In this document: one piece after another, positions 1-45,885 of the stretch
Layout of the letters: each line of letters starts with the position of its first letter
Numbering within the stretch: position 1 is the stretch's first letter
Origin: a phage
Length of the DNA stretch: 45,885 bases
Assembly: GCA_021146325.1 (NCBI GenBank)
Contig: GCA_021146325.1_4321.1
Strand: one strand, 5' to 3'
Notes under the pieces: model-generated
The model's input: the letters and a program-made list of their open reading frames with translations, nothing else
Database searches by the model: none
Told to the model about the DNA's origin: nothing
Translations under genes and position numbers: made by a program

Positions 1-64
1 CGTTGTAGAGTTCGATAACCAAAGAGACGCTTTAATATTTACCAACTCAAGGATGGCGCTTCAA

Positions 65-97
65 TAAAAAAAGCCCCGAAAGGGGCTTTATCTTTTA
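65..97 (-). terminator. rho-independent terminator downstream of ssb (hairpin AGCCCC-GAAA-GGGGCT with flanking A/T runs; may work on both strands)
   Basis: GC hairpin 72..87 followed on the minus strand by TTTTTTTATT. Confidence 0.6.
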
Positions 98-517
<420 letters not shown>

Positions 518-537
518 TTTATTTCTCTCTTAATGCT

Positions 538-557
538 GTGGCCGAAGCCCCGTTAAA
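538..557 (-). other. conserved 16-mer GCCGAAGCCCCGTTAA with weak UUCG-loop hairpin upstream of the ssb start
   Basis: identical 16-mer also at 10881..10896. Confidence 0.4.
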
Positions 558-1250
558 TTAGAATGTATCGATTTCTTGAGATTGTACTTCAACTTTTTCT
601 TCTTGAGCGGGCTTTTGTGCAACCTGCTTAGGTTTTGCTGGGTTAAAGCCGCTAGTTGCATTGGCCTGAATCTCTGCCTTGCGCTCGATAATGTGAGGCT
701 CAAGCACTAACCAGCCGGCTGAATCAAGTGACTGCTTCGCCTCTTTGTAAACATCACGGAGGTCATCAAGAGTACTGCACTTAGCCAAGTCTTTCTTGAA
801 TGAGTTGATGCCTTTAACTGCTAACTGACCATCATCATCTGCCTGGCTTAAACCTAACGCCGCTGTGATTGCGTAACGGCGAGCGTATGTAAGTGATGAC
901 CCATAACCTTGAGCATCTTGCTTACTGATTGGGACTATGGTCAGGAAACTAACCCACTCTCCAGATTCTGCATGGTAAACTGTTGTTTCAACCTTAATAC
1001 GAGTGCTTACATCATCATCAATCATCGACTGAAACATCACCAGTCCGCTATCAGCCAAGCCTGGCTCTACAGCTGCTAAAACATCATCTAAAGTAGCGTA
1101 CTTGTTCTTGAGGTGCGAGTTCTGCTTTGACTTTTCAGCCTTTGCAAACTTTGATTTAGCCTCGAATAACGCCTTCAATACTTGCTTGTTTTGCTCAGAA
1201 GTTTTCATTCCCCATCTCTCTTTCGTTTCGATGGGGTAATGATACCCCAC
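558..1250 (-). CDS. ERF-family single-strand annealing protein (recombinase)
   Basis: motif GYGSSLTYARRYAITAALGL resembles the P22 Erf core; true start is probably ATG at 1208 (MKTSEQ) because the -10 element of the upstream promoter cassette lies inside 1209..1250. Confidence 0.7.
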   Translation of the reverse strand: MGYHYPIETKERWGMKTSEQNKQVLKALFEAKSKFAKAEKSKQNSHLKNKYATLDDVLAAVEPGLADSGLVMFQSMIDDDVSTRIKVETTVYHAESGEWVSFLTIVPISKQDAQGYGSSLTYARRYAITAALGLSQADDDGQLAVKGINSFKKDLAKCSTLDDLRDVYKEAKQSLDSAGWLVLEPHIIERKAEIQANATSGFNPAKPKQVAQKPAQEEKVEVQSQEIDTF

Positions 1251-1284
1251 CTGTTAATTTTGTCTTTAGCAATTAGTGCTATTT
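1239..1284 (-). promoter_or_regulatory. promoter cassette copy (IR TAGCACTAATTGCTA, 22 bp, TATCAT, CATCGAAACGAAAGAGAG leader) driving the ERF gene
   Basis: IR core 1267..1281; TAG of the motif is the stop codon of the exonuclease gene. Confidence 0.6.
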
Positions 1285-2250
1285 TAGAAGTTCTTGATAC
1301 TGCTTACTTACCCACTCAGGAATCATCAAATCTTGCTCTGTAATTCCATTACTGTATCCAGGCCACTCATCAAGTTCCTTGCACTGCTTGTAAACAGCCA
1401 GAGCCTCTAAATATTGTAAGCGCCCAATGCGAAGCTGCTCATCTGTAAGTGTGTAGCACATAGGTAAGTAGGGCTCTGTTTTCTCCTGAGCCAGAAGTCG
1501 AACCACAACCTTACGCTTTTCGTTGAATGCTTTAACAAACAAATCGCGCTGAAGTGCCATCTTACACAGGTAACCATGGTCATAAGCTGACTTACCAAAT
1601 CCTCTAGGGCTTGCGTCTGCTGTTGTTTTATAGTCAGTAATGTAAACCACTCCATTAACAACATCCACGTGGTCAAGCCGAACCTTAACGCCGCAGCCGA
1701 GAATCTCACCAAAGATTGACAGCTCTTTCTGTGCTATTGGTGAATTAATTACCGCATCGTAAGCCGGAATATTGGTCAGAACTTCTCGCATTGCGATTAC
1801 CTTGTCGTAATCTTTAGCACTAACCAGCTCCTTGCCACTAATTAACGCCTCAGCGCTCTCCTGCTGCTCAATTAACCATTTAACCGGCCAATCCTCGCCA
1901 GACTTATACATCATCTCCACAAGCTCGTTATAACCCTTCCCTGACGTGCCGGAAACGCCAACTTTTTTAAGCGCTGCCGATAAAGCTGTTTGGCTAGTAA
2001 TCAATCCTTCCACTTCGTCAAAGTCAGTAGCTCGCATGTAAGTGGAATCGAACACTTCACGTTCTAGCATCATCGTATGTCCCAAAGTGCCAAACTTTAG
2101 TGCTGCACTTGAGTTGCTGCGCTGCTTAAATTTCCATTTTGCTGGAGAAGTAGCAAGAATCTCAGCCAGCGAAGAGCCAGAGATATGGTCTTTCTCTTCG
2201 TGATAGGATTCATTTGTTAGCTCGTCGTTCGTATAAACTTTAAATGTCAT
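1279..2250 (-). CDS. PD-(D/E)XK family exonuclease (RecB/Cas4-like), recombination partner of ERF
   Basis: 323-aa ORF with VYITDYKTT D-x-K nuclease motif; sits in the exo-SSAP-SSB module. Confidence 0.65.
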   Translation of the reverse strand: MTFKVYTNDELTNESYHEEKDHISGSSLAEILATSPAKWKFKQRSNSSAALKFGTLGHTMMLEREVFDSTYMRATDFDEVEGLITSQTALSAALKKVGVSGTSGKGYNELVEMMYKSGEDWPVKWLIEQQESAEALISGKELVSAKDYDKVIAMREVLTNIPAYDAVINSPIAQKELSIFGEILGCGVKVRLDHVDVVNGVVYITDYKTTADASPRGFGKSAYDHGYLCKMALQRDLFVKAFNEKRKVVVRLLAQEKTEPYLPMCYTLTDEQLRIGRLQYLEALAVYKQCKELDEWPGYSNGITEQDLMIPEWVSKQYQELLK

Positions 2251-2253
2251 GGC

Positions 2254-2448
2254 TCAATCCTTAATTTTAACAATCTTAACAGCTTTCAAATCTTCCTCAG
2301 TGAAATATCCGGTCAGAATAGATTTTGCCTCTTTCTTGCTATCGAATCGGTCCGCTTCAGATTTGTGAACTGTATATCCAGCGGGGCCACCAAAGTAGCA
2401 ATCGCCGAACAGTGCGTTGTTTTTCTCTTTAATAATGAAGTATGGCAT
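2254..2448 (-). CDS. hypothetical protein
   Basis: 64-aa ORF; GAGAGA-rich leader upstream. Confidence 0.45.
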   Translation of the reverse strand: MPYFIIKEKNNALFGDCYFGGPAGYTVHKSEADRFDSKKEAKSILTGYFTEEDLKAVKIVKIKD

Positions 2449-2584
2449 TTCTCTATCTCTCTATTGTTGCGTGCTTTCGATTAGTTAATGATGCCGTACG
2501 CACAACGCATAGTCCAATTGGTATCACCTATTAATTAATCAAGTATACGCGTATAATTTTGTAACTACGTGTAGACATTGGCAT

Positions 2585-2880
2585 GAGTTACGTTTTTAGC
2601 CACTTAAGCCAAGCTATAGCTCAATGTAAATAGTGAGTATACCGTGTATACCGATTTTAGCGGAGGGTGCATAGGTATAGGTGCTGCGCAATACTGTATA
2701 AAATCACATGGTATAAAAATTATAAGCGGAACACTCAAGAACAGTAGTTACATGATATACAAGATATACATATATAATAATAATAATAAGAGTAAAAGGT
2801 TGATATATATAGATATTATAATGTAACTATGGCGTAAACTGGCGTAACTGGGCGTATACGATTTCCAGCGGATGCATATG
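2585..2880. repeat. AT-rich non-coding element A, homologous to element B at 28650..28935
   Basis: palindrome AGCTATAGCT at 2612..2621, (ATA)n core, near-identical 62-bp block 2766..2827 matching 28815..28879. Confidence 0.8.
2831..2860. repeat. three tandem 10-bp iteron-like repeats GGCGTAAACT / GGCGTAACTG / GGCGTATACG
   Basis: perfectly phased direct repeats read from sequence. Confidence 0.7.
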
Positions 2881-2912
2881 GTATACATGGAGTTACATTG
2901 GTTACGCGTAAA

Positions 2913-2958
2913 CAATAGCACGAATAGCTAAAACTAATACGCAAAACCCTGTATAGTT
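2913..2958 (+). promoter_or_regulatory. promoter cassette copy (IR TAGCACGAATAGCTA, 22 bp, ATAGTT) upstream of the methyltransferase gene
   Basis: IR core 2916..2930. Confidence 0.5.
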
Positions 2959-2989
2959 GGTCACACAAAAAACGAGAGAGGATTTCAAA

Positions 2990-3679
2990 ATGGTTATTTG
3001 GTCTTTATTTGATGGTTCAGGGCTGGCTGTGAAAGATTGGGCTGAGGCTTGTCACGAGTGCTACTGTTTCAACTTTGATGAGTCTGACCACGGTAGTTAC
3101 GGGGATTTAAATGCAAAATTTGAACATGAGAACATCACCTACGTTAATGCCTGGATAGATGGCAACTTCGACTTTGATGTGAAGCCTGATATCATTTTAG
3201 CGTTCCCGCCGTGTACGGATTTAGCCGTGAGCGGGTCAAGGCACTTTGAGCGAAAGCGACTGGTTAACCATAACTTCCAGATTGAAGCTGCGGAAACATG
3301 TAAAGTTGCTTTTAACTTGGCTAATAAGTACGAAGTCACATACATGATTGAGAATCCAATCAGCGTACTGTCATCACTCTGGAGAAAGCCTAATAAGACT
3401 TTCCACCCATATGAATACGGAGGCTATTTGCCGGAAGATGATTTACACCCGTTTTTTAGCGACCTAATAAAGCCAAAAGACGCATATCCCAAGAAGACAT
3501 GCATTTGGTATGGCAATGGGTTTAAATGGCCAGAGGCGATTCCTGTGGACGTTAACGATGGATTCTCTGACCAATACAAGAAGCTTGGTGGGAAGAGTAA
3601 GAAGACAAAGGTAATTCGCAGTCTAACTCCTCGCGGTTTTGCAAAAGCAGTCTTCATAGCAAATAGCACGAATAGATAA
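2990..3679 (+). CDS. DNA (cytosine-5) methyltransferase, short orphan type
   Basis: motif I LFDGSG, motif IV FPPCTDLAVSG, motif VI-like ENP, C-terminal LTPRGFAKA; ATG at 2990 has RBS GAGAGG (the ORF track began at TTG 2957). Confidence 0.7.
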   Translation: MVIWSLFDGSGLAVKDWAEACHECYCFNFDESDHGSYGDLNAKFEHENITYVNAWIDGNFDFDVKPDIILAFPPCTDLAVSGSRHFERKRLVNHNFQIEAAETCKVAFNLANKYEVTYMIENPISVLSSLWRKPNKTFHPYEYGGYLPEDDLHPFFSDLIKPKDAYPKKTCIWYGNGFKWPEAIPVDVNDGFSDQYKKLGGKSKKTKVIRSLTPRGFAKAVFIANSTNR

Positions 3680-3706
3680 AGACAAATCCCAAGGATGAGA
3701 TATCAT
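3661..3706 (+). promoter_or_regulatory. promoter cassette copy (IR TAGCACGAATAGATA, 22 bp, TATCAT, CATTGAAACGAAA) overlapping the methyltransferase 3' end
   Basis: IR core 3664..3678; motif supplies codons NSTNR and the stop. Confidence 0.6.
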
Positions 3707-3717
3707 TACTCCATTGA

Positions 3718-3977
<260 letters not shown>

Positions 3978-3978
<1 letters not shown>

Positions 3979-4913
3979 TGGCTCAGGGTATCTATATAGA
4001 CCTTAATGACGGAAGGAATCCAATGACAATTACCTCAGGGATGAGGGCGTTAAGCTTCGCTGGAAACTTTAACGTTAATAGTGGTGGCTTTAGTAAGACA
4101 TTCTCAATTAAGGGAAATGAAGGTGCATCACGTTTTTTAATTCCTAATAATGGTGCCTTCAGCTTCGAGCTTGACAGGGGTGTTGAGCTTTATTATATAA
4201 GTGGATTTTCATCAACACCTACATCTGGGACAATCTCAATAGGTTCAGTGAATGGATATTCTGACAGGGTCACGTCATTTTCAGGGACTGTTGTTGAGGT
4301 CTTGAGGGCATCAAGCGGCCATGGCATATACGTTGCTGATAGTAGTGATTTTGCATCAATAACAACTGCTGACAGGTTGCTAGTATGCAAGTACTCTAAA
4401 AGGGTAACTTTTACAGGTTCATTCAATCTCCCTATTTATGGAATACCGTTCGGTAAGTGGGATAATGGTGGAGTTTCAGTTGAGTACAACGGAAGCAACC
4501 AGCTTATTTGCACAAACATAAACACAGTAAATACTGGGAACACTCCTGGAACTGTTACACTTGACTTGCTAATATTTCAGTTGGTTACACCAACGCCTGG
4601 GCCTGGCATAAACATTTTCAACTCTAACAATGTTTGCACATTCTCAACATTGACAAGACCATTGGTTGTGTCTGGATTTATAAGTCTGTCAGGAAGCAAT
4701 CAATACATAGGTAGTTCATACTTCCCAATACTTAGATGTGGGTTTAACACAAGGGCGATACGTGCTTACAAGGAGTTGCGAAATAAGGGAATTGTTATGT
4801 CCGGTGGATACGTTAGATCTGGTACTGGATCAAGGATTTTGAGATACGTTATTGGTAATAGACCAGATGTAACCATATCAACTCCATTGCCATACTTGCC
4901 TGATATGTATTAA
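3978..4913 (+). CDS. hypothetical Gly/Ser/Thr-rich protein of unknown function
   Basis: 312-aa ORF from ATG 3978 (RBS AAGGAG); opposite strand to the tail module. Confidence 0.55.
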
Positions 4914-4915
4914 AG

Positions 4916-4941
4916 ATAAAGCCCCTTTCGGGGCTTTTATG
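4916..4941. terminator. bidirectional rho-independent terminator (GCCCC-TTTC-GGGGC)
   Basis: hairpin 4921..4934 with T-run on plus and A-run upstream; between convergent genes. Confidence 0.7.
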
Positions 4942-7900
4942 TTAGAACGTTCCTACAATTACTTTTCCTCCATTAGGTAGGTTAACTGTGATTCCGTTTC
5001 CGTTAATCTGAACCGTATTGTTAGTTCCGTTAAATGCAAAGTTACCACTATCTGCGTAAAGCCTTCCATGAATTTCTGCATTACCAGACTTCTCAATCCT
5101 CCACCCAGCACTTCCTTGAACAAAGTTGTTTGATTGAATCGAGTTACCAATCTTCGCGTTAGTGATTGAACCATCCTGAATCACTGCGCTTTGAATGAAT
5201 ACCTGATTACCTTCAACTACGAAAGGCAATGACCACTGACCGGATCCAGAGCTAATGCCGTTACTGATTGCTAACCTGTTAGCATCAAAGATGACCTGAC
5301 TACGAACATTGCCATCAGAACCAGTTAGCTCCATACTCATGCCAGAACTGTACTCAACGCCATTGTATTTGAGGCCAAGTTTAATCCCGTACTGAGCACC
5401 AATTGAATCGGCAGTAACGTAAGTGTCCAACTTCTCATTTAACGCAGCCTCATTATCACCTAGCCTTGCAGATAAAGCAGTGTCCGCAGTGGTCCTTGCT
5501 TGCGTCTCTTCCGCTAGCGCCGTATCAATCCTTGTCAATGAAGCTACAATCTCGTCATCAATCTGCGCCTTAAGCTGCGTCAGAGCCTCTACGCGAGCCC
5601 TTTCTTCATCGGCGATAAGATTCACAGCCTGAACAAATTCGGCCCTCCTCTTGCCGTTTTCCTTCGTCATTCTACGCACGTCACCATCATTAGCCAGGGC
5701 GTTCTCAATTATTGATTCCGCTTGCGCCTGAATAGCTCCGTTTGACTCAATGGCATTCTGTTGGAGATACTTGAACCCATCTGAGTTTTCTATATCAACC
5801 TTAATATCACCAATGATTGACGACACATCATCGCTTGCCATACCCCTTACAAAATCAGTCCATGGTGAGACGTTACCAATCTTGTCAATCAGTCGCGCCC
5901 TGTACCAGATGACCTTTCCAGCAGGAAGTGTAGTATGCCAGTACTCGTAACTCGGGTAAGGCACCAGAGTCAGAAGGCTAGCATTCTCTGGTGTATAAGT
6001 ACCATCACCATTGTCGGCTACTTGCTGCAATTCAGTGTATGACGTATCGGCTGAGTTTTCAGGAAATCCCCACTTAACCCTAATGCCGAATATTTCATCA
6101 TCTGAAGCGGTGATTACTGTAGGTGAAGAGGGGGTCCCAATCTTGCCTGTGAGGCTTACTGAAACAATGTCAGACCATGCGGATACGTTTTCAGTATCAG
6201 AAACGGCCCTTACGCGAACCTGGTAAATTCCGGCATAGATACCTTCAATATCAACCTCTGTGCTTGCTGTGCGCGGCACGTTAATCCAGTTTCCGTTCTC
6301 CTTGCGCCACTGGACCGTGTAGGTTTTCGCGTACTGAACCTTGTCCCACGTGATTACCATTGTCTCAACTGATAAACCCTGAACAACCTTACTGTAACTG
6401 CTAACCTGAACATTCTCGGGTGCCAGTAATGTATCTGGCTCCACGATTGAAGTTGGCCTGTCCTGAATGTTTACGCCGTAATCAATCTCGTCGTATTTGT
6501 TCGGGTCGTACTCAACTGCGGTAATCGTGTAACCAAACGCATCATCTCCATCGCTGTCTGCTTTTTGAATACCGGTCACAACATATTGCTGAAGAGCAAG
6601 ATTTTCCTTATCAATCGCAAATACTGTGTCAGGCTGAGGAGTAAAGCTAAACGCTGTATTAAGTTGCAGCGTCATACCATCTTCAGATACAGATGCAATG
6701 GTCCTGTACTCTGGCATTCCATCAGGCTTGTTTATTAGAATCCTGTCGCCAGCAGTAGCATCAATCTTAAATGGCACAAAAACTTGCAACCCACTTACTG
6801 ACTCGATACGACCAGAAAGGTTAAGGGTGTAGTTGCTAGACCATGCCTGGTCATTAACTGCAATAACCTCACCAATCATTGGAATCATACCTTCCAGACC
6901 AGTAGTGAAACTAATAGTCTCGCTGCGAATGTTCGTCTTTAATAACCAGCGCCCGCGGCGGTTTGCCTCACTCCTGCGAGTACATCCAATAGCTGTAAGG
7001 TCGACCGGGTTGTAACCAAAACGCCTTGTTGCCTCTAACTCGAATACTTGCTCAACATCCTGTTGGTATGAGTTTTCAGCGTCATCAAACTGAACGTTGG
7101 CAACCGTGTAAAGTGACTTATCGCTACCAAATGTACGGTTGAACAATCCATCAACAACGTTGTCATTGGTGAATACGTACGATGGTTGACGCGGCTTATC
7201 GACAACAATCCCTATCTGCTCGCCGTCATAGAATGTCAGCCCACGGAAGATAGAGCAAATATCACGGATTAACTGATATGCTTCAACTTTCTGCTGAATG
7301 ACAACATCACACAGGTAGCGCGGCTCAACTCCACCCTTACCATCTGGAACCATCTGGTCACAGAATTGCGCCGCCTCATACAGACCCCACTTATCAATAG
7401 TAATGCCAAGCTCTCGCTGGTCAAGTCCGTAACGCTTATTCGTCACCAAGTCGTAAAGAACCCACGCCGGGTTATTGGAATACGCCATCTTAAAGGTGCC
7501 GTTCCAGGTTCCGCTGTAAGTCCTTGTCTCTGGGTTGTAGTTAGTTGGAACGCGAATCAACTTCCACTTCTTCTTGATTGAAATCGTCGGGATTCCGTTA
7601 GGGAAGAGGTCAGAACTGAACTCAACGTAAACCAGCGCTGTAAGTGGGTAGCGGAATTTAGCATCAATTACTTCCTGATAGGTCGTAATTTGCATGTCGT
7701 TAACCAGCGTCGAACTTTCTGAATCTGCCGTGATCTTACGAACCCTCACCAACGCACTCGAGAACTCAGCAGGAAGGTTAACCCTGATACTTCTGTCGTA
7801 CCCGCTAGTTGTCTTGCCATTAACTACTCCGCGCGTGTACTCAGTGTATGTAGCGCCATCAACGGACAGGTCAATCGCATACTCGCAAGTGGTACCGTTA

Positions 7901-8352
7901 AGATCTCCGTTACTTTCCTGATTAATCAGACGAGGCCAAAACAGCTTAACCCTAATCGCTGATAGCTGGGTGTTATTAACAGCAATGATGTAAGGAGTTG
8001 AGTTTTTAATCTCCCTGTTCACTTGCACTTCCGAGTTAGCACCCTCTAGCCCGGCAATGTAATCCTGACTCTGTGTGCCAGGGCGAAACTCTGCCGTTAC
8101 ACCCTCGTAGTTGTATGTGCCATTCTGGTTCTGTACAGGAACGTCAGCAAGGTAAAGGTCCTTTAGGGAGAATGAGCTATCAACCTCACCATCAGAAACA
8201 GCTAGCAAAACCTTAACCTTGTTTACTGATATCAGGTTATCAGGCTGCTCTACAGGTTGGTGCGGCTTTGGCTGTCCGCCCTTACTTCCATAAATCTTAA
8301 TTTCTTCCGCCATATCACATAGCTCCGCATTTGTTTTGACCATTTGTGCCAT
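4942..8352 (-). CDS. host specificity protein J-like central tail fiber
   Basis: 1136-aa ORF at the lambda J position after I/K/L/M; size and fibronectin-like C-terminal region. Confidence 0.85.
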   Translation of the reverse strand: MAQMVKTNAELCDMAEEIKIYGSKGGQPKPHQPVEQPDNLISVNKVKVLLAVSDGEVDSSFSLKDLYLADVPVQNQNGTYNYEGVTAEFRPGTQSQDYIAGLEGANSEVQVNREIKNSTPYIIAVNNTQLSAIRVKLFWPRLINQESNGDLNGTTCEYAIDLSVDGATYTEYTRGVVNGKTTSGYDRSIRVNLPAEFSSALVRVRKITADSESSTLVNDMQITTYQEVIDAKFRYPLTALVYVEFSSDLFPNGIPTISIKKKWKLIRVPTNYNPETRTYSGTWNGTFKMAYSNNPAWVLYDLVTNKRYGLDQRELGITIDKWGLYEAAQFCDQMVPDGKGGVEPRYLCDVVIQQKVEAYQLIRDICSIFRGLTFYDGEQIGIVVDKPRQPSYVFTNDNVVDGLFNRTFGSDKSLYTVANVQFDDAENSYQQDVEQVFELEATRRFGYNPVDLTAIGCTRRSEANRRGRWLLKTNIRSETISFTTGLEGMIPMIGEVIAVNDQAWSSNYTLNLSGRIESVSGLQVFVPFKIDATAGDRILINKPDGMPEYRTIASVSEDGMTLQLNTAFSFTPQPDTVFAIDKENLALQQYVVTGIQKADSDGDDAFGYTITAVEYDPNKYDEIDYGVNIQDRPTSIVEPDTLLAPENVQVSSYSKVVQGLSVETMVITWDKVQYAKTYTVQWRKENGNWINVPRTASTEVDIEGIYAGIYQVRVRAVSDTENVSAWSDIVSVSLTGKIGTPSSPTVITASDDEIFGIRVKWGFPENSADTSYTELQQVADNGDGTYTPENASLLTLVPYPSYEYWHTTLPAGKVIWYRARLIDKIGNVSPWTDFVRGMASDDVSSIIGDIKVDIENSDGFKYLQQNAIESNGAIQAQAESIIENALANDGDVRRMTKENGKRRAEFVQAVNLIADEERARVEALTQLKAQIDDEIVASLTRIDTALAEETQARTTADTALSARLGDNEAALNEKLDTYVTADSIGAQYGIKLGLKYNGVEYSSGMSMELTGSDGNVRSQVIFDANRLAISNGISSGSGQWSLPFVVEGNQVFIQSAVIQDGSITNAKIGNSIQSNNFVQGSAGWRIEKSGNAEIHGRLYADSGNFAFNGTNNTVQINGNGITVNLPNGGKVIVGTF

Positions 8353-8360
8353 TCTACACT

Positions 8361-8386
8361 AAATAAAAAACCCGCACTAGGCGGGT
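8361..8386 (-). terminator. rho-independent terminator (CCCGC-N5-GCGGG then T-run on minus)
   Basis: hairpin 8371..8385. Confidence 0.5.
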
Positions 8387-8392
8387 CTTAAT

Positions 8393-8968
8393 TTAAGCGA
8401 TATCTTCTGAGTAACTCCCAGCACTAAATACAGAGCCGCCAACACTTCGATAACCGTATGGCAAACATATTGGGTATCCAGCAGCTACAGTGTTAACAGC
8501 CGACCCGAATGCGTATGAAGCCCTGTTTTGCGCAGACTCCTGCGTCTTTAATCCAGTTGCTTGTGGGGAAAGTAACTGAGCTACACCGCCAGCAGCTAGT
8601 GAGATACCAGCACCAAGAACAGCGGTTGCAATACCACCAGTAAGGAAGAAGCTAGCACCAATGAGCGCCGCACCTAGTACTGTCTGGAATAACCCTCCGC
8701 TTTTTCTTCCTTGAGGTATTGGCATAATACGAATCTCACCAACTGCCTTAAAATCCTTGATACGATGTTCATTAAGGTTCTTCCCGTCAGCAAATATTGC
8801 GAACCTAGTCCTTTGTCCAGCATGGCTTTGCATGAACTCTTTAAATGCTGGAATGTTTACCGATAATGCTCGAAGTGCTTCCGGTACAGACTCCACGCAC
8901 AACTCATGGACTTTCCCGTACCTTCTGCCAAGTGACAAGCCCAGCTTAACCTTAATCAGTCTCTGCAT
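8393..8968 (-). CDS. tail assembly protein I-like
   Basis: position after K; Gly/Ala-rich hydrophobic C-terminal half; likely start MQRLIKV at 8968. Confidence 0.65.
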   Translation of the reverse strand: MQRLIKVKLGLSLGRRYGKVHELCVESVPEALRALSVNIPAFKEFMQSHAGQRTRFAIFADGKNLNEHRIKDFKAVGEIRIMPIPQGRKSGGLFQTVLGAALIGASFFLTGGIATAVLGAGISLAAGGVAQLLSPQATGLKTQESAQNRASYAFGSAVNTVAAGYPICLPYGYRSVGGSVFSAGSYSEDIA

Positions 8969-9710
8969 TGTAATTTGCTCCTTCTGGTAAATCTTTGTGG
9001 CGAACGATTCGAACGGTACGCTCACGCCAGTAATCACTATAGGTATCCACTTTACTCATCTTGCCGTAAAGATGGTGCAAGAACTTATTGTCTCCAATGT
9101 AGATTCCTGCGTGGTTTGTGGCCTCACTTTGAATCTGCATCATAATCATGGAGCCAACTGGAATATCATCAGTTTCGACTAGCTCAAATCCTTCCTTAAT
9201 CCAGTTGTCATCATAGATATTTTCTCCATACTCCTTGTTCCACCATGGGTAATTAACGCGGTAGTCAGCCAGTTTGACGCCGTGCTTTGCGTGGAATGAC
9301 ATTATCAATCCCCAGCAATCGAAGCTACCCAAACCCCACGGTCTTCCTGCTAGCGGCATATCAACTGGTTCAAGGATTCGCAGATCTCCTTCCGGGTAAC
9401 TAACGATGACATATGGAATCTCGCACTCATTGCAACTGCATATGTCTGCCGGGCTAGGCCTTGTAGTTGCACCATCTCCAGTGTGTGAGTGAACTACGTA
9501 AACAATTGACTCGCTGTAGCCAAGATTAAAGACAATATTCATGTACTCACTGGCGTCAAGAATGAACTCATTTTCAGGGTCTTTCGATGCGTTGGTGATT
9601 CTATGGTATTTTTGTGCCATGCCTTTTTGGGTGACTACGCCGCAGCACTCGTTTGGGTAATCCTCTTTTGCGTGGCGCATGATTTCTAGTTTAACTTTTG
9701 GTGTAAGCAT
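8952..9710 (-). CDS. tail tip protein K-like (JAB/MPN plus NlpC/P60 domains)
   Basis: H-x-H metal motif VVHSHTGDG and downstream Cys/His; likely start MLTPKV at 9710. Confidence 0.75.
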   Translation of the reverse strand: MLTPKVKLEIMRHAKEDYPNECCGVVTQKGMAQKYHRITNASKDPENEFILDASEYMNIVFNLGYSESIVYVVHSHTGDGATTRPSPADICSCNECEIPYVIVSYPEGDLRILEPVDMPLAGRPWGLGSFDCWGLIMSFHAKHGVKLADYRVNYPWWNKEYGENIYDDNWIKEGFELVETDDIPVGSMIMMQIQSEATNHAGIYIGDNKFLHHLYGKMSKVDTYSDYWRERTVRIVRHKDLPEGANYNAETD

Positions 9711-9720
9711 TTTAGACTCC

Positions 9721-10476
9721 TTAGTTCTGGTTATTCTTGGCTTGCAAGCTAGCAGAGGCACAACCTCCAAATGATAGCTGGTTGTTTTCACCAAACCTTA
9801 ACTTACATGCATCAACAGTTCCGGCGCAGAAATCCAGGCCAGGGTCATCAACCGGATTATTGTCTTTATCAAAGTATCGATTCCCGGCATAATCACAACC
9901 GTTACCACTACGATACCAGCCACGGGAAGCGAAGTAGCATACTGACTGGACTAACCTCGCTGGAATATAAATGCCATCCATATCAATTGGGCTAGATAAC
10001 TCAAAAGAGGCAGTTTTGTAGTCAACCTGCTTTGGACGCTCAATAAAGTAAACCATCTTACGATAATCACCATCTGCAATGCTGCCGTCCTCATTGATAT
10101 TATCCCTGATAGTAACCCAAATTGTCACCTTAGCCTGAACCATGCCATTATACTGACGTATTAGCGCGGAAACAGCCTGGTCTACGTTTGATAAAATTAG
10201 CGTGAGCTTGTTTGCTTTGCCGTCAGAAGTAAGATTAATGCCGCTAATACCGAAAGGCCTGGCTCCATACTCTTCTCCACGGAAAGTGATTGTCTTGGAT
10301 GGTAGTGGCTGGCCGGACGCTTGGGCTTGCATGATTTCTTCAGGCGTGTATGAGATGCTCTCCCCATGAAACCTGTAAACACTTGCCCCGAATTTACTTC
10401 CGTCAACCTCAATAAGCGTAACCACTTCACCAGGAAAAAGTGATTGAAGCTGGTTTTCAAACTTTAAACTTGCCAT
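9721..10476 (-). CDS. minor tail protein L-like
   Basis: 251-aa ORF with C-terminal Cys cluster, between M and K. Confidence 0.75.
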   Translation of the reverse strand: MASLKFENQLQSLFPGEVVTLIEVDGSKFGASVYRFHGESISYTPEEIMQAQASGQPLPSKTITFRGEEYGARPFGISGINLTSDGKANKLTLILSNVDQAVSALIRQYNGMVQAKVTIWVTIRDNINEDGSIADGDYRKMVYFIERPKQVDYKTASFELSSPIDMDGIYIPARLVQSVCYFASRGWYRSGNGCDYAGNRYFDKDNNPVDDPGLDFCAGTVDACKLRFGENNQLSFGGCASASLQAKNNQN

Positions 10477-10514
10477 ATTCTCTCCAATAAAAAAGGCCCT
10501 CTATGGGCCTTAGT

Positions 10515-10865
10515 TTAACTCATTGAAGTAAAAACTTCAGTAAATTGCATGCTAACAGTCTGGACTTCTTTTGTGCTAGGAGTGACGCTGATACTATCCT
10601 GCTGAATAACAAACAGCTTTAATTCACCCTGTGGCGTAGTCCATGCGAAAGGTTTTACAATGTGATCAAAGCAGAAGTTCATTACTGCCTCCCACTCACG
10701 ACCAACGTAGCTAACCGTATACGTCCTTTTGTTTGTCCTGTATCCTCCAGTACCCCTTTGTTCAAAGCCGTTGCCAAAGGATACAATTCTAACGTTGTTC
10801 TTGTTACTAAATAATGATCCACCGTTGAGAACGTTCAAGCACCAGTTAAATGTTTGCAATGCCAT
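10515..10865 (-). CDS. minor tail protein M-like
   Basis: 116-aa ORF directly after the tape measure gene. Confidence 0.7.
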   Translation of the reverse strand: MALQTFNWCLNVLNGGSLFSNKNNVRIVSFGNGFEQRGTGGYRTNKRTYTVSYVGREWEAVMNFCFDHIVKPFAWTTPQGELKLFVIQQDSISVTPSTKEVQTVSMQFTEVFTSMS

Positions 10866-10876
10866 TTAAAATCCTT

Positions 10877-10891
10877 AGGGGCCGAAGCCCC
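10877..10891 (-). other. RNA hairpin GGGGC-UUCG-GCCCC (on the minus transcript) between tape measure and M genes
   Basis: perfect 5-bp stem with UUCG tetraloop; embedded in the shared 16-mer GCCGAAGCCCCGTTAA. Confidence 0.5.
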
Positions 10892-10896
10892 GTTAA

Positions 10897-13878
10897 TTAG
10901 TTGTAACCCCTCAGATAAGCAAAGGCTCTTCCGCCCTGCTGGAATGACTTGCTGATTTCCTCAGCAACGATAACCTTAACTCCAGATTCTATCGCCTTGG
11001 CATCATTTCCGCCACCAATTCCAGAGTTTACGTTAACCGTCACGCCGCCAACACTGACATTCGTGCCACCAACAACTCCACCATTAGCATAGCCAGAGGG
11101 CCCACCAACAGCGCCGCCATTTGCATAACCTCGCATTAGCTTGTACAGGTTCTTAACGCCAATCCTGCTTGTAGCTTCTTTTGTGAATACAAACTCACCG
11201 CGGTGCACAGTTCCAGCAGGTTGATACTTCCCGCCGTCTCCAGTGTAGCCGCCACCAGCAAAGCCAATTGCTGACTTTATTGACTCAAAGGCACTACCTG
11301 CTCCAGTGTCACCACCAAAGCTCTTAATTGTAGATTCAATAGCCTTTACCAAAAGTAGCTGAGTTGCAATTTTCGCAATCATTTTCAGTATGTTTGCCGT
11401 GAACTCCCTGAAATTAGTCTCTCCAGTGGTTACAAGGTTTGTAATCTGGTAGGTAATTCCATCAAAAGCTGCGACAGTCAAATCCTTAGCAATTTGGTTG
11501 AAGTCAGTATACTTCTCAGTTAAGTCAGCAAGCGTTGAAGTTACACCAGCTTGCCAGTCTGACCTTAGGTTATCTTCCTGCCTGTAGTATTCTTTTCTTG
11601 CTTCCAGCAGATTTTGGAAATCAACATCATCTACAGAGCCACCCTTGTTTACCTGATTGGACTCTAGCGCCTGAAGTTCTCCTGCCCTTTGCCGCTCCCT
11701 TTCGGATAGACCCGCAGCAAGTGAAACATTCTTCGCCTCATTGGTAATCTGTATTGTCTTCTTAAGGTTGTCATCAAGTAACTTGTTTGACTTCTCCTGA
11801 AGCACAATCTGGTCACCAAGTTCAGCCTTCTGTTTAGCCTGTTCAAGAATGATATTCTTCTGCGCAAGTAGCTTAGCCTGTGATTTTGTAAGCGTACCAT
11901 CCGCTTGTCTTTGTTCAAGTATTGCAAACTTCGCTTCTTCCTGGAATAACTGCTTTCTTTCATTGCTTATTACATCATTTATCGTTCTGTGCTCTTGTAA
12001 GACCTTTAACTGAGCCTGAAGTGCAAGAACGCCAGATTCATAAGATAAAGTTAAATCCCTTTCTTCTTTTACAGCCTTTTTCCTCTCACTCCTTGCTTTC
12101 TTTATCGTATCATACTCATCGGCAAGAGCCTTCTTCCTTGCTGCAAACTCCTTATCGGTTGATGCATTATTGCCGCTAAGGTTGGTGTTATTGTTGTTCT
12201 CGACATAACCAAGCTCACCCTTCCTGATTCTCGCATCTCGCTCAGCTATGCTTTTTGCTAACTCCTCATTTTGCTTCTTAGCTGCATCAACAATCTTTTG
12301 CTGCTCAGCGATTGCTTCATTGCCTAAATCGCCAAGTCCAGGTATTGACTGAAGTGTCTTGGTTGCTGCTATTGCAAACTCGCCCAATAGGATATCACCG
12401 GAGTTTATTAACGACCTTATCTGCTCAATAGTCCCAGCAACAACGTCAGTTATTAAGTTAAGCGCCCCAAGCGTCCTTTTGCTTATACCATCCCAAATCT
12501 CACTTACAAACTTCCTGAAGCTATTCCATGCGCTCTCAAGAGGGTTAAGGCTTAGTGCTACGTCTGCTAGCCTGTTTTCCATAACGTTAGCGAATAGCTC
12601 AGTAGCTGCGGTTACAGCCTCTGTTTCTCCAGCCGTCTTCCTGATATTCTCAATGTATTTCAATTGCCCAGACTGAAGGAAGTTGAACTGCTTATCGAGT
12701 GCAATCAGACCTTGAATTGGGTCCTTTGTAATCTGATCAAAGTATCCAAGAATAGTTTTCGAGTCTGTTGATGTTACAGTTGCCCATTGTGCTGTCGCCT
12801 TGGTTATCTTATCTATCTGCGTAAGAGTCAGATTACCGTTTGCTACCAGGCTGTTAGCTATCTCCTGGATAAGTCCGCGCGTGGCTAGTGTTGAACTCTC
12901 AATGCTATCAACAACCTGGTTTATTTGCCCTGTTGATGTGATTGTTGAGTTTCCAACCAGCGTTATTGTTGCTGCTAGCTCTCGTGCGTTCCTATCAGCC
13001 TGATAAGCAGCAATACCCAAGGCCCCAAGAGCCAGACCCAGAGTCCCAACAACCGCCGTTAATGGGTTAATGGCTGCCAGTGCAAACCTTGCTGTATTGC
13101 CGATACCACCAAAACTATCCTTAATCTGACCGCCCTGCTGGACTGCTACAAGCCAGATTGGCATGCCGCTAGCAAGAGATGTAACGATATCTGTAATCTG
13201 CGCTGGAAGCTGTCGAATTGCTTGCTTGTATTGACCGGCACTAAGCCCAGACTTAACAAAAGCGGAGCTTTGCTTCTGCAATTGTACCGCAGATGCCTCG
13301 GCAGCCTTTCCAATCCTGTCGATAATCGGTGCAGCCTGGTCACTAACTCCTAGCTGAGCAGCCTTAAGCTGAAGAAGTTCAGTCCTTGTCAGGCTTGCTG
13401 CATTCGCCTCGTTCTCAAGAGATTGAATGAACTTTTGCGCTGCTGTTGTTGCTTTCTCTTTATCTATTGATGCCTGTAGTGCAGCCCTGCCTTCTTCGCT
13501 AAGAGCGGCTTTAGACCTGTTTAGCTTATTGATTTGAGTTTCAATAACAGAGCCAAGCCTGAAGAATTCATCATCAGGAACTATCCCGGATTCAAATGCT
13601 TTGTCCAAATCTGTTGCTGCTTTCTGCAACTTCAGGAATTTAGCAGCGGTTGGGTCTATGGCTTGCTGAAGTGATGCGAAAGATTTGCGCTGCTCCTCAA
13701 GATGCCTTGCAGTGTCCCTTGCTTGAGTCTTGGCTACAAGTTCGGCGTTGACGAAGCTATTAATGCCTGTTGCAGCTTGCTCGTTTGCTTGCCTGAATTT
13801 CTGTAAGGATTGCGTACCCTTATCGACCTGAGCTACGTCGACGGCTAGCGTGATACCAGCAATTTCGTTAGTTGCCAT
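10897..13878 (-). CDS. tail tape measure protein
   Basis: 993-aa ORF, coiled-coil rich, Gly-rich C-terminus, downstream of the G/GT chaperone. Confidence 0.9.
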   Translation of the reverse strand: MATNEIAGITLAVDVAQVDKGTQSLQKFRQANEQAATGINSFVNAELVAKTQARDTARHLEEQRKSFASLQQAIDPTAAKFLKLQKAATDLDKAFESGIVPDDEFFRLGSVIETQINKLNRSKAALSEEGRAALQASIDKEKATTAAQKFIQSLENEANAASLTRTELLQLKAAQLGVSDQAAPIIDRIGKAAEASAVQLQKQSSAFVKSGLSAGQYKQAIRQLPAQITDIVTSLASGMPIWLVAVQQGGQIKDSFGGIGNTARFALAAINPLTAVVGTLGLALGALGIAAYQADRNARELAATITLVGNSTITSTGQINQVVDSIESSTLATRGLIQEIANSLVANGNLTLTQIDKITKATAQWATVTSTDSKTILGYFDQITKDPIQGLIALDKQFNFLQSGQLKYIENIRKTAGETEAVTAATELFANVMENRLADVALSLNPLESAWNSFRKFVSEIWDGISKRTLGALNLITDVVAGTIEQIRSLINSGDILLGEFAIAATKTLQSIPGLGDLGNEAIAEQQKIVDAAKKQNEELAKSIAERDARIRKGELGYVENNNNTNLSGNNASTDKEFAARKKALADEYDTIKKARSERKKAVKEERDLTLSYESGVLALQAQLKVLQEHRTINDVISNERKQLFQEEAKFAILEQRQADGTLTKSQAKLLAQKNIILEQAKQKAELGDQIVLQEKSNKLLDDNLKKTIQITNEAKNVSLAAGLSERERQRAGELQALESNQVNKGGSVDDVDFQNLLEARKEYYRQEDNLRSDWQAGVTSTLADLTEKYTDFNQIAKDLTVAAFDGITYQITNLVTTGETNFREFTANILKMIAKIATQLLLVKAIESTIKSFGGDTGAGSAFESIKSAIGFAGGGYTGDGGKYQPAGTVHRGEFVFTKEATSRIGVKNLYKLMRGYANGGAVGGPSGYANGGVVGGTNVSVGGVTVNVNSGIGGGNDAKAIESGVKVIVAEEISKSFQQGGRAFAYLRGYN

Positions 13879-13915
13879 GTTGTCTCCATAATAAAAAAGC
13901 CACCCCGAAGGATGG

Positions 13916-14544
13916 CTATTTCTTGGCGTTCATCATATCTAAGGCTTTAGCCTCAAGTATTCTGATGTCGTTAAGTACCATTTCGTCATCATCTATTTTA
14001 TAGACTTTGAACAAGAATGGAAGGCAATTATAATCAAGGCCTGTGGCACCGCAAGCCCCTACTCGCCATTGAGTTGACATGGCACAGTACACATCCCAGC
14101 TTTGCATCATTGTTTCATCGAAGTATAACTCTTCAGGCTCATCACCTTCATAATCGGAACGTTTCATTCCGATAGCTTCGAGTTCAGCATCCGTTGGCGG
14201 TGACTGGTATTGTAAGTATACTGCGCGTTTTAGTTTTTTACTCGCTGACCCGCAAGTGCTTTCATGTAGCTATCCATCAACGATGGCACGGCTCCCGGGA
14301 AAAGGTTGGCAAACTCATCTACGTTATCATCGTTAAATGGCTCTTCTAAATCCCAGTCAGAGCAGATTTCGTTAATCAATTCTTTAGTGCTGAAGTTTTC
14401 ACGGTTAAGAATCTCCTGAAGTTCAGATGATTTCTTGTGCTTAACTGTTAGTACCACCTCTGCATCTTCACCATTCGCTAACTGAAACTTAACCGGAAGT
14501 TTAAAGTCAGGCAGCGCCTTAAGTGAAAGTTTAAATTTTGCCAT
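13916..14544 (-). CDS. tail assembly chaperone GT fusion made by programmed -1 frameshift
   Basis: slippery A AAA AAC at the end of the G frame; the -1 frame stays open into ORF 13916..14167. Confidence 0.6.
14230..14544 (-). CDS. tail assembly chaperone G-like
   Basis: 104-aa acidic ORF between major tail and tape measure genes. Confidence 0.7.
   Translation of the reverse strand: MAKFKLSLKALPDFKLPVKFQLANGEDAEVVLTVKHKKSSELQEILNRENFSTKELINEICSDWDLEEPFNDDNVDEFANLFPGAVPSLMDSYMKALAGQRVKN
14233..14239 (-). other. -1 frameshift slippery heptamer A_AAA_AAC
   Basis: minus-strand AAAAAAC just before the G stop codon. Confidence 0.6.
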
Positions 14545-14579
14545 CTCGTTATCTCCTTTGTTTGTGTTGAATGATTATA

Positions 14580-14828
14580 TTACTTTGATTCGTTTTTTAC
14601 AATGTTGTGAGCAACTTCGGTGCACACCTCGCGACCATAATGCAGAATCTGATTTGTCTTATCGCCAGCTACTTTTTCACAATGAGAATATGCACTATTA
14701 AATTCATGTTCATACTTTATTGCATCAGAGTTAGCGGTTGCGCCACCAGTTGGGTTGACAATCTGAATTGCCAGGTAGAAAGCACCAAGAGCAGCAGCAA
14801 GTTTGATGATATTTTTAACGTTGTTCAT
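14580..14828 (-). CDS. small secreted or membrane protein, moron-like insert in the tail module
   Basis: 82-aa ORF with hydrophobic N-terminus; own promoter cassette and upstream terminator. Confidence 0.5.
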   Translation of the reverse strand: MNNVKNIIKLAAALGAFYLAIQIVNPTGGATANSDAIKYEHEFNSAYSHCEKVAGDKTNQILHYGREVCTEVAHNIVKNESK

Positions 14829-14861
14829 TTCATTAATCTCTCATTTCTTTTCGATGAATGA

Positions 14862-14907
14862 ACTATACAGCAATCCGCGACTTAGCCTTTAACAAAAAGT
14901 GCTATCA
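14862..14907 (-). promoter_or_regulatory. promoter cassette copy (IR TAGCACTTTTTGTTA, 22 bp, TATAGT, CATCGAAAAGAAA)
   Basis: IR core 14890..14904. Confidence 0.55.
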
Positions 14908-14933
14908 ATAAAAAACCCTCCGAAGAGGGTTAA
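14906..14933 (-). terminator. rho-independent terminator after the major tail gene
   Basis: hairpin CCCTC-CGAA-GAGGG then TTTTTATTG on minus. Confidence 0.6.
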
Positions 14934-14945
14934 TTTTTATGCCAG

Positions 14946-15596
14946 TTAAGAAGCTACAGAACTCATCCTGCCGCGAATAGATACCGCAATGGATACCGTT
15001 TCGATTTCGTTAACACCAATGCTCGGCGTGTCGTTGAAAGAGATACTGCCAGACTGGAGACGCATCTCGCTAGCTCGAGGCACGAACAGACGGATAGCAA
15101 CAACAGTACCAGCTTCGTCATAGTTACGCAGAATCGGATATATCGGGTTGGTGTATTCGTGCGCGAAAGTGTAGGTATTAGTTACCGCAGATTTATAAGT
15201 TGGAATCTGTTTCTCACGCTCATCGGATAAACACTGGAAGTTAACGAACTGCTGTTCGCCGCCGTCAGTTGATACGTCCTGAACGCAAGGAACCTCAAGC
15301 CAGCTAAGAATCTTAACCACTTCACCAGTTAAACCGGCCGGGAACTTGGTGGTGTTGGAGGTATCAATACCTTCAACAGTTACCCTTGAACCAGATACAT
15401 TGGTAACGCGAACTTGCTTATCAGCCAGCAGGGTCGAAGTTGAGCTGGTAAATAGCAGGTAATCACCTCTTGCAATATTATCAGCGCTGGACAAAGTTAA
15501 AACAGGAGTAACAGCATTGGAAATTGCAGTTACGTCAATAGTATTTCCCCTGGAGCCTTCTACGAAGACCTGAGTGCCATTACTAAGATGGGCCAT
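14946..15596 (-). CDS. major tail protein
   Basis: 216-aa ORF at the V position just upstream of G/GT. Confidence 0.7.
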   Translation of the reverse strand: MAHLSNGTQVFVEGSRGNTIDVTAISNAVTPVLTLSSADNIARGDYLLFTSSTSTLLADKQVRVTNVSGSRVTVEGIDTSNTTKFPAGLTGEVVKILSWLEVPCVQDVSTDGGEQQFVNFQCLSDEREKQIPTYKSAVTNTYTFAHEYTNPIYPILRNYDEAGTVVAIRLFVPRASEMRLQSGSISFNDTPSIGVNEIETVSIAVSIRGRMSSVAS

Positions 15597-15607
15597 ATAT
15601 TTTCCTT

Positions 15608-16006
15608 TTAGTCAAGACGAACATAGAAACGAACTGGAATAAACCAGCCAGATTTTGACTTCACTACTGGGTGAACCACGCCGCCCTCATAAATGTAGCC
15701 TGTGTCAAGCATTGTACCATCAGTCATGGATTCTGCCAATTGATTAGCAACCCTCCTTGCACTGTCGACACCATCACCTGGTGAGAAAAAGACGGATACC
15801 TGAACCATGCCAACATAGTACTTACACTTGCGACTCAGGCTGTAGGTTACGGTATCTGCCTCTGTGTAATCGTATTTCAGCCACATACCACCATTATTGG
15901 GAGGAGAGAAGGCTACGTTTTCATAGGAAATTGGATACCTGACTGGAAACGTTTTAACCAAATCAGTCACAAACCTCCTTGCTGCTAAGGATAGCTCATA
16001 CTGCAT
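15608..16006 (-). CDS. tail terminator or completion protein (putative)
   Basis: gene order only. Confidence 0.45.
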   Translation of the reverse strand: MQYELSLAARRFVTDLVKTFPVRYPISYENVAFSPPNNGGMWLKYDYTEADTVTYSLSRKCKYYVGMVQVSVFFSPGDGVDSARRVANQLAESMTDGTMLDTGYIYEGGVVHPVVKSKSGWFIPVRFYVRLD

Positions 16007-16452
16007 TATCTTTTACTCCTTGCTTCGGCAACTGCCTCTTCGAAGTATCTTCCTAACCTGATATTCACAACGCCAAGGACACCTGCTGGAGCTTGTCGTG
16101 ACGCTCCATACTCAAGGTCATAGGCGTAATCAAGCCTGTTAGTTATGTAGATAACCTTTGTCGCTGGTGAATTAGCCACAGCTCGAGCTTGCCTTGCCAG
16201 ATACCTTTTTGTATCTCCACCTGTTTTGTCGTAATCATTCAGAGACTGGGCGGCTGGGGAGTTCGCTGTAATCTGCCAGTTAGCCTTAAACCTACCAGTA
16301 TCAACAGGCGATAAATCAACGATGGCGTTAGCAGCCTTAATTACAGTGCCAGAAACAATATCAGAGAAGTTATCATCAGCTCTATCAATCCAATCAGCAA
16401 TACTATTCGTAAATGTAGCCAACCCACCAATATTTCTAGCCATAGGTAGCAA
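16006..16452 (-). CDS. head-tail joining protein (putative)
   Basis: gene order only. Confidence 0.45.
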   Translation of the reverse strand: MLPMARNIGGLATFTNSIADWIDRADDNFSDIVSGTVIKAANAIVDLSPVDTGRFKANWQITANSPAAQSLNDYDKTGGDTKRYLARQARAVANSPATKVIYITNRLDYAYDLEYGASRQAPAGVLGVVNIRLGRYFEEAVAEARSKR

Positions 16453-16819
16453 CCCTCCTTAGAATTGGTCTGTAAGCCACTATAGTTCCTGTTGGTTTGA
16501 CTGGCCTCGGGTCGACTACAGTGTAAGTTTCATCGTCAACTATAATCCTGTAGCCCTGCAAGATTGGGACTTCAGAAGTGAAAATTCCACGCTTGTCACC
16601 AAACTGGATATATTCGCCATCAATATCTCTGGTTTTAATCTCCCTCACCAGCCCCTTGATTAATGCAGTGCCGCCAGCTACAGGAACCTCAACGCCGTCA
16701 ACAATTTCGACACCACCTTTACCAGTATTCATCGTGAATGTACCATCGCCATCACTAAAGATATTGATGCCCGTGCGCATTAATGATTCTACTTGGGAGT
16801 AATTCATTGGCAACCGCAC
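16436..16819 (-). CDS. head-tail adaptor or head closure protein (putative)
   Basis: gene order only. Confidence 0.45.
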   Translation of the reverse strand: MRLPMNYSQVESLMRTGINIFSDGDGTFTMNTGKGGVEIVDGVEVPVAGGTALIKGLVREIKTRDIDGEYIQFGDKRGIFTSEVPILQGYRIIVDDETYTVVDPRPVKPTGTIVAYRPILRRVATYG

Positions 16820-17214
16820 TCACGCCCAGCGGACGTAATCAAGCCAAATCCGCCGCCTTTCTTGCGCAGGAGATTCCAGTAAAGTCTGCCCCACGGCGTA
16901 GCTGTCAATGATGATTGAGTTTGCGAGGTGGATTCATAGCTGATAGAAAATTCACCGCTCAGGGAGTAACTTGCCACCTTCTTGCCATAATCATCCAGCG
17001 ACTCATTCTGCTTAAGCGCGCCATCAAGAAAGGCAATGTGCAGAGTGTATAGCGACAGCGCTTTATAAGCATCATCACCAAACTTACTGGTGCAGATGTA
17101 TAGCTTAGCTAACTCAAGCCATACGTCCAGCGTTTCATCTGGAATATTCTTAAGAGCAGGAACCAGCGACTTCATAAAGGCTAATGCTTGTTCGTTCATA
17201 AAACCTCCATACAA
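16804..17214 (-). CDS. head-tail connector protein (putative)
   Basis: gene order only. Confidence 0.45.
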   Translation of the reverse strand: MYGGFMNEQALAFMKSLVPALKNIPDETLDVWLELAKLYICTSKFGDDAYKALSLYTLHIAFLDGALKQNESLDDYGKKVASYSLSGEFSISYESTSQTQSSLTATPWGRLYWNLLRKKGGGFGLITSAGRECGCQ

Positions 17215-17240
17215 AAACGGACGCCTAAGCGCCCATTTGG

Positions 17241-17486
17241 TTATTTATATTCCTGACCAGTCTGAGCTTCGTCAATGGTCTTCGGTTCTTTGCGTTTTTT
17301 CTTACTGTTGATTTCCTGCGCCACTTCTTTAGTTGCCTCGTAGTCACCTTCAATAGCGAGCTTGTTTTCAGCAATCAGGCGCTTAAGTCCATCACAAAGT
17401 TCATTTGCTTCAATTGTGTCGCCTGGTAAGTATTTGGCACCATTATAAACAATCATGCATGCGCCAGTGTGTTCTAACTTAATCAT
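17241..17486 (-). CDS. hypothetical protein
   Basis: 81-aa ORF between capsid and connector genes. Confidence 0.4.
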   Translation of the reverse strand: MIKLEHTGACMIVYNGAKYLPGDTIEANELCDGLKRLIAENKLAIEGDYEATKEVAQEINSKKKRKEPKTIDEAQTGQEYK

Positions 17487-17550
17487 TACTTGCTCCTTTG
17501 TTTATCTGATTTAGTGATTATAACCCAACAGTTCCATTTGGTACAGACGT

Positions 17551-17574
17551 AAAAAAAGCCCTCCTAAGAGGGCG
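17551..17574 (-). terminator. rho-independent terminator after the major capsid gene
   Basis: hairpin GCCCTC-CTAA-GAGGGC then T7 on minus. Confidence 0.65.
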
Positions 17575-17579
17575 ATTCA

Positions 17580-18527
17580 TTACGCAGTAAAGGTAATGCC
17601 TTTGATTACTGCGAAAGTTAGAGGCCTATAAATAACCAAGCCTGTGGACTTGGAAGTTACAGGGAATCGGAAGTGCAAGTCGCGCGGCTGAGCAGGTAAC
17701 ACGTTAGTCGCTTCTGGAATCTCAATACTAGCATTTAATGCGTTCTTCTCAAATGCCAGTGCAGCTTTTCCATTTGCGCCATCGTAGTTATCCAGGAACT
17801 GCATGTAGCGCAAGGTGATACCTGGGTTATTGCGAGTAAATAACTCACCATAGCTTAAGGTTGTATTATCAACCAGTCGCTGCATGTAGCGGCGAGCAGA
17901 TGCTGGCAACAGAATGTCAGTTACATGGTGGAATCCTTTAGTACTGCTCTCAACCGCGTCAATCATTGCGGCAATGTCGTTAACTGCGTTTTGCGGAACG
18001 CTCCAATTAGGGGTTGCAACTACGTTGTTAATATTCGGATGCTTAAAAACACTTACGATTCCGTGCGGAGAAGAGCCGGACCATACCAGTTTATCGAGCA
18101 GGTTGTCGTGAGCCTCGAAAGCCAGAGCCTGTTTACGAGCAGACAATGACTGACCAGTAGCTGCGCCAACTTTAATCTCATCAACTGAGATCATAAACGC
18201 GTTACCAAAGCGGAATACTTTACCCTGCTTCTCTGTCATGAGCGCATCAACCAACGGCAGGTCGTCAGAGTAATCAGAGATAATCTGAGCAATACCAACA
18301 CCATCAAACTCTGGATACTCGAAGTACTTCGCGTGACCAGGGATTTCATTGGTTACAGGAAAGATATTAACAACTGAGTTATCTGAGTATTCTTGTTCGT
18401 AAGCGCGATTCAGTGATGCGGTTAACTGCTTAACGGTCCAGATACCAGCAGCATCAGCCTTATCTACACCCATTTGCTCAAGGTGAGCGGTGATTTTTGC
18501 TTGTTCTGCATCAAATTTAATGGCCAT
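17580..18527 (-). CDS. major capsid protein
   Basis: 315-aa ORF, position and size; strong terminator downstream. Confidence 0.8.
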   Translation of the reverse strand: MAIKFDAEQAKITAHLEQMGVDKADAAGIWTVKQLTASLNRAYEQEYSDNSVVNIFPVTNEIPGHAKYFEYPEFDGVGIAQIISDYSDDLPLVDALMTEKQGKVFRFGNAFMISVDEIKVGAATGQSLSARKQALAFEAHDNLLDKLVWSGSSPHGIVSVFKHPNINNVVATPNWSVPQNAVNDIAAMIDAVESSTKGFHHVTDILLPASARRYMQRLVDNTTLSYGELFTRNNPGITLRYMQFLDNYDGANGKAALAFEKNALNASIEIPEATNVLPAQPRDLHFRFPVTSKSTGLVIYRPLTFAVIKGITFTA

Positions 18528-18621
18528 TCTTGCTTATTCCTTTTCAGTTAGGTATGTACGAGTCAATTATACACTAGTTTGAGGCCCGCGCAATGATTCT
18601 ATCATGACCAAGCCGAAGGCA

Positions 18622-18650
18622 ATAAAAAACCTCCAGAAGGAGGCTTGTTT
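18622..18650 (-). terminator. rho-independent terminator
   Basis: hairpin CCTCC-AGAA-GGAGG then TTTTTTATTG on minus. Confidence 0.6.
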
Positions 18651-18664
18651 AATTAATGATAATC

Positions 18665-19165
18665 TTACTTCTGCTTAACCTGAACTTCTACCAGAGGACC
18701 ATCAACGCTATCACCTTGAGTTGGTGGCATTGCGTCAGCTGCGGTTTTTGCGGGAATGAATCCGCCAGCGAATGTCCAGCCAGTTGCCACGCCGTCATCT
18801 GCTGTGCTTGCAACAACTACGCCATCTGAATTCACCAAAACGGCAGTACCTAAGCTTGGCGCTACTTTAAGGTTAGTGCGCATCCAGATTCGGCCAGCGG
18901 TCATTACGTTAACAGCCTCTTTCGCTTTAGCGGTGCCATCTTGAGTCTCGTAATGAGAACGAACAACTACGCCATAAGCCGAGTTTGCAGTAATACCAGT
19001 TGCAGTAACGGATTTGTGACCATCAGCTAACGGTTGTAGCGTAGATACTTTAACAGCTACACCAACAGGAATTGCAGTGTCACCGCCAACTACACAAGCG
19101 CCATCGATATTGTACAGGGAAGTATCAGCCACCATACCTGCCAGTGCTACAGAACGAATTGCCAT
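18665..19165 (-). CDS. putative head decoration or stabilisation protein
   Basis: 166-aa Ala/Gly/Val-rich ORF just upstream of the capsid gene. Confidence 0.45.
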   Translation of the reverse strand: MAIRSVALAGMVADTSLYNIDGACVVGGDTAIPVGVAVKVSTLQPLADGHKSVTATGITANSAYGVVVRSHYETQDGTAKAKEAVNVMTAGRIWMRTNLKVAPSLGTAVLVNSDGVVVASTADDGVATGWTFAGGFIPAKTAADAMPPTQGDSVDGPLVEVQVKQK

Positions 19166-19176
19166 TATCTATCTCC

Positions 19177-20301
19177 TTACTTTTTAATTTTTGCTAAACG
19201 AGCGCGCGGGTCTAATTTCTTAGGTGCGTCGGCAGCATCAGATTTGTCGGAAGCTGCGATTGCCTTGCGAACTTCAGCCATTTTATCAGAATCTTTGGCA
19301 ATGTCGAACGCTGCATCGATGTATGCGTCGGACTTCTCGGAAACATCAAGGCCGGAAACTTCTTTAACGTATAATACCTTAATGCCTTTAGCATCCAGGC
19401 CATCAGTCTTAACACCAGCTTCATTGGCTACAGTAACCAGAGCGGCAAGTGCTTCAGCGTCAGCTTTGGCAGCTTTGACTGCTTTCTCGATTTCAGCGGG
19501 CATTGCGTCTACTTTGGCTTTCAGTGCGTCACGCTCAGCTTCAATGGTATCAGCTTTAGCTTTGGCGTCATCTGCGTCTTTCTTGATAGTTGTAATGTGT
19601 GCGGCAACTTCTGGAGCGATTTCGAACTCTTGAGCGCCATCCAGTTTAATCTTAACCATTTCTTTAACATCCTCTTTAATAGAATCAACGTTGTCAGTAT
19701 ACGGGTTTTCTTGCTGCCCGTCCATATTTAGCTTAGCAATTCCAGCCCTACCCCTGAACACCATGGCTAAGTGGTTTACCTTAATGTCTCGCTGGATTGC
19801 GTCGAACTCTTGCCAGTCAGGAGGTATGTCGAGCCCCTGCGTGTTGTCAGTCCTAAGAATGTACTTACCAGTTGCCGGGTCACCCCAACCTGGAGTTTCA
19901 TCAAGAACTGCCGAGTAACCTACAGATAATTCCTTAGCGTTACCTGAGCGAGCCTCGTCAATAGCTTCTTGAGAGTATACGACAATTGGCGCAATTACCG
20001 TACTTCCTAGAGCCTCAGCTTTACCAGTTACCGAGCCGACCACTACGTCTTTAGCGTTATCGGAGTTTACAAAGACGTGGTCAAGAGTCATTGGCTTACC
20101 CTGGTAACTGGCTAGCGACTCCTCTTTGAAGACTTCTTCTGCTGGCCTGAACTCTCGAACAGTCGAACCGTCCTCTGTGAAATAAACCTGCACACCAACC
20201 CTTGCTACTACTGGCGTATCGACGAGAAAACCATTCTCGTCAATGGTGGCTTTGAATGTTGCTGTATCAAAGCGATTCTTATACATCCCAATTCTCCTCA
20301 C
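19177..20301 (-). CDS. putative scaffolding or prohead protease-like protein
   Basis: 374-aa ORF with Ala/Lys-rich coiled-coil C-terminal third. Confidence 0.55.
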   Translation of the reverse strand: MRRIGMYKNRFDTATFKATIDENGFLVDTPVVARVGVQVYFTEDGSTVREFRPAEEVFKEESLASYQGKPMTLDHVFVNSDNAKDVVVGSVTGKAEALGSTVIAPIVVYSQEAIDEARSGNAKELSVGYSAVLDETPGWGDPATGKYILRTDNTQGLDIPPDWQEFDAIQRDIKVNHLAMVFRGRAGIAKLNMDGQQENPYTDNVDSIKEDVKEMVKIKLDGAQEFEIAPEVAAHITTIKKDADDAKAKADTIEAERDALKAKVDAMPAEIEKAVKAAKADAEALAALVTVANEAGVKTDGLDAKGIKVLYVKEVSGLDVSEKSDAYIDAAFDIAKDSDKMAEVRKAIAASDKSDAADAPKKLDPRARLAKIKK

Positions 20302-20334
20302 TAAAATCCATCGAATTCATCTTTCATCCTCATG

Positions 20335-21063
20335 TTATGACTCCCAATCCGGCACAGCCCAACAACGACAGCCGTATTCCTGACCAGGGAAGAGATCGTT
20401 ACCGCTCAACCTGAAGCTTAGGCCCTCTTTCTTGAAATGGGTCATTCGCTCCCTTTCATCAAGCATGCCGTGCCAAATGTAATGGGTAACACCAGCATCC
20501 TCTAGCCTCCTGCGCATGAACGTAGAGTTAATACTGGACGTGATGCCTGAGGCTATATTAGCAGTTCTCTTGCGGTAAATCTTGTACCTTTCGTTAATCT
20601 TAAGGTAGTCACCACTCTGTATGATTGATGCAGACTGAATAAAGTCGTCCTTGATATTGTTGAGTAACTTTTCAACGGACTTATTTGATGTGTAAAGCCA
20701 CTGGTTTAAATCCGGCTGATACCAATCTTCATCTCCATTTATACCGTTAAGTCTCAAGTCCATAACTGACTGAACCGAGCCGCCACCGGTCTTGATTGCC
20801 AGCACAAGAAACTGCGATGAATTATACCTGTATATTGACGCTCCAATTGCCGGAAGTGTAGCTACAACAGAAGCTATAAGCGCTGCTATGATTGCGTCGA
20901 GATAATTATCTTCCTGCTCTAGCTCCTCGGCAGTGTCAATCTTAAGCCGCGTAGCTGATTCTTTCATTGCAGATATTAGCTCAGTTACCGCAACGCTAAG
21001 GTTGCGGTTTACCTGATTCTCAATTGTCTGCGGGTACTTCCAGCGGGTCTTCACTGGTTTCAT
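20335..21063 (-). CDS. minor head morphogenesis protein
   Basis: 242-aa ORF directly after the portal gene. Confidence 0.6.
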   Translation of the reverse strand: MKPVKTRWKYPQTIENQVNRNLSVAVTELISAMKESATRLKIDTAEELEQEDNYLDAIIAALIASVVATLPAIGASIYRYNSSQFLVLAIKTGGGSVQSVMDLRLNGINGDEDWYQPDLNQWLYTSNKSVEKLLNNIKDDFIQSASIIQSGDYLKINERYKIYRKRTANIASGITSSINSTFMRRRLEDAGVTHYIWHGMLDERERMTHFKKEGLSFRLSGNDLFPGQEYGCRCWAVPDWES

Positions 21064-22324
21064 TGATTGTTACCTCTGTCTCAATTGAACCTTCACCAAT
21101 CTTAACCTCAGGGGCTAATGCGCGCAAGGTATCTCGTGCTTCGTCTGCATCCATCACGCCGTTAGTGATAAGAGCAGTAATTGAATCAACGTTATTCTTC
21201 AGTATTTCAGCGCGGTCTTTCTTCGATTCCTGAGCTAGAGGGTTAAACTCAACTGACCATTCTTGCTCGGTTGTGATGAACGGGATTAAGAACCCAAGAA
21301 CTGGAAGTAGCTCTTCGTTACGCTTGCGGTCAATCAACTTGTGGAATGTCTCTAGCGCTGTGTTTTGGCTAGATGATAACCCGCCAACGTTACGACCTTT
21401 GAGAATGATTTCATGGATACCGCTCAGAGCAACAATTCTGTCGAACTTCTTATCGAGGAATCCATCAATCCCACCAATATCCGAGTTAAGAACGCTGTAC
21501 TCTTCAGCTTCAGCGTCGATACCAATCGCGCGACCAACGCCAGAGTTATCATCAACCTGGGCAAGCCTCAACCTGGCCGCACCAAAACCTTCCGCGTCGT
21601 CACACAGTTCAGCAAGGCCTTTAGCCTTCCACACCGCCTGCTGCTTGCGGCGCAATAACTGAGTTGCCAGTTTCTCACACGTCTGATAATCCTTGATTGA
21701 TTCAAGCAGGTCAGGAACCAGAACGCTAGCACCCCACCCGTCATTACCGCGACGCAATGAACTAGGAATCTTCTCGCCATCCATAATGTGAACTCGCGAG
21801 TAGTGCACATCATAAAACATGGCGCCACCTTCTGGCGTGATGCGGTACGTTAATGGCTTACCGAATCGCACATTGCGAGGGTTTTCCTCCTTAGTCTGAA
21901 CTCTTACCTGGCTACGCTCATAAACGCGAAGTGATTCAAGTTCAGCGCCTTCACGTACCGGGCTAGTTAGCGCACGATTGTCCTTAACGATAGCCACAAT
22001 TGCAGAGCCGCCAAATAACCTCGCCCATGACCATGCGTCAGAGATTGACTCGTTAACCCTCAGGTAATCCCACCTGGACCAGAATTCACCTTCGTCATCA
22101 ATACCATCGATATGGAAACCTGCGGCGATTGCTGTCTCCGGTATGGTGTCGACGATGCGGCGTACAATTGAGTTTGATGCGTACAGTGAATCAGCGAAAG
22201 GAGGTGTAAGATACGTGTTGCCAAAGTGCCCGTAAATCTCGCTACCATCACTGGGGCCACCAAGAAATTGCGTGGCGTATGAATCTGCTTTTACCATTTT
22301 ATTTGCTCCAATAAAAAGCCCCAT
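21020..22324 (-). CDS. portal protein
   Basis: 434-aa ORF after TerL; probable start is ATG 22297 (MVKADSY, RBS GGAG) because 22317..22332 forms a terminator hairpin. Confidence 0.8.
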   Translation of the reverse strand: MGLFIGANKMVKADSYATQFLGGPSDGSEIYGHFGNTYLTPPFADSLYASNSIVRRIVDTIPETAIAAGFHIDGIDDEGEFWSRWDYLRVNESISDAWSWARLFGGSAIVAIVKDNRALTSPVREGAELESLRVYERSQVRVQTKEENPRNVRFGKPLTYRITPEGGAMFYDVHYSRVHIMDGEKIPSSLRRGNDGWGASVLVPDLLESIKDYQTCEKLATQLLRRKQQAVWKAKGLAELCDDAEGFGAARLRLAQVDDNSGVGRAIGIDAEAEEYSVLNSDIGGIDGFLDKKFDRIVALSGIHEIILKGRNVGGLSSSQNTALETFHKLIDRKRNEELLPVLGFLIPFITTEQEWSVEFNPLAQESKKDRAEILKNNVDSITALITNGVMDADEARDTLRALAPEVKIGEGSIETEVTINETSEDPLEVPADN

Positions 22325-22333
22325 TTAGGGGCT
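22311..22333 (-). terminator. rho-independent terminator closing the small gene 22356..22709
   Basis: hairpin AGCCCC-ATTTA-GGGGCT then TTTTAT on minus. Confidence 0.55.
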
Positions 22334-22355
22334 TAGTTTAGCATAGCTTTTATGG

Positions 22356-22709
22356 TTACTCGAATTTTACTTCGAACTCGATTGATGATGTTTTCACTCC
22401 ATTAAGTGTTAACTGGCGAACCTCCCTTCTGACTTCATAAAATGCCTCTTTAGTTACTATGTCTTTGTTGATGAAGTATTTAATCCCAGCCTTTTCAACT
22501 TTAAAATTATCACCTTTAACGACAAAATCGGTAGGCTCTATAACTTCGAAATCATAAACACTAAGATTAATTACGCCCAAATAGCCTTTATCATCCTTAA
22601 CTTTGACGTATTCATTATTACTTCCAGGCGTTCTTGATAAGTCATAAATCTTACCAACGGTAAAATCAAAATAACCAGCTTTTTTATACCCTTTAAATAC
22701 TGCTTTCAT
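22356..22709 (-). CDS. hypothetical protein, moron-like unit between TerL and portal
   Basis: 117-aa ORF flanked by its own promoter cassette and terminator. Confidence 0.55.
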   Translation of the reverse strand: MKAVFKGYKKAGYFDFTVGKIYDLSRTPGSNNEYVKVKDDKGYLGVINLSVYDFEVIEPTDFVVKGDNFKVEKAGIKYFINKDIVTKEAFYEVRREVRQLTLNGVKTSSIEFEVKFE

Positions 22710-22738
22710 TTTTTACTCCTCTCGTTTGCGTGAAGTAA

Positions 22739-22784
22739 CTATAAGCCATCCTTGGCGGCGCGTCTTTAGCAAAACGTGCTATTT
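22739..22784 (-). promoter_or_regulatory. promoter cassette copy (IR TAGCACGTTTTGCTA, 22 bp, TTATAG)
   Basis: IR core 22767..22781; its TAG is the TerL stop codon. Confidence 0.55.
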
Positions 22785-24398
22785 GATGCCAGCGAGGCGC
22801 ATCATCCTCGATTTAGGGTCTTCTGCAATGTTCAGTACCAGGTTGACAGCCATTGTCAAACAGTCTATCTGGTCATCGTGAACATGTGAATCATCTGCCG
22901 TGAATGCCGCAATCTCCGTTAGCAAGCCATTAAGCCAAGTAGCAGACTCCGGAAGGATTACGTTACCAGCTTTAATCTGCGGCAATGCACTCATTACGCG
23001 AGTCAGCTTATCGTTATCCGGAACGTACGGCTCGATAGGCGTTCGCATAACCCTTCCGGCTGATTGAATCAGGCCAATACCAGAGGCTTTCTTCTCGATG
23101 ATGATTTTACGAAGGATGCCATCTATCTGATTGGATGCCCTAGCCATCTTCTCGAAATCCAATAACTCAGCCTCGAGCTCAGGAGCTTCAAATTTACCGC
23201 GCCGCTGGTCAAGAAGATAAATCTTCCCATCCTTATAACCCCATAGCTGCATGACGCTAAAGTCGCTGTAACTTTTGGTTGTCATCGCAGTATCAAGGAC
23301 CATAAACCTGTAATCGTACTTAGCTGGCGGTCGCAGAGTGTCGCTAATGCGTTGAAGCCAGTCTACGTTAATCAGGTTGCCGCCAAGTGCTACTGGTTCT
23401 TGCTGATACTGGCTAAGGAATGTATAGCTATCAGAATCCCACATTGCAACTAGGTCGTGAACAGATTCCTTGCCAGGGAAATAGCTATAGTACCTAACAC
23501 CATCACGCTCAATATATTCGCTTGATAGAACGTCATCAATGAATTGCTGCTTAATCCAGTCAGGAAGCGTGTCGACGTAATCCTCAGTTACGAGCGCCGG
23601 TATCTTAATCAAGTCGAAGCTAATACCCATACCGCCATTCATCATGAACCACGTACTATCGTTCACATGAAGGCGCTGTTGGATAGAGATAATCGGCGTC
23701 GCCTTTCCTTTTACGGAGCTCGCCCTACGAGAGCGTATTGTATTCTTTAGCATCACGTGATTGTTAGCGCGAAAAACAGCAGAAAGCATGTCGGCTGGTT
23801 TGTCAAAATCATCTAACAGTACCGCACCACTATACGAATCGGTTATATATCCACCCCTCGCGCCTGTAATTTGGCCGCCAGTGGCTTTAGAGATTGACTC
23901 AAACCTGACCTTGCCATAGTCATCCAGGACCTGTAGCTCATCATCCTTACACGTACCAAACTTACATGGGAACAACTCCTGGAACTCAACAGACTTAATT
24001 AAGTCGCGCACACGCTTGGAGTTACGCTTAACCAGTGAGTCAGCATACGATATATTCAGGTTCCTTACCTTTCTCAACTTAACCATTGAGTAGGCTGGGA
24101 AGTGAATTGAGGCAATCTCTGTTTTTCCGCTACCAGGTGCTATGTTGATGATGGTATCTTTACGCTCACCCGCAATAATCTCATCAATGATTCTGCAAAG
24201 GTATTTATGATGCCAGTTTGGGATGTACCGCTCTCCCTGAGTTACCTGGAACCACACTCGCAAGAATCCCTCGAAGCTATGAGTGGATATCGCCTTAACC
24301 GCCATCTTTTCTGCTGGCGTCATTTCCTCCCAAACTAAATTAGCCATAATTTCACCAATCCAACCATCACGCCAATTAAGAATCCAGTTGTGAAGCAT
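22779..24398 (-). CDS. terminase large subunit
   Basis: 539-aa ORF with ATPase-like N-terminal region, at the head of the morphogenesis block. Confidence 0.85.
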   Translation of the reverse strand: MLHNWILNWRDGWIGEIMANLVWEEMTPAEKMAVKAISTHSFEGFLRVWFQVTQGERYIPNWHHKYLCRIIDEIIAGERKDTIINIAPGSGKTEIASIHFPAYSMVKLRKVRNLNISYADSLVKRNSKRVRDLIKSVEFQELFPCKFGTCKDDELQVLDDYGKVRFESISKATGGQITGARGGYITDSYSGAVLLDDFDKPADMLSAVFRANNHVMLKNTIRSRRASSVKGKATPIISIQQRLHVNDSTWFMMNGGMGISFDLIKIPALVTEDYVDTLPDWIKQQFIDDVLSSEYIERDGVRYYSYFPGKESVHDLVAMWDSDSYTFLSQYQQEPVALGGNLINVDWLQRISDTLRPPAKYDYRFMVLDTAMTTKSYSDFSVMQLWGYKDGKIYLLDQRRGKFEAPELEAELLDFEKMARASNQIDGILRKIIIEKKASGIGLIQSAGRVMRTPIEPYVPDNDKLTRVMSALPQIKAGNVILPESATWLNGLLTEIAAFTADDSHVHDDQIDCLTMAVNLVLNIAEDPKSRMMRLAGIK

Positions 24399-24465
24399 GT
24401 AGCTGCTATCATGTAATACGCCAATAATGCCTTAATCAATTATATCATACCAACCCGCCATGTTC

Positions 24466-24990
24466 TTACAGTTTGCTAATCACAGACTCCAGAGCTTCCT
24501 TCATCGTTTCGACGTCGTTAGCAGAAGAGTTATTGCTTATAGTGATCTCCTGCGGTTTGTCGATTCCAAGCTCCTTGGAAATCATGCCAGGGTTAACAAT
24601 GCCAGATGCTGCAAGCTGGTATTTCTGCTCGCGAATCACGGAATCAATGAATGCAATCACCTCATCATAACCAGCCGACTTCCTCCATTTCTCGATGGCG
24701 CTATGGGTGACACCGCAGTAAAGGCAGAATCCGGTTAGCGTGAAGACTCTTGGTTTGTGCACCAGGCTCTCTTTTACCACACCCTGGAAGCTGGCTGTCT
24801 CGATTGCCTTGATTGCCTGGTCCTCAGCCCATGAGAAGTATTTCACGGCGAATTCAAATAGCTGTTCGGGTGTCATGCTTCTGTTTTTGGCTAGCGTTGT
24901 AATGTCTGAGTACTTTTTATTGTACATGGCTTTAAAGTTGCCAGAGCGGACCTTTTCTTGCGCCTGACTGGTGAAGTTTTCGTCTTTCAT
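24466..24990 (-). CDS. terminase small subunit
   Basis: 174-aa ORF immediately upstream of TerL; strong RBS AAAGGAGG. Confidence 0.7.
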   Translation of the reverse strand: MKDENFTSQAQEKVRSGNFKAMYNKKYSDITTLAKNRSMTPEQLFEFAVKYFSWAEDQAIKAIETASFQGVVKESLVHKPRVFTLTGFCLYCGVTHSAIEKWRKSAGYDEVIAFIDSVIREQKYQLAASGIVNPGMISKELGIDKPQEITISNNSSANDVETMKEALESVISKL

Positions 24991-25017
24991 TTTGTTACCT
25001 CCTTTGTTTAGAGATGC

Positions 25018-25026
25018 ATTATATCA
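25018..25026 (-). promoter_or_regulatory. extended -10 promoter (TGATATAAT) for the packaging/structural operon
   Basis: TGnTATAAT match on the minus strand between terminator and TerS. Confidence 0.4.
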
Positions 25027-25035
25027 TATAGCAAA

Positions 25036-25062
25036 CGAAAAAAAGCCCTCAAGAATAGGGCG
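25036..25062 (-). terminator. rho-independent terminator ending the accessory operon
   Basis: hairpin CGCCCT-N7-AGGGC then T7 on minus. Confidence 0.6.
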
Positions 25063-25114
25063 AAGTATCGAACAACAACGAGAGATATGAAACAAACAGA
25101 GAGTAGAACTTCTT

Positions 25115-25303
25115 TTACTTTCGCTCACGAACGTAAGCTACTAGGAATTTGTGGTAATCCGGGTCGGCACCAGACATTACCTTAACTTTCGCTACTGCTT
25201 CCTCTGAGGACTTAGCAGTAACCGACGCGATAAATTCTTGAGTGCAACTTTTGCAACTACGACCCATTAATCGGATTGAAAGCTTAACATCCCAGAGCTG
25301 CAT
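25115..25303 (-). CDS. hypothetical protein
   Basis: 62-aa ORF. Confidence 0.4.
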   Translation of the reverse strand: MQLWDVKLSIRLMGRSCKSCTQEFIASVTAKSSEEAVAKVKVMSGADPDYHKFLVAYVRERK

Positions 25304-25496
25304 TTTTTATCTTCCCGCTCTGATTGCTATAGTTTTGAGTTTCTCTTTCAAGCTCGAGATAACCTTTAATATCCGCGCTAACTGAAACCCCGCCAATCAC
25401 ACCCTTTAAGCATTTATGTTCACGGTCAAGTGTTGCGTTGAATTTTTGGGAAGTGCCGCTTTCAATATCTTTTACGATGATTGTTACTTTTTTCAT
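25284..25496 (-). CDS. hypothetical protein
   Basis: 70-aa ORF; overlaps the next ORF by 20 nt. Confidence 0.4.
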   Translation of the reverse strand: MKKVTIIVKDIESGTSQKFNATLDREHKCLKGVIGGVSVSADIKGYLELERETQNYSNQSGKIKNAALGC

Positions 25497-25527
25497 TTAA
25501 TCCCCCAGGATTATTGGTTTCTTAATT

Positions 25528-25603
25528 TGGTGTTCCGCACTGGACTCGAACCAGTAACTAAGACTTAGGAGGTCTTTGCGTTATCCTGTTACGCCAGCAG
25601 AAC
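25528..25603 (-). tRNA. tRNA-Arg (anticodon CCU)
   Basis: 76-nt cloverleaf folded by hand: 7-bp acceptor stem, D-arm GCGT/ACGC, anticodon loop CUCCUAA, T-arm ACTGG-TTCGAGT-CCAGT, 3' ACCA. Confidence 0.8.
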
Positions 25604-25772
25604 AAATCCTTGAGTAGCGATTGCGCTATTGAAGGATTGCTGGTTACGCTTCCAGCGTCGAGTTTCTCGACCGATTTCGCCATATACGCTGCTTAGTGAG
25701 TTATGGACTTTGTTGCCACTTGGTGGCCTCGTCTGTCTACAGTTGTTAATGTACCAGTCAGGGTTAGATGTG

Positions 25773-25970
25773 TCAACTTACTCTTTCGAATTTCCCATAA
25801 TTCTGGTCATACGGGTAGTCAATGCTCACCAATTCGCCATTATCGCTGTAGCAGAATGCGTGGCCAGTCTTCGATACCTTTTCGACCTGGTAATCGCATC
25901 CATCCATGAAGTCATCCGATGCCGCCTTTGTGCACTTGATAGCATCGCCTTTCTTAATAATCTTACTCAT
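25773..25970 (-). CDS. hypothetical protein
   Basis: 65-aa ORF. Confidence 0.4.
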   Translation of the reverse strand: MSKIIKKGDAIKCTKAASDDFMDGCDYQVEKVSKTGHAFCYSDNGELVSIDYPYDQNYGKFERVS

Positions 25971-26185
25971 TAAAACTCCTCAGTGATAAGCATCTTGCCA
26001 CAATATTTGCACTCGTAAAATGAGCAACTCTCACCGATTGATAGACCCTGTTTTGTTGACTCATAATACCCAGCATTTAGCGCTTTAATGTCAAAATCGT
26101 TAATGATTGACGTGAACGCGTAAACGTATCGATGTTTTTGGTTATTCTCATTCCCATTCATACATGGAGCTCCCGCTCTTATCAC
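25970..26185 (-). CDS. hypothetical Cys-containing protein
   Basis: 71-aa ORF with C-terminal CxxC. Confidence 0.4.
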   Translation of the reverse strand: MIRAGAPCMNGNENNQKHRYVYAFTSIINDFDIKALNAGYYESTKQGLSIGESCSFYECKYCGKMLITEEF

Positions 26186-26272
26186 CAGCTCATTACAAGC
26201 AAAAGCATACCTACACCCGTTGCAATAGCAAGACCAACAGCAATAAAAGTTAACACTAAATCAATGATAATG

Positions 26273-26509
26273 TCATTCATAAAGGCTATTCCCATTCTCA
26301 TCATGACCCACACGCCCTCGACGATAGCCCGCTATCCACACAAACTTATCACGTGCGATTATCGTGGATACCGGCCCCCATATCTGAGTGATAAGCGCCG
26401 CAACAACCTTATCATCTTTCTTTTTTGCGCCCAATTTGCCGTATTCGTCATTCAGCTTGTCAGCCTGTCGCTTAACTGCGTTAAAGTATGCGTCGTCTAA
26501 CCCGAACAT
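26273..26509 (-). CDS. hypothetical protein
   Basis: 78-aa ORF downstream of a promoter cassette. Confidence 0.45.
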   Translation of the reverse strand: MFGLDDAYFNAVKRQADKLNDEYGKLGAKKKDDKVVAALITQIWGPVSTIIARDKFVWIAGYRRGRVGHDENGNSLYE

Positions 26510-26538
26510 TTTCTACCCTCTAGCTGTTTGATATATAA

Positions 26539-26584
26539 ATTATATGGCATCCATGCCTTTGGTGTTTAGCTATTCGTGCTGTTT
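26539..26584 (-). promoter_or_regulatory. promoter cassette copy (degenerate IR CAGCACGAATAGCTA, 22 bp, TATAAT)
   Basis: IR core 26567..26581. Confidence 0.45.
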
Positions 26585-26706
26585 ATTTTATCTTCACGCT
26601 CCTTCCATAGATTCATCAGCTCGAAGTACATCATGGCAACCTCGCCAGTCTTAGCCTCATCCATCATCCGTTTAGCCCACTGGCTTGGTGTTTCGTAGTT
26701 ATCCAT
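26566..26706 (-). CDS. small hypothetical protein ending INSTNS
   Basis: 46-aa ORF not in the ORF track; last codons are supplied by the promoter motif. Confidence 0.35.
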   Translation of the reverse strand: MDNYETPSQWAKRMMDEAKTGEVAMMYFELMNLWKEREDKINSTNS

Positions 26707-26867
26707 TAGTAAACAAGAGCCTCGTGGTTTGCTATGTAAATCTCCTCATCGTGCTTGTTTTTAATGAAGTACCCATTGCCATCTTCGCTAGGCTCTGCAT
26801 AGAATACGTCGCCATGCTTTAAGCGCGCCATATAATCATCCTCACCAATATATACGATCTTAATCAT
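26706..26867 (-). CDS. small hypothetical protein
   Basis: 53-aa ORF with RBS GAGGTG; not in the ORF track. Confidence 0.35.
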   Translation of the reverse strand: MIKIVYIGEDDYMARLKHGDVFYAEPSEDGNGYFIKNKHDEEIYIANHEALVY

Positions 26868-26885
26868 GCAATCACCTCACTTAAA

Positions 26886-27020
26886 TTATAGTTCGTTAGA
26901 ATCGCTTTTAGCGTCATCTACGGCTGCTGAAATCATGTAAATAATCATGAAGCCCAATAACCAGAGTAACCATGGCAATGCTTCAACCAGAACTTCATCC
27001 ATCATTAACCCAGTATTCAT
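26886..27020 (-). CDS. small single-pass membrane protein
   Basis: 44 aa from Met MNTG, TM segment LPWLLWLLGFMIIYMISAAV (ORF track extended it to 27074 across the HNH end). Confidence 0.4.
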   Translation of the reverse strand: MNTGLMMDEVLVEALPWLLWLLGFMIIYMISAAVDDAKSDSNEL

Positions 27021-27030
27021 TTCTCTATCC

Positions 27031-27453
27031 TCAGATTTTGTTAATTTGCTCAAACTTCTCAAACCAGAAAACAACTGGATCCTCCACTATGGAGATGAGG
27101 CCGAACCGCTCTGCCGTGCGAAAATTCATGCTGCTCTTACGCCCGCGAGCTACTTGAAGAGACACCTGTTCCCTGAACATTTCAAGGGAATAGCAATTTT
27201 TCATGAGGTTGCATGGAGCACATGCAGGGTAAAGGTTTTCCATTCGATCAGCTTGTGGTCGATTAAACTCACCTGTCGCCTTCAGCTTGAAAGTTCCTTT
27301 CTCCGCTGCCTTCATGCATACCTCAGATTTACGTAGCACCGGTTCAACATGGTCAGCATGCCAGCCTTTCTCAGGTAGTTCACACCCACAATAAGCGCAG
27401 CGACCACCGAACTTGCCCTTCAACTCTTCCCTTTGAGATTTGCTTAATTTCAT
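27031..27453 (-). CDS. HNH homing endonuclease
   Basis: CAYCG...HADHV...CAPCN zinc-finger HNH signature, 140 aa, intact. Confidence 0.8.
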   Translation of the reverse strand: MKLSKSQREELKGKFGGRCAYCGCELPEKGWHADHVEPVLRKSEVCMKAAEKGTFKLKATGEFNRPQADRMENLYPACAPCNLMKNCYSLEMFREQVSLQVARGRKSSMNFRTAERFGLISIVEDPVVFWFEKFEQINKI

Positions 27454-27463
27454 TTTATAAACC

Positions 27464-27643
27464 TTAAATTTTATTCAATTGATCAAGAATCTCGAAAGCC
27501 AGTTCTCGAGCTTGCTCTTCATTTAAGTGGATAGTATGAACCTTAGGTTCATCATGCAAACCGAAAGCCTGGGCGATGATAAATGTTGTGTAACCATCGA
27601 AGTTGTTAGCCTGGAGCTTAGGGTTACTTTGCTGGAATTTCAT
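27464..27643 (-). CDS. small hypothetical protein
   Basis: 59-aa ORF; start overlaps the upstream stop (ATGA). Confidence 0.35.
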   Translation of the reverse strand: MKFQQSNPKLQANNFDGYTTFIIAQAFGLHDEPKVHTIHLNEEQARELAFEILDQLNKI

Positions 27644-27852
27644 TCTTCGACCACCTTGTACTCGCCTTCTTCAAAACTAACCATCTGTCCTATTGATACA
27701 AACTCAGTATCACGAATCGCTAGAGCTGATAAGCTACCGCACCTGTACCGACCGGTTACTTCTAATACGTCACCAACCTTAAACCCGCATTCTTCAAGTG
27801 TCAGAACGCCTTCTTCTGGTATGTAGTTCACGTCGATAATTTTAATTTTCAT
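27640..27852 (-). CDS. hypothetical protein
   Basis: 70-aa ORF directly downstream of a promoter cassette. Confidence 0.5.
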   Translation of the reverse strand: MKIKIIDVNYIPEEGVLTLEECGFKVGDVLEVTGRYRCGSLSALAIRDTEFVSIGQMVSFEEGEYKVVEE

Positions 27853-27883
27853 CTCTATACTCCATCTCGTTGTTGGTGTGGTA

Positions 27884-27929
27884 ATTATGCCATCCTTGGC
27901 GTCATATCGTTAGGCAAAAAGTGCTATTT
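27884..27929 (-). promoter_or_regulatory. promoter cassette copy (IR TAGCACTTTTTGCCT, 22 bp, CATAAT)
   Basis: IR core 27912..27926. Confidence 0.5.
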
Positions 27930-28001
27930 CCCACTCAGTAGTAATTTAGCTTTCCGATATAAATCCATAGCCACCTCAACCTCATCCTCACCGTACCGAA
28001 A

Positions 28002-28029
28002 GTGGTATGGTAGTAGACTACCATACCAC
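28002..28029. repeat. perfect 13-bp inverted repeat GTGGTATGGTAGT-AG-ACTACCATACCAC at the 3' end of gene 28029..28550
   Basis: read from sequence; on the minus strand the poly-U tail after it is short (UUUCGG). Confidence 0.7.
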
Positions 28030-28550
28030 TATTTAGTCTCCTTAATCATTTCTTGGTATGCGTTAATCATTGATACTGCACCCTTAAGTTCATCACCTTC
28101 AAGACCAGCGACGCTTGGTGATAGTTTCAACAATCGAGCCTTGAACCTTTCAATGGTAGCCGCCTCCTTCTCTTGCTCTGCCTTGCTTCTTGAGCCGGAT
28201 TTTACAGCGCCAGGAACCAGGCTAAGTGATGCGCAGTATGTCTCACTCTCGCCCTCAAAGTCGGTAAAACTAAGTGAGAACCTTGAGCGCACGTCAGCCG
28301 CCTTAATCTCAGGCATTCGGCTTACGGTGTTTGAAACGTATGACGCTTTTAGTTTTGGCATGTGGTATTCACCACCAGGTAGAACCTCCTCACCACTTAG
28401 CGATACGAACGTCTCACGACTCATGCCGAAGTATTGACGAGCAATCATGGTCACAGGGACTGTGCACACTTTGTCTTCTGACTTGAGCGCCTGACTCGCC
28501 ATGTATCGAATGATTTCACCCAAACTTACTGCTTCTTTATGTTCTGACAT
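28029..28550 (-). CDS. hypothetical early protein, first gene of the leftward accessory operon
   Basis: 173-aa ORF. Confidence 0.5.
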   Translation of the reverse strand: MSEHKEAVSLGEIIRYMASQALKSEDKVCTVPVTMIARQYFGMSRETFVSLSGEEVLPGGEYHMPKLKASYVSNTVSRMPEIKAADVRSRFSLSFTDFEGESETYCASLSLVPGAVKSGSRSKAEQEKEAATIERFKARLLKLSPSVAGLEGDELKGAVSMINAYQEMIKETK

Positions 28551-28649
28551 ATTCGTTACTCCTGATTGGTTGCTCTTCGTTAAGATGAAACCATGGTATC
28601 ATGAATATACGCGTTATCAAGTGTTATGTTGTGTTTATATCTGCATTGG

Positions 28650-28935
28650 TTACGCTTTTTGACCTCTCAGCCCAGCTATAGCTGGTGTAATTACCCTGTG
28701 TAAGATTTTACGCGGATTCGCCGGGGGTATGCATATGTATCTATATAGATAAAATTAGTAGTTTTCATAGAAAAACTATCGACCCATCCATACGACCAAT
28801 CTACACCATATACATACATATATATAATAATAATAATAATATAGTAAAAGGTTGATATATATAGATATTATTATGTAACCATTGCGTAATCTAGCGTGGT
28901 AGGCGTGTATGATTCTTCGGAAGCGCACCTCATAT
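28650..28935. repeat. AT-rich non-coding element B, homologous to element A at 2585..2880
   Basis: palindrome CCAGCTATAGCTGG at 28672..28685, (ATA)n, 65-bp block 28815..28879 nearly identical to 2766..2827. Confidence 0.8.
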
Positions 28936-29036
28936 ACACACCATAACTTCGATAACGTGTATATCCAAATTGGCTCAGCAAGAATCAAAATCAACTTGTA
29001 TGGTAGTTCATCCACCATTTATTCACCCTCACATCA

Positions 29037-29136
29037 ATCATTGCAAATCCCGCAACAATCAAAAACATCATTGCATTCGATGCAATATTGTTATATGTGC
29101 AATAGTAAGATTAATCATTGCAATATCTGCAATAAC
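29037..29136. repeat. iteron-like array: three ATCATTGCA and four TGCAATA copies, with perfect palindrome ATTGCAT-TCG-ATGCAAT at 29070..29086
   Basis: read from sequence; directly upstream of the first rightward promoter cassette. Confidence 0.65.
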
Positions 29137-29149
29137 ATATAAATCCAAC

Positions 29150-29195
29150 GAATAGCACTTTTTGCTAAAGACATTTAGGTATTGCGGAGTTATGG
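29150..29195 (+). promoter_or_regulatory. promoter cassette copy (IR TAGCACTTTTTGCTA, 22 bp, TTATGG)
   Basis: IR core 29153..29167. Confidence 0.5.
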
Positions 29196-29222
29196 TTCAC
29201 TCATCAACAACGAGGAGAGAGA

Positions 29223-29409
29223 TATGAAACTTAAAGACGAAGCATTTGAGCAATTAAAGCAGGAATGTGCGCTGATTGGATTGAACAATGACTATACTGA
29301 TATGGTTTTACGCGGACGCATCGATATCGACCTTGCTAAGCAATTCCAGTCAGATGATGAATATATGTGCTGCGATGGCCTCGGCTGCGACGAATGTTTA
29401 CCATGGTAA
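29223..29409 (+). CDS. hypothetical protein with C-terminal Cys cluster
   Basis: 62 aa from ATG 29223 (RBS AGGAGAGAG); ends CCDGLGCDEC. Confidence 0.5.
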
Positions 29410-29420
29410 GGAGCCGAATA

Positions 29421-29612
29421 ATGAAAGTTAAGTGCTTAAATAATCTTAATGATGGAACCTGGGAATTCAGTAGTTGAAAGCATTACAGTTATGATGAAAT
29501 TTATGGTTACGTAGTTGGTGATAACTTCAAGCCAGTTTACTGCTACATTGAAAATGGCCTTGTTATTGCCGCTGTTAAGCGTCGATTGATTTTTGAAATT
29601 TTAGAGGATTAA
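29421..29612 (+). pseudogene. small ORF with one in-frame TGA at codon 19 (29475..29477)
   Basis: the frame is open for 18 codons before and 44 codons after the TGA; no start codon after it. Confidence 0.4.
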
Positions 29613-29613
29613 C

Positions 29614-29817
29614 ATGAAACTTCTTTGCACTAACATAATTGAAGACTTTAACGACGCCTTCAATAAGGGCTCTGAATACAACGCTACCGAGTTTAAAAAT
29701 GATATGTGCCTTGTTACCGGCGAACGTCCACACAAGCATCACGACACGTTCCAGGCGCTTAAATGCCTTGATTACGTAATCATCCACGGCATCGCAACTT
29801 TTAAGGTGATTGAATAA
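29614..29817 (+). CDS. hypothetical protein
   Basis: 67-aa ORF with RBS GAGGA. Confidence 0.5.
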   Translation: MKLLCTNIIEDFNDAFNKGSEYNATEFKNDMCLVTGERPHKHHDTFQALKCLDYVIIHGIATFKVIE

Positions 29818-29981
29818 TGCTTTTACCATCTGAGATAAACTATTTCGATCTGGAAATGATTAGTGCTTACAGCGGAAAGGGTTGGCCTTGCGGGGACTGG
29901 TTTAACGAGGACCTGCTTGAGTCTCACGAGATTATGTTGAAGGCAATTGAGAAGGCCAGAAGAAATAGCACTAATTGCTAA
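29817..29981 (+). CDS. small hypothetical protein ending RRNSTNC
   Basis: 54-aa ORF; 3' end lies in the promoter motif. Confidence 0.4.
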   Translation: MLLPSEINYFDLEMISAYSGKGWPCGDWFNEDLLESHEIMLKAIEKARRNSTNC

Positions 29982-30008
29982 AACTCACCGCCACGGATGG
30001 CGTATATT
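29963..30008 (+). promoter_or_regulatory. promoter cassette copy (perfect IR TAGCACTAATTGCTA, 22 bp, TATATT, CATCGAAACGAAAGAGAG)
   Basis: IR core 29966..29980. Confidence 0.6.
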
Positions 30009-30040
30009 TACTCCATCGAAACGAAAGAGAGCAAGAGATC

Positions 30041-30202
30041 ATGTTCGACAACTTTTATGACGCGATGGAAGAGGCGGTTTTCAGGGCGTCGATAGATGGT
30101 AAGATTTACGGTTTAGTTCAGAAGTTTGATAAGATTGTTGTGCGTATTGTGCGCAAATCAGTACCAAACAAATTCATGTGGACAACTAAGAGATTAAAAT
30201 AA
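30041..30202 (+). CDS. small hypothetical protein
   Basis: 53 aa from ATG 30041, downstream of the cassette leader. Confidence 0.45.
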   Translation: MFDNFYDAMEEAVFRASIDGKIYGLVQKFDKIVVRIVRKSVPNKFMWTTKRLK

Positions 30203-30591
30203 TGACTACTACGATAACCAAAAATTTCATTAGCAACGACAACAAGCTATTTAAAGCTCGCGTTAAAAAGATTCACCAGTGGGTTAACGGTGTCGCTGAG
30301 GAAGTTGAATTTGAGCAAATCAAAAAAGACGGCAAATGGATCAACCTGGAAGAACGTGGAAAATACATTAAAACCAAAACTCTTTACTGCACAAAGGTTA
30401 ACCATAAGTCTGGCGTTAAGAAAGACTTCAAAGAAGGTAAGCGATACCAGGTCAACATGCATAGCTTACTTGGTCAGTCAGCTGGATACATTTACGATGA
30501 AGATGGCAACGCCTGGCAGCTATATCGCAGCGAAGATGTTGGCTTTTATACGTTGTGTGAAACTTACCACTTTGAGGCTCAATACAAATGA
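30202..30591 (+). CDS. hypothetical protein
   Basis: 129-aa ORF. Confidence 0.5.
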   Translation: MTTTITKNFISNDNKLFKARVKKIHQWVNGVAEEVEFEQIKKDGKWINLEERGKYIKTKTLYCTKVNHKSGVKKDFKEGKRYQVNMHSLLGQSAGYIYDEDGNAWQLYRSEDVGFYTLCETYHFEAQYK

Positions 30592-30758
30592 AATTATACA
30601 TTGTAAGTGGTTGCACACACTATGATGGAAGCGAAGTGATTGCCGCTTTCGATGAAGAATTCAAAGCACAGGAGTTTAAATATAACAAAGAAATATCTTC
30701 AGAAAATCACTTTGACTACTACAAGATAGATTGCATCTTACTAAATAGCACTAATTGA
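30588..30758 (+). CDS. small hypothetical protein ending LLNSTN
   Basis: 56-aa ORF; 3' end lies in the promoter motif. Confidence 0.4.
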   Translation: MKLYIVSGCTHYDGSEVIAAFDEEFKAQEFKYNKEISSENHFDYYKIDCILLNSTN

Positions 30759-30788
30759 TAATGCATTATAAGCGGCTATTGATATAAT
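30743..30788 (+). promoter_or_regulatory. promoter cassette copy (IR TAGCACTAATTGATA, 22 bp, TATAAT)
   Basis: IR core 30746..30760. Confidence 0.55.
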
Positions 30789-30817
30789 GGCCGCTCATAA
30801 CAACACGGAGAGAAGTA

Positions 30818-32401
30818 ATGTTTGATTTCAACGAAGATAAACTATCTGTTGAGCAGATTATGGCAATCGCTGCCAATGACAACCTACCACCGCTTCGCGT
30901 GGCTATTAATGCCAATGGCTATCGACAGTCTCAATCGTTCTGGAAAGCACCTGTCGAGATTGATACAGGTAATGATAAGTATCCAGTAATCTCACTCGGT
31001 AATGATATTGATGTTGTTGGTAAGCTATCGGCTAATATCGCTCGCTCGGTTCAGTTCCCTGAGTCGTCAGCTTACATGCACTTTCTTGGTTGTGTTTCTG
31101 CTGCAATGCTTGGGCGTTTTACTGTCGAGTATCATGGAACCCAACAGCCAACATCTTTGTACGTGGTAACAAGTCAGCCGCCTTCAACTGGTAAATCAGC
31201 CATTAACTCGCTATCAATTGCGCCGATGATTGCTGAGACTGAGCGGTTGAATGAAGTACGTAAACGTGATCGAAAAAAGATTATGGCTAAACTGTCCGCT
31301 CTGGCTAAAGAGATGAAGCAGGAAAAATCACCTTCTGAAATGGCTTCACTTTTTGAGGAGAAGGAGGATTTAGAGGAGAAGCTCGAGAAGCTATGCGATA
31401 TAGTATTCCCTGTCTCCGATACTACTCCGGAAGGTCTTGCGCGAATCAACAATCGCCAGGGTAGTTTTGCGGTAATCTCTGATGAGGCTACTAGCGTCAA
31501 CTCACTGTTAGGCATGACTTACGGTGATGGCTCGAAGAAAACGAACAGCGAGCTCGTGCTGAAAGCATGGGATGCAGGTAATGTGTCAATTGCCCGTGCG
31601 AACGCAGAAAATAACATGAGCTTTGTGGCTATGGGATGCATCTCCGTAATTGCTCAGGATGAAACAATCAATGCCATTATGAATGCTGGTGCGCGTGGTA
31701 TTGGTGTATCTGAGCGTTTCCTTCTGGTGCGTGAAAAATCATTTCTTGGCGACCGTGTATTTGTTGATGAAAATGGTGATTCAACCTATGAGGCTATTGA
31801 TGGCGGCCTGAAAGCAGACTATTTCCGTCTTGTTCATGAGATTATGAATGAAGTTGAAGTGAAACTTACTGTAAGCGCGTCATCAATGCGTTACCTTAAC
31901 CGCGCTCGTCAAGAGATGGAGCCTCATCTTGGTGATGGTGGCAAGTATTCTCACACAATGTTGCGCGGTGCTCTTGGTAAGTTTGATAAGCAAGCAATCC
32001 GCATCGCTTCTGTTCTGCACGTAATTCGTAACTGGTTCTCACCAGCCGGATCCAGCCCTCAAAAGTCAAGAGAGATTGAACTGGATACAATGCAGGAAGC
32101 GGTTATGATTTTCAACGAACTAAGCAAGACTTATTTATCATCCGCTAGTGCTGCTGGTCATGCTGGTGACAATGCCGAGATGAACAAGCTGGTTGATATC
32201 CTGATTAAGCAGGGCAAGAATGGTAAAGGTGTTGTTGGTGTTCGCTCGTTGTATGAGGCTGCACGCAAGGTTAAACCTTTTGAAGGTCAGGCTGGAATTA
32301 TGACTCGCATTAAGGACCACTTGATTCCTATGCTTGATGAGAAAAACTACACATGCCTGATTGGTGATAAAATTTACATTAATCCACGATTGCTGGGGTA
32401 A
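30818..32401 (+). CDS. P-loop NTPase-like protein of unknown function, possibly replication-associated
   Basis: 527-aa ORF with Walker A-like SQPPSTGKSA. Confidence 0.5.
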   Translation: MFDFNEDKLSVEQIMAIAANDNLPPLRVAINANGYRQSQSFWKAPVEIDTGNDKYPVISLGNDIDVVGKLSANIARSVQFPESSAYMHFLGCVSAAMLGRFTVEYHGTQQPTSLYVVTSQPPSTGKSAINSLSIAPMIAETERLNEVRKRDRKKIMAKLSALAKEMKQEKSPSEMASLFEEKEDLEEKLEKLCDIVFPVSDTTPEGLARINNRQGSFAVISDEATSVNSLLGMTYGDGSKKTNSELVLKAWDAGNVSIARANAENNMSFVAMGCISVIAQDETINAIMNAGARGIGVSERFLLVREKSFLGDRVFVDENGDSTYEAIDGGLKADYFRLVHEIMNEVEVKLTVSASSMRYLNRARQEMEPHLGDGGKYSHTMLRGALGKFDKQAIRIASVLHVIRNWFSPAGSSPQKSREIELDTMQEAVMIFNELSKTYLSSASAAGHAGDNAEMNKLVDILIKQGKNGKGVVGVRSLYEAARKVKPFEGQAGIMTRIKDHLIPMLDEKNYTCLIGDKIYINPRLLG

Positions 32402-32404
32402 TTT

Positions 32405-32746
32405 ATGTACCTGCTCGACCTGTATAATTTCTGCGAAGGATACAAGAACTTCAACCGCCAGCACCTGGCAAGATTCATCTATAAGCACAAGGATTGCGCA
32501 AGGATGGCCAAGGCTGCCGGGGTTGATGAAAGGTATTTTGCCTCAAGTTGCTCGAAGGAGTTTATGGCGAGAATGCTTACGGCTGGGTATCTTGATGGAG
32601 TTAATGGAGTGTACTGGTGTAAGGGTTCAATTAAGCGACCATTTCAGTTTGAATTCATGAGCCTTGAAGGTAGGTCCAGTGATTACGTCAGTGAGATGAT
32701 GAACATAGCCAACATGAGTGATGACGAATTGTTTGCACAAAAATAG
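32405..32746 (+). CDS. hypothetical protein
   Basis: 113-aa ORF, last gene before a plus-strand terminator. Confidence 0.45.
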   Translation: MYLLDLYNFCEGYKNFNRQHLARFIYKHKDCARMAKAAGVDERYFASSCSKEFMARMLTAGYLDGVNGVYWCKGSIKRPFQFEFMSLEGRSSDYVSEMMNIANMSDDELFAQK

Positions 32747-32772
32747 CCCCATTACGGGGCTTTTTTGTTTTT
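32744..32772 (+). terminator. rho-independent terminator
   Basis: hairpin GCCCC-ATTAC-GGGGC then TTTTTTGTTTTT. Confidence 0.7.
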
Positions 32773-33138
32773 CCTGAATATCATTAAGAGCAGAATGATG
32801 ATGACGCAAAACATGATTCCACTCCCAATCCACGGGATTGCAGACGAATCATTGTTGGTGATTTCAATCTTCTCAGCCGTGATTGTTGATGCCTTGATTG
32901 AGTTATCAGAAGTCTTTTTACCGCTTGAACTATCAAGAGTGTCAACCTTAGAGTTCTTCACTTCAGCCTTTGCGCTGGAACTTGAATCAACCTTATTAGT
33001 TAGCCCTACTCCAACCTTGTTATTCTCCGCACCTGCTTGAGCGCTAATCTCTGGCTTACTACCAATCAACCCGGTCAGCGCAGATGTTGCCGAGCAACCA
33101 GAAAGCAGAATTACCGCAGCAATTAATACAGCCTTCAT
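32752..33138 (-). CDS. unimolecular spanin (outer-membrane lipoprotein with C-terminal transmembrane helix)
   Basis: lipobox LLSGC, C-terminal TM IMFCVIIILLLMIF; follows the endolysin gene as in phage T1. Confidence 0.7.
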   Translation of the reverse strand: MKAVLIAAVILLSGCSATSALTGLIGSKPEISAQAGAENNKVGVGLTNKVDSSSSAKAEVKNSKVDTLDSSSGKKTSDNSIKASTITAEKIEITNNDSSAIPWIGSGIMFCVIIILLLMIFRKNKKAP

Positions 33139-33620
33139 TTACCCACCCCACTTAAGCATAATTTAATCTCCTCGTTGCGCCTGTTAACGAGGCCTTTAAC
33201 AACTTTTAGCTTGCCATTTACTCGAGCTTTATTCCAGGAGGCGAGAGCATTACAACCCTCTTCAATCTTGCCCTGATTAATCAGCTTAACAGCTGTTGAC
33301 TTCCTCATTGCAGAACCGCCAACGTTGTAGCTAAAGCTGATTAACGCAGCCCTTGTTTCTGCAGCAATTGGATATGTAACTGCATCCTGCACATACTTGC
33401 CATGAATCTGAATGTGCTTCTCCAGTAAGTTCCTGCACTCCCTTGCACTGTACTTTTTACCCCACACTACATCAGGACCAGTGATACCTGAACAAACCGT
33501 AGGAATGCCTGCAATGTCCATGTAAGGCTTGTATTCCACACCTTCTACTAGCTCAATAATCGGCGCTGCGATGTATATTGCCGCAGCCGTCGCTGCACTA
33601 ATTAACAGCTTCTGCTTCAT
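33135..33620 (-). CDS. endolysin, lysozyme-like with N-terminal signal-anchor-release-like segment
   Basis: catalytic spacing E-x8-D-x5-T (EGVEYKPYMDIAGIPT) and hydrophobic N-terminus. Confidence 0.75.
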   Translation of the reverse strand: MKQKLLISAATAAAIYIAAPIIELVEGVEYKPYMDIAGIPTVCSGITGPDVVWGKKYSARECRNLLEKHIQIHGKYVQDAVTYPIAAETRAALISFSYNVGGSAMRKSTAVKLINQGKIEEGCNALASWNKARVNGKLKVVKGLVNRRNEEIKLCLSGVGK

Positions 33621-33835
33621 TACTTACTCCTGATATTGATAGCTGTCTTTAAATCACCCGACTCTAGAGCCTTCCTGATTGCCTGACTGTCCTTAAACCT
33701 CCAACATGCTCCCCACAGCCCGAAAACAACAAAAGCCACAGTGCTGATTATTGCTATAGTCATTTGACCAGTTGCGGCACTAGTTACAGCGGCCCCGCCG
33801 GTTGATGCCGTGGCGGCGTTAATTACTTCCCTCAT
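33620..33835 (-). CDS. holin
   Basis: 71 aa from Met MREV (RBS AAAGGTGA) with hydrophobic TM segment and charged C-terminus; first gene of the lysis cassette. Confidence 0.6.
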   Translation of the reverse strand: MREVINAATASTGGAAVTSAATGQMTIAIISTVAFVVFGLWGACWRFKDSQAIRKALESGDLKTAINIRSK

Positions 33836-33878
33836 GTGATCACCTTTAAATCCTAATTTGTCAATACATAGTGCAAAT

Positions 33879-33907
33879 ATCATACATTAGCACTTTCTGA
33901 ATTGTAA
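33879..33907 (-). promoter_or_regulatory. sigma70-like promoter (TTACAA, 17 bp, TATGAT) upstream of the lysis cassette
   Basis: hexamers and spacing read on the minus strand. Confidence 0.35.
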
Positions 33908-33963
33908 GCACAAAAAAAAGGGAGCCAAAGGCCCCCTGCTTGCAAATCTATGTTTTGTATATT

Positions 33964-34137
33964 CTATTCTGCGATAATAAATTCCACCAAAGAGCCATCA
34001 ATTGGCGCCAGGATGTGAGTCATATCGTCTCCGTAAATCTTGTAGTAACCATCTCCAAGCGACTCTCCGCTATAAGGTTGGCTCTCGGTAAAAGGCAGTG
34101 TCTTGGAGTTGTTTTTAACGCAGTATAATTTAGTCAT
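33964..34137 (-). CDS. small hypothetical protein
   Basis: 57-aa ORF downstream of a promoter cassette; not in the ORF track. Confidence 0.4.
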   Translation of the reverse strand: MTKLYCVKNNSKTLPFTESQPYSGESLGDGYYKIYGDDMTHILAPIDGSLVEFIIAE

Positions 34138-34168
34138 TTTTGAACCCTCTGTTGTTTTCGATGTTGTG

Positions 34169-34214
34169 ATTATGCCGCATCTCTACGGCGATTGTTTAGC
34201 AATTCGTGCTATTG
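34169..34214 (-). promoter_or_regulatory. promoter cassette copy (perfect IR TAGCACGAATTGCTA, 22 bp, CATAAT, CATCGAAAAC)
   Basis: IR core 34197..34211; motif supplies the kinase C-terminus INSTNC and stop. Confidence 0.6.
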
Positions 34215-34750
34215 ATCACATCAATTACTATTTCTGTGGTTCTTTTAATATCACCTTCAATAACATCAATATCAATCTCCCTGGCGCAGACACCACTAAG
34301 ATACGACCTACTATCTCCTTCGAAAGTGTATCCATGTCGATGAAGTCTAATTAATGTAACTTCAACACCTTCATCAATTAGTGGCTTAATCTCACTCGCG
34401 AACCCACCATCAGAACAAATGTAGCATCCATCACCAAGTGATTGCGCGAGCCTTTTACCAAAAACATCATCGCCAAAAACTGGCTTCATCACTGATTCGC
34501 TAATCCAAATCATAAATTCACGAACAGTCATTCCACCAAGAAATTCGTGTGGTGATTCTTTGTACCCTCGGTCATCGTAATTATTAATAAATCCATCAAA
34601 CTCATCGCTTGATAGTATTCCTTTTGCAACATTAAACATTGGTGACTTGAATGAAACCTTATCCTTGCAAATTCCAAGATTAACAATGATATCTGCAACT
34701 GTATCTTTTCCAGCACCAGGGGGTGCATTAATGATGATTAACTTTTTCAT
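34196..34750 (-). CDS. P-loop nucleotide or polynucleotide kinase (dNMP kinase-like)
   Basis: N-terminus MKKLIIINAPPGAGKDT resembles T4 dNMP kinase; start taken at Met 17 of the ORF-track ORF. Confidence 0.6.
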   Translation of the reverse strand: MKKLIIINAPPGAGKDTVADIIVNLGICKDKVSFKSPMFNVAKGILSSDEFDGFINNYDDRGYKESPHEFLGGMTVREFMIWISESVMKPVFGDDVFGKRLAQSLGDGCYICSDGGFASEIKPLIDEGVEVTLIRLHRHGYTFEGDSRSYLSGVCAREIDIDVIEGDIKRTTEIVIDVINSTNC

Positions 34751-34751
34751 T

Positions 34752-35225
34752 TTATTCTCCGTGAGATTCGCAGTCTTTTGGTAATTCTTTATATTCACAA
34801 ACTGACATTACAGTATATCCGCAATTCCTTAGGTGACTGATAACATTAGGATTATCCTCAAAGATTATCACACTTGCTTTGTCACCATTACACAAATCAT
34901 TTAGCCACATCTCTTTAATGATATAGTCATTTCTGTTATCCAATCTACTCCTCATATATATTCCATCATAATTAATATTATTATACTGAAGCCATTCAAG
35001 CGTCATACATTCGACTTCGTCACTTCTTGAAGTCATGATGTAAACTGGCGATAACTCAGCTAACGCATTCATCATGTTTATCATTGGAATTATAGGTGAA
35101 TCTCCAGAACAGGCTCTATTGTAATCACCCCAACTTGAAGTCAAGTGAAGGTCACTAGATGGTAAGAGGTAGCTTCTATGTTCATTGTTAGCAATAGTTC
35201 CATCAATATCAAACACGTAAATCAT
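34752..35225 (-). CDS. HAD-superfamily phosphatase
   Basis: motif I VFDIDGTI at the N-terminus; paired with the kinase gene. Confidence 0.6.
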   Translation of the reverse strand: MIYVFDIDGTIANNEHRSYLLPSSDLHLTSSWGDYNRACSGDSPIIPMINMMNALAELSPVYIMTSRSDEVECMTLEWLQYNNINYDGIYMRSRLDNRNDYIIKEMWLNDLCNGDKASVIIFEDNPNVISHLRNCGYTVMSVCEYKELPKDCESHGE

Positions 35226-35255
35226 TACAACTCCTCATCTCGTTATCGTTTATTC

Positions 35256-35301
35256 ATTTTGCCTCAATCCTTTGAGGCTTTATTAACAAAAAGTGCTACT
35301 T
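35256..35301 (-). promoter_or_regulatory. promoter cassette copy (IR TAGCACTTTTTGTTA, 22 bp, CAAAAT)
   Basis: IR core 35284..35298. Confidence 0.45.
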
Positions 35302-36433
35302 AGAACATCTCAGGGCGACAAATAAATCGACCAACCTCACCAAAACGCTTATGGTAAACGATTACCGCTGCTTGACGCATTGAGCGCCATCCTCCATTAG
35401 CTGAGTAGGCATCTGGCGCGCCAAGCTGACCATGAACTTCATCGATACCCAGGTTTGTTTCTGTAATTTTCTGACTATGCCAGTGGCCCGAGTGTGTATA
35501 GACATATTCGCTGTTACCGAATAGTTTACGAAAGTCTGTAGCCATTACTGTAAGTCGAGTTTCAGCTTTTCGCATCTGGTGACCATGAGTATAACCAATC
35601 AATGTTGAGCCGAAGCTTGTCATCAGCATTGCTGCTGGGCTTACGTCGACAGTAATTCGCTCCTCGTCTTCATAGAATGCCGCCAATGCTGCACGCAACC
35701 AAACCATCCCAGCTTCGTCGTGATTTCCACTTATTACTTTAATATCAATGATTTGGTGCTTCTCAAGCATCCTTGAAACCGCACGACGCACTGAGCGGAT
35801 TGCTACGTAAACCAATTTAGCATAGCGACTGTCGCTGTCTAAGATATGTCCTGATGCTGGTGTTTTAGCCTCTAGAGAGTCGTAATGCAGAAAATCACCC
35901 CCCAAAACTAATGTCGCATTTCTTGATTTAGGAGCCTTATCTACAGCATAATCAAAGAAGCTATTCATTACCTTCTCTGCTGTTGCAGTGTCGTAGTTTT
36001 CACCGCACTCATGCTTATGAGCCATTGCGCCAATGTGAAGGTCGAAAACAGGATACATAGCCATAGTGTCATCGTCAAAATCAATGTCTGGGCACTCGCT
36101 GGCAATTGCCTTTGGTAAATCAGAACAGAAGGCTTCACGCGCTTGCTCAAGCAGAATCTCAAGGCGTTCATTATCAACGCTTGTCTTAACCCACCGGATT
36201 TTCTCATTCCCTTCCGCATCAATCATGGTAGAAGTGCCTTTTACCATGTATCCATCTGGCACTAGCTTCTTGATACCTTCATTACCATGCCCAACACCAC
36301 TCTTGGCTAACTTGCTGCGACGAAGCTCAACGTTGCGAATGTTCATGCCGTACTTCTCTGCAATTGCCTTGTTAGTCAGGCCATTCTTCAATTCTTCAGT
36401 TAACTGTTCATTTGTAATCTTTGCTACTGCCAT
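35300..36433 (-). CDS. calcineurin-like metallophosphoesterase with N-terminal HTH-like segment
   Basis: motifs DLH, GGDFLHYD, GNHDE, GHQ, GHWH; N-terminal LTNKAIAEKYGMNIRNVELRR. Confidence 0.65.
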   Translation of the reverse strand: MAVAKITNEQLTEELKNGLTNKAIAEKYGMNIRNVELRRSKLAKSGVGHGNEGIKKLVPDGYMVKGTSTMIDAEGNEKIRWVKTSVDNERLEILLEQAREAFCSDLPKAIASECPDIDFDDDTMAMYPVFDLHIGAMAHKHECGENYDTATAEKVMNSFFDYAVDKAPKSRNATLVLGGDFLHYDSLEAKTPASGHILDSDSRYAKLVYVAIRSVRRAVSRMLEKHQIIDIKVISGNHDEAGMVWLRAALAAFYEDEERITVDVSPAAMLMTSFGSTLIGYTHGHQMRKAETRLTVMATDFRKLFGNSEYVYTHSGHWHSQKITETNLGIDEVHGQLGAPDAYSANGGWRSMRQAAVIVYHKRFGEVGRFICRPEMF

Positions 36434-36456
36434 TTTTAAGTCCTTAGTTCATCACG

Positions 36457-36502
36457 ATAAAATATAAGATAGTAAAGCTAAACAGTGGCACTAATGCTAC
36501 TG
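36457..36502 (-). promoter_or_regulatory. degenerate promoter cassette copy (TAGCATTAGTGCCAC, 22 bp, TTTTAT)
   Basis: weak match, spacing conserved. Confidence 0.3.
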
Positions 36503-36514
36503 GGGCGGCGTACT

Positions 36515-36766
36515 TCATACAACCTCTTTCAGCCAGTAATCAATTAAATCAGCACTAATTGCTAATTTTTGGTCCAGGTCTGTCATGCACAGATTACCGC
36601 ACGCTGGAGAGTAGTAAATCTGTACCCATTTACCGTCCTTCGTCTTCGCGTTAACATCCACATAGTCAGGTGGAAACCAGTCATCAATAGGTATCGCTCT
36701 AAACTTCTTCCCACTATCACTATGCACTAAATTATAATGCTCAGGCTGAAAATCTAATCCCAACAT
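36515..36766 (-). CDS. hypothetical protein
   Basis: 83-aa ORF. Confidence 0.45.
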   Translation of the reverse strand: MLGLDFQPEHYNLVHSDSGKKFRAIPIDDWFPPDYVDVNAKTKDGKWVQIYYSPACGNLCMTDLDQKLAISADLIDYWLKEVV

Positions 36767-36768
36767 AA

Positions 36769-37011
36769 CTAAACCTTCGTTATCTTAAATTTGAATCCCT
36801 TCTCTTTCAGGAACTCATTCGTGTTTATCGTGACGCCAGGTTTAACCCTGACATACTTGCGCGGCCTTTCATCCATGTACGTAAACTTACCGTTGAAGAT
36901 GACACTGATATCTTTTATATCGAAGTACTTAGATATCATCTTAATGTCGTCCTGAATGCCAGCATCTGCGCAGTGGGCCCAGACTGCGGCCCGTCCTGTT
37001 TCAACTATCAT
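36769..37011 (-). CDS. hypothetical protein
   Basis: 80-aa ORF. Confidence 0.45.
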   Translation of the reverse strand: MIVETGRAAVWAHCADAGIQDDIKMISKYFDIKDISVIFNGKFTYMDERPRKYVRVKPGVTINTNEFLKEKGFKFKITKV

Positions 37012-37299
37012 AAGCCGTATGCCATTTTCAGGTATTCTTTAGCACACATCCATGACCATTCTGATTTATTCTTAACAGCATCAATAGCGTAAACCTGTGC
37101 AATATCGAGCATCTCTTTATCTACAATTTTCATCAGTTCAATACCTCACATTCAAAACTAAAAACAATCATATCGTCATAATCAGTTAAGTAGAAAGCTG
37201 TGCCATCAAAGTTCTTCTCAGCCTCAAGCACGGTTTTACCGCCATTGCTTTTAATCCAGTTCGATAATGCCATCGTTGGGTTTGTTATTACGATTTTCA

Positions 37300-37521
37300 T
37301 TATTCAAAATCCCCCTTGCAATCTTTCTTCATCTCTGCAATATCTGCAACCATGCGGTCGCGCCACGTCTCGATATCAGTTCGCAAGTAATCTTCTTCAA
37401 AACTGTAATCAAGGCACCGGGCCAAATCCCAAACATCACCTTTATATCCAGCCTTGTGTAATTCCTGGGCCGCCATCGCCTGAAAGAGTTCCCATTGCTT
37501 GTCAAAAGTTAAAATTGCCAT
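37300..37521 (-). CDS. hypothetical protein
   Basis: 73-aa ORF. Confidence 0.45.
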   Translation of the reverse strand: MAILTFDKQWELFQAMAAQELHKAGYKGDVWDLARCLDYSFEEDYLRTDIETWRDRMVADIAEMKKDCKGDFE

Positions 37522-37526
37522 TACTC

Positions 37527-37721
37527 TTATACCTCATCAAATTTTTCGCCGAATTCGTTTTTAACAGTTTCCAGATCATATTTGTAAGTTGGGCTAACTT
37601 CGAATGCATATGTGCAGTCTTCAATGTCAACCAAAACATAACCATCTTCAGTTACTTGCATCTCGTAGATGTAGCCAGTCTTGCGTGATTCGTAGAATTT
37701 ACCAGTATAGATAGTAGCCAT
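37527..37721 (-). CDS. hypothetical protein
   Basis: 64-aa ORF directly downstream of the cassette leader CATCGAAACGAAACACAC. Confidence 0.5.
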   Translation of the reverse strand: MATIYTGKFYESRKTGYIYEMQVTEDGYVLVDIEDCTYAFEVSPTYKYDLETVKNEFGEKFDEV

Positions 37722-37759
37722 TTTCTTTCTCTCTTTGTGTGTTTCGTTTCGATGAGTTG

Positions 37760-37805
37760 ATAATACACCAACTCACCAATTCGTCTTTGGAAATTCGTGC
37801 TATTT
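37760..37805 (-). promoter_or_regulatory. promoter cassette copy (IR TAGCACGAATTTCCA, 22 bp, TATTAT, CATCGAAACGAAA)
   Basis: IR core 37788..37802; its TAG is the VRR-NUC stop codon. Confidence 0.55.
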
Positions 37806-38219
37806 TCTTATCATCTCTGCGAATGCCGCAAGAAAACCCTCTCTTCCATAAGCCACCGCTGCGAAACCGCCTGATTCACTTACGCTTTTTAGGAATGACT
37901 TTTGCTCATTGCTAACTGGGCTTGCTTGCGTTTTACCAGCCCTCTTTAACTCTATGGCGCCAAATGGATAACCGCCACGCAATGACTCAGGTATCAGAAA
38001 TAAGCAGTCTGACACACCTTTGAGAAGCCCCTTGGCTTGGTCTTTTCTTGCTTGACCAATGCTCTTTTTATTTTCGTTAATCGTGTGCCAGTAAACAATC
38101 TGCGGATAGTTGTATTTCACCCAATCAGAGCAGAAGATTTGTTCATCGTCTTCCTTTGGGCATGACTTCACCGGTCCGCCATAGAACTCGAGGTAATCAC
38201 CTTTGTCTGTGATTTTCAT
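37800..38219 (-). CDS. VRR-NUC domain nuclease
   Basis: SDCLFL...AIELK PD-(D/E)xK pattern; immediately after the helicase gene. Confidence 0.55.
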   Translation of the reverse strand: MKITDKGDYLEFYGGPVKSCPKEDDEQIFCSDWVKYNYPQIVYWHTINENKKSIGQARKDQAKGLLKGVSDCLFLIPESLRGGYPFGAIELKRAGKTQASPVSNEQKSFLKSVSESGGFAAVAYGREGFLAAFAEMIRK

Positions 38220-38220
38220 A

Positions 38221-39930
38221 TCAATCCTCCATCGTAAATGATTTGTTGGCGATAATATCTTGAGACTTCTGGTTTTTACGGTGTGTGATTCTCAATGGGG
38301 CACGGAATAGATGTGCATTTGTCATAATCATTCTAGCATTACGCAATCTGCCAATTCTGAATGCCTCAGTCCTGTTATCGATGTGTGTTGAGCAGAAAGC
38401 CTTCCATTTAACAGAGCAAACGCGATGGTCTGATTCAGGGAAGAATGTTTCATAAGCTCGGAATCTGTCACCACTGTGAGCCATAACCTCATATGAAGCA
38501 ATAATCCCTGACTGGTTCTTTGTTAACCCAATCTTGAAGTCATAAACTCGCAACCAGTCCCCCTTACGATACATTTTTCCTGATAACTTAGCATTCGGGT
38601 CTATGAGCATCTCACCACAGCATCTGCAATTCTTAGCTGCAATATCATTCTTCTCACCGCATCCTTTCTTGATGATAGCTTTGGTCTGTGGGTCCGCTAT
38701 ATCTTCACACAGTCTAAACTGAAAGAAGTGCTCGCAACGCTTACCGTCAATTACATTATTACAACGCCGTGCGAACGGAGAGTTCTCATAAGAACATGCC
38801 GGGCATACCCTAGGTTCATCACCTCCTTTCCTTGATGACTTAAACTTCTGGTCCTGAACTTCTTCTATAATTGGGTCAAAGTAAAGCTCTGCCATATCGT
38901 CAAGCGTTCCGGCGAAATCGAGAACAACATGGTCTTCTTTTACCATCCCTGAATCCTTGTGTTTTTTCTTAAGAATTCGCATACCACGACCAAGCAACTG
39001 AATGAGTAGAGTAATGCTACCAACCTTCCTCAGGATAATGCTTGTATCCCACGGGGGGCAGTTTACGCCAGTTGTGAGGCAACCAATCTGAAATATGAAC
39101 TTATATTCTCCGTTAGCTGCCTTCTCAAGTATCTCTCTACGCTTCTTCTCACCAGTGGAGTTGGTAACTATCGCCCAAGTAACACCTTCTGGAAGTGCGG
39201 CTGCCGCCTCCTCGCAATGCTGTTTGCCAGCGCAAGTTACCAATGCAGCATTCCTTGTTTCCATAAACTTAGCAGCAAATCCCATTATCTTTTGTGTCAT
39301 CGTTTGGTTTTCGTGAATCTTTGCAGCCATCGCATCCATTTCTTTCTTGCTGAAGTCCTTAACCCCATCACTTCCATCAGGAGTGAACTCACTAAGGTCG
39401 TAGCCCAAATCACCAACTTCACCGTAGACAGTAGGAACAACGAACCCCAAGTCAACAAGGTAGCTGGTTGGCACTTGCATTACAGTTTTGCGCCAGAATC
39501 CACGGACATTTGGGTTACTAACTACAATGTGGTCGTTGTTACGGTACGGGCTACCAGTTAACCCAAAGATACGAAGTTCGCGACCGTACTTCTCCTTGCA
39601 TCGACGCTTCATTTCGGTAATGATTAACGTGTATTGCGCGCGACCAGTGCCAAGAAGCCCGGTATTCACACCATCCTTAAAGACCATCTCACCCTTCTTC
39701 GTGCTCATCTGCTCGAATGTTTCCTCATTCTCTTCAGCTTCTACGATATCCATATGGTCCACCATGTGGCAATTATGTGCCACGACCCCGTCAGCAATGA
39801 AATTATGGTGCTCAGGCATCTCTATATCCCAAACAAGTTCCTTGCCAATGGGTGAGATGTCTTTAATTTTGCTTGATTTTGTATTCCACGCCATTTTCCA
39901 TGTGCTTACTAATTCTCTTAAAAAACTCAT
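38221..39930 (-). CDS. SF2 helicase C-terminal gene: C-intein (53 aa) plus C-extein
   Basis: own ATG 39930 with RBS GAGGT; intein block G HNFIADGVVAHN then Cys; C-extein has helicase-like motifs GLTGSP and QLLGRGMR and zinc-finger-like Cys clusters. Confidence 0.75.
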   Translation of the reverse strand: MSFLRELVSTWKMAWNTKSSKIKDISPIGKELVWDIEMPEHHNFIADGVVAHNCHMVDHMDIVEAEENEETFEQMSTKKGEMVFKDGVNTGLLGTGRAQYTLIITEMKRRCKEKYGRELRIFGLTGSPYRNNDHIVVSNPNVRGFWRKTVMQVPTSYLVDLGFVVPTVYGEVGDLGYDLSEFTPDGSDGVKDFSKKEMDAMAAKIHENQTMTQKIMGFAAKFMETRNAALVTCAGKQHCEEAAAALPEGVTWAIVTNSTGEKKRREILEKAANGEYKFIFQIGCLTTGVNCPPWDTSIILRKVGSITLLIQLLGRGMRILKKKHKDSGMVKEDHVVLDFAGTLDDMAELYFDPIIEEVQDQKFKSSRKGGDEPRVCPACSYENSPFARRCNNVIDGKRCEHFFQFRLCEDIADPQTKAIIKKGCGEKNDIAAKNCRCCGEMLIDPNAKLSGKMYRKGDWLRVYDFKIGLTKNQSGIIASYEVMAHSGDRFRAYETFFPESDHRVCSVKWKAFCSTHIDNRTEAFRIGRLRNARMIMTNAHLFRAPLRITHRKNQKSQDIIANKSFTMED

Positions 39931-40910
39931 CTTGTGCCGACCTCGTTGTTATTGATACTGAGTAAAGCTCTCTCTTTTTCTTGCCGCCAATATAGCTTCT
40001 AACCTTAACTCCGTCATTAGCAATAAATGCTATTAGCGCATCAGCTACTGATTGAACTTCACGCCTGCTAAATGATTCGGTGTGGATTTCTACAACCCTC
40101 TTCCCTGAGCTTACAGTGCAATGACCATCATCACCAAAGTAAGCAGCCCAACCAACTGGATCAAGCTCTCTGCATATCTTTCCAATATCGTAACCATCCT
40201 TAGAATTTCCGTACTTATCAGCATATGAATCCAGAACTTTCGTACATGATGTTGATACGCAAAACCAGTTGTCGCCAAATCCAGGGTTTTTCTTCTCCCT
40301 GTATCTAGGGTTTAGTTTTGCAAACCTTTCAACCTTGCTTAGTGCGTGCTCCTTATTTCCAATATTCCAAGATGGCCTATGCGTTCCTTTTCTGTATTTT
40401 TAATCAAGCAACCATCACCAGCCATTGCCGCAAGAATGTTTTGATGTAAAAAGTCATCAACCTCCATTGATGGGTTGACGGTTGAATTATGATGCCCCGT
40501 TCTGTAATCCAAATAGAAATCGAAAGGGTTCTTAAGAAGTACGCCTAACCCCTTGCTTGAATGCGGCATAACTTTTTCACCACAGCCACACTTGCACGCA
40601 GGAGCTTTTTCGTAAATTTGTCCTGCGAGCCGTCTAGCGACAGATTCATCCCAATACAAAGTTTTCCCGCTCCGACCCAGCAGCCGTTCGAATAAAGTTT
40701 GTGTGTACTCGTGCATTTTATTTCCTCTCCGCTTTCTAATTTAATTGATGATACATGTCTTACACCATTAGTAAAAACTCTTTTTGGCTTATGATAGAAG
40801 TAATCACCAGTGCTTTCGTTTATGCATTTTATTTTATGATTGATAAGGTCTTCGCTATCAATCCTCATCATCCCTGAATCGGTGGTTATCATCGTGTCTC
40901 CAGTTAAGCA
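39772..40910 (-). mobile_element. split intein in helicase motif II: N-intein 40548..40910, endonuclease-like remnants, C-intein 39772..39930
   Basis: blocks A (CLTGDTMI), B (IKCTSTHKLY) and G (HNFIADGVVAHN-C); N-intein ends in a stop after 121 residues; intein DNA is 1139 bp, not a multiple of 3. Confidence 0.7.
39863..40740 (-). pseudogene. homing-endonuclease-like remnant split over two reading frames between the intein halves
   Basis: frame 1 ORF 40339..40716 (Cys cluster CKCGCG; ...AMAGDG...), frame 2 open 39863..40399 without a start codon (...IAFIANDG...); family not assignable by eye. Confidence 0.4.
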
Positions 40911-41354
40911 CTCATCTATCGCGATAACAGCAGGAGCATAGTCACCAAGCCCCTTAAACAAGCCGTTAGCAGCCGTTCCCTCACTAGCCACTATGGTTGG
41001 ATAGTAAACTGATTTAACGTTAAGGCCAGCGCAATAGACGCTATTACGGATGCCGAAATTACGAAGTTCCTCTGCGTTCTGGCTGATAATCTCTGACTGG
41101 CGAGATAGGACCATGTAAGGAAGGCCAAGCTGTTCCATTCGTTTCCCAATCATGGCGAGAATAATCGTCTTGCCAGCCGAAACCGATAGGTCTGCTATGA
41201 ATGGCGCTTCGTACTTGCCAATAGCCTTTCCGATTGCGTCAAATGTCACGCACTGGAATGGGTATGGTGTGATTTCTCCGAACTGATAATCATTTTGAAT
41301 CTGCTTGATTTTATCTTGGTCAAAGTTTGCTACTAAGCGTTCTACTGGAAGCAT
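40545..41354 (-). CDS. SF2 helicase N-terminal gene: N-extein (Walker A SVSAGKT ... IAIDE) plus N-intein
   Basis: 269-aa ORF; the extein junction would rebuild IAIDE-CHMV, a DECH box. Confidence 0.75.
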   Translation of the reverse strand: MLPVERLVANFDQDKIKQIQNDYQFGEITPYPFQCVTFDAIGKAIGKYEAPFIADLSVSAGKTIILAMIGKRMEQLGLPYMVLSRQSEIISQNAEELRNFGIRNSVYCAGLNVKSVYYPTIVASEGTAANGLFKGLGDYAPAVIAIDECLTGDTMITTDSGMMRIDSEDLINHKIKCINESTGDYFYHKPKRVFTNGVRHVSSIKLESGEEIKCTSTHKLYSNGCWVGAGKLCIGMNLSLDGSQDKFTKKLLRASVAVVKKLCRIQARG

Positions 41355-41394
41355 TTTAAATATCCTGATAGTTCTTTAGTTCGTTGCATTGATG

Positions 41395-41440
41395 TATAAT
41401 AACAGCCATAGAACCCATTGTTTAACAAAAAGTGCTATTG
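41395..41440 (-). promoter_or_regulatory. promoter cassette copy (IR TAGCACTTTTTGTTA, 22 bp, ATTATA) driving the helicase gene
   Basis: IR core 41423..41437, only 14 bp from the divergent HTH gene start. Confidence 0.5.
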
Positions 41441-41450
41441 AGGTAATGAG

Positions 41451-41924
41451 ATGTGTGAAATTGACAAGCGAACTATTAACGGCAATAACGGGACCGTCCG
41501 CACGCAAGACAAGAAGCAACGCAAGCGACCTTCAGGCTACTACGTATTGAAAGATGAAGTAAAGGCTGGTCTACGCGCGCGTCTGGAAATGATTCTTGAT
41601 TTCTACGGCACGAAAGCCAATATCGCCAAGCAGTTAAATGTATCTCACCAGACTGTAGAACAATGGTTTAATCGCGGGATGATTTCGGCTCGAGGGGCTC
41701 AGAGAGCGCATAATGCGTACAAGCGAAATAAGGAAGGGTTCCGAGCTACATTCTGCCGACCAGACCTGCAATTCGACGGTAACGGAAAGCCGCTAACACT
41801 TCGATGCAAGAAACGCCATATGCTTCGCGTAGTTACCGAGGCAGAACTAGCAATAAAACCACCCTGTCGACCGTGGCGCAAGAATAAGATTGCTAACGAA
41901 GCAGCACGAAAAGCTAAAGGGTAA
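41451..41924 (+). CDS. Cro/YdaS-like HTH DNA-binding protein, putative transcription regulator
   Basis: HTH GTKANIAKQLNVSHQTVEQWFNRG; basic C-terminal half. Confidence 0.55.
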   Translation: MCEIDKRTINGNNGTVRTQDKKQRKRPSGYYVLKDEVKAGLRARLEMILDFYGTKANIAKQLNVSHQTVEQWFNRGMISARGAQRAHNAYKRNKEGFRATFCRPDLQFDGNGKPLTLRCKKRHMLRVVTEAELAIKPPCRPWRKNKIANEAARKAKG

Positions 41925-41930
41925 GTGATT

Positions 41931-41963
41931 GGATGTGCCATAATAGGCACATCCTTTTTTATT
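41931..41963 (+). terminator. rho-independent terminator after the HTH gene
   Basis: hairpin GGATGTGCC-ATAATA-GGCACATCC then TTTTTTATT. Confidence 0.7.
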
Positions 41964-41975
41964 GGAGAGAAGAAA

Positions 41976-42455
41976 ATGAACTGGCATGATTATTTTTACT
42001 ATGTAGATGGCAAATTGCATTGGAAGATTAGCACTGCAAGACGTGTTAAGGTTGGCGATGAGTGCAACTCACTATCTACATCTGGCTATTACAAAGTGTC
42101 TGTTAATGGCTTTAGGACTTATGTACATAGAGTTGTGTGGGAGATGTTTAATGGATAACTTCAAAATGGCGACTACATTGATCATATAAACCATAACAAA
42201 TTAGATAACAGAATAGAAAACCTAAGAGTAACAACAAATCAAGGTAACTCAAGAAATTGCAAGCTTAGCGTTTTATCAACAACTGGTTATTGTGGAGTGG
42301 CAAAGCTAAATCACGGAAAATTTAAGGCTCACATCACGGTTGACGGCAAGCAGCTACACCTTGGTAACTTCGATACTCCAGAACGGGCGTATAAAGTAAG
42401 AATTGAAGCAGAGAGAAAATACAACTTTCACGAAAATAACGGGTTAAGCAAATGA
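41976..42455 (+). pseudogene. HNH homing endonuclease with AP2-like DNA-binding domain, interrupted by in-frame TAA at 42156..42158
   Basis: ...VHRVVWEMFNG [TAA] LQNGDYIDHINHNKLDNRIENLRVTTNQ...GYCGVAKLNHGKFKAHITVDGKQLHLGNFDTPERAY; same frame before and after the stop. Confidence 0.6.
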
Positions 42456-43375
42456 ATTACGATAAGAATGAAGTTATACCTAAGATGGCCGGATTGTGGA
42501 AATCATTTTATGTAAAGGAACTTGGTTGGAATGATAGACACATAAGTAAGAAGCACGGACCATGCCCATGCTGCTTTGGCACTGACAGATTCAGATTTAC
42601 CGACGAAATAGGCAGTGAAAAAGGAAATGGCGCGGCAGTTTGTTCGAAATGCGGAAGTGACTCCGGTATAGGATGGGTCATGAAGTGCACCGGATTGTCC
42701 TTCGCCGATTCAGTAAATTTGCTTGGTGACTGGCTGAACTTAACACCAATTGAGGTTATAGTTAAAGCAAACAAGCAAGCCTCGAGAACTAAGCGTTACA
42801 AAATGGGCGCTCAAGTCGACCATGAGAAAGTCCTGGAGGTTATGGAGAGAACTAAGAGAGTGGAATCGAGTCCACTCACGACATACGAGGGTATTTATGA
42901 CGCGTTTGGTTTTGATGTTGGTATAGCTAAAAATGGTTCAATGATTCACGCAATCCCTTGTTCGATGGTTTATGAAGATGGGCTTAGTGATGAGTTCTGT
43001 AACGTAATGTTTATTGATGAGGATTCAAATGTTAAGTTCCTTGCTGGTGATTACACTCGTGATTCTGTTTCCGTTATTGGTTCTAAGCAGGATGATAGTT
43101 ATACTTATGTTGTTGACAATTATATTGATGGCATACGTGTTCACCTTGCTACTGGTGGGCGCGAAGTGTTTGTTGCTTTCTCCTGTTACAATATGGAGAT
43201 GGTTATCCACCGCGACAAGTCAAGGAAGTTCAGAATTGCTTGCCGTGATTCTGATAGCGATATACTCGCTGTTGCTGACGATAGGGGTGTTGATGTTGTA
43301 GTTCCTAATGACGGTGAGTCATTTAAAACAGGCATACGAAAGAAAGTGTACAAAGCAAACGACTTGCTAAACTAA
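42452..43375 (+). CDS. DNA primase (zinc-binding plus catalytic domains)
   Basis: N-terminal Cys4 zinc-finger-like CPCCFG...CSKCG, 307 aa; upstream of the helicase in the replication region. Confidence 0.7.
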   Translation: MNYDKNEVIPKMAGLWKSFYVKELGWNDRHISKKHGPCPCCFGTDRFRFTDEIGSEKGNGAAVCSKCGSDSGIGWVMKCTGLSFADSVNLLGDWLNLTPIEVIVKANKQASRTKRYKMGAQVDHEKVLEVMERTKRVESSPLTTYEGIYDAFGFDVGIAKNGSMIHAIPCSMVYEDGLSDEFCNVMFIDEDSNVKFLAGDYTRDSVSVIGSKQDDSYTYVVDNYIDGIRVHLATGGREVFVAFSCYNMEMVIHRDKSRKFRIACRDSDSDILAVADDRGVDVVVPNDGESFKTGIRKKVYKANDLLN

Positions 43376-43398
43376 CCTCCTTCGGGAGGTTTTTTATT
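43374..43398 (+). terminator. rho-independent terminator after the primase gene
   Basis: hairpin CCTCC-TTCG-GGAGG then TTTTTTATTG. Confidence 0.7.
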
Positions 43399-43423
43399 GC
43401 CTGAAAGATGGTAGAATGAATTT

Positions 43424-43438
43424 TGGCAATTAGTGCTA
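43424..43438. promoter_or_regulatory. orphan copy of the IR motif (TGGCAATTAGTGCTA) just upstream of the tail fiber gene
   Basis: IR present but no correctly spaced -10 in either direction. Confidence 0.3.
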
Positions 43439-43460
43439 CTTTACAAATGGAGACTTTACA

Positions 43461-45885
43461 ATGGCAATTTATGACTTAGGAACAGCATCACTAGCCTCAA
43501 ATGGCGAGGTTACTGGCGTAGGTACTACATGGAAAGCACCTCTTACACTGATTCGTGTAGGTGCTACTATCATTTTCAAAACCAGCCCTCTGAAAATTTA
43601 CACCATCTCTGAAATCATCAGCGATACTCAGGTTAATGTTTATAATCCAAGTTCTGAAACTGTTCCCGCTGGTACTGGTTACGCAATTCTTGCTCATGAT
43701 GGAATTACTGTTCAGGGGTTGGCGCAGGATGTTGCGGAAACATTGCGTTACTACCAGTCAAAAGAGACTTCTATTGAAAGTCTACTGCAATTTATTGGTC
43801 AAGATACTTTTGATTGGCCTCGTTTTGAACAACTGGCAACTCAGTCAACTACCGGAGCTGCCGAGGCGCTTGCTAGTCAGATCTCTGCCGCTGAGAGTGC
43901 CTCTACAGCGGTAGGTGCTAGCAATAACGCACAAAATTCATATAACAGGACGGTTGCAGCAATAAATGCGGCTGGAAATACAGCGGCTGTTGCTTACTTT
44001 GCTAATCACGGAATAGGTAGCACGACAACGCCATTACTTACCTCTTTAGATTGGCAAACAATGCAATTTTATTCCGGAGGTCGTTATCAGTGCACACTTA
44101 GGAATATGTTAAACACCCCAAAAGAAATTAGTTCAATGTTTCCGGTTTCAACAACTCCTATTTGTATTGATGTTATTGCAACTAGGGGTGTTAATTCGAC
44201 TAGTGTATTAAGGTTATCTCCGTCTACTGGGTCAAACTCAAATTTTAGGATTGCAGATGTCACAATTTCTGGTGCGACTGGATCTAGGGTTTTTTATGTA
44301 AGGGAAGCACTAAGCTTGCCTGGCGGTGATGCTGCAACTGGTGGAGCAAGCGCGTCAAGGGTTAGGGGGTTGCTTGATGTTTACTCAAAATCCGAGACGT
44401 TTCAAAAATCATTGAATCTTTCAGACATTGCAGATAAGTCCGTGGCAAGAACCAACCTTGATGTTTACTCAAAGGGTGAGGTGTTATCAATTTTAAATAC
44501 AGATTCAAAAAGCACATCAAGCTATAGCGACTCAATATCTTCAGCAATAGAAGCCGCTGGCGATGGCGGGTCGGTAGTTATAAGCCCGGGAACTTATGAG
44601 AGTAATAACTACTCCTTTGCTGGCAGGAACATATCAGGCTCTGGATATAATACCGTAATAAGTGTTAAACCTTTTGAAGCCGGACTCACATCAACGCTAT
44701 CGGTTCCGCACTGGAGGCAAAAGCATTTATCGGATTTGCAGTTTACAGGTACTGCAATACAAGGTAATAACGGCTTTCAATTCCCGGATGACCCTTATGC
44801 TGGAAGGGTTGTATTGGATAGGCTTTACTTCAATGACCTGGATGTTGGTATAAGGAAAAATGCTGGCAACATTGGAAATACCTACAGAAACGTAAGTGTT
44901 AGAAATGCGAATTACGGGTATAGAGCAAAAGCTCATGACGAAATGCATATAGGAGCGGACACTTTATACGGATACCACTCAGATACAATCTCTCAATATT
45001 CAGTAATGCTAGATGCGACAAGCACAAGTAGCGCAACGAACCATGGCGCTGGAGGAATTGGTGGGTGGTGGATTAGGGATTCAATAATGGAGGACTCTGC
45101 TGGCGGCGGTATAAGGTTAAAGAATAAACCTGGAGATTGCCCAACATCACCTTGCGGATTGTCTAACGTATGGTTTGAAGCGATAGCAACTGGGGGAGCA
45201 ATTAACGTAGGTGAGGGAGCTGAACTCCCAAGGGTTTTGAAGCTCATCGATACGTCCGTTTTCTTTGCTGAGCATTCTTATATTAATAACATTGAGTTAT
45301 CAAATTCAAACCTTGTAACTTATGGGTGCAGGTTTGATAACGCTGATGGGCACCAAAGTTTCTCTCTTGATTCGAACAGTATTATTTTTGCTAAGGATGC
45401 ATACCTGAATGGATCTTCAACATCAAACGTTATAGTTGAGTCGCTGGTATCACAGACAGCCAAGATAACGGGTACATCTGACTTATCTGTTAGAGGATAT
45501 GTTACTAAAGGTCGAGTTTTTAATCCCGATTCCGGAACTGTTTTAGTCAGGAGGCCTTTTGGTACTGGTGGGAACAACTTTAATGGAACAGCGTCGTCAA
45601 GTGAAGGTTCTGATACAAGGGGTATACACTCGCTATCATCTGGATACTACGAATTGCCTGGTGCGGCTCAGTACGAATTGATAAATGGTGCCTTTAATAT
45701 AACCGCTGGCAAATGGTATGTTTGGGGTATCTCTGCAAACAGAATTCAAGGTGGTGCTGATGGTGTTATCCGTATTTTTGGTAGTGCATCTTTAGGGAAG
45801 GTATTCACTGAGGGCGGTAAGTGGGTTCACACATTTGGAGTTGCTCAGGCTTCAGTCTCTGGCACTGCAAACCTGCATATCAACC
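43461..45885 (+). CDS. tail fiber or tailspike-like protein, 3' end cut by the window
   Basis: open frame of over 800 codons from ATG 43461 with no stop before the window end; Gly/Ser/Thr/Asn-rich repeats typical of fibre proteins; absent from the ORF track. Confidence 0.65.
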   Translation, partial: MAIYDLGTASLASNGEVTGVGTTWKAPLTLIRVGATIIFKTSPLKIYTISEIISDTQVNVYNPSSETVPAGTGYAILAHDGITVQGLAQDVAETLRYYQSKETSIESLLQFIGQDTFDWPRFEQLATQSTTGAAEALASQISAAESASTAVGASNNAQNSYNRTVAAINAAGNTAAVAYFANHGIGSTTTPLLTSLDWQTMQFYSGGRYQCTLRNMLNTPKEISSMFPVSTTPICIDVIATRGVNSTSVLRLSPSTGSNSNFRIADVTISGATGSRVFYVREALSLPGGDAATGGASASRVRGLLDVYSKSETFQKSLNLSDIADKSVARTNLDVYSKGEVLSILNTDSKSTSSYSDSISSAIEAAGDGGSVVISPGTYESNNYSFAGRNISGSGYNTVISVKPFEAGLTSTLSVPHWRQKHLSDLQFTGTAIQGNNGFQFPDDPYAGRVVLDRLYFNDLDVGIRKNAGNIGNTYRNVSVRNANYGYRAKAHDEMHIGADTLYGYHSDTISQYSVMLDATSTSSATNHGAGGIGGWWIRDSIMEDSAGGGIRLKNKPGDCPTSPCGLSNVWFEAIATGGAINVGEGAELPRVLKLIDTSVFFAEHSYINNIELSNSNLVTYGCRFDNADGHQSFSLDSNSIIFAKDAYLNGSSTSNVIVESLVSQTAKITGTSDLSVRGYVTKGRVFNPDSGTVLVRRPFGTGGNNFNGTASSSEGSDTRGIHSLSSGYYELPGAAQYELINGAFNITAGKWYVWGISANRIQGGADGVIRIFGSASLGKVFTEGGKWVHTFGVAQASVSGTANLHIN

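Follow-up and report, generated by a model that had tools for sequence, protein, structure and literature searches.

That a phage activator can replace the -35 element of a promoter is known from the Mor/C-dependent promoters of Mu and the MotA/AsiA-dependent middle promoters of T4. T1-like phages count among the classic coliphages; they are abundant and are often chosen as candidates for therapy, e.g., the Klebsiella Weberviruses. In their genomes annotators find about three sigma70 promoters each, plus one unexplained repeat. A 21-nt direct repeat of phage TLS, aaATAGCACnnnTTGnTAAAA (DR1-DR18), was published in 2024 with 21 sites and is also found in T1, Rtp and Rogue1 (PMC11447400). Its function was left open, a stoperator, an enhancer site or an UP element being the options considered, and only three classical promoters were detected (PMC11447400). 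On the bacterial side, the stress activators MarA, SoxS and Rob of E. coli bind to a site called the marbox. Its consensus is given as AYNGCACNNWNNRYYAAAYN (PMC2064960, PMC3709825) or, when derived from ChIP-seq, as GCAHWWWWTGYYAAA (PMC6900184). In class II promoters the box lies in forward orientation, overlaps the -35 position with its centre near -41 and is followed by a canonical -10, with no recognisable -35 (PMC12052159, PMC8811837, PMC10268841).

The stretch of DNA analysed here, in the following called the window, comprises 45,885 nucleotides and belongs to a virulent, T1-like coliphage of the Drexlerviridae (Braunvirinae, Rtp-like). It contains 15 directional cassettes. Each has a conserved upstream box, behind it a -10 hexamer, then a conserved A where transcription is predicted to start, and a leader rich in A. 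Searched with at most one mismatch, TAGCACKWWTWGCTA yields 15 matches in the window, while shuffled sequences let expect 0.08; matches to classical -35/-10 promoters show no excess over shuffles. All 15 cassettes point in the direction of the downstream gene, as had been predicted, and the genes that come first after them belong to real phage protein families. The cassettes are predicted to drive nearly all operons of this phage. They are listed here together with two orphan boxes and a regulatory gene; the +1 positions are predicted start sites.

1232..1282, minus strand: cassette 1; marbox 1263..1282 (ATAGCACTAATTGCTAAAGA), -10 TATCAT 1239..1244, predicted +1 A 1232; target is the Erf recombinase gene (ATG 1208; ERF Pfam match)
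2915..2964, plus strand: cassette 2; marbox 2915..2934, -10 TATAGT 2952..2957, spacer 21; target is a DNA methyltransferase gene (ATG 2990)
3663..3713, plus strand: cassette 3; marbox 3663..3682, overlapping the upstream gene's stop codon 3677..3679, -10 TATCAT 3701..3706, +1 A 3713; target is a 76-aa gene at 3748
14855..14905, minus strand: cassette 4; marbox 14886..14905, -10 TATAGT 14862..14867, +1 A 14855; in the tail-gene region, with a terminator hairpin (14914..14931) immediately upstream
22731..22782, minus strand: cassette 5; marbox 22763..22782 (ATAGCACGTTTTGCTAAAGA), -10 TATAGT 22738..22743, spacer 23; target is a virion structural gene (ATG 22709)
26532..26582, minus strand: cassette 6; marbox 26563..26582 (0 mismatches to the published consensus), -10 TATAAT 26539..26544, +1 A 26532
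27877..27927, minus strand: cassette 7; marbox 27908..27927, -10 CATAAT 27884..27889, +1 A 27877
29152..29203, plus strand: cassette 8; marbox 29152..29171, weak -10 TATGGT 29191..29196, spacer 23, +1 A 29203
29965..30015, plus strand: cassette 9; marbox 29965..29984, overlapping a stop codon (29979..29981), hairpin 29989..30002, -10 TATATT 30003..30008, +1 A 30015
30745..30795, plus strand: cassette 10; marbox 30745..30764 (3 mismatches), -10 TATAAT 30783..30788, flanked by the inverted repeat AGCGGC/GCCGCT; target is a DUF3987 helicase/ATPase gene (ATG 30818)
34162..34212, minus strand: cassette 11; marbox 34193..34212 (0 mismatches), spacer hairpin, -10 CATAAT 34169..34174, +1 A 34162
35249..35299, minus strand: cassette 12; marbox 35280..35299, spacer hairpin GCCTCA/TGAGGC, weak -10 CAAAAT 35256..35261; target is a polynucleotide kinase/phosphatase gene (ATG 35225)
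37753..37803, minus strand: cassette 13; marbox 37784..37803, -10 TATTAT 37760..37765, flanked by GAGTTG/CAACTC, +1 A 37753
39982..40033, minus strand: cassette 14; marbox 40014..40033 (GCAT variant), -10 TATATT 39989..39994, spacer 23; before the C-terminal half of a split helicase gene (ATG 39930)
41389..41438, minus strand: cassette 15; marbox 41419..41438 (0 mismatches), -10 TATTAT 41396..41401, overlapping on the opposite strand the TATAAT of the HTH gene's divergent promoter, spacer 21, +1 A 41389; target is the helicase N-terminal half
36549..36568, plus strand: second orphan, a marbox-like site without -10, within and antisense to a minus-strand ORF
43420..43439, minus strand: orphan marbox without -10, adjoining the primase terminator; its position is kept in T1 (34903) and Rtp (33763)
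41451..41924, plus strand: Cro-like HTH protein (T1 gp23/Rtp52 family), read from its own divergent promoter

The original prediction had reported a list of copies, and each of its coordinates corresponds to a real one; its positions denote the box on the plus strand and the low end of the -10 hexamer on the minus strand. The list was incomplete. It lacked a fifteenth cassette, number 14 above (box 40014..40033, -10 39989..39994, minus strand), and the orphan box at 36549..36568. A copy near 36457 that was called weak is indeed very degenerate, deviating from the box in 11 of 20 positions.

The -10 hexamer follows the 15-bp core of the box after 21-23 bp, mostly 22. A spacer of exactly 22 bp, as was first claimed, applies to ten cassettes of the window; two have 21 bp (2916, 41437) and three have 23 bp (22781, 29153, 40032). 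In seven Drexlerviridae genomes, 138 loose core matches were inspected: the best -10-like hexamer lies exactly 22 bp downstream in 85 of them and at 21-23 bp in 104, whereas random positions give a flat distribution. The fixed spacing is far above chance, and the original observation is real. T1, Rtp, TLS, ES, Klebsiella phage 1513 and phage Vc1 each carry 9-18 copies of this cassette, and the contigs in which it was found in multiple copies were all of the Drexlerviridae type.

Counted from the predicted +1, the box extends from about -50 to -31, its centre near -41, and overlaps the -35 position. It ends 18 bp before the -10, the same distance as in micF of E. coli MG1655, where the marbox ACAGCACTGAATGTCAAAAC precedes the -10 TAGAAT. 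A TTGACA-like -35 is absent, as had been noticed: positions -35 to -30 read A-A-A-a-c-n. Within the -10 hexamer A-11 and T-7 are invariant (100%), and a G stands at -14 in 79% of the copies. Six bases past the hexamer follows the conserved A, the predicted start. Here opens the conserved leader, rightly placed at the predicted 5' end of the transcript, with C(-1) in 67%, A(+1) in 88% and then T-C-G-A-A-A-C; the predicted transcript begins with AUCGAAACGAA, continues to a GAGAG/GGAG ribosome-binding site and reaches a start codon 19-52 nt from the predicted +1. The sequence of the 18-bp spacer is unconstrained. It often carries a GC-rich hairpin, which probably terminates or insulates the upstream unit. 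The view that these are recurrent, directional promoters of one class, which have a sigma70-type -10 and a sequence-specific upstream site in place of the -35, is supported as a prediction from sequence.

The box itself was derived from a position matrix of 85 aligned copies from seven Drexlerviridae genomes and reads A-T-A-G-C-A-C-k-w-w-T-T-G-y-T-A-A-A. In its distal half A-50 (94%), Y-49 (97%), G-47, C-46 and A-45 (100% each), C-44 (95%) and W-41 (100%) are conserved, in its proximal half G-38 (99%), Y-37 (93%), T-36 (98%), A-35 (100%), A-34 (99%) and A-33 (91%). Of the 14 specified positions of the E. coli marbox consensus, 13 are matched in at least 91% of these copies; the exception is the Y of position 19, found in 18% only. 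T-39 and G-38 agree with the ChIP-seq consensus. The boxes of the window cassettes deviate from the marbox consensus by 0-3 mismatches, and that of cassette 5 has 14 consecutive bases, CACGTTTTGCTAAA, in common with the E. coli mar marbox. When the published E. coli consensus is used as query, at most one mismatch being allowed, 12 sites are found in the window (1.07 expected); the ChIP-seq form finds 13 (1.70 expected). In the seven genomes the E. coli consensus detects 108 sites at this stringency, about one per genome being expected, and in 82 of them a -10-like hexamer follows the box after 17-19 bp. Phage lambda has no site for the E. coli consensus. Box, forward orientation, overlap with the -35 position and spacing (both from the predicted start), and a canonical -10 without -35 all correspond to the sequence features of class II marbox promoters. 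The designation as phage-specific has to be dropped, since it is applied to a site of the E. coli type.

The core had been taken for an inverted repeat that accommodates a dimer. This reading fails. What is conserved is an asymmetric element of 20-21 bp, always in one orientation relative to the -10, with GCAC upstream and AAA toward the -10 in 15 of 15 window cassettes and in 103 copies of the seven genomes. C(-44) (95%) and T(-40) (98%) occupy places where a palindrome needs G, so that the dyad is broken at core positions 6 and 10. Both flanks are A-tracts (A-50/A-51 and A-34/A-33); in a palindrome, one of the two would have to consist of T. A symmetric operator for a dimeric HTH protein was rejected because of these breaks, which always show the same polarity relative to the -10.

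Two proteins had been proposed as binders. The product of 35300..36433 is not an HTH protein but an SbcD/Mre11-type exonuclease. That of 41451..41924 is a genuine HTH protein, Cro-like, and persists as a minority candidate. A dimer of it, or some other unrecognised phage protein, might bind a quasi-palindrome TAGCA-N5-TGCTA at about -42 and replace the -35 contact, similar to Mu Mor/C or to a class II dimeric activator. Transcribed at first from a sigma70 promoter of its own, the HTH gene would afterwards activate the cassettes. We regard this as unlikely. Four to five of the six core position pairs are dyad-symmetric, and the sites are unusually uniform. The protein is conserved across 831 phage records, which make up essentially the entire family, and was not found outside Drexlerviridae. 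Its gene has a -35/-10 promoter of its own (TTGAAT-17-TATAAT in T1, TTGACT-17-TATCAT in TLS, TTGTCT-17-TACAAT in Rtp). The confinement of the multi-copy motif to Drexlerviridae fits as well; the cassette is thereby co-distributed with every family-specific protein, the Cro-like one included, which counts against a host activator. The asymmetry just described, C-44 against T-40 and the A-tracts on both flanks, argues against this activator. Its homologues diverge down to about 50% identity and the recognition helix (residues 65-71) varies widely, whereas the DNA site stays invariant in phages of E. coli, in Klebsiella phage 1513 and in phage Vc1. Moreover, a single Cro-type HTH domain is no bipartite reader, and the match to 13 of 14 marbox positions with the 18-bp spacing of micF would have to be a coincidence.

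We consider it reasonably probable that the cassettes are class II marbox promoters of sigma70, served by host Rob, MarA or SoxS. What is new here is that a known family repeat is read as a putative marbox and not as a symmetric operator. A monomer of the MarA/SoxS/Rob family would bind the box, placing its two HTH motifs in neighbouring major grooves, and recruit RNA polymerase, making up for the absent -35, as at micF. The likely default activator would be Rob, because Rob is constitutive; MarA, SoxS or RamA might add to it when induced. From the sequence we infer the transcription start sites, the identity of the binder and the activation by binding. No MarA/SoxS/Rob homologue was found in the seven phage genomes (best E 0.56 in tblastn, 0.12 in HMM searches), and no AraC-type family is among the 25 Pfam families listed of 50 matching. 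Several observations count against a host activator. Rob is mostly inactive without inducers (PMC7355843). The phage boxes are much more alike than host marboxes, and uniformity of this kind usually points to a dedicated phage factor. The Y of position 19 is rarely present, and one member of the family has a Vibrio host on record, in which activators of the SoxS/MarA type may be lacking. The classical mutants resistant to T1 are affected in fhuA and tonB, the receptor genes, and are not known to map to rob; therefore, no single host activator can be essential.

RNA polymerase could also read the element without any activator, as an UP-like site for the alpha C-terminal domains, aided by a TG/extended -10. 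UP elements consist of A and T only, extend from -59 to -38 and are read from the minor groove. The A-tracts at -52..-50 and -35..-32 resemble UP subsites, G-14 occurs in 79% of the copies, and the option was raised by the TLS paper (PMC11447400). G-47, C-46, C-44 and G-38, however, are 95-100% invariant, which points to base-specific reading in the major groove. With G and C fixed at these places the box is not an UP element, and activator-independent recognition appears quite improbable.

It would be stranger still if the boxes were negative or non-promoter sites, be they stoperator-like repressor sites against read-through, sigma54 promoters of a variant type (TGGCAC-N5-TTGC) or sites that serve replication or packaging, and we rate this as very improbable. 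The three orphan or antisense copies without -10 may suggest it, as do the resemblance to L5 stoperators noted for TLS (PMC11447400) and the similarity of TAGCAC-N3-TTGC to the sigma54 -24/-12 consensus. Yet a fixed distance of 21-23 bp to a -10 whose A-11 and T-7 never vary, and a fixed distance to a conserved A+1, are traits of promoters, not of roadblocks. A sigma54 promoter has GG-N10-GC (-24/-12) and starts about 12 nt downstream. The sites have AG-N8-GC and a sigma70 -10 lies 22 bp downstream, so that sigma54 was rejected: the likeness of TAGCAC...TTGC to TGGCAC-N5-TTGCA is superficial, the GG being absent and the spacing 2 bp short. The stoperators of the temperate mycobacteriophage L5 are sites for its repressor that lie inside transcription units and have no fixed relation to a -10; this type was rejected in view of the fixed spacing. 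The phage is virulent, and family scans revealed no repressor, integrase or lysogeny module.

A bolder version of the marbox reading, which we deem slightly less likely than not, is that Drexlerviridae, as a whole family of virulent phages of enterobacteria, have handed promoter recognition of nearly all operons to host MarA/SoxS/Rob/RamA via consensus-strength class II marboxes. If true, phage gene expression would read the bile, antibiotic or oxidative-stress state of the host. One may speculate that the marboxes newly made in their hundreds as phage DNA replicates could draw off the limited supply of activator and so time the passage from early to late. The spacer of the major capsid gene's sigma70-like promoter contains a reverse marbox in T1 and TLS; there it would be in repression geometry. 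The class II marbox reading offers a concrete mechanism that is cheap to test. It would link phage expression to the regulators of antibiotic efflux and porins, predicts that phage productivity shifts with salicylate, bile, paraquat or the mar/ram mutations of clinical isolates, and may provide compact, strong promoter parts responsive to MarA/SoxS/Rob.

Compared with the TLS repeat, the window cassettes display everything that characterises the DR family: the same sequence, the same orientation with transcription, multiple copies and the central-triplet classes TTT, GAA and TAA/AAA. The TLS repeat lies about 76 nt before start codons; in the window the distance is 68-84 nt in 14 of 15 cases and 102 nt for cassette 14 (40032). 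The TLS paper links the repeat neither to a -10 at fixed spacing nor to a marbox (PMC11447400). In the Mu Mor/C and T4 MotA/AsiA systems, too, the promoters have a sigma70 -10 and no -35, and a specific box stands upstream. Those systems, however, depend on phage-encoded proteins and other boxes, the MotA box being centred at -30 and the Mor/C dyad at -43.5, while here no such phage protein was identified and the box looks like a site of the host-factor type. The likeness is closest to the class II MarA/SoxS/Rob promoters of E. coli, such as micF, and those of RamA in Klebsiella, in the 20-bp asymmetric marbox, its forward orientation, its position, the 18 bp and the lack of a usable -35. The phage promoters differ in belonging to a virulent genome, where 15 copies precede nearly every operon. 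Host marboxes are degenerate, whereas the phage boxes are near-consensus and almost invariant, and to the host design the phage cassettes add a conserved leader and, often, a spacer hairpin.

By megablast, the window belongs to subfamily Braunvirinae of the Drexlerviridae, among the Rtp-like siphophages of E. coli, with Escherichia phage ES as the nearest record (89-93% identity). It was compared with T1, Rtp, TLS, ES, Klebsiella phage 1513 and phage Vc1, which together with the window make seven genomes. Many GenBank product names in the ES record (OR466728) appear misassigned, e.g., 'capsid maturation protease' on the gene in the RecE position or 'tail' names on small early genes, and its annotation is unsuited to naming genes of the window.

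The repeated promoter cassette, a box followed by a -10 hexamer, is real. Its core pattern, as originally predicted, matches 15 times at no more than one mismatch where 0.08 matches are expected, and every coordinate listed holds. The 14 copies listed and one more on the minus strand give 15 complete cassettes. The further sites are:

40014..40033, minus strand: box of the additional cassette, with its -10 at 39989..39994 (pattern search)
43420..43439, minus strand: orphan box without a -10, adjoining the primase terminator
36549..36568, plus strand: orphan box without a -10 (pattern search)
near 36457: very degenerate copy

The orphan box by the primase terminator keeps its position in T1 (34903) and Rtp (33763); it may serve as an independent binding site, e.g., a roadblock or an insulator.

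The spacer was said to be exactly 22 bp, which is true of ten window copies; two have 21 bp and three 23 bp. Across the seven genomes, the best -10-like hexamer lies exactly 22 bp downstream in 85 of 138 loose core matches and at 21 or 23 bp in a further 19. Random positions yield a flat distance distribution, so the spacing is indeed non-random. Every window cassette is oriented like its downstream gene, and the first downstream genes are members of genuine phage families (Erf, DNA methyltransferase, virion protein, DUF3987 ATPase, polynucleotide kinase/phosphatase, helicase and others). Genes and promoters overlap in places: stop codons of upstream open reading frames fall inside the box of the next cassette at 3677..3679, 29979..29981 and 30756..30758. 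Matches to classical -35/-10 promoters do not exceed those in shuffled sequence (29 versus 35, 42 versus 43 and 10 versus 13).

In the alignment of 85 copies, +1 denotes the conserved A located 7 nt past the last T of the hexamer; start sites are predicted.

Conservation in 85 aligned cassettes
Box, distal part: A-52 61%, A-51 82%, A-50 94%, T-49 91%, A-48 99%
Box, GCAC block: G-47 100%, C-46 100%, A-45 100%, C-44 95%, then k, w, w
Box, second half: T-40 98%, T-39 92%, G-38 99%, y-37 (C 54%, T 39%), T-36 98%
Box, proximal A-tract: A-35 100%, A-34 99%, A-33 91%, A-32 64%
Spacer between box and extended -10: no sequence constraint
Extended -10: T-17 65%, G-14 79%
-10 hexamer: T 82%, A 100%, T 85%, A 67%, A/G 66%/29%, T 100%
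Predicted start region: C-1 67%, A+1 88%, then T-C-G-A-A-A-C and an A/G-rich ribosome-binding region

Judged by its sequence, this profile marks a genuine sigma70 -10 promoter whose predicted start is defined and which lacks a -35 and has a specific upstream site. To this extent the original prediction stands. Its other part, an inverted repeat for a dimer in a phage-specific promoter, is probably wrong. C-44 and T-40 are both near invariant, and A-tracts lie on both flanks. T-40 stands where a dyad requires G, and the box is, therefore, not a true palindrome.

Instead, the asymmetric box resembles the marbox, the E. coli binding site of the host activators MarA, SoxS and Rob. Read 5' to 3' from the 85 copies, it is A-T-A-G-C-A-C-k-w-w-T-T-G-y-T-A-A-A, which agrees with the marbox/soxbox consensus AYNGCACNNWNNRYYAAAYN (wording confirmed in PMC2064960 and PMC3709825) at 13 of 14 specified positions. 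It also agrees, TG included, with the MarA consensus GCAHWWWWTGYYAAA derived from ChIP-seq (PMC6900184). The published marbox consensus itself, used as a probe with no more than one mismatch, gave the following matches:

Window: 12 (1.07 expected by chance)
Seven Drexlerviridae genomes: 108 (about 1 expected in each)
Phage lambda: 0 (0.97 expected)

A -10-like hexamer follows 17-19 bp past the box in 82 of the 108 sites. By a rough estimate, an independently derived motif would match at 13 specified positions by chance with a probability of about 5e-7 per register; agreement in orientation and position is not counted therein and comes on top. The best-supported reading of the sequence is that the cassette is a putative class II marbox promoter, i.e., one with a forward box overlapping the -35.

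The repeat itself has been described before in sister phages; the marbox link is the addition. [quoted passage not shown] Its authors considered a stoperator, an enhancer-binding site or an UP element, and left the choice among them undecided (PMC11447400). On sequence grounds, we reject the sigma54, UP-element and stoperator readings. An UP-like element read by RNA polymerase only is given a low probability, and negative or other roles of the boxes appear more improbable still. Our literature search found no paper tying marbox, MarA, SoxS or Rob to T1-like phages, nor transcription start data for Drexlerviridae. The class II marbox reading, a link not found in the literature searched, is directly testable.

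Who reads the box? Going by the motif, MarA, SoxS or Rob of the host would be the somewhat favoured candidates. Of these, MarA and SoxS are inducible. Mutations to T1 resistance lie in receptor genes, which implies that none of the activators is indispensable by itself; redundancy between them and basal activity of the TG/-10 element could explain this. Rob is expressed constitutively, its full activity requiring inducers, bile salts or fatty acids for example (PMC7355843).

That a phage-encoded protein binds the box is unlikely. A phage-encoded homologue of MarA, SoxS or Rob was rejected, since tblastn and a small HMM (approximate query sequences) found none in the seven genomes, and no AraC family is among the best 25 of 50 Pfam families matched when 83 window ORFs were scanned. 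Two HTH proteins had been proposed as binders. The product of 35300..36433 is an SbcD-like exonuclease. That of 41451..41924, of the T1 gp23/Rtp52 family, is an HTH protein as predicted; its confident AlphaFold model (pLDDT 87) resembles Cro proteins. As a bipartite reader it was rejected: Foldseek against the PDB returned single-domain Cro proteins only, with weak E values of at least 0.04. The family counts 831 phage records, only on Drexlerviridae contigs of 45-53 kb. In 26 aligned homologues the basic arm at the N-terminus and the FCRPDxxFxxNG block at the C-terminus do not vary; the predicted recognition helix varies strongly. Phages with only about 50% identity between their HTH proteins have the same DNA box; a box that stays constant while this protein diverges fits a conserved host reader better. 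In an IMG/VR scan, multi-copy cassette loci occur only on Drexlerviridae-like contigs of 45-53 kb, and single matches on large contigs are compatible with chance. This distribution does not separate a host factor from a phage factor.

In T1, TLS and Rtp, the promoter ahead of the HTH gene includes a usable -35 with 17-bp spacing. In the window (41389..41450), its TATAAT on the plus strand overlaps almost completely with the minus-strand TATTAT of the helicase cassette, so that polymerase recruitment to one promoter must compete with recruitment to the other. The marbox of this cassette, in reverse, lies within the predicted 5' UTR of the HTH gene. The pair is possibly a mutually exclusive promoter switch; such competition fits a host activator and a phage-encoded binder alike.

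The large helicase gene itself (38221..41354, minus strand) is split into two ORFs about 600 bp apart. The first (40545..41354) ends in a weak match to the N-terminal part of an intein splicing domain, the second (38221..39930) starts with a match to its C-terminal part, both below the Pfam threshold, and the cassette at 40014..40033/39989..39994 precedes the second half. The arrangement may represent an intein that is split or decayed.

Many cassettes also contain hairpins. Between box and +14, 63% of 103 cassettes have a perfect stem (6 bp or longer, three or more G-C pairs) versus 11% of shuffled sequences and 24% of random genomic windows. Nineteen hairpins end near -12/-13, and the T/A-rich -10 then follows like a terminator tail; in other cassettes the arms, of many different sequences, bracket the -10. 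GC-rich hairpins in the spacer or around the -10 occur generally in T1, Rtp, TLS and Vc1; examples from the window cassettes are:

1232..1249
29989..30002
30770..30800
34173..34190
35261..35278
37745..37775

T1 has four annotated terminators inside cassette spacers, and several cassette hairpins fall on annotated terminators of T1 and TLS. Because the registers vary, the hairpin is not a protein site; nor is there a single consensus structure, and a fixed-register RNA or DNA structure was rejected despite the enrichment. Most economically, the hairpins would be terminators or insulators of the upstream unit placed within the spacer, which is free of sequence constraint. The leader matches no known RNA family, the only Rfam match being a tRNA. 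A tRNA gene lies at 25531..25603 on the minus strand (58.9 bits), with a near-consensus sigma70 promoter, TTGACA-17-TACATT with TG, upstream on the same strand (25776..25748).

A marbox between -35 and -10 in reverse orientation is the geometry of MarA repression. Such a reversed box, followed by a hairpin, lies directly 5' of the major capsid gene, where it occupies part of the 16-bp spacer within a sigma70-like promoter:

T1, 15067..15086: promoter TTGACG-16-TATTAT
TLS, 15022..15041: promoter TTGAAC-16-TATATT
Vc1, near 5729

The window lacks it at 18528..18664.

[quoted passage not shown] At micF of E. coli, a structurally characterised example, the genomic sequence has the marbox ACAGCACTGAATGTCAAAAC ending 18 bp ahead of the -10 TAGAAT. 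The phage cassette shares this orientation and the 18-bp gap between box and hexamer. Its box is centred at about -40.5 from the predicted start, that of micF at -41.5 from the annotated 5' end. The marbox of the mar operon, finally, has 14 consecutive bases in common with the window copy at 22763..22782.

Follow-up and report, generated by a model that had tools for sequence, protein, structure and literature searches.

RESULTS

Genomic setting of the two elements

The stretch of DNA under study (45,885 nucleotides, referred to here as the window) contains two non-coding elements, termed A and B, each of which lies between a leftward and a rightward gene. Element A, the recE-side copy, occupies as a whole homologous unit positions 2544..2912 (369 bp), between a leftward gene at 2254-2448(-) and a rightward gene at 2957-3679(+). 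The former is a 64-aa ORF belonging to a leftward recombination operon on the minus strand that also comprises RecE/ExoVIII (1279-2250) and Erf (558-1250), and the latter, on the plus strand, codes for a Dcm-like methyltransferase. Element B, the terminal or pac-side copy, spans 28602..28967 (366 bp) and is flanked by a leftward gene at 28029-28550(-), which encodes a DUF7174 protein and is the first of an operon of small early genes running on into the terminase and structural genes, and by a rightward gene at 29182-29409(+). The rightward operon beyond B includes the gene for a DUF3987 helicase (30818-32401), a search of which against solved structures returned no match. A conserved Cro/CI-type HTH protein of 157 aa is encoded at 41451-41924, next to the P4-alpha-like primase (42452-43375). 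The T1-family gene set comprises such a primase, annotated as similar to P4-type alpha primases, together with a DUF3987 helicase and an SSB, and a polymerase is absent from it.

Both ends of the window are adjacent in Escherichia phage ES, so the window, at 45.9 kb, can be taken as a circularly permuted and essentially complete genome, that of an Rtp-like phage in the Braunvirinae (Drexlerviridae). BLAST searches of regions A and B against phage records matched T1-like siphophages of the Drexlerviridae, the nearest relative being phage ES (~96% identity at region B), followed by Rtp-like Braunvirinae. The two elements lie on the same strand, and hence constitute direct repeats, at a distance of 26.05 kb one way and ~19.8 kb the other way round the circle.

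Homology and organization of elements A and B

A formal alignment of the two regions bears out the homology claimed in an initial sequence-only reading of the window, and is significant in both the core and the left block. The local alignment of the cores (2749-2863 versus 28802-28914, about 115 nt at 84% identity) scores 129, against 24.1±3.2 (maximum 43) for 300 dinucleotide shuffles, and that of the left blocks (2544-2678 versus 28606-28740) scores 28, a value that none of 300 shuffles reached (10.5±1.4). The intervening part, at about 2680-2748 in A, has diverged between the two copies, and to the right of ~2912 and 28967 the sole common sequence is a genome-wide 21-nt promoter-associated repeat. 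The homologous unit is thus somewhat longer than previously delimited, extending over ~2544-2912 and 28602-28967. The palindromes, (ATA)n microsatellites and near-identical block listed in the sequence-only reading are all found where it had placed them.

Read from left to right on the plus strand, both elements present the same order of parts: a leftward promoter (probable in A), a TACGCGT-type palindrome, the left block, the diverged stretch, the core and further TATAC/GTTAC motifs. The left block combines GTTACG with a palindrome, AGCTATAGCT (at 2612) in A (2581..2621) and CCAGCTATAGCTGG (at 28672) in B (28643..28685). Within the core, as defined by local alignment (2749..2863 in A and 28802..28914 in B), tandem TATAC-containing 9-10-mers are followed by (ATA)5-6, an invariant 29-mer, GTAAC and GCGT(AA), the latter in three repeats with a 10-bp period. 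According to TRF, the microsatellite is (ATA)5.3 in A (2774..2789) and (ATA)6 in B (28824..28841), and its length in A varies by -4 to +3 nt in the alignment of relatives. The 29-mer, AGTAAAAGGTTGATATATATAGATATTAT, is the longest exact run common to A and B (2791..2819 and 28843..28871, respectively). To its right, A carries three iterons, TGGCGTAA(A)C, on the plus strand (2830..2856), detected by TRF as TGGCGTAAAC x2.7 at a 10-bp period and with GCGTA at 2832, 2842 and 2852. The B counterpart, as read from the sequence and the alignment, consists of three plus-strand GCGT repeats (28883..28907) at 28884, 28894 and 28903, spaced by 10 and 9 bp. The pattern GCGT..GCGT..CGT is invariant in all 14 aligned Braunvirinae copies.

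The two cores stand out in base composition and stability. The core of B contains the most AT-rich 60-nt window (0.90) and the least stable 50-nt duplex of the genome, and that of A ranks second in AT content (0.87) and in instability, against a genome-wide AT fraction of 0.56; the duplex stability of the cores lies ~5 SD from the mean of the window genome. Short palindromes are likewise more numerous in the A and B regions than in any other 500-nt window (26 and 18 versus 6.3±3.1). A repeat search further revealed a ~36-nt imperfect inverted repeat bounding B, with arms at 28602..28638 (left) and 28932..28967 (right). This repeat is significant in the window (z = 8.6), in Rtp (z = 8.9) and in ES (z about 8.5 for these three), but not in Msk, and its weaker counterpart in A (TATACGCGTATA...TGTAACT at 2544..2576, with its partner at 2881-2912) is only marginal (z = 0.6-2.6). 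Inverted-repeat ends were consequently dropped as a general feature, significance being limited to some B copies.

A coding function was likewise discarded, given that variable columns distribute as 66/57/60 over the three codon positions and that orthologues differ in their ORFs. The CDSs that some records place over the region (Ec3a_41, rtp46 and bas02_0027) correspond to N-terminal extensions or to additional ORFs, and lack conservation. A duplication including the first gene of each operon was also rejected, as the 64-aa and DUF7174 proteins are unrelated. At gathering score, Rfam searches identified only a tRNA, and at the E-value threshold there was no match in region A and a single weak sub-threshold one in region B, to OrzO-P (29062-29139; E=0.73, 21 bits, with the gathering score at 60), which falls outside the element. 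RNAalifold yielded -4.4 kcal/mol over 154 columns (plus strand, left block only), with no conserved structure, and single-strand folding z-scores ranged from -0.9 to +1.0.

Conservation of the pair across the Drexlerviridae

BLAST with the low-complexity filter is blind to the similarity between A and B, and copies were therefore counted on fetched genomes instead. These comprise 11 Drexlerviridae genomes spanning five lineages (Braunvirinae, Rogunavirinae, Tunavirinae, Tempevirinae and Webervirus). The second copy is never missing from these relatives: all 11 genomes carry one element upstream of the recE-erf-ssb operon and another in the terminal non-coding region beside the presumed pac. 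Among the Braunvirinae, the window and all six other fetched genomes hold both copies at the same two loci, and element A shows 77-87% conservation, with substitutions lacking 3-periodicity. No BLAST match to the window elements was obtained in T1 (Tunavirinae), TLS (Tempevirinae), AHP24 (Rogunavirinae) or Klebsiella phage Sin4 (Webervirus). Each of these phages presents its own internal similarity between A and B, with scores of 66 vs 24.6±2.8 in T1 and 63 vs 22.8±2.6 in TLS, z=15 in AHP24 and z=51 in Sin4. In the window phage, Rtp, T1, TLS and AHP24, no other 60-nt windows of the genome are as AT-rich as the two cores, and in Sin4, of which about 38 kb were covered, each core is the top AT window of its own stretch. 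No such pair was detected in Setonix, a phage from outside the Drexlerviridae with a related RecE.

Some residual homology can still be traced between lineages. Element A of the window shares GGCGTAA repeats and GTATACGATT with the B element of T1, where the iterons take the form GGCGTAAT x2, and element B of the window shares GTGGTAGGsGTGTATGATT with that of TLS. The TLS B element is inverted relative to the gene order, and the recE-side copy of Sin4 is inverted along with the operon, so that its orientation towards the operon is retained. The sequence-only reading had described each element as sitting at a divergent strand switch. This holds for both copies in the window but is not a conserved feature, since the recE-side element lies between co-oriented genes in TLS, where it is found between tspJ(+) and recE(+), and in Sin4, where it is found between primase(+) and recE(+). 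Even without a divergent gene, as in these two phages, the element stays upstream of recE.

In the Braunvirinae, identity is 0.91 for A-A and 0.79 for B-B comparisons, and amounts to 0.751 for A-B comparisons both within and between genomes. The equality of the last two values indicates that there has been no sequence exchange between copies and that the duplication predates the subfamily. As judged from these alignments, each copy is separately under purifying selection, and the pair is best described as ancient duplicated non-coding cis-acting modules of the T1 family.

Lineage-specific repeats

Short repeats are clustered in the two elements of every phage inspected in this respect, and their sequence differs among lineages. 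In the window, 20 of the 81 genomic copies of TATAC (p=1e-17), 11 of 77 copies of GCGTA (p=1e-7) and 9 of 119 copies of GTAAC (p=2.5e-4) fall in the two elements. The corresponding motifs are TGTAAC in T1 (9/24 copies, p=4e-9), GAACA in TLS (14/134, p=5e-6) and ATCTTAC in Sin4 (12/18, p=4e-15). Motifs occur in both orientations in Sin4 and T1, and those of Sin4 are located on both sides of the AT core. Because the clustered motif changes with the lineage, a phage-encoded sequence-specific binder is favoured over a host factor, and we infer that such a protein binds the element repeats. The conserved Cro/CI-type HTH protein encoded beside the primase is a candidate for this role. The element repeats were not found in the promoter region of the HTH gene itself, and a link of this regulator to the repeats through its own promoter was dropped on these grounds.

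A predicted IHF site in the Braunvirinae

The 29-mer contains TAAAAGGTTGATA, a perfect match to the IHF consensus YAANNNNTTGATW (minus strand: WATCAANNNNTTR), with an AT tract on the expected 5' side. Read on the minus strand, the predicted site is TATCAACCTTTTA, at 2793-2805 in A and 28845-28857 in B. Strict consensus matches number four in the whole window, over both strands, and two of them are the sites in A and B. The consensus is kept in 13 of 14 Braunvirinae copies, with most substitutions at N positions, but T1 and TLS lack it at the equivalent position, and the aligned core of AHP24 has AATAAGGGTTTGGAGT instead. IHF was accordingly dropped as a universal factor, the consensus being confined to the Braunvirinae, where it would be at most a subfamily-specific accessory.

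Promoters flanking the elements and the 21-nt repeat

The sequence-only reading had also suggested that the elements might be bidirectional early-promoter hubs. Our results agree with control-type non-coding elements flanked by promoters, but not with promoters in the shared sequence itself. Sigma-70 consensus scans of the latter returned no more sites than in shuffles, and a PWM scan of the core yielded weak, non-conserved sites only, none of them a strong and conserved promoter. Those promoters that can be identified lie beside the elements, not inside the shared core. At the left edge of B, the leftward early operon is preceded by a sigma-70 promoter on the minus strand (28593..28620, PWM 11.5), TTGATA-16-TACCAT with an upstream TG and without the 21-nt repeat. 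A weaker leftward counterpart probably lies in A at about 2488-2517. The PWM also detects a weak leftward promoter-like site, TTGGAT-17-TATGGT (28968->28940), which is directed into B and has no counterpart in A. In TLS, the element is found directly upstream of a sigma-70-type promoter, P01, at 523-549.

On the right-hand side, the 21-nt repeat ATAGCACnnnTnGCTAAA occurs just beyond A, on the plus strand at 2915..2932, where it heads the rightward genes and is outside the A-B homology. It is found again to the right of B (29152..29169, plus strand), heading the rightward operon that encodes the DUF3987 helicase. This repeat has 15 copies in the genome, always oriented with transcription. Between B and its 21-nt repeat lies a conserved block rich in TGCAAT/ATTGCA (28985-29140), which includes the palindrome ATTGCATTCGATGCAAT at 29070-29086; position 1 of the T1 record begins at an analogous palindrome, GTTGCATGGTGTGCAAC.

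DISCUSSION

T1 belongs to the seven classical T phages, and Drexlerviridae are very common coliphages, notorious as fermenter contaminants. The replication origin of T1-like phages has nonetheless been reported as not found (PMC7718038; PMC11447400). In the literature accessible to us, we came across no account of the paired element. For the unmapped replication origins of the family, elements A and B are the strongest candidates to date, although a role in early-gene control is also conceivable, and they provide two exact coordinates at which the start of T1 replication can now be tested.

Replication origins were among the roles that the sequence-only reading had suggested, and the anatomical side of that suggestion stands: the least stable duplexes of the genome, the microsatellite, the phased iterons and the clustered motifs all fit, and the arrangement extends over five lineages. 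Protein binding, IHF binding, melting and replication initiation at A and B are steps that we infer from this anatomy. A meltable tract, phased repeats, flanking motifs, tolerance to changes in spacing and orientation and the existence of two copies together amount to the standard anatomy of an iteron-type origin. The variable spacing across the microsatellite and the inverted B element of TLS, in particular, can be accommodated by an unwinding element but fit promoter or activator geometry poorly. With an AT-rich unwinding-type element, adjacent direct repeats and two similarly organized copies per genome, it is plausible, though short of probable, that A and B are paired replication origins organized like oriL and oriR of SPP1.

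SPP1, likewise a siphophage of the pac type, has a genome of about 44 kb in which oriL and oriR are among the strongest AT islands, with one copy in a non-coding stretch (PMC6316719; PMC3485210). Its two origins have a similar organization, consisting of direct repeats together with an unwinding element rich in AT (PMC6316719), and the second copy has been proposed to stall replication forks, which sets off a recombination-dependent synthesis of concatemers by means of a 5'-3' exonuclease, an annealing protein and an SSB (PMC6316719; PMC3485210). Like SPP1, the window phage carries two similar modules of AT-rich DNA and repeats, one of them directly upstream of recE-erf-ssb, and the location of A at the head of this operon and of B beside pac in the terminal redundancy would fit an SPP1-like scheme. 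The two systems differ in that they share no sequence similarity, that no gp38 homologue was identified in the window phage, and that oriL of SPP1 lies inside the initiator gene whereas A and B are both intergenic. Moreover, origin function has been demonstrated in SPP1, whereas A and B are likened to its origins from their sequence. A further parallel is offered by the satellite phage P4, in which ori and crr are two separated cis elements that share the same short iterons and are bound by the primase-helicase alpha protein. P4 alpha unites primase, helicase and origin binding in one protein, whereas in the window phage a separate gene encodes each of the primase, the DUF3987 helicase and the HTH protein.

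If A and B do act as origins, a phage-encoded protein would bind the short repeats to either side of the core (GCGTA iterons, TATAC and GTTAC); this could be the HTH protein (41451-41924) or, through its N-terminal part, the DUF3987 helicase (30818-32401). In the Braunvirinae, a bend would be introduced by IHF at the invariant TATCAACCTTTTA site. Melting of the (ATA)n/TATATATA tract, the least stable duplex of the genome, would come next, followed by loading of the phage helicase and of the P4-alpha-like primase and by synthesis, for which the host Pol III would be responsible. The A copy, upstream of recE-erf-ssb, might serve as a second initiation site or, as envisaged for oriR of SPP1, as a bound roadblock triggering recombination-dependent concatemer synthesis. 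It is also conceivable, although rather unlikely, that the two paralogous origins divide the work as in SPP1, one initiating in the terminal redundancy beside pac and the other, on the recE side, acting as the roadblock or second origin that switches to concatemer synthesis, with the repeats (GTAAC/GCGTA/TATAC, TGTAAC, GAACA and ATCTTAC) tracking co-evolution with a putative phage initiator.

Several observations count against an origin. AT-rich DNA, an IHF site, palindromes and repeated operators would equally fit a transcriptional control region; each copy is found directly upstream of sigma-70 early promoters, and at B the promoter region is reached by the A-B homology. T1, TLS and AHP24 do not retain the IHF consensus, and no link between the repeats and a phage protein was found. 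Being located ~0.2 kb from the pac end in linear virion DNA, B would be an odd place for a bidirectional origin unless circularization or concatemer formation came first. GC skew was dropped as an origin signal, since it tracks transcription in the window, and in TLS and Sin4, where transcription is co-oriented, it does not change sign across the recE-side element.

The main rival explanation, somewhat unlikely in our view, is that A and B are operator and architectural platforms that time the adjacent early operons by means of regulator sites, bent AT-rich DNA and, in the Braunvirinae, IHF, without initiating replication; the leftward promoters would then operate without the 21-nt repeat and the rightward ones with it. 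The proximity of both copies to sigma-70-type promoters (28620->28593 at B and P01 in TLS), the reach of the homology into the B promoter region and the enrichment in short palindromes all speak for such a role, as do the Rha-family DNA-binding genes that adjoin element A in CEB_EC3a and AHP24 and the orientation towards the operon retained by the inverted Sin4 copy. Yet the AT core is 190-280 bp upstream of the proximal -35, too distant for an UP element, and the -4 to +3 nt variation across the microsatellite would disrupt helical phasing with the promoter. The inversion of TLS B relative to gene order, the lack of a strong conserved promoter in the core and the fact that the first genes of the two operons are not homologous also weigh against this explanation. 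Transcription and replication might, in addition, be coupled, with a nearby promoter driving opening or priming at the AT-rich element, as in the transcription-activated origins exemplified by oriF and oriG of T4 and by the primary origin of T7. Promoters flank both copies, and the weak leftward site at 28968->28940 is directed into B, but the weakness of this inward promoter and the lack of a counterpart in A make the idea improbable.

The remaining alternatives are each unlikely. The closeness of B (70-200 bp) to the conserved TGCAAT/ATTGCA-rich block could suggest that the module helps the small terminase to recognize pac, IHF acting as in lambda cosB and A being a secondary pac, and the start of the Rtp record indeed maps into that block at about 29090, and T1 position 1 begins at a similar palindrome. 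The block, however, is unique to B, with none in A; a single pac site has been described for T1 and TLS (PMC11447400), and A is found mid-genome, upstream of recE, in every lineage, all of which renders a packaging role very unlikely. That A or B might be pac itself was discarded, as the starts of the Rtp and T1 records fall in the block to the right of B (about 29090) and not in the shared core. The sequence-only reading had further envisaged recombination between the elements, inverting or deleting the 26-kb segment, and they could also be hotspots or entry sites for RecE/Erf. The 29-nt identical run within about 115 nt at 84% identity and the vicinity of A to recE-erf-ssb are compatible with this, but exchange between direct repeats would delete the segment, with loss of essential genes, or duplicate it, and would not invert it, and the equal A-B identity within and between genomes reveals no concerted evolution and no trace of sequence exchange. 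We regard recombination substrates as highly improbable on this basis, and give no more credence to a domesticated or relic MITE-like mobile element, or to an unrecognized small gene or ncRNA. The inverted repeats of ~36 nt that bound B and the near-equal length of the two units (369 and 366 bp) are reminiscent of a mobile element, and CDSs have been annotated over the region in some records. Nevertheless, BLAST against 5,426 E. coli genomes and 72,556 plasmids detected no copy, and a host or plasmid MITE or origin was rejected on that account. The 11 Drexlerviridae genomes show no presence/absence polymorphism, and the inverted repeats lack significance in A and in the B element of Msk. A gene or ncRNA is in turn contradicted by the lack of codon periodicity, by the inconsistent ORFs, by a consensus RNA fold of only -4.4 kcal/mol and by the absence of an Rfam match.

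Should the paired-origin reading prove correct, the SPP1-type two-origin layout would be present in an unrelated Gram-negative phage family, and phage-dependent replicons, as well as 'origin-decoy' resistance plasmids against T1-like contaminants, might become possible. If A and B are operator platforms instead, they would constitute the switch by which early and recombination genes are timed.

The predicted IHF site can be set beside known IHF-assisted cis sites of phages, such as I1 of lambda cosB and the IHF sites of the Mu and lambda early promoters. It resembles them in combining a perfect WATCAANNNNTTR match and an AT tract with surrounding repeats that are putative protein-binding sites. 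It departs from them in that the consensus in A and B is limited to the Braunvirinae and that IHF binding is predicted here from sequence.

Finally, the 21-nt direct repeat aaATAGCACnnnTTGnTAAAA is known from TLS and T1-like phages (PMC11447400). It shares with A and B a family-wide distribution and a non-coding nature, and one copy is placed to the right of each element. It differs from them in sequence and in its multiple oriented copies upstream of genes, 15 in the window.

Promoter-associated repeats

The sequence ATAGCACnnnTnGCTAAA occurs 15 times in the window, against 0.43 occurrences expected, and at all 15 sites its orientation is that of the downstream genes, as illustrated by the copies at 1265-1282 (-), 2915-2932 (+), 3663-3680 (+), 22765-22782 (-), 29152-29169 (+), 29965-29982 (+), 34195-34212 (-) and 41421-41438 (-). 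Several of these sites are followed by weak -35 and -10 sequences and a conserved leader, CCATCGAAACGAAAGAGAG. This is the 21-nt repeat described for phage TLS, to which no function was assigned (PMC11447400). Its absence from the leftward promoters adjoining elements A and B suggests that the promoters of the window fall into two classes, with and without the repeat, perhaps representing early versus middle or late transcription.

Regions flanking elements A and B

The locus adjoining element A on its right (2957-3679; 2252-2899 and 22816-23445 in the relatives' sequences L001 and L022, respectively) differs in gene content among related phages, encoding a Dcm-like methyltransferase in the window and in JeanPiccard and a Rha-family DNA-binding protein in CEB_EC3a; in AHP24, a Rha-family gene lies on the side of the element towards recE. 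The locus looks like an accessory-gene hotspot. According to the Pfam family summary, the rha gene of phi80 is reportedly tied to IHF-deficient hosts.

A conserved non-coding block found only in region B, to the right of element B (28985-29140), comprises seven TGCAAT/ATTGCA motifs and a palindrome, ATTGCATTCGATGCAAT, at 29070-29086. The start of the Rtp record maps to approximately position 29090 of the window, and position 1 of T1 opens with a palindrome similar to ATTGCATTCGATGCAAT. The block is probably the pac region or the region of terminase recognition and cleavage.

Other features of the genome

GATC is strongly depleted in the window (29 sites in 45.9 kb) and absent from regions A and B, unlike the situation in T1 and TLS, both Dam-methylated, which have >200 sites. 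The T1 gp22 helicase has a homologue (span 38221-41354, - strand) that is divided into two ORFs, 40545-41354 and 38221-39930, separated by a gap of ~614 nt that lacks a long ORF and harbors a degenerate 21-nt promoter repeat (40016-40033). The end of the former ORF and the start of the latter weakly match, below threshold, the N- and C-terminal parts, respectively, of the intein splicing region profile; the gene may possibly contain a split or decayed intein.

A tRNA-Arg gene with anticodon CCT (25528-25603, -) is shared with other Rtp-like and Rogue1-like phages. Near-identical, terminator-like GC-hairpins (AATAAAAAACCnCC...GGnGG) recur between operons (60-98 / 4909-4947, 14906-14936, 18617-18651, 22309-22343 and 43365-43402), some of them set back-to-back in the manner of bidirectional terminators.

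Follow-up and report, generated by a model that had tools for sequence, protein, structure and literature searches.

A repeated motif at gene ends of a T1-like coliphage coincides with the consensus marbox and forms part of promoter-type cassettes

The class II promoters activated by MarA, SoxS and Rob in E. coli and Salmonella, among them micF, lpxC P2 and lpxL P1 (Martin et al. 1999; PMC5684230, PMC6900184, PMC10268841, PMC9638938), are those in which a forward box overlaps the -35 element; they have no -35, and the forward sites cluster near -41 (PMC10268841). The box, or marbox, is asymmetric, with GCAC as the A site and (C/T)AAA as the B site (PMC5684230, PMC6900184). Its degenerate consensus has been given as GCAHWWWWTGYYAAA (PMC6900184), with AYnGCACnnWnnRYYAAAYn as the 20-bp form, and a consensus marbox, GCACTAATTGCTAAA, was derived from MarA ChIP-seq (Sharma et al. 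2017; PMC5684230). The micF box, with GCAC and CAAA at its A and B sites, is centred at -41.5 (PMC9638938).

With regard to promoters that overlap gene ends, the closest precedent is found in T7, where the first bases of the promoters (TAA, -17 to -15) are also the stop codon of the preceding gene, as confirmed for genes 1.2, 1.4, 1.5, 2, 4.2, 8 and 16. Stoperators of cluster A mycobacteriophages (the L5 gp71 sites) bind the phage repressor and block elongation in temperate phages, and the PeSL cassettes of T4-type phages reportedly consist of sigma-70 early promoters with a terminator stem-loop, as Arbiol et al. 2010 are said to have described. Stoperators and PeSLs resemble the motif considered here in being many oriented copies of a short site at gene junctions, often touching stops and lying at mosaic boundaries; they differ from it in that they are not sites for a host activator and give no shared peptide tail. 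For phage Rtp, Wietzorrek et al. 2006 reportedly noted 10 conserved inverted repeats upstream of genes, taken as operators of the putative regulator Rtp52, apparently without any link to the marbox or the 3' ends of genes being drawn. These repeats and the motif found here are one and the same, and Rtp is of the same phage family.

The window, the whole stretch of 45,885 nucleotides that was analysed, comes from a T1-like coliphage and contains this motif as a repeated element of 18 bases. By scanning it with AAYAGCACKAATWGMTAA, a pattern of the type used in the initial annotation, and allowing two mismatches at most, 14 matches were obtained where 0.03 would be expected; no shuffle out of 100 contained as many. 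Four more copies (14888, 27910, 35282 and 41421) emerge only with the marbox consensus or the matrix described below; the sites already annotated stand, and these four had been missed. A chance origin of the copies is ruled out by the pattern, consensus and matrix counts. From 10 to 15 copies are present in each of the Drexlerviridae genomes examined, T1 and Rtp included, and the 12 copies of Rtp (within two mismatches) are sited upstream of genes. The copies in the window and the genes that they touch are as follows.

1266..1283, minus: motif copy with core GCACTAATTGCTAAA, 19.6 bits; its TAG (1279-1281) is the exonuclease stop
1279..2250: exonuclease, ending ..QELLK*
2914..2931, plus: motif copy in a divergent intergenic region, 5' of the methyltransferase gene, without gene overlap
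2957..3679, plus: methyltransferase ORF, ending ...ANSTNR*
3662..3679, plus: focal motif copy AATAGCACGAATAGATAA, 14.4 bits, read as codons N-S-T-N-R-stop at the methyltransferase end; marbox core at 3666-3680
3701..3706, plus: -10-like hexamer TATCAT, 21 bp past the focal motif (18 bp past the marbox)
Downstream of 3701..3706, plus: leader CCATTGAAACGAAAC of the focal cassette, then ATG at 3748
14884..14902, minus: additional marbox GATAGCACTTTTTGTTAAA, 17.2 bits, past a terminator and followed by TATAGT and the leader CATCGAAAAGAAA
22766..22783, minus: motif copy with core GCACGTTTTGCTAAA; its TAG is the TerL stop (22779)
22779..24398: TerL, ending ..AGIK*
26566..26583, minus: motif copy read as N-S-T-N-S-stop
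26566..26706, minus: ORF ending in that copy, ...INSTNS*
27906..27928, minus: additional marbox-like copy AATAGCACTTTTTGCCTAA with CATAAT downstream; its TAG ends a remnant frame (..LLLSGK*)
29151..29168, plus: motif copy heading a rightward small-gene cluster; a possible ORF, 28970..29155, stops at its TAG
29817..29981, plus: ORF ending ...RRNSTNC*
29964..29981, plus: motif copy with consensus marbox core, 19.6 bits, read as N-S-T-N-C-stop at the end of that ORF
30588..30758, plus: DUF7336 ORF, ending ...LLNSTN* at a TGA stop one codon early
30744..30761, plus: motif copy AATAGCACTAATTGATAA at the end of that ORF, predicted promoter of the DUF3987 gene 30818..32401
34196..34213, minus: motif copy, 18.9 bits, read as N-S-T-N-C-stop
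34196..34798, minus: P-loop kinase-like ORF ending in that copy, ...INSTNC*
35278..35300, minus: additional marbox AGTAGCACTTTTTGTTAAT; motif position 1 falls within the TAA (35300-35302) that ends the SbcD-like gene 35300..36433
36548..36565, plus: motif copy antisense within ORF 36515..36766 (minus), without a downstream -10; conserved in TR2 and Rao1
37787..37804, minus: motif copy; VRR-NUC, 37800..38219 (..MIRK*), stops at its TAG
40017..40034, minus: degenerate copy 5' of the second helicase ORF, 38221..39930, with no upstream ORF ending there
41417..41439, minus: additional marbox AATAGCACTTTTTGTTAAA, 17.2 bits, in a divergent region 5' of 40545..41354 (minus)
41451..41924, plus: gene for a 157-aa HTH regulator of Cro/cI type, homologous to Rtp52 and T1 gp23; reads through copy 41900
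41900..41917, plus: motif copy AGCAGCACGAAAAGCTAA, read by the regulator gene in frame b (..AARKAKG*)
43423..43440, minus: copy between the primase and tail-fibre genes, 17.9 bits, without a -10 and facing a terminator

All coordinates and peptides of the initial annotation were correct on recheck. Five ORFs end in NSTN-x within the motif, with stops at 3679, 26566, 29981, 30758 and 34196, and the TAG of the motif is the stop of the exonuclease (1279), TerL (22779) and VRR-NUC (37800) genes. This list holds as far as it goes; it lacked the HTH gene 41451..41924, which reads through copy 41900 in the third frame, and the SbcD-like gene, the TAA of which ends with position 1 of a copy (35282 core). 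Stops at -1, 0 and 9 and read-through, which had been overlooked, are the same phenomenon. The stop-to-motif distance was measured from the end of the nearest co-oriented upstream ORF of at least 40 aa, the longest ORF within 200 nt having been replaced as a measure that is misleading for small genes. In eight Drexlerviridae genomes, the related members of which do not count as independent events, this upstream ORF stops at motif position -1 to 16 for 71 of 100 copies, against 5.1% at random, and in the same eight genomes stops 2-60 nt upstream of the motif make up 3%, against 16% for random positions. Among 304 further unique cassette contexts (120 loci) in IMG/VR, 74% have the upstream stop at these motif positions (-1 to 16). 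Stop positions cluster at motif -1, 0, 3, 9, 13 and 16. The overlap of the motif with gene ends is family-wide and far beyond chance, and conserved promoter bases serve as the upstream stop codon in the window as throughout the family.

As in T7, a repeated promoter consensus provides the upstream stop in a tightly packed genome. In T7, however, the stop codon alone overlaps, in one frame rather than in all three and without a shared peptide, and the promoter is read by the phage RNA polymerase, whereas the host polymerase with a putative activator would act here.

A different origin of the overlap has also to be considered, namely that the cassettes serve mainly as modules for recombination or mobility, like the T4-type PeSLs, and that the overlap is a scar of gene shuffling rather than of packing, a reading that would add to a promoter function without replacing it and that we regard as somewhat unlikely. 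Homology breakpoints do gather at the cassettes: in comparisons with seven relatives, 43 of 248 BLAST alignment endpoints lie inside cassettes, which make up 3.1% of the genome, against 7.8 expected, and none of 2000 permutations reached 43, the null being random positions and not gene boundaries generally. The endpoints often fall at the motif edge (offsets 0, +/-1-3 and 18), which is expected when one flank differs because alignments extend to the edge of the conserved island. At junction 30744, the upstream genes of TR2, AN_ECEAS, Rtp and JulesPiccard differ, and each ends on the motif; HNH homing-endonuclease genes of relatives also stop at the motif TAG. With respect to the PeSL features, junction enrichment is strong, and strong stem-loops, found in five of 14 cassettes, enclose the -10 rather than follow the promoter. 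Their presence in a minority of cassettes, which led us to drop stem-loops around the -10 as a general feature, speaks against a mobility module, as does the 18-bp identity, which is short for homologous recombination.

The comparison of orthologues, proposed in the initial annotation as the test that could show the tails to be ancestral, instead favours their derivation from the motif. Methyltransferase homologues without the motif downstream end in ...EANHV*, ...EANK* or ...YSNQ*, as compared with ANSTNR in the window, and have just the conserved ..AN in common with the window protein. Kinase homologues of T1 and JulesPiccard (44-46% identity) end in ...FINK* or ...GLPW*, depending on the frame, where the window protein ends in INSTNC*, and the exonuclease, QELLK* in the window, ends in KQYREI* in Rtp (78% identity). 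Orthologues move between stop-position classes. Within the tails, Ser is always encoded by AGC, the second Asn by AAT and Cys by TGC, never by synonymous variants, and the fifth residue (C, S, R, Y or stop) varies at a degenerate motif position. Variation of the tails tracks the degeneracy of the motif and not that of the codons. The tails derive from the motif and are not ancestral.

The same pentapeptide on five unrelated proteins of the window had raised the possibility of a common C-terminal tag, which would be selected for degradation, localization or interaction and installed by the placement of the promoter. Fifty-three IMG/VR ORFs, with 46 distinct upstream sequences, carry the tail, and it is stable in close kinase relatives, with approximately 20 clusters ending in INSTNC. 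No sign of such a function was found, the tail frame being a minority and the codons fixed as DNA: 24 of 100 copies in the eight genomes and 53 of 304 IMG/VR contexts use the tail frame, and 30 of 100 and 125 of 304, respectively, the TAG frame, that is, approximately 17-24% versus 30-41% of cassettes. Nothing suggests a selected tag, since the tail frame is the minority frame. Moreover, orthologues in other phages are without the tail, the codons are invariant, the last residue varies exactly where the DNA motif is degenerate, and untranslated motif copies are just as conserved, the base profiles of translated and untranslated copies being the same. Copy 2914..2931 shows that the motif is conserved independently of any coding. 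A selected tag is highly improbable on these grounds, and the shared tail looks like a tolerated by-product, in which the DNA-recognition code of a putative host factor is read as protein.

Such a factor is indicated by the core of the motif, GCAC(T/G)AATTGCTAAA, which equals the published MarA ChIP-seq consensus marbox. Copies 1266 (minus) and 29964 (plus) carry GCACTAATTGCTAAA, with identity at 15 of 15 positions, and the core GCACGTTTTGCTAAA of copy 22766 is close to the marbox of E. coli mar, CCACGTTTTGCTAAA. Both the A site and the B site of the asymmetric consensus are present in the motif. With at most one mismatch, GCAHWWWWTGYYAAA has 13 matches in the window against 1.7 expected. A matrix built from 28 E. 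coli ChIP sites alone, with their median score as the threshold, identified 14 sites in the window, 12 of them at 16.7 bits or more and two at the matrix maximum of 19.6, as compared with a mean of 0.61 in shuffles and three weak matches in T7; at that threshold, T1-like genomes contain 10-24 sites each. The earlier description as a promoter motif agrees with the fixed spacing of the hexamer, the co-orientation with genes and the downstream ribosome-binding site and ATG (see below), while the identity with a host marbox had gone unseen. It was a literature search with an 11-mer that pointed to the marbox, a search with an 8-mer having been uninformative; the literature searched nowhere linked marboxes to phage promoters and held nothing useful on promoter motifs or transcription start sites of Drexlerviridae. 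With respect to host marboxes, the phage sites belong to a virulent phage, are approximately 100-fold denser (10-24 in each genome of 45-50 kb), come closer to the consensus than most host sites and are fused to the stop or last codons of the upstream gene. An additional A, invariant in the motif, precedes GCAC where the marbox consensus has n, and the motif exceeds E. coli marboxes in palindromy and in tightness of conservation. A phage-encoded MarA/SoxS-like activator was considered and dropped, tblastn with MarA and SoxS queries that may contain small errors giving no MarA/SoxS homologue in the phage (best E value, 0.49).

In 78 of 92 unique copies a -10-like hexamer (consensus gTATaAT; TATAAT-like) lies 21-22 bp past the motif, that is, 18 bp past the 20-bp marbox, and every promoter-type copy has its AAA on the side of this hexamer and its GCAC on the far side. 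The cassettes are co-directional with the downstream gene, and a ribosome-binding site and ATG follow. The -35 region contains AGAC(A) at best, with four of six matches to TTGACA and a 16-bp spacer, and in many copies not even this is present. The forward box overlaps the -35 position, and a canonical -10 occurs without a recognizable -35, as in class II promoters. By assuming a start 6-8 nt past the inferred hexamer, the marbox centre is calculated at -40.5 to -41.5. The likeness to class II MarA/SoxS/Rob promoters extends to the same box (15/15) in forward orientation, an overlapped or replaced -35 and a good -10 with a poor -35; the predicted centre near -41 would agree as well. Two other assignments were dropped, an UP element as the motif is not A/T-rich and a T4 MotA box as the motif is approximately 8 bp too far upstream with respect to a -30 centre. 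The cassettes have a sigma-70-type -10 rather than a promoter of the phage-type single-subunit RNA polymerases, and the relatives have no annotated RNA polymerase gene.

With these elements, a mechanism can be proposed, which as a whole we consider probable, host-factor binding being inferred from sequence. The motif would be the upstream half of a phage promoter cassette of approximately 80 bp, with a core that matches the consensus marbox, an asymmetric target of the AraC-family activators MarA, SoxS and Rob of E. coli, and that would lie forward near -41 in lieu of the -35 as in class II of the mar/sox/rob regulon. A monomer of Rob, which is constitutive, or of stress-induced MarA or SoxS would bind the box and bring sigma-70 RNA polymerase to the good -10, so that the next gene block fires. 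Constitutive activation is not guaranteed, because most Rob is reportedly kept inactive by sequestration (PMC5684230). The preceding gene would run up to or into the box because the genome is tightly packed and the cassettes lie at module junctions. Two reading frames of the box contain a stop, TAG (positions 3-5) in one and TAA (positions 16-18) in the other, and a T just before it forms TAA with the leading A or AA, so that it closes whichever gene lies upstream. The cost in frame 3 is a final Lys, Gln, Glu or Arg only; in frame 1 the box is translated as Asn-Ser-Thr-Asn-(Cys/Ser/Arg), and in frame 2 the stop falls one base into the box or the gene reads through it. As to the wider statement that T1-like phages wired most of their transcription units, through 10-24 promoters per genome, to host MarA/SoxS/Rob by way of class II marboxes, we incline towards it with some reserve.

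The motif may alternatively be the operator of the phage Cro/cI-type HTH regulator (41451..41924), a dimer of which would bind TAGCA-N5-TGCTA and switch the promoters on or off, the likeness to the marbox being coincidence or mimicry, although host-factor binding would also be compatible with it. The arms do form an inverted repeat, 5 bp each with centres 10 bp apart, and the motif recurs 10-15 times in every Drexlerviridae genome examined, all of which also encode the regulator, a core gene of the family present in 831 phage records; the proteins of the window and T1, at 54% overall identity, have a conserved HTH region, and Pfam matches to Cro/CI-type HTH families were found, all below the curated cut-offs. 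The exact 19-mer is confined to contigs that, where complete, span 42-53 kb, the size of T1-like genomes. Co-occurrence of motif and regulator is uninformative, however, because all hosts also have MarA/SoxS/Rob, and distribution fails to separate the two candidates since the regulator is found in all Drexlerviridae and their hosts are all Enterobacterales. Symmetry is limited to the arms: C at position 8 (of GCAC) is nearly invariant and its symmetry partner is T12, not G, the conserved AAA extension on the 3' side is not mirrored on the 5' side, and the orientation to the -10 is strict, a constraint that would be unnecessary for a symmetric operator. An unrelated operator would be very unlikely to agree at 15/15 positions with a host consensus that was derived independently, and to do so in class II position and orientation, and the regulator reading is in our opinion unlikely. 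The invariant A before GCAC and the palindromy of the motif would also suit a dimeric phage HTH protein.

To our knowledge, how T1-type phages organize transcription with the host polymerase alone has never been worked out. Consensus marboxes provide a concrete hypothesis, namely that the phage depends on Rob, MarA or SoxS, and testing it would cost little. If it is true, phage gene expression would be tuned directly by the signals that induce these regulators, among them bile salts, salicylate, oxidative stress and some antibiotics, and phage development would be tied to the regulon of intrinsic antibiotic resistance, with a bearing on phage-antibiotic combinations and on the bile-rich gut. 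Studies of class II activation would also gain a collection of natural marbox promoters of very high strength, and the DNA code of the site would be imprinted on the C-termini of phage proteins. The overlap itself is a DNA-level constraint written into protein, compact phage genomes reusing promoter bases as stops, and annotators should not take NSTNC-type tails or a terminal K, Q or E in Drexlerviridae proteins as conserved protein features.

Some copies have further features of their own. The marbox at 41417..41439 adjoins the start of the opposite-strand regulator gene. Copy 41900 is followed by a hairpin and T-run terminator, the loop of which holds CATAAT at canonical spacing, and copy 43423 is kept in nine of nine genomes, the window and the eight fetched Drexlerviridae.

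The window covers all, or nearly all, of the genome of a T1-like siphophage (Drexlerviridae, Braunvirinae) and shows identities of approximately 88% to ES and 87% to TR2 (compared part 1-20000) and 93% to AN_ECEAS (compared part 22000-45885). The pattern AAYAGCACKAATWGMTAA, with which the repeated 18-base motif was initially annotated, has 14 matches in the window at up to two mismatches (0.03 expected), and eight other Drexlerviridae genomes, Rtp and T1 among them, carry 10-15 copies each. Alignment of the flanks revealed a cassette of approximately 80 bp that opens with the motif. A weak AGAC(A) comes next, then a −10-like hexamer with the consensus gTATaAT, which in 78 of 92 unique copies starts 21-22 bp downstream of the motif, and then a conserved leader, CCATCGAAACGAAA, ahead of the ribosome-binding site and start codon (ATG) of the next gene. 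This layout bears out the initial designation of the motif as a promoter element. Four cassettes overlooked by the pattern (14888, 27910, 35282 and 41421) were found with searches for the marbox, to which the E. coli activators MarA, SoxS and Rob bind. Among the 14 pattern matches, twelve are co-oriented with the surrounding genes, and two are antisense to their neighbours:

36548-36565, plus strand: marbox copy, antisense inside ORF 36515..36766(-), kept in TR2 and Rao1
43423-43440, minus strand: strong marbox (17.9 bits), without a −10, conserved in all nine genomes

The copy at 43423-43440 does not fit the promoter model. Its counterpart in Rtp is antisense, 6 nt ahead of the start codon of the lateral tail fibre gene, and faces the primase terminator.

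The initial annotation held that five ORFs end in Asn-Ser-Thr-Asn-x-stop by reading into the motif (frame 1), and that three genes take the TAG at motif position 3 as their stop codon. All eight gene ends proved correct, namely the NSTN-x ends at 3679, 26566, 29981, 30758 and 34196, and the TAG stops of the exonuclease (1279), TerL (22779) and VRR-NUC (37800) genes. Two others had been overlooked: the HTH regulator gene 41451..41924 crosses copy 41900 in the remaining frame (..AARKAKG-stop), and the SbcD-like gene 35300..36433 stops with a TAA, the last base of which is position 1 of another copy. When the nearest co-oriented upstream ORF of at least 40 aa was considered for 100 copies in eight genomes, its stop codon was found to start at motif position −1 (10 copies), 0 (6), 3 (30), 9 (1), 13 (1) or 16 (23), i.e. 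at these positions in 71% of the copies versus 5% for random positions, with a depletion of stops 2-60 nt before the motif (3% versus 16% random). In 304 unique cassette contexts drawn independently from 120 IMG/VR loci (0.96 Mb), the upstream stop lies on the motif in 74%, being a TAG in 125 contexts and a TAA at position 16 in 51; the encoded tails were NSTNC (39), NSTFC (4), NSTNS (3) and others, on 46 distinct upstream sequences. Thus, given the extent of the overlap in both samples and the depletion just upstream, genes preceding the motif end on it almost without exception, and the overlap is shared by the whole phage family. The T1 regulator gene gp23, 35979-36431(-), ends ..TTNSIFS-stop on the marbox-like AATAGCATTTTTAGTTAAA, followed by a terminator, so that in each of the two subfamilies a copy is fused to the regulator gene itself, in differing frames.

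The accompanying evolutionary reading, that coding sequence came to run into the regulatory element, is essentially right: homologues in phages lacking the motif were searched for the same C-terminal residues and do not carry them, the tails being motif-derived and not ancestral coding sequence. Among 2478 methyltransferase homologues a conserved core, ending ...RSLTPRGFA-AV-(E/L)AN, precedes 0-3 variable residues. Those from unrelated phages (in a DNA polymerase A/SNF2 gene context, or in a 148-kb myovirus) have no motif downstream and end without the tail, in ANHV, ANK or SNQ; the window protein ends ANSTNR and has in common with them only the conserved Asn, encoded by the motif's first codon, AAT. 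The methyltransferase ORF, listed as 2957-3679(+), begins at TTG and all homologues begin 11 codons later, at MVIWSLFDGSG, so that translation probably initiates at the ATG near 2990. Relatives of the kinase-like P-loop protein with at least 60% identity almost all have a motif-coded tail, mostly INSTNC, with the variants NSTNR, NSTNY, NSTKC, DSTNC and NSTFC, and one of them, P0142, ends AINNLT; more distant homologues of equal length have unrelated C-terminal sequences. The T1 homologue (44% identity) ends FINK-stop on the motif TAG, and that of JulesPiccard (46% identity) ends GLPW-stop, with a TAA sharing one base with the motif. The start of the kinase is probably at 34750 (184 aa) and not at 34798. 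The exonuclease and its Rtp orthologue share 78% identity over the full length, and the window gene continues for two further codons to the TAG.

The further suggestion of a common C-terminal tag found no support, the tail being a by-product, with its frame in the minority and the constraint at the DNA level. The 24 copies translated in frame 1 invariably use AGC for Ser, AAT for the second Asn and TGC for Cys, the fifth residue (C, S, R or stop) varies at a degenerate position of the motif DNA, and the base profile is equal in the 76 copies not read in frame 1, all of which indicates that the constraint acts on DNA. The tail-producing frame is also less common than the TAG frame (24 versus 30 of 100 copies; 53 versus 125 of 304 IMG/VR contexts), which gives no indication of selection for a tag. 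The T-rich marbox variant GCACTTTTTGCTAAA occurs in none of the 24 frame-1 copies versus 13 of the 76 others in the eight genomes, which could reflect mild avoidance of a ..STFC tail, or chance.

A literature search with an 11-mer of the motif led to the identification of the motif core, GCAC(T/G)AATTGCTAAA, as the marbox. Copies 1266 and 29964 match the MarA ChIP-seq consensus gcactaattgctaaa (PMC5684230) at 15 of 15 positions, and copy 22766 is nearly identical to the box of the mar operon itself. The degenerate consensus GCAHWWWWTGYYAAA (PMC6900184) has 13 matches in the window at up to one mismatch versus 1.7 expected. With a weight matrix built from 28 E. coli ChIP sites only, and the E. 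coli median as threshold, 14 sites were found in the window, 12 of them near the maximum score, with a mean of 0.6 in shuffles, three weak matches in phage T7 and 10-24 sites per T1-like genome.

In class II MarA/SoxS/Rob promoters the forward box overlaps the −35 element (PMC6900184, PMC10268841); forward sites cluster near −41 and a recognisable −35 hexamer is lacking (PMC10268841), the micF box being centred at −41.5 (PMC9638938). In the phage cassettes, 18 bp separate the 20-bp box from the −10-like hexamer, with GCAC always distal and AAA always proximal to it, the −35 region is poor, and the box centre falls at −40.5 to −41.5, as calculated from an inferred, unmapped transcription start. 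The motif is most likely a class II promoter element dependent on host MarA, SoxS or Rob. No recognisable MarA or SoxS homologue is present in the phage; the most economical mechanism would have host Rob, MarA or SoxS bind the box as a monomer and recruit sigma-70 polymerase, and use of the motif by a host factor is judged fairly probable.

The repeated motif was reportedly already noted in the Rtp genome by Wietzorrek et al. in 2006, as 10 conserved inverted repeats upstream of genes that were assigned to a putative HTH regulator, Rtp52. The motif would then be bound by the phage-encoded homologue of Rtp52, the product of 41451..41924, which is of the Cro/cI type by weak Pfam matches, is 54% identical to T1 gp23 and belongs to the core genes of Drexlerviridae. 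In favour of this reading, the motif does form an inverted repeat, TAGCA-N5-TGCTA, and varies less than host marboxes, GCAC being invariably preceded by A. However, its conservation is asymmetric (C8 and the 3' AAA), its orientation is strict, and it is very unlikely that an operator would by chance match the host consensus in the class II position; binding by the phage regulator is considered rather doubtful, and would be compatible with that of a host factor. The identity of the motif with the host marbox in class II configuration appears to be new; no paper linking marboxes to phage promoters was found in the literature searched, the coverage of which was incomplete. The putative dependence on host activators is the part that deserves experimental attention.

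The box contains stop codons in two frames, and a T before it forms TAA with its leading A or AA, so that it can close any upstream gene without a spacer. Overlap of promoter and stop codon as such is known from T7, where promoter bases are likewise reused as the stop of the upstream gene (TAA at −17 to −15, verified for seven T7 promoters); the present phage differs from T7 in that one frame gives a shared pentapeptide. The cassettes are also mosaic junctions. BLAST alignment of the window with seven relatives gave 248 endpoints, of which 43 lie inside cassettes, which make up 3.1% of the genome, versus 7.8 expected; a count of 43 was reached in 0 of 2000 permutations with random positions, not gene boundaries, as the null. 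Many of the endpoints coincide exactly with the edge of the motif, although the boundary of a conserved island is where an alignment would naturally end. Upstream of the DUF3987 gene, at junction 30744, the preceding genes, an HNH endonuclease among them, differ among phages and all end on the motif. Free-standing HNH endonuclease genes are found directly upstream of cassettes in TR2 (19365-19844) and AN_ECEAS (36850-37347), both ending ..NHGK-stop on the motif TAG; their position suggests that homing endonuclease insertions use cassette junctions.

Strong stem-loops (z ≤ −3.5) are present in five of the 14 cassettes (1266, 30744, 34196, 37787 and 41900) and in none of the others. The −10 hexamer is enclosed by the stem-loop at 1266, 30744, 37787 and 41900, partly through a conserved GGATG...CATC; that at 34196 lies just upstream of the hexamer and overlaps its first base only. 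Only read-through transcripts would contain the stem. In the cassette following the regulator gene, 41900-41960(+), a perfect 9-bp hairpin with a T-run forms an intrinsic terminator whose loop contains a CATAAT at canonical promoter spacing, and the promoter appears superimposed on the terminator. The helicase, 38221-41354(-), is in two parts approximately 600 bp apart (40545..41354 and 38221..39930), the second preceded by a degenerate marbox copy (40017), an arrangement also found in AN_ECEAS and ES; in Rtp the helicase is a single 664-aa gene. A tRNA-Arg (anticodon CCT) is encoded at 25528-25603(-), as in other T1-like phages.

Follow-up and report, generated by a model that had tools for sequence, protein, structure and literature searches.

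Why should a phage place the same short sequence, able to fold into a UUCG-capped hairpin, between two different pairs of genes inside its transcripts? The window, the whole 45,885-nt stretch of DNA analysed here, belongs to a coliphage of the Drexlerviridae, subfamily Braunvirinae (Rtp-like/T1-like), as BLAST of both hairpin regions indicates; the best matches, TR3, CY1, ES and phiA2-1, are 88-92% identical. The minus strand is the coding strand for all genes around both copies. The initial annotation had drawn attention to a 16-mer, GCCGAAGCCCCGTTAA, at 541-556 and 10881-10896, and both positions hold. The 16-mer occurs exactly twice, on the plus strand of the window, with no third match there at up to three mismatches, and the exact identity runs one base further, to 17 nt (540-556 and 10880-10896). 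By our own arithmetic, about 0.1 exact 17-mer pairs, direct and inverted together, are expected by chance per 45.9 kb. The other exact repeats of at least 16 nt in the window are terminators, a promoter-associated repeat, a poly-Q coding repeat and an AT-rich repeat. On the minus strand, both copies pass from a stop codon through 5-6 A/U-rich nucleotides ending in C and then into GGGGC-UUCG-G. Both contain C-UUCG-G, a UUCG loop closed by a C-G pair, and no further copy of the hairpin is found in the window at one mismatch.

The second copy is the intact one. On the minus strand, the tape measure protein (TMP) gene (ORF 10897-13878) ends in a TAA at 10899-10897 followed by the 5-nt linker TTAAC at 10896-10892, the two together occupying 10892-10899. 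The stem-loop GGGGC-UUCG-GCCCC comes next at 10878-10891, with its 5' arm at 10891-10887, its loop at 10886-10883 and its 3' arm at 10882-10878. The start region of the following gene (10863-10877) comprises the Shine-Dalgarno sequence AAGGA at 10876-10872, the 6-nt spacer TTTTAA and the ATG at 10865-10863. A single T separates the stem from AAGGA, and 12 nt lie between the end of the stem and the ATG. The hairpin covers −26 to −13 relative to the start codon, and its loop fits the earlier placement of GGGGC-UUCG-GCCCC about 20 nt before it. Structure prediction, which the initial annotation had proposed as a check, gives a perfect stem of five G-C pairs with a 4-nt loop and −11.0 kcal/mol, the sole element of the predicted centroid structure. 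The gene downstream encodes a Phage_min_tail (lambda M-like) minor tail protein (Pfam E=3.5e-17).

The first copy lies between an ERF-family recombinase gene, identified by its ERF Pfam match, and a gene for an SSB-like protein. The erf frame (ORF 558-1250) ends on the minus strand in a TAA at 560-558 with the 6-nt linker TTTAAC at 557-552 (552-560 together). The degenerate stem-loop GGGGC-UUCG-GCCAC follows at 538-551 (5' arm 551-547, 3' arm 542-538), and a 20-nt A-rich leader with the Shine-Dalgarno sequence GAGAG at 529-525 then leads to the ssb ATG at 517-515, all within 515-537. A minus-strand A at 539 creates a G.A mismatch that breaks the second pair, and fold prediction leaves only 3 bp at −4.4 kcal/mol, no better than shuffled sequence. 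The earlier description of this copy as the weaker one is borne out (−4.4 against −11.0 kcal/mol). Since close relatives carry an intact GGGGC-N4-GCCCC at the same position, the C-to-A stem mutation of the window is derived. The assignment of the two downstream genes as ssb and M also stands, through Pfam for M and through the annotation of relatives for ssb: the SSB-like protein (ORF 98-517, C-terminus DDIPF) has no Pfam match, and its relatives are annotated as ssDNA-binding. The 3' part of ssb (109-198, minus strand) encodes a run of 23 glutamines, written as CTG/TTG-complement repeats, ahead of an acidic FNDDIPF tail; the Q tracts of relatives' SSB-like proteins are shorter or interrupted.

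The two junctions sit in similar surroundings. A promoter-like site, AAGACA-16-TATCAT with a 21-nt ATAGCAC...TAAA repeat, found by promoter scan and by its repeat family, lies immediately upstream of erf at 1239-1285 on the minus strand and marks the start of the erf-ssb segment. The segment is closed by an intrinsic terminator from the terminator scan, AAAGCCCC-UUUC-GGGGCUUU followed by UUUUAUUG, at 70-89 on the same strand. The order is thus promoter-like site, erf, hairpin, ssb, terminator. At the other locus it is terminator, TMP, hairpin, M, terminator. There the scan places one minus-strand intrinsic terminator directly upstream of the TMP gene at 13898-13917, where the TMP-M segment starts, and another at 10493-10511, 3 nt past the M stop, where it closes. 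No further gene separates ssb or M from the intrinsic terminator behind it. As a separate observation, an 8-bp terminator hairpin, AAAGCCCC-GAAA-GGGGCTTT, is common to 70-89 and 4918-4937, inverted and with about 28 nt of identity, and both of these terminators stand at convergent gene junctions.

A search for copies in related phages, also proposed in the initial annotation, finds the hairpin kept at both junctions. The TMP-M spacer of eleven Braunvirinae genomes measures 31 nt and hardly varies, and the hairpin is its sole consensus structure; the erf-ssb consensus fold of relatives likewise consists of the hairpin and nothing else. At TMP-M, TR3 and CY1 show one compensatory change from G-C to U-A, the loops of the eleven genomes are TTCG, TTCT or TTTG, the linkers are A/U-rich in all relatives (TTAAC, TAATT, TAAAT, TTATC, TTAAT) and TAAGGA is invariant. 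Close relatives have TGCG or TTAG loops at erf-ssb, and the Braunvirinae overall use UUCG, UGCG, UUAG, UUCU, CUCG, UACG, UUUG and UUAU. A covariation test on 23 distinct Braunvirinae sequences, both sites pooled, found 93.9% of pair cells paired and three compensatory cells, with a score matched by 2 of 500 column shuffles. A pattern scan of IMG/VR with TAACGGGGC-N4-GCCCC returned more than 120 contigs, mostly unrelated, together with a DTL contig carrying both copies. The TMP-M hairpin is confined to the Braunvirinae.

These comparisons bear on the shared sequence itself. Rtp has exactly two hairpin copies, with loops that differ between its two sites (TTCG and TGCG). Because the sites within one relative usually differ in the loop, the two copies evolve independently rather than in concert, and the exact 16/17-mer identity seen in the window is partly coincidental.

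Junctions from the rest of the Drexlerviridae were retrieved from IMG/VR by protein anchoring. Stems of unequal length fell out of register in a single MAFFT alignment, and each junction was therefore folded separately, with alignment reserved for the Braunvirinae. Almost all erf-ssb junctions with a spacer of at least 29 nt carry a GC hairpin. The Braunvirinae have GGGGC/GCCCC and the T1 clade GGGCGGC-UUCG-GUCGCCC; other clades have GGGGGC-GAAA-GCCCCC, GGGCGG-GAAA-CCGCCC, GGGGCG-GAAA/GCAA/GUAA/AUAA-CGCCCC, GGGGCG-CUAGC-CGCCCC or AUGCCC-UUCG-GGGCAU. Nine of the 12 erf-ssb spacers tested fold better than their shuffles, at p about 0.01 or lower. The hairpin is missing in places: some relatives have short erf-ssb spacers that lack it, and in the T1 clade TMP and M abut with no spacer at all (GGAGGCTAATAATG).

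Mobile genes have entered both junctions. In some relatives the two hairpin sites are precisely where HNH_3 homing-endonuclease genes have been inserted: between TMP and M in contigs L142 (960-1500) and L172 (129-599), and between erf and ssb in L144 (948-1504). In L142 and L172 a promoter-repeat cassette takes the place of the hairpin, which is therefore dispensable. In L144 the HNH gene stands before ssb and after the old ssb leader, and a GGGGC-UUAU-GCCCC hairpin is kept 7 nt past the erf stop; here the hairpin has stayed with the 3' end of erf. A further U-less GC hairpin, GGGCGC-GAGA-GCGCCC, occurs in T1 (L159) at 8927-8942, between the stop of the small-terminase gene, 6 nt away, and the annotated ATG of the large-terminase gene, 2 nt away, and may represent a third junction with this class of element. 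In the window, the fold census of intergenic gaps finds no such hairpin in the TerS-TerL spacer.

Do these hairpins act in RNA or in DNA? The insertions mark the sites as recombination-active, and a palindromic stem would form in DNA too, so a cruciform or single-stranded DNA hairpin serving replication, recombination or homing might be proposed, as might persistence with no function. The loops speak for the message. By our own count, about 9 of 11 clade-level tetraloops belong to the UNCG or GNRA families in the mRNA sense, and none does in the antisense. This bias in the sense strand points to an RNA rather than a DNA element. That the hairpin always has the same orientation and place with respect to the stop codon also argues against a role in DNA, and the independent clades that keep the structure with different sequences argue against neutral persistence. 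We regard both possibilities as extremely unlikely.

An RNA hairpin just past a stop codon at once suggests a terminator, here a weak or conditional one, or a pause site, that would lower transcription of the distal gene. Copy 2 does have the GC-rich stem-loop of an intrinsic terminator, with five G-C pairs and a 4-nt loop, and this stem-loop lies right past the stop in the manner of the roughly 15 canonical terminators of the window. A UUUU begins 6 nt past its stem, and a few relatives have a real U-run at erf-ssb (GCGCCCC-UUUUUU in L309, GUUUU in L295). However, the tails after the stem, UAAGGAUUU in copy 2 and ACAGCAUUA in copy 1, contain no adjoining U-tract, and none adjoins the stem in most clades; most junctions have 0-2 U within 9 nt past it. 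The terminator scan of the window lists neither copy, the ARNold-based annotation of SU57 marks no terminator at TMP-M, and the T1 record annotates none between erf and gp27. The canonical terminators of the window have U-runs and share the tail UUUUUAUUGG, which is absent from both hairpins. The arms have the opposite polarity as well: the 5' arms of the U-less hairpins are G-rich (48 G to 17 C over clade representatives), whereas those of terminator-like hairpins in the window, Rtp (L158) and T1 (L159) are C-rich (92 G to 211 C, n=63). Spacing does not separate the two groups, as window terminators also lie 3-8 nt past stop codons. On this evidence a terminator or pause function seems quite unlikely.

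The fold census of intergenic gaps in the window found no other simple U-less hairpin behind a stop codon; the remaining U-less folds are promoter-repeat modules, or terminators whose U-tract is paired to an upstream A-tract. A further structure, at 28001-28030, has 13 unbroken base pairs and a loop of 4 nt, AGTGGTATGGTAG-TAGA-CTACCATACCACT, predicted at −20.3 kcal/mol; it is without a U-tract and adjoins the end of ORF 28029-28550. Among the terminators, those at 10476-10511, 14903-14932, 18617-18646, 22300-22334 and 43365-43402 share the tail UUUUUAUUGGAG, so that the U-tract runs straight into the GGAG Shine-Dalgarno sequence of the next gene.

The stem begins 5-8 nt past the stop codon in 42 of 43 unique junctions, while the distance from stem to ATG ranges from 7 to 26 nt across junctions, and in longer spacers the surplus bases always lie 3' of the hairpin. 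This contrast bears directly on the proposal that the hairpin belongs to the translation initiation module of the downstream gene, keeping the ribosome binding site single-stranded and blocking the sliding of ribosomes that have terminated upstream. M and SSB would then be translated independently of the gene before them. The copy 2 stem ends 1 nt before the invariant UAAGGA, and other clades look alike at ssb, with CGCCCCG-AU-AAGGA-N6-AUG and CCGCCC-CAU-AGGA, the stem 13 nt from the ATG; the T1 clade, which has no hairpin at TMP-M, has the overlapping, coupled arrangement GGAGGCTAATAATG instead. Yet the constant interval is the one to the upstream stop; that to the start varies. Four clades with longer spacers put the extra bases between hairpin and Shine-Dalgarno sequence, and in L144 the hairpin stays with erf though a different gene comes next. 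An A/U-rich spacer alone would also keep the Shine-Dalgarno sequence open, which leaves a maximally stable GC tetraloop stem unexplained. We regard a role in initiation as unlikely.

The initial annotation had offered three possibilities for the hairpin: a processing site, a stabiliser or a translational control structure. The comparison of relatives supports the general idea of a selected stem-loop on the mRNA strand between co-transcribed genes, exchanged in other clades for hairpins that differ in sequence but match it in stability. As to the choice among the three, a constant stop distance and a variable start distance speak for a stabiliser, or decay barrier, at the end of the upstream frame rather than for control of the downstream start.

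Several known classes of RNA signal were considered and rejected. A T7-type RNase III site needs a double-stranded stretch of at least about 20 bp, and the element has only 5 bp and no larger consensus structure. A larger structure formed with the flanks is contradicted by consensus folds that hold the hairpin alone. A lambda-type nut site would call for a GNRA-like pentaloop and a boxA; the loop is a variable tetraloop, there is no CGCUCUUA-like boxA, and the 5' flank is only A/U-rich. A stimulator of stop read-through or frameshifting was dismissed since read-through would add 12-16 codons and give no fusion to the downstream frame. Rfam returned nothing at the gathering threshold in the window except one tRNA and nothing meaningful around either copy at E up to 10. 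The single tRNA gene, tRNA-Arg(CCU), lies at 25528-25603 on the minus strand, and tRNA-Arg(CCU) has been reported for other T1-like phages (PMC4070988).

A specific factor might nonetheless recognise the hairpin, as an operator (for example in SSB autoregulation), as a site for a phage endoribonuclease or as a nut-like antitermination hairpin. A GGGGC/GCCCC stem preceded by C recurs at two unrelated junctions throughout the Braunvirinae, each hairpin lies one gene ahead of a terminator, and the genome holds a great many terminators inside operons that polymerase must read through (PMC11447400). The comparison of clades weighs against such a factor: loops vary freely within the Braunvirinae and stems differ between clades, so no surface for sequence-specific contact is conserved. 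UUCG loops have been described as binding no protein (PMC4371310). A nut-like role meets the lack of a boxA-like sequence and of a GNRA-like pentaloop, and the mismatch between two copies per genome and more than ten terminators; moreover, reading past the terminator behind ssb would carry polymerase, harmfully, into a convergent gene. For RNase III, five base pairs are far too short. We consider recognition by a specific factor very unlikely. A bolder version, in which hairpin and A/U-rich 5' linker together form a family-wide cis signal for a dedicated factor, is slightly less probable still. That factor could read a site-specific processing signal and so release monocistronic ssb and M mRNAs with the hairpin as their cap or, in a nut-like manner, modify RNA polymerase to pass the next internal terminator of the T1-like 'transcriptons', and the constant GGGGC/GCCCC stem and the arm polarity would on that view serve recognition instead of being by-products.

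What the two junctions and their relatives present is a stable, conserved structure at a cistron boundary within one transcript, free of terminator features. The reading we prefer is that the hairpin is a non-terminating mRNA stem-loop acting as a decay barrier between two cistrons, to which we give a probability of about 0.42. From the structure, its conservation and covariation, its position behind the stop, the missing U-tract and the tetraloop bias, all of them observed, we infer the effect on mRNA decay. Ribosome geometry would place a stem 5-8 nt past the stop just outside the mRNA entry channel of the ribosome decoding that stop, so that ribosomes translating the upstream gene would not have to unfold it. 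The hairpin would thereby uncouple the lifetimes of the two cistrons. It may act as a barrier to the 3'-to-5' exonucleases PNPase and RNase II entering through the distal cistron, preserving the upstream cistron in the manner of malE-malF. It could also impede RNase E working from the 5' direction, or shield the distal mRNA as a 5' cap once the A/U-rich linker has been cut, in the manner of papBA. The RNase E motif RN|WUU (PMC5927463) finds a full match in the copy 1 linker (AA|UUU) and only the +2 U in that of copy 2 (AA|UUA); by inspection it is missing from the linkers of about half the clades, which makes the 3'-barrier version the better supported.

In E. coli, hairpins that protect 3' or 5' ends are documented at boundaries inside operons (PMC5927463). 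The precedent of C(UUCG)G hairpins in T4, together with the report that they bind no protein (PMC4371310), fits a generic structural role. Several points count against a decay barrier. Some lineages do without the hairpin (T1-clade TMP-M, short spacers, L142 and L172), the window's own copy 1 is crippled by its stem mutation, there is no evident stoichiometric reason for TMP and M mRNAs to differ in lifetime, five base pairs make a short barrier next to REP elements, and the terminators of the genome share the short spacing behind stop codons. The literature searched holds no transcript 5' or 3' ends or half-lives for T1-like phages.

As a second, conserved class of RNA structure between cistrons, the hairpins would bring a post-transcriptional level into the regulation of T1-like phages, which the reannotation of TLS lists as an open question (PMC11447400). 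Of regulatory features that paper describes only 21-nt repeats and many internal terminators (PMC11447400), and no mention of a hairpin or stem-loop of the present kind was found in the T1-like phage literature examined. The element is distinct from the terminators in tail and arm polarity and stands 5-8 nt past the erf stop family-wide. Its kind is well known, and its presence throughout the family at erf-ssb is a modest new observation; no new principle is involved. It would be a small natural case of a decay-insulating hairpin that lends itself to testing, and parts of this sort are of use when synthetic operons are designed.

The repeats of the window can be described alongside. A repeat AAATAGCAC-N3/4-TTGCTAAAG is present in many copies across both strands (1221-1285, 2914-2932, 3661-3724, 14844-14908, 22762-22788, 26521-26585, 29151-29169, 29963-30031, 34151-34215, 35283-35303, 37742-37806, 41417-41441 and 43417-43446). 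It often forms part of a module of about 65 nt that continues into a −35/−10-like pair and CATCGAAACGAAA, and it corresponds to aaATAGCACnnnTTGnTAAAA, a 21-nt repeat described in TLS, T1 and Rtp (PMC11447400). Two pairs of AT-rich direct repeats, the members of each about 26 kb apart, are also present: 2766-2845 and 28818-28897 (80 nt, 79% identity), and 2569-2621 and 28631-28683 (53 nt, 72% identity). Both pairs are intergenic, between divergent genes, and may be origin-like or regulatory regions.

A comparison with known systems places the hairpin among familiar elements while setting it apart from each of them. Like the intrinsic terminators of T1-like phages, it is a GC-rich tetraloop hairpin a few nucleotides past a stop; unlike them, it has no adjoining U-tract, a G-rich 5' arm and no UUUUUAUUGG tail. 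Like the lambda nut hairpin, it has five GC pairs right past a stop and upstream of a terminator, but it carries a variable tetraloop in place of a GAAAA/GAAGA pentaloop, lacks boxA and lies in mid-operon rather than near the promoter. Extra-stable C(UUCG)G tetraloop hairpins were reportedly described in phage T4 mRNA by Tuerk et al. in 1988. The window element has the same UUCG loop, C-G closing pair and short GC stem, and it too is self-contained and lies between phage genes. It differs in belonging to another phage family, in being tied to two specific junctions and conserved family-wide, and in having relatives that use other tetraloops, so that the loop is not essential. C(UUCG)G hairpins, first found in T4 mRNA, are regarded as self-contained structures that bind no protein (PMC4371310).

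Two further parallels are cellular. The papBA message shares the succession of upstream gene, A/U-rich linker, hairpin, short distal gene and 3' terminator (PMC5927463). Unlike in papBA, cleavage in the linker here would leave 5-6 unpaired nucleotides 5' of the stem. The malE-malF element, a REP palindrome, measures roughly 35 nt, whereas the present element is a minimal 14-nt hairpin. Despite this difference in size, both are stable, conserved, non-terminating intergenic structures that stand right after a cistron in a polycistronic mRNA (PMC5927463).

Follow-up and report, generated by a model that had tools for sequence, protein, structure and literature searches.

The G and GT tail proteins of phage lambda arise through a programmed −1 frameshift at the heptamer G_GGA_AAG (Levin, Hendrix & Casjens 1993; Xu, Hendrix & Duda 2004, 2013, 2014; PMC5009743), with a G:GT ratio of 30:1 (PMC5009743). 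Reviews call G-T frameshifting widely conserved in long-tailed phages (PMC5009743), which agrees with the original prediction for the locus described here, where such a shift had been called widespread in tailed phages. Among T1-like phages, the genome announcement of phage Skenny mentions chaperones with a frameshift analogous to that of lambda G and GT (PMC6763657). In Klebsiella phage Sparks, the homologous locus is annotated as a two-piece coding sequence (CDS), named “tape measure chaperone, frameshift product”, and the joined span plus one is a multiple of three, which is what a −1 join should give.

A heptamer of another sequence, A_AAA_AAC, is a proven −1 site in Escherichia coli, in IS1, where no stimulator has been established (PMC4066793). 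Its low shift efficiency sets the low level of the IS1 fusion protein (PMC4066793). Shifting at A_AAA_AAC exceeds 0.10% in E. coli even without stimulators (PMC4066793), and the heptamer is classed as a low-efficiency site in this host (PMC4066793, PMC5009743), because bacterial ribosomes tolerate AAC-to-AAA re-pairing poorly (PMC4066793). Slipping by a single tRNA-Lys is also known in E. coli, with the motifs A_AAG and A_AAA (PMC4066793).

The site analyzed here carries A_AAA_AAC at a G/T locus. It lies in a 45,885-nt stretch of DNA, hereafter called the window, from a T1-like siphophage (Drexlerviridae, Braunvirinae). Around the locus, the window is ~95% identical to Escherichia phages ES and AN_ECEAS, and ~70% identical to members of Guelphvirus. 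The preferred reading, with a probability of about 0.9, is a programmed −1 ribosomal frameshift, by which two tail-assembly chaperones would be made from one mRNA. Judged by its sequence, the site can be recognized as a lambda-type G/GT frameshift, an already known kind of element that is unannotated in this clade.

Anatomy of the G/T Junction

The features of the locus are collected in Table 1. Direct reading and scripted translation give the 3' end of G as CGA GTA AAA AAC TAA, for a protein C-terminus of ...AGQRVKN*. The final two sense codons of G, Lys and Asn, make up the heptamer together with the last base of the Val codon before them. In the scripted translation, the T frame is −1 relative to G, and it is open from 14269 to a TAG codon at 13916..13918. 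The opening lies 37 nt ahead of the start of the G stop codon; the two frames thus overlap by 37 nt, with a frame difference of −1. Since the linker contains no start codon, it can be translated only by ribosomes that come from G after the shift.

Table 1. Features of the G/T locus and its surroundings, in window coordinates.
Feature	Coordinates	Strand	Basis or remark
Gene G, tail assembly chaperone, 104 aa, 11.8 kDa	14230..14544	-	Standard translation product; ORF
Slippery heptamer A_AAA_AAC	14233..14239	-	Canonical X_XXY_YYZ phase; direct reading and scripted translation
0-frame stop codon TAA of G	14230..14232	-	Directly 3' of the heptamer
Linker, 22 codons in the −1 frame, LKRAVYLQYQSPPTDAELEAIG	14168..14233	-	No ATG, GTG, or TTG
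T ORF in its usual annotation, 83 aa (9.7 kDa) starting at ATG 14167; C-terminal part of the predicted GT	13916..14167	-	DUF1799
Predicted GT fusion coding span, 209 aa, 23.9 kDa	13916..14544	-	629 nt + 1 re-read base = 210 codons
Major tail (tube) protein gene, upstream landmark	14946..15596	-	PF08813 Phage_tail_3, E = 4.8e-66; phrog_584
Extra 82-aa ORF between the major tail gene and G	14580..14828	-	ORF list
Tape-measure gene, 993 aa, downstream landmark	10897..13878	-	TIGR01541 tape_meas_lam_C, E = 1.1e-53
Intrinsic-terminator-like hairpin and T-run	13898..13917	-	Overlaps the T stop codon, just ahead of the tape-measure start

These readings bear out the original prediction. It had given the heptamer and the end of G with all coordinates and sequences right, had followed the open −1 frame from the heptamer into the T ORF, and had expected a fusion of about 200 aa, close to the product computed in Table 1. 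Its assignment of the site to the G/GT type also holds, and every sequence-level defining feature of the lambda-type class can be recognized in the window. As in lambda, two overlapping ORFs lie between the major tail and tape-measure genes, the second is in the −1 frame without a start of its own, and a canonical heptamer is found at the very end of G, so that a short product and a C-terminally extended one are predicted here.

In the mechanism proposed, most ribosomes would produce G and terminate at the TAA that immediately follows A_AAA_AAC, and a small fraction would move one base back on the heptamer. In a tandem slip, the tRNA-Lys (AAA) in the P site and the tRNA-Asn (AAC) in the A site would re-pair with AAA and AAA; alternatively, tRNA-Lys may slip alone, while the A site is still empty. 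Shifted ribosomes would then read CUA AAA CGC..., adding 105 residues to give GT. The predicted chymotryptic junction peptide is MKALAGQRVKNLKRAVY or its VKK variant: the former would correspond to a tandem slip after Asn decoding, and a junction of the type ...VKKLKRAVY to a P-site slip or to an additional A in the mRNA. Trypsin would leave only the tripeptide NLK across the junction. If lambda is a guide, the G part common to both products may coat the tape-measure protein, the T (DUF1799) part may recruit the major tail protein, and neither G nor GT would stay in the virion.

Protein Families and Gene Order

Both frames belong to recognized families. G matches the Pfam family PF08748 (Phage_TAC_4) with E = 3.3e-32 and 111.7 bits, against a cut-off of 21.1, its residues 1–104 aligning with positions 1–124 of the 124-position profile. 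The T frame matches PF08809 (DUF1799) with E = 1.7e-14 and 54.2 bits (cut-off 26), over positions 2–80 of 80. In addition to phrog_569 for G and phrog_680 for T, phrog_17368 is matched by both proteins. Its 213 positions are covered end to end, by G over positions 1–107 and by T over positions 109–211, which implies that fused entries are already present in databases. For G and T, no sequence relatives with a solved structure were found in the PDB, and for GT no matching NCBIfam model was found.

The order of the genes (major tail protein, G, T, tape measure) is the canonical one for G and T. The window differs from lambda by the extra 82-aa ORF between the tail tube gene and G. The lambda gpG and gpT families were not hit by G or T, for which a Pfam search at E values up to 1 returned only Phage_TAC_4 and DUF1799; the kinship with lambda is, therefore, positional and mechanistic rather than one of family membership.

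The relationship with phage T1 is closer, being one of true orthology with the ST40/ST39 locus of that phage. T1 carries GCA AAA AAC TAA, followed by the same −1 peptide. Across T1 and the Drexlerviridae, G is 44–98% identical to that of the window, the gene order is the same, and the shift point carries the same LKRAVYL... peptide. The A_AAA_AAC TAA of the window is likewise present in T1 and in most subfamilies. A terminator is annotated in T1 at 19508..19527, the place equivalent to that of the terminator-like hairpin listed in Table 1.

The Heptamer Against Chance

The heptamer string is, by itself, uninformative. AAAAAAC occurs 13 times in the window, compared to 13.5 ± 3.6 times in shuffled sequences, and enrichment of the bare heptamer was, therefore, dropped as evidence. 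A second in-phase copy, at 14592..14598 on the minus strand near the end of the 82-aa ORF, can be read on in the −1 frame for only 5 codons, and is not kept in phage IMM-001 or in two Guelphvirus relatives (L003 and L004). This copy is evidently meaningless and constitutes a useful internal negative control. Both observations are those to be expected if the heptamer of G were also functionless, i.e., a by-product of a conserved Val-Lys-Asn C-terminus, with a T frame that is decaying or unexpressed.

The surroundings of the heptamer are more telling than the string. When in-phase X_XXY_YYZ heptamers were surveyed in all window ORFs of at least 60 aa (n = 55), the median −1 read-on was 7 codons, and it reached 80 codons or more at only six sites. 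The G/T heptamer is the only one of these six that abuts its own stop codon. The heptamers at 27781, 37278, 37428, and 30322 on the plus strand, with long −1 read-on, were rejected as lying within shadow or antisense ORFs, and the one at 40668 on the minus strand as lying within an unrelated overlap of a split helicase region. What exceeds chance is the combination of a long −1 read-on, an adjoining stop codon, and conservation at synonymous sites across the phage family.

Codon Usage and Coding Frame Around the Shift Site

Conservation was followed in a junction sample of 49 loci plus T1, and the synonymous-site test was run on 37 distinct Drexlerviridae junctions. The sequence GTA/GCA AAA AAC is present in 31 of these 37 (32 of 38 when T1 is counted). 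In the six codons that precede the heptamer codons (−9 to −4, A-L-A-G-Q-R), the amino acids are invariant except for one Gln-to-His change, and each is encoded by two to four different codons, with third-position entropies of 0.97–1.66 bits. For the heptamer codons −3, −2, and −1, these entropies are only 0, 0.57, and 0.18 bits, respectively: the Val/Ala codon invariably ends in A, AAA occupies codon −2 in 32 of the 37 junctions, and AAC occupies codon −1 in 31 of the 37.

Conservation of the amino acids cannot account for fixed third positions in GTA, AAA, and AAC when the six preceding residues each use several codons. In addition, T is a recognized Pfam domain scoring above the gathering threshold, and purifying selection acts on it across more than 1000 phage records. 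A functionless heptamer next to a decaying or unexpressed T frame is, thus, extremely unlikely. All 37 distinct junctions have TAA as the stop codon of G, even though a change to TGA would be silent in the −1 frame (CTA to CTG). This weakly suggests that the invariant TAA adjoining the heptamer may contribute to the shifting.

The coding constraint itself switches to the −1 frame at the heptamer, as observed over the 66 nt that follow the shift point in 35 sequences. Here, the −1 frame shows codon periodicity, with entropies of 0.47, 0.29, and 1.20 at the three codon positions. Synonymous changes make up 66% of the codon differences in this frame, compared to 5% and 7% in the other two. None of the 35 sequences has a stop codon in the −1 frame, whereas stops occur in 35 of 35 and 27 of 35 sequences in the other frames. 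Among the relatives, conservation of the peptide LKRAVYL.Y...PTD.EL..G sets in at the very first codon that follows the slip.

Some clades lack the full heptamer. In its place, Webervirus has GCA AAA GTT, which retains A_AAA, and the phiKP26 group has GCA AAG GTC, which retains A_AAG. Both of these remnants are among the single-tRNA-Lys motifs introduced above, which indicates that the frameshift is conserved even where the exact motif differs. In four other database relatives (L002, L010, L046, and L047), T falls outside the −1 frame, and all four have a run of five A's in place of six. Two of them carry further frame breaks in G, and the short runs are, therefore, read as homopolymer sequencing errors, a reading that is not proven; alternative recoding in these relatives was set aside.

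These variants also bear on another way of joining the two frames, namely, slippage of RNA polymerase on the run of six A's. The addition of one A to some transcripts would place G and T in a single frame, with a junction reading ...VKKLKR.... The site is indeed a homopolymer at which one inserted A suffices to bring T in frame with G, and the four database records that are one A off at exactly this run point to length errors, at least in sequencing. Nevertheless, appreciable transcriptional slippage in bacteria is known from runs of about 8–9 or more, longer than the six A's found here. What is conserved is the phased A_AAA_AAC with its adjoining stop codon and not the length of the run, and the clades with A_AAG_G (three A's) or A_AAA_G (four A's) fit slippage of tRNA-Lys, not of the polymerase. 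The variants with five A's put T in the +1 frame and would give no GT. Transcriptional slippage is, on these grounds, highly improbable, and a ribosomal −1 shift is the reading retained in what follows.

The Annotated Start Codon of T

T has neither an independent conserved start codon nor a ribosome-binding site of its own. The start of G is preceded by a strong Shine-Dalgarno (SD) sequence, AAGGAG, with a predicted anti-SD duplex of −8.7 kcal/mol, and that of the tape-measure gene reaches −6.4 kcal/mol. The ATG at 14167, from which T is usually annotated, has no SD sequence, and its duplex of −2.6 kcal/mol is that of a median ATG triplet in the region (n = 140). An ATG is present at this position in the clade of the window and in Guelphvirus. 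In T1, Tempevirinae, and Webervirus, Leu stands in place of this Met, and the T frame offers no start codon until at least 41 codons past the shift, inside the conserved domain.

T could, in principle, be an independent 83-aa gene translated from this ATG, either de novo or by re-initiation once G has ended 63 nt upstream, the heptamer being incidental. The ATG does exist in two groups, and a stand-alone 83-aa protein is annotated in phages ES, IMM-001, and TR2, and in an E. coli TPA record with the exact protein. An ATG that resembles random triplets in its pairing with the anti-SD sequence, and that is replaced in T1, Tempevirinae, and Webervirus with no other start ahead of the conserved domain, is ill suited to this role. 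Moreover, coding constraint in the −1 frame is already evident over the 22 codons ahead of the ATG, which would make no sense if translation began at 14167, and the heptamer hardly varies at its synonymous sites. An independent T is, for these reasons, very unlikely as an account of the locus, although a small amount of free T from the ATG of this clade is possible alongside the frameshift.

RNA Structure and Expected Efficiency

No 3' stimulatory hairpin or pseudoknot was found in the window. The 60 nt that follow the heptamer have a minimum free energy of −7.9 kcal/mol (z = −0.08), a 110-nt fold of the window gives z = −1.6 with nothing adjoining the shift site, and RNAalifold predicted 0 pairs over 12 relatives. 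Upstream, an SD-like stimulator is weak and inconsistent, with values ranging from −2.5 to −6.2 kcal/mol across the sequences and of −3.2 kcal/mol in the window.

T1 and its Tempevirinae-type relatives differ in this respect. In these phages, a hairpin, GGGCGGTT...AACCGCCC, is predicted 6–7 nt past the heptamer, with −14 to −19 kcal/mol and, for the majority, z scores between about −2 and −3.5. It is absent from the window and from its Braunvirinae relatives. The difference is due to synonymous codons, CGG GCG GTT ... CCG CCC being replaced in the window by CGC GCA GTA ... CCG CCA; a change of Lys to Ser, Glu, or Asp also contributes to the loss of the hairpin in the window and these relatives.

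As a recoding signal, the window site is most like IS1 InsAB', which has the same A_AAA_AAC and the same host, with no established stimulator. The likeness is limited to the signal, since the system and its proteins are unrelated. Another A-rich heptamer, the A_AAA_AAG of E. coli dnaX, resembles the site in its −1 tandem slip, with tRNA-Lys in the P site. It differs by its high-efficiency AAG A-site codon and by having two stimulators, an SD-like element upstream and a hairpin downstream, of which the window has neither; furthermore, the product of the shift is the shorter one in dnaX and would be the longer one here. A stable structure about 5–9 nt past the heptamer, as in IS911, IS3, or dnaX, was not found in the window.

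The comparison with lambda goes both ways. Neither site has an apparent 3' stimulator, but the heptamers are different, and that of the window directly abuts a stop codon, unlike that of lambda. The A-site tRNA is tRNA-Asn in the window in place of the shift-prone tRNA-Lys of lambda, and a lower efficiency is, therefore, predicted in E. coli. Because AAC is a poor A-site codon in this host and no stimulatory structure is predicted, the shift frequency in the window is probably low, as the original prediction had supposed, and would lie roughly between a few tenths of a percent and about 1%. It is perhaps lower than in T1. With no 3' structure and no consistent SD-like element, GT could also be much rarer in the window than the roughly 1 in 30 of lambda.

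A clade-specific hairpin is the only mildly interesting angle of the site. The same G/GT site might run with and without a 3' hairpin in one phage family, Braunvirinae having lost the hairpin and using a bare low-efficiency heptamer, possibly helped by the adjacent, invariant UAA or by some free T from the ATG of the clade; this scenario is tentative, and rather doubtful as a whole. If true, it would mean that the G:GT ratio, which is thought to be critical in lambda, differs several-fold between close relatives with near-identical tails, or else that the loss of the hairpin is compensated for. The presence or absence of the hairpin by clade, at an otherwise identical site, provides a natural experiment on G:GT stoichiometry.

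Annotation of the Locus in Databases

Biologically, the site would be another instance of a textbook mechanism, and its main value lies in annotation, as most database records leave the feature unannotated. In the records closest to the window, T is a separate 83-aa protein, named “T”, “TfmS”, “minor tail protein”, or “DUF1799 domain-containing protein”, or it is omitted altogether. The fused GT of this phage, with either N or K at the junction, was not found among about 15 billion proteins, and the E. coli TPA record has the exact G and T as two separate proteins. A correct record would add a 209-aa CDS with ribosomal slippage. The T1 record starts gene 39 at an internal ATG, which leaves 149 nt unannotated.

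Predicted RNA structure past the slippery heptamer

In phage T1 and the Tempevirinae-type phages, a stable hairpin (GGGCGGTT...AACCGCCC) begins 6-7 nt past the slippery A_AAA_AAC at the end of the tail assembly chaperone gene G, with an energy of -14 to -19 kcal/mol and a z of about -2 to -3.5 in most carriers. The loci bearing it, numbered here as homologous G/T junctions, are L021, L023-L039, L048, L049 and that of T1 (L050, 19187..19230). It was not found at window positions 14170..14232, nor in the other Braunvirinae. In the clades that carry it, the hairpin is built by the choice of synonymous codons, and, judging from sequence, it is a plausible stimulator of frameshifting. As no compensatory double changes were seen in it among the relatives' loci, its support consists of synonymous-site fixation only.

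Sequence variants and database records

Four public genomes have a slippery run of A5, not A6: L002 (MN840485, phage 2725-N35), L010 (MW032452, N5822), L046 (Salmonella phage 36) and L047. The A5 run yields a spurious, longer 'G' (…VKTKT…) and shifts T, the DUF1799 ORF, out of its proper frame. In N5822 and phage 36, G also contains extra frame breaks. These A5 runs are probably homopolymer sequencing errors carried over into annotation.

Database relatives of the G and T proteins were those grouped in the same 90%-identity clusters. Two Nitratidesulfovibrio liaohensis entries (WP_167124356.1 and WP_167124354.1) are at least 90% identical to the window phage's G and T, and a Staphylococcus aureus entry (WP_337136264.1) is a partial protein of the T cluster. 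Neither species is a plausible host for a T1-like phage of E. coli, which makes contamination of these assemblies likely. G and T of the window itself stand in the database under an E. coli TPA assembly.

Surroundings of the chaperone cassette

The chaperone cassette is flanked on both sides by terminator-like hairpins (see table), and the T1 record has terminators annotated at the equivalents of both. This bracketing suggests that transcription is attenuated stepwise, from tail tube to chaperones to tape measure.

An 82-aa ORF lies between the terminator of the tail tube gene and G, where T1 has a 113-nt gap with no ORF. It has no Pfam match, and looks like a moron-like insertion. The in-phase A_AAA_AAC within it opens no path to another coding frame, and neither IMM-001 nor the Guelphvirus loci conserve it.

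Features of the chaperone and helicase regions (window positions)
Feature	Position	Strand	Remarks
Terminator-like hairpin, strong, intrinsic type	14914..14931	-	3' of tail tube gene
82-aa ORF	14580..14828	-	hydrophobic N-terminus MNNVKNIIKLAAALGAFYLAIQIV...; phrog_22925 match (unknown function)
A_AAA_AAC in 82-aa ORF	14592..14598	-	in phase
Promoter-like site	14602..14574	-	TTGTAA-17-TATAAT, just upstream of G
Terminator-like hairpin, strong, intrinsic type	13898..13917	-	overlaps T stop codon, ~20 nt before tape-measure start
DNA helicase gene	38221..41354	-	
Helicase N-part ORF	40545..41354	-	ends ...VIAIDE, then CLTGDTMI... (intein N-terminal block) and stop
125-aa ORF	40339..40716	-	separates the helicase parts; no family match
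G_GGA_AAA	40662..40668	-	in phase
Helicase C-part ORF	38221..39930	-	~53 aa at start ending ...HNFIADGVVAHN/CHMVDH, then Helicase_C

Apparent split of the helicase gene

A split intein seems to have 'fractured' the DNA helicase gene. The ...HNFIADGVVAHN/CHMVDH stretch of its C-part comprises the intein C-terminal block and the +1 Cys, and each part has a Pfam Intein_splicing match that falls short of the gathering threshold (E=6e-4 and 4e-5). Within the intervening 125-aa ORF, ILAAMAGDGCL bears a loose likeness to LAGLIDADG. The in-phase G_GGA_AAA, held in a 172-nt overlap, is probably a coincidence. The same split arrangement is found in the close Escherichia phages ES and AN_ECEAS (nucleotide identity 94.9%); in TR1, TR2, CY1 and Rao1, the helicase is unbroken.

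Follow-up and report, generated by a model that had tools for sequence, protein, structure and literature searches.

ORF82, an 82-codon gene lying between the tail-tube and tail assembly chaperone genes of a T1/Rtp-like siphophage, is a real accessory gene of an ordinary kind, located in a clearly delimited slot whose occupant is exchanged among related phages. It is confined to a single phage subfamily, is under purifying selection and encodes a protein with the sequence features of export to the cell envelope. As to its function, we tentatively propose, with a probability of roughly 40%, that ORF82 acts in the envelope as a non-structural factor and stops superinfecting or re-adsorbing phages at a step that follows receptor binding. 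This proposal is plausible by analogy to known exclusion proteins only.

The stretch of DNA analysed here, 45.9 kb in length and hereafter called the window, represents nearly the whole genome of an E. coli siphophage (family Drexlerviridae, subfamily Braunvirinae). Around ORF82 it is 91-93% identical to ES, AN_ECEAS and the TR2/Christensenvirus group, and Rtp is more distant. The tail structural genes are on the minus strand in the order tail tube, ORF82, chaperone, tape measure (Table 1). The original prediction for this region, made from the letters of the DNA, had described a terminator behind the major tail gene, a promoter cassette, and an independently transcribed, moron-like unit encoding a small envelope-targeted protein with four cysteines. 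Its anatomical statements are very probably right in their essentials, with the exception of the number of cysteines and the claim of autonomy. An Rfam scan of the window returned a tRNA elsewhere in the window as its sole match and nothing at the ORF82 locus.

Table 1. Positions of ORF82, its predicted expression signals and related genes in the window.
Feature	Position	Strand	Remarks
Tape measure gene	10897-13878	-	
ORF matching the second chaperone-region gene of T1-like phages (DUF1799)	13916-14167	-	
Tail assembly chaperone gene	14230-14544	-	PF08748, E 3.3e-32; downstream neighbour of ORF82
Predicted sigma-70-like promoter TTGTAA-17-TATAAT	14574-14602	-	10/12 matches; overlaps last ORF82 codons
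ORF82 (82 aa, small predicted exported protein)	14580-14828	-	phrog_22925, E 6.6e-29
Conserved leader CATCGAAAAGAAA	14844-14856	-	Followed by ribosome-binding site GAGAG at 14842-14838
-10-like hexamer TATAGT	14862-14867	-	20 nt after repeat; no recognisable -35
Family-typical repeat/putative operator TTGATAGCACTTTTTGTTAAA	14888-14908	-	Contains imperfect palindrome TAGCA-N5-TGTTA
Intrinsic terminator of tail-tube gene	14906-14933	-	Stem 14931-14914, 7 bp, UUCG loop, then U6AUU to ~14906
Major tail (tube) protein gene	14946-15596	-	PF08813, E 4.8e-66; phrog_584, E 1.6e-84; upstream neighbour of ORF82
Rtp45-type superinfection-exclusion lipoprotein gene	3748-3978	+	92% identical to Rtp45; repeat copy upstream (3664-3680)
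Candidate Rtp52 helix-turn-helix homologue, 157 aa	41451-41924	+	Length and neighbourhood as rtp52

ORF82 is a conserved gene of the Braunvirinae

The predicted open reading frame and its hydrophobic N-terminus (L10-V24) were both recovered, and the protein matched a PHROG without assigned function over its entire length (residues 1-82 of 82; Table 1). Homologues were found by tblastn in 82 phage records, where nearly all are exactly 82 codons long and those of the ACG-M12 group have 88. An alignment of 10 sequences, reaching down to 48% identity, contained 25 invariant columns, including C50 and C69, and the dN/dS ratio (Nei-Gojobori) was 0.14-0.32 in informative pairs. Because of this low ratio, the conserved length and the presence of homologues in 82 phage records, we conclude that ORF82 is a real gene under purifying selection. 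An antisense ORF of 84 aa (14607-14861, plus strand) was rejected, since it is the minus-strand frame that shows purifying selection, conserved length and a ribosome-binding site.

The family is confined to the Braunvirinae (Drexlerviridae). A profile search of 1.84 billion protein representatives returned one cluster only, that of ORF82 itself, and a word-indexed search returned eight near relatives. At every locus inspected, the gene was located between the tail-tube and chaperone genes. The protein had no meaningful sequence match in Pfam (cut-off E<=0.1), NCBIfam, PADLOC or PDB, and a Foldseek search of its structural model against PDB and BFVD gave no match at E<0.1, the best being 0.19. 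ORF82 diverges faster than its surroundings: between the window and EC3a its identity is 57%, compared to 85% for the tail tube, 71% for the chaperone and 73% for the N-terminus of the tape measure. Furthermore, its G+C content is 39.4% versus 43.7% for the genome and its GC3 is 33.7% versus 42-44% for its neighbours, a modest shift in a gene of 249 nt.

The tail-tube/chaperone slot accommodates exchangeable genes

In representatives of five other Drexlerviridae lineages – DanielBernoulli (Tlsvirus), PaulSarasin (Changchunvirus), AHP42 (Rogunavirus), Sushi (Webervirus) and ISF002 (Tunavirus) – the tail-tube and chaperone genes are adjacent, separated by about 70-115 nt that hold a terminator and no ORF. 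The Braunvirinae have kept the terminator, the repeat element, the -10 hexamer and the leader as far as the ribosome-binding site, and the gene behind them varies. The alternative occupant encodes a lipoprotein of 126-128 aa with a lipobox (LLAGC in Rtp34, LTGC in TR1), Asn at position +2 and two further cysteines. Rtp34-type genes were found in Rtp, MM01, RobRod40 and AugustePiccard, with a distant form in TR1. These lipoproteins share with ORF82 the slot, the terminator, the repeat, the leader, predicted export and a pair of cysteines outside any lipobox; they differ from it in their greater length, their lipobox with Asn at +2 and their probable outer-membrane location. Homology between ORF82 and Rtp34 was rejected, as the two sequences are unrelated.

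The exchange is most evident from a comparison of the window with TR1. Identity between the two is about 93% across the cassette as far as the ribosome-binding site and 99% for the chaperone proteins, while the gene in the middle is unrelated; a single gene has thus been cleanly exchanged. About 90 records contain a chaperone with 60% or more identity to that of the window, and the 82 ORF82-type genes, the five Rtp34-type genes and TR1 together account for nearly all of these. Since the flanking genes are adjacent in other subfamilies and enclose an unrelated lipoprotein gene in Rtp and TR1, the gene arrangement identifies the slot as a swap site for putatively envelope-targeted accessory genes; every gene seen in it encodes a predicted exported or membrane protein. 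The suggestion that ORF82 is not a virion component agrees with its behaviour: it is absent from five lineages, is swapped and diverges faster than its neighbours, as an accessory gene and not a core virion gene would.

ORF82 lies behind a family-typical repeat element with a downstream -10 hexamer

A repeat element precedes ORF82 on the same strand, its motif beginning about 78 nt before the ATG at 14828. Within the cassette, TAGCACTTTTTGTTAAA is found at 14904-14888 and the hexamer TATAGT follows 20 nt downstream. The motif TAGCAC-N7-TAAA, with one mismatch allowed, occurred 19 times in the window compared to 4.2 expected occurrences, and the family repeat, the core of which is the palindrome TAGCA-N5-TGCTA, has about 14 copies in this genome. 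A YAnnnT hexamer (TATAGT, TATCAT, TATAAT and similar) was present 19-21 nt downstream of the repeat in 14 of the 15 sites examined (P ~4e-13), and 14 of the 15 also had an ATG on the same strand 54-67 nt downstream. The repeat was conserved in all Braunvirinae loci inspected, and between relatives the hexamer is conserved while the spacer separating it from the repeat diverges. Most copies precede non-structural genes, such as those for Erf, a methyltransferase and helicases. Several copies in the window also have a leader, CATCGAAACGAAA, in common. The ORF82 leader recurs after the repeat copies positioned to drive the genes starting at 1208 (minus strand), 30041 (plus strand) and 37721 (minus strand), and in relatives it is kept upstream of both ORF82-type and lipoprotein-type genes.

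A 21-nt repeat, aaATAGCACnnnTTGnTAAAA, has been described in phage TLS at 21 sites, oriented with transcription and about 76 nt before start codons; T1, Rtp and Rogue1 carry it as well, and its role was left open as that of an enhancer or a 'stoperator' (PMC11447400). The element upstream of ORF82, TTGATAGCACTTTTTGTTAAA, matches this consensus, and its direction and spacing fit the definition of the T1-like repeats. In addition, the late region of T1 is organised in 'transcriptons' bounded by terminators, which the ORF82 unit resembles in that it follows a rho-independent terminator (PMC11447400). The present analysis differs from the earlier description of these repeats in that a -10 hexamer at a fixed distance of 19-21 nt is statistically shown.

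The promoter cassette proposed at 14862..14907 is thus real as a repeated element, but it is not a canonical sigma-70 promoter. TTGATA and TATAGT, probably the hexamers on which the original prediction was based, are 35 nt apart, and TTGTTA and TATAGT are 22 nt apart, leaving no usable -35; a generic promoter scan made no call at 14862-14907. From the position of the hexamer, transcription is predicted to start near 14855. With a start about 7 nt after the hexamer, the palindrome would be centred near -42, an arrangement that fits an activator-dependent promoter without a -35. The element may also act as an operator or roadblock instead of a promoter. The genome paper on Rtp by Wietzorrek (2006) reportedly connected the helix-turn-helix protein Rtp52 with inverted repeats that are conserved ahead of genes. 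In the window, the ORF at 41451-41924 precedes a putative primase ORF (42452-43375) and is oriented divergently from a helicase gene, and its protein has weak matches to helix-turn-helix families. By length and neighbourhood, its product is a candidate Rtp52 homologue and a candidate binder of the repeat. A palindrome near -42 combined with a -10 hexamer would constitute a testable promoter model for the repeats of T1-like phages.

ORF82 appears to be the first gene of the chaperone/tape-measure transcription unit

The terminator reported behind the major tail gene was confirmed, with a folding energy of -11.1 kcal/mol and a z-score of -2.6 relative to shuffled sequences for its 7-bp stem-loop. 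The stem-loop and T-tract are identical in AN_ECEAS, TR2, ACG-M12, TR1, Rtp, EC3a and JulesPiccard. As relatives without ORF82 have a terminator at the same place, it belongs to the tail-tube gene and not to the ORF82 unit. At the other end of the gene, a terminator scan found no terminator-like site between ORF82 and the chaperone gene (14580 to 14544), and the 35-nt spacer had a folding energy of 0 kcal/mol, i.e. no structure. ORF82 therefore seems to head the transcription unit of the chaperone and tape measure, with the chaperone gene apparently co-transcribed. The idea of an independently transcribed, moron-like unit does not survive this result: the terminator and the repeat are native to the phage and nothing terminates transcription ahead of the chaperone gene.

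The sigma-70-like promoter predicted at the end of ORF82 (Table 1) has equivalents in EC3a (TTGCAA-17-TAGAAT, annotated as a promoter in the EC3a record) and in ACG-M12 (TTGCAA-17-TACAAT). Its -10 and leader resemble the tail-tube/chaperone spacer directly after the terminator in AHP42, and it is probably the ancestral promoter of the chaperone gene. In the simplest history, a repeat promoter together with its gene would have been inserted as one unit behind the tail-tube terminator and ahead of a pre-existing chaperone promoter.

The ORF82 protein carries export features and two invariant cysteines

Judged heuristically, the N-terminus of ORF82 has a Sec-type layout. A basic n-region (residues 1-9, with K5 and K9) is followed by a 15-residue hydrophobic core (L10-V24; Kyte-Doolittle 2.08) and a polar c-region in which small residues at -3/-1 provide candidate cleavage sites after A32 or the invariant A36. 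Directly after the core is an NPTG sequence, of which N25-P-T is invariant and G28 is conserved in all members but ACG-M12. These features, including the A-x-A-like sites, support the predicted targeting to the envelope, as does phage MSK, in which MSK_000011 has a SignalP 4.1 signal peptide and a TMHMM helix; this gene directly follows the major tail gene (MSK_000010) and precedes the tape measure gene (MSK_000014) by three positions (PMC8421802). MSK encodes an ORF82 homologue with 57% identity, which we infer from gene order to be MSK_000011. ORF82 has no lipobox: its first cysteine is residue 50, and no L-x-x-C follows the core. Instead of the four cysteines originally counted there are two, C50 and C69, both of which are invariant in 10 homologues.

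We also considered whether the N-terminal segment is cleaved or retained. At 15 residues, the core has a length more often seen in signal peptides than in stable membrane spans. The segment is, however, exceptionally well conserved: F17, Y18, I23, N25, P26 and T27 are invariant, and dN was 0.10 in residues 1-28 compared to 0.55-0.59 in residues 29-82 (window versus Rtpvirus/Guelphvirus), with many synonymous changes. This conservation suggests that the N-terminal helix is retained and has a function of its own, and it argues against simple cleavage. Of the two candidate sites, the one after A32 has Glu at -3 in P0004 and ACG-M12, which argues against cleavage there; the A36 site is compatible with all four members compared (window, P0004, P0008 and EC3a) but sits 12 residues after the core. 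The distribution of charges favours an N-in, C-out orientation.

An AlphaFold2 model of low confidence (mean pLDDT 67.6, shallow alignment) placed helices at residues 2-24, 30-54 and 57-81. Some 55 predicted helical residues, carrying both invariant cysteines, thus follow the N-terminal segment. An intramolecular C50-C69 disulfide was not supported, as the two cysteines do not face each other in this hairpin, read by its helix boundaries.

A possible role in blocking infection after receptor binding

According to the preferred reading, ORF82 would be expressed from the phage's own repeat-type promoter, with a palindromic operator near -42, a -10 and no -35, probably in an activator-dependent manner, and transcription would continue into the chaperone and tape-measure genes. 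The Sec pathway would insert the product into the inner membrane or carry it across, and the product would either be anchored by its conserved N-terminal helix (N-in, C-out) or be cleaved near A32 or A36, leaving about 50 helical residues with the two invariant cysteines in the periplasm. There, it would alter the envelope of the infected cell to the benefit of the phage, most likely by blocking, in the periplasm or at the inner membrane, a step that comes after receptor binding. Such a block would complement that of the outer-membrane Rtp45-type lipoprotein on LptDE.

Rtp45 acts on LptDE from the periplasm, binding it and keeping the receptor-binding protein from attaching (PMC12685063), and in the window the gene for the Rtp45 homologue is preceded by the same repeat element as ORF82. 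The terminal receptor is FepA for IME253 and LptD for JeanPiccard and AugustePiccard, and is predicted to be LptD for Rtp (PMC8594841). ORF82 homologues are present in IME253 and JeanPiccard, and Rtp34-type genes in Rtp and AugustePiccard. The occurrence of ORF82 therefore does not track the terminal receptor, which argues against receptor masking and for a later step. Two observations speak against exclusion as such: the phage already possesses an exclusion lipoprotein of the Rtp45 type, and ORF82 is located in the late structural operon of a virulent phage, where a tail-related role is still conceivable.

Drexlerviridae are generally treated as virulent. TLS has been described as such (PMC11447400), and because the family is virulent, expression from a prophage does not apply. 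This bears on the comparison with HK97 gp15, a small inner-membrane protein encoded beside chaperone genes that blocks genome entry, leaves the receptor untouched and acts in dependence on the incoming tail (PMC3594210). Like the predicted ORF82 protein, gp15 (YebO-like) is a small membrane protein with a single helix, is encoded inside the tail operon by the chaperone genes and is absent from related phages. In contrast to ORF82, its gene is flanked by those for the chaperone and the tape measure, is annotated with a terminator of its own and is expressed from a prophage. Homology of ORF82 to gp15/YebO was rejected, with an hhalign probability of 0.4% and no Pfam family at E<=0.1.

The lipoproteins Rtp45, Cor and Llp provide a second comparison: these exported proteins of T1/T5-like phages are small, contain cysteines and exert their effect from the periplasm. 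ORF82 differs from them in having no lipobox, an unrelated sequence, a different locus and a distribution that does not depend on the terminal receptor. T4, a virulent phage, likewise has small exclusion proteins that are exported or membrane-located, namely Spackle and Imm. For a Spackle-like fold, no PDB match had E<1 (best E = 1.0), a weak negative given the pLDDT of 67.6 of the model. Overall, homology of ORF82 to an exclusion protein was not detected by hhalign against gp15, in Pfam, PADLOC or NCBIfam, or among PDB/BFVD folds.

If ORF82 does exclude after receptor binding, it would offer a handle on the passage of DNA of T1/Rtp-like phages across the periplasm and inner membrane, a poorly understood process, and virulent phages could combine receptor-level exclusion (Rtp45) with post-receptor exclusion. 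A more far-reaching version of this idea, which we regard as doubtful when taken as a whole, holds that the tail-tube/chaperone spacer is a dedicated swap site behind a regulator-controlled promoter and that ORF82 is the founder of a new class of periplasmic/inner-membrane inhibitors; it would inhibit tape-measure-mediated DNA entry in virulent siphophages independently of the receptor, in addition to the block of LptDE by Rtp45. Fermentations are repeatedly contaminated by Rtp-like phages, and these phages are also being considered for LptD-directed phage steering. The design of cocktails is affected by their exclusion genes, which could also be used to render production strains resistant.

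Alternative roles for ORF82

It is unlikely, in our view, that ORF82 acts in the envelope as a host-takeover or counter-defence factor and not in exclusion. A factor of this kind could, for instance, inhibit an abortive-infection sensor or protease of the membrane or periplasm, or modulate envelope stress. The export features, the swap slot and the fast divergence fit it equally well, and the preference of the repeat for positions ahead of non-structural genes is in line with it. However, ORF82 showed no similarity to known anti-defence or defence-associated families in Pfam, PADLOC and NCBIfam, and the other occupant of the slot is an outer-membrane-type lipoprotein, the class best known in these phages for exclusion (PMC12685063).

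We consider it distinctly improbable that the protein serves the tail, be it as a membrane-associated assembly helper for the chaperone and tape measure or as a minor virion or ejection protein that inserts a helix into the host membrane. ORF82 heads the chaperone/tape-measure unit with no terminator in between, is under purifying selection and belongs to a slot that is filled in nearly every Braunvirinae record (82 + 5 + TR1 of ~90), which speaks for a tail-related role. Yet other lineages build the same tail without ORF82, the gene has been exchanged for that of an unrelated lipoprotein while the chaperone stayed 99% identical, and a Sec-type signal would take the protein out of the cytoplasm, where tails assemble. 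A literature search for virion proteomics of Rtp-like phages yielded nothing beyond molecular-weight matching of SDS-PAGE bands for MSK, which cannot decide on a structural role.

A modulator of lysis timing or membrane integrity (antiholin-like, or acting in lysis inhibition) that is encoded away from the lysis cassette is less probable still. Many lysis regulators are, like the predicted ORF82 product, small single-pass membrane or periplasmic proteins, but searches of PHROG and Pfam revealed no resemblance to any holin or antiholin, ORF82 is swapped with a lipoprotein of outer-membrane type, and four successive repeat-driven ORFs at 32752-34137 resemble, by size and position alone, a separate lysis cassette. 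Finally, although the ORF82 unit has some moron-like traits (insertion between genes that are adjacent in relatives, a promoter-type element and slightly low G+C and GC3), a classical autonomous moron – horizontally acquired, equipped with its own promoter and terminator, of benefit to the host and independent of the phage programme – is highly improbable, given that ORF82 has no terminator of its own, that the upstream terminator and promoter element are native to the phage family, that no homologue was found outside the Braunvirinae among 1.84e9 representatives and that this virulent family has no prophage state.

The slot has also taken up further DNA in one group of phages. In TR2, an extra insertion between the cassette and ORF82 encodes a very hydrophobic mini-ORF of 46 aa, and CY1, TR3 and Rao1 appear to share this insertion, as judged by an identical two-piece match of 965 nt.

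Orientation of the repeat and insertions at the ORF82 locus

The 21-nt promoter-type repeat also occurs in relatives that lack ORF82, the 82-aa gene between the tail-tube and chaperone genes. In the tail-tube/chaperone spacers of ISF002 (Tunavirus; L018:1378-1506) and PaulSarasin (Changchunvirus; L019:1391-1500; both counted within the compared locus) it is present in opposite orientation (TTTTAACAAAAAGTGCCAT), and is located between a -10-like box (TGTAAAAT or TGTAGAAT) and the ribosome-binding site. Thus, the repeat would lie downstream of a putative promoter in these two phages, in an operator-like position.

In phage TR2 (L002:3130-3401, within its locus), a 164-nt insertion is found immediately 3' of the repeat, upstream of the ORF82 homologue. 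The insertion codes for a very hydrophobic 46-aa mini-ORF (MILIGMLTAFFYYATGLTFWVSLGAAIGTYFVSAVLALIVIALRNR), and its junction carries a duplication of the first ~20 nt of the cassette formed by the repeat and its -10-like hexamer. Because CY1, TR3 and Rao1 gave a two-piece match identical to that of TR2, the same type of insertion was assigned to them.

I76 and K78 of ORF82 are invariant across the family. Since the -35 box of a putative chaperone promoter falls within codons I76-V77-K78, selection on the protein and on this promoter may both act to preserve these two residues.

Other genes behind repeat copies, and non-coding elements

Besides the copy at ORF82, the structural block of the window contains only one further repeat, and the 117-aa ORF behind it matches phrog_14592, annotated as 'virion structural protein'. 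The flanking ORFs were taken to be large terminase and portal, judged by size and order. Elsewhere, the repeat precedes a lipoprotein gene of the Rtp45 type (Rtp45 being the superinfection-exclusion lipoprotein of phage Rtp), and downstream of it is a 314-aa protein (phrog_1265) whose position corresponds to that of rtp44, a candidate receptor-binding protein. Together, these two genes predict LptDE as the phage's terminal receptor.

Coordinates of features in the window
Feature	Position	Strand	Remarks
Putative chaperone promoter	14574-14602	-	-35 box inside ORF82
Repeat copy	22765-22781		Upstream of 117-aa ORF; both within 22356-22781 (-)
Repeat-driven lipoprotein gene	within 3664-4913	+	92% identity to Rtp45; the range also covers the 314-aa protein
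Terminators	59-88, 10482-10511, 14903-14932, 18617-18646	genes on -	Families D4 and D11
tRNA-Arg gene	25528-25603	-	Anticodon CCU; single

Two non-coding regions ~26 kb apart, 2540-2900 and 28600-28960, are homologous across ~350 nt, and an Rfam search returned no match for either. They have in common a nearly identical AT-rich core of ~90 nt (…ATATATAATAATAATAATA…AGTAAAAGGTTGATATATATAGATATTATAATGTAAC…); each of the two precedes a repeat-driven unit on the plus strand, the former at close range and the latter at a distance of ~200 nt. Finally, the terminators of several minus-strand genes share flanking sequence (CAATAAAAAA plus a GC stem) and form a small repeat family.
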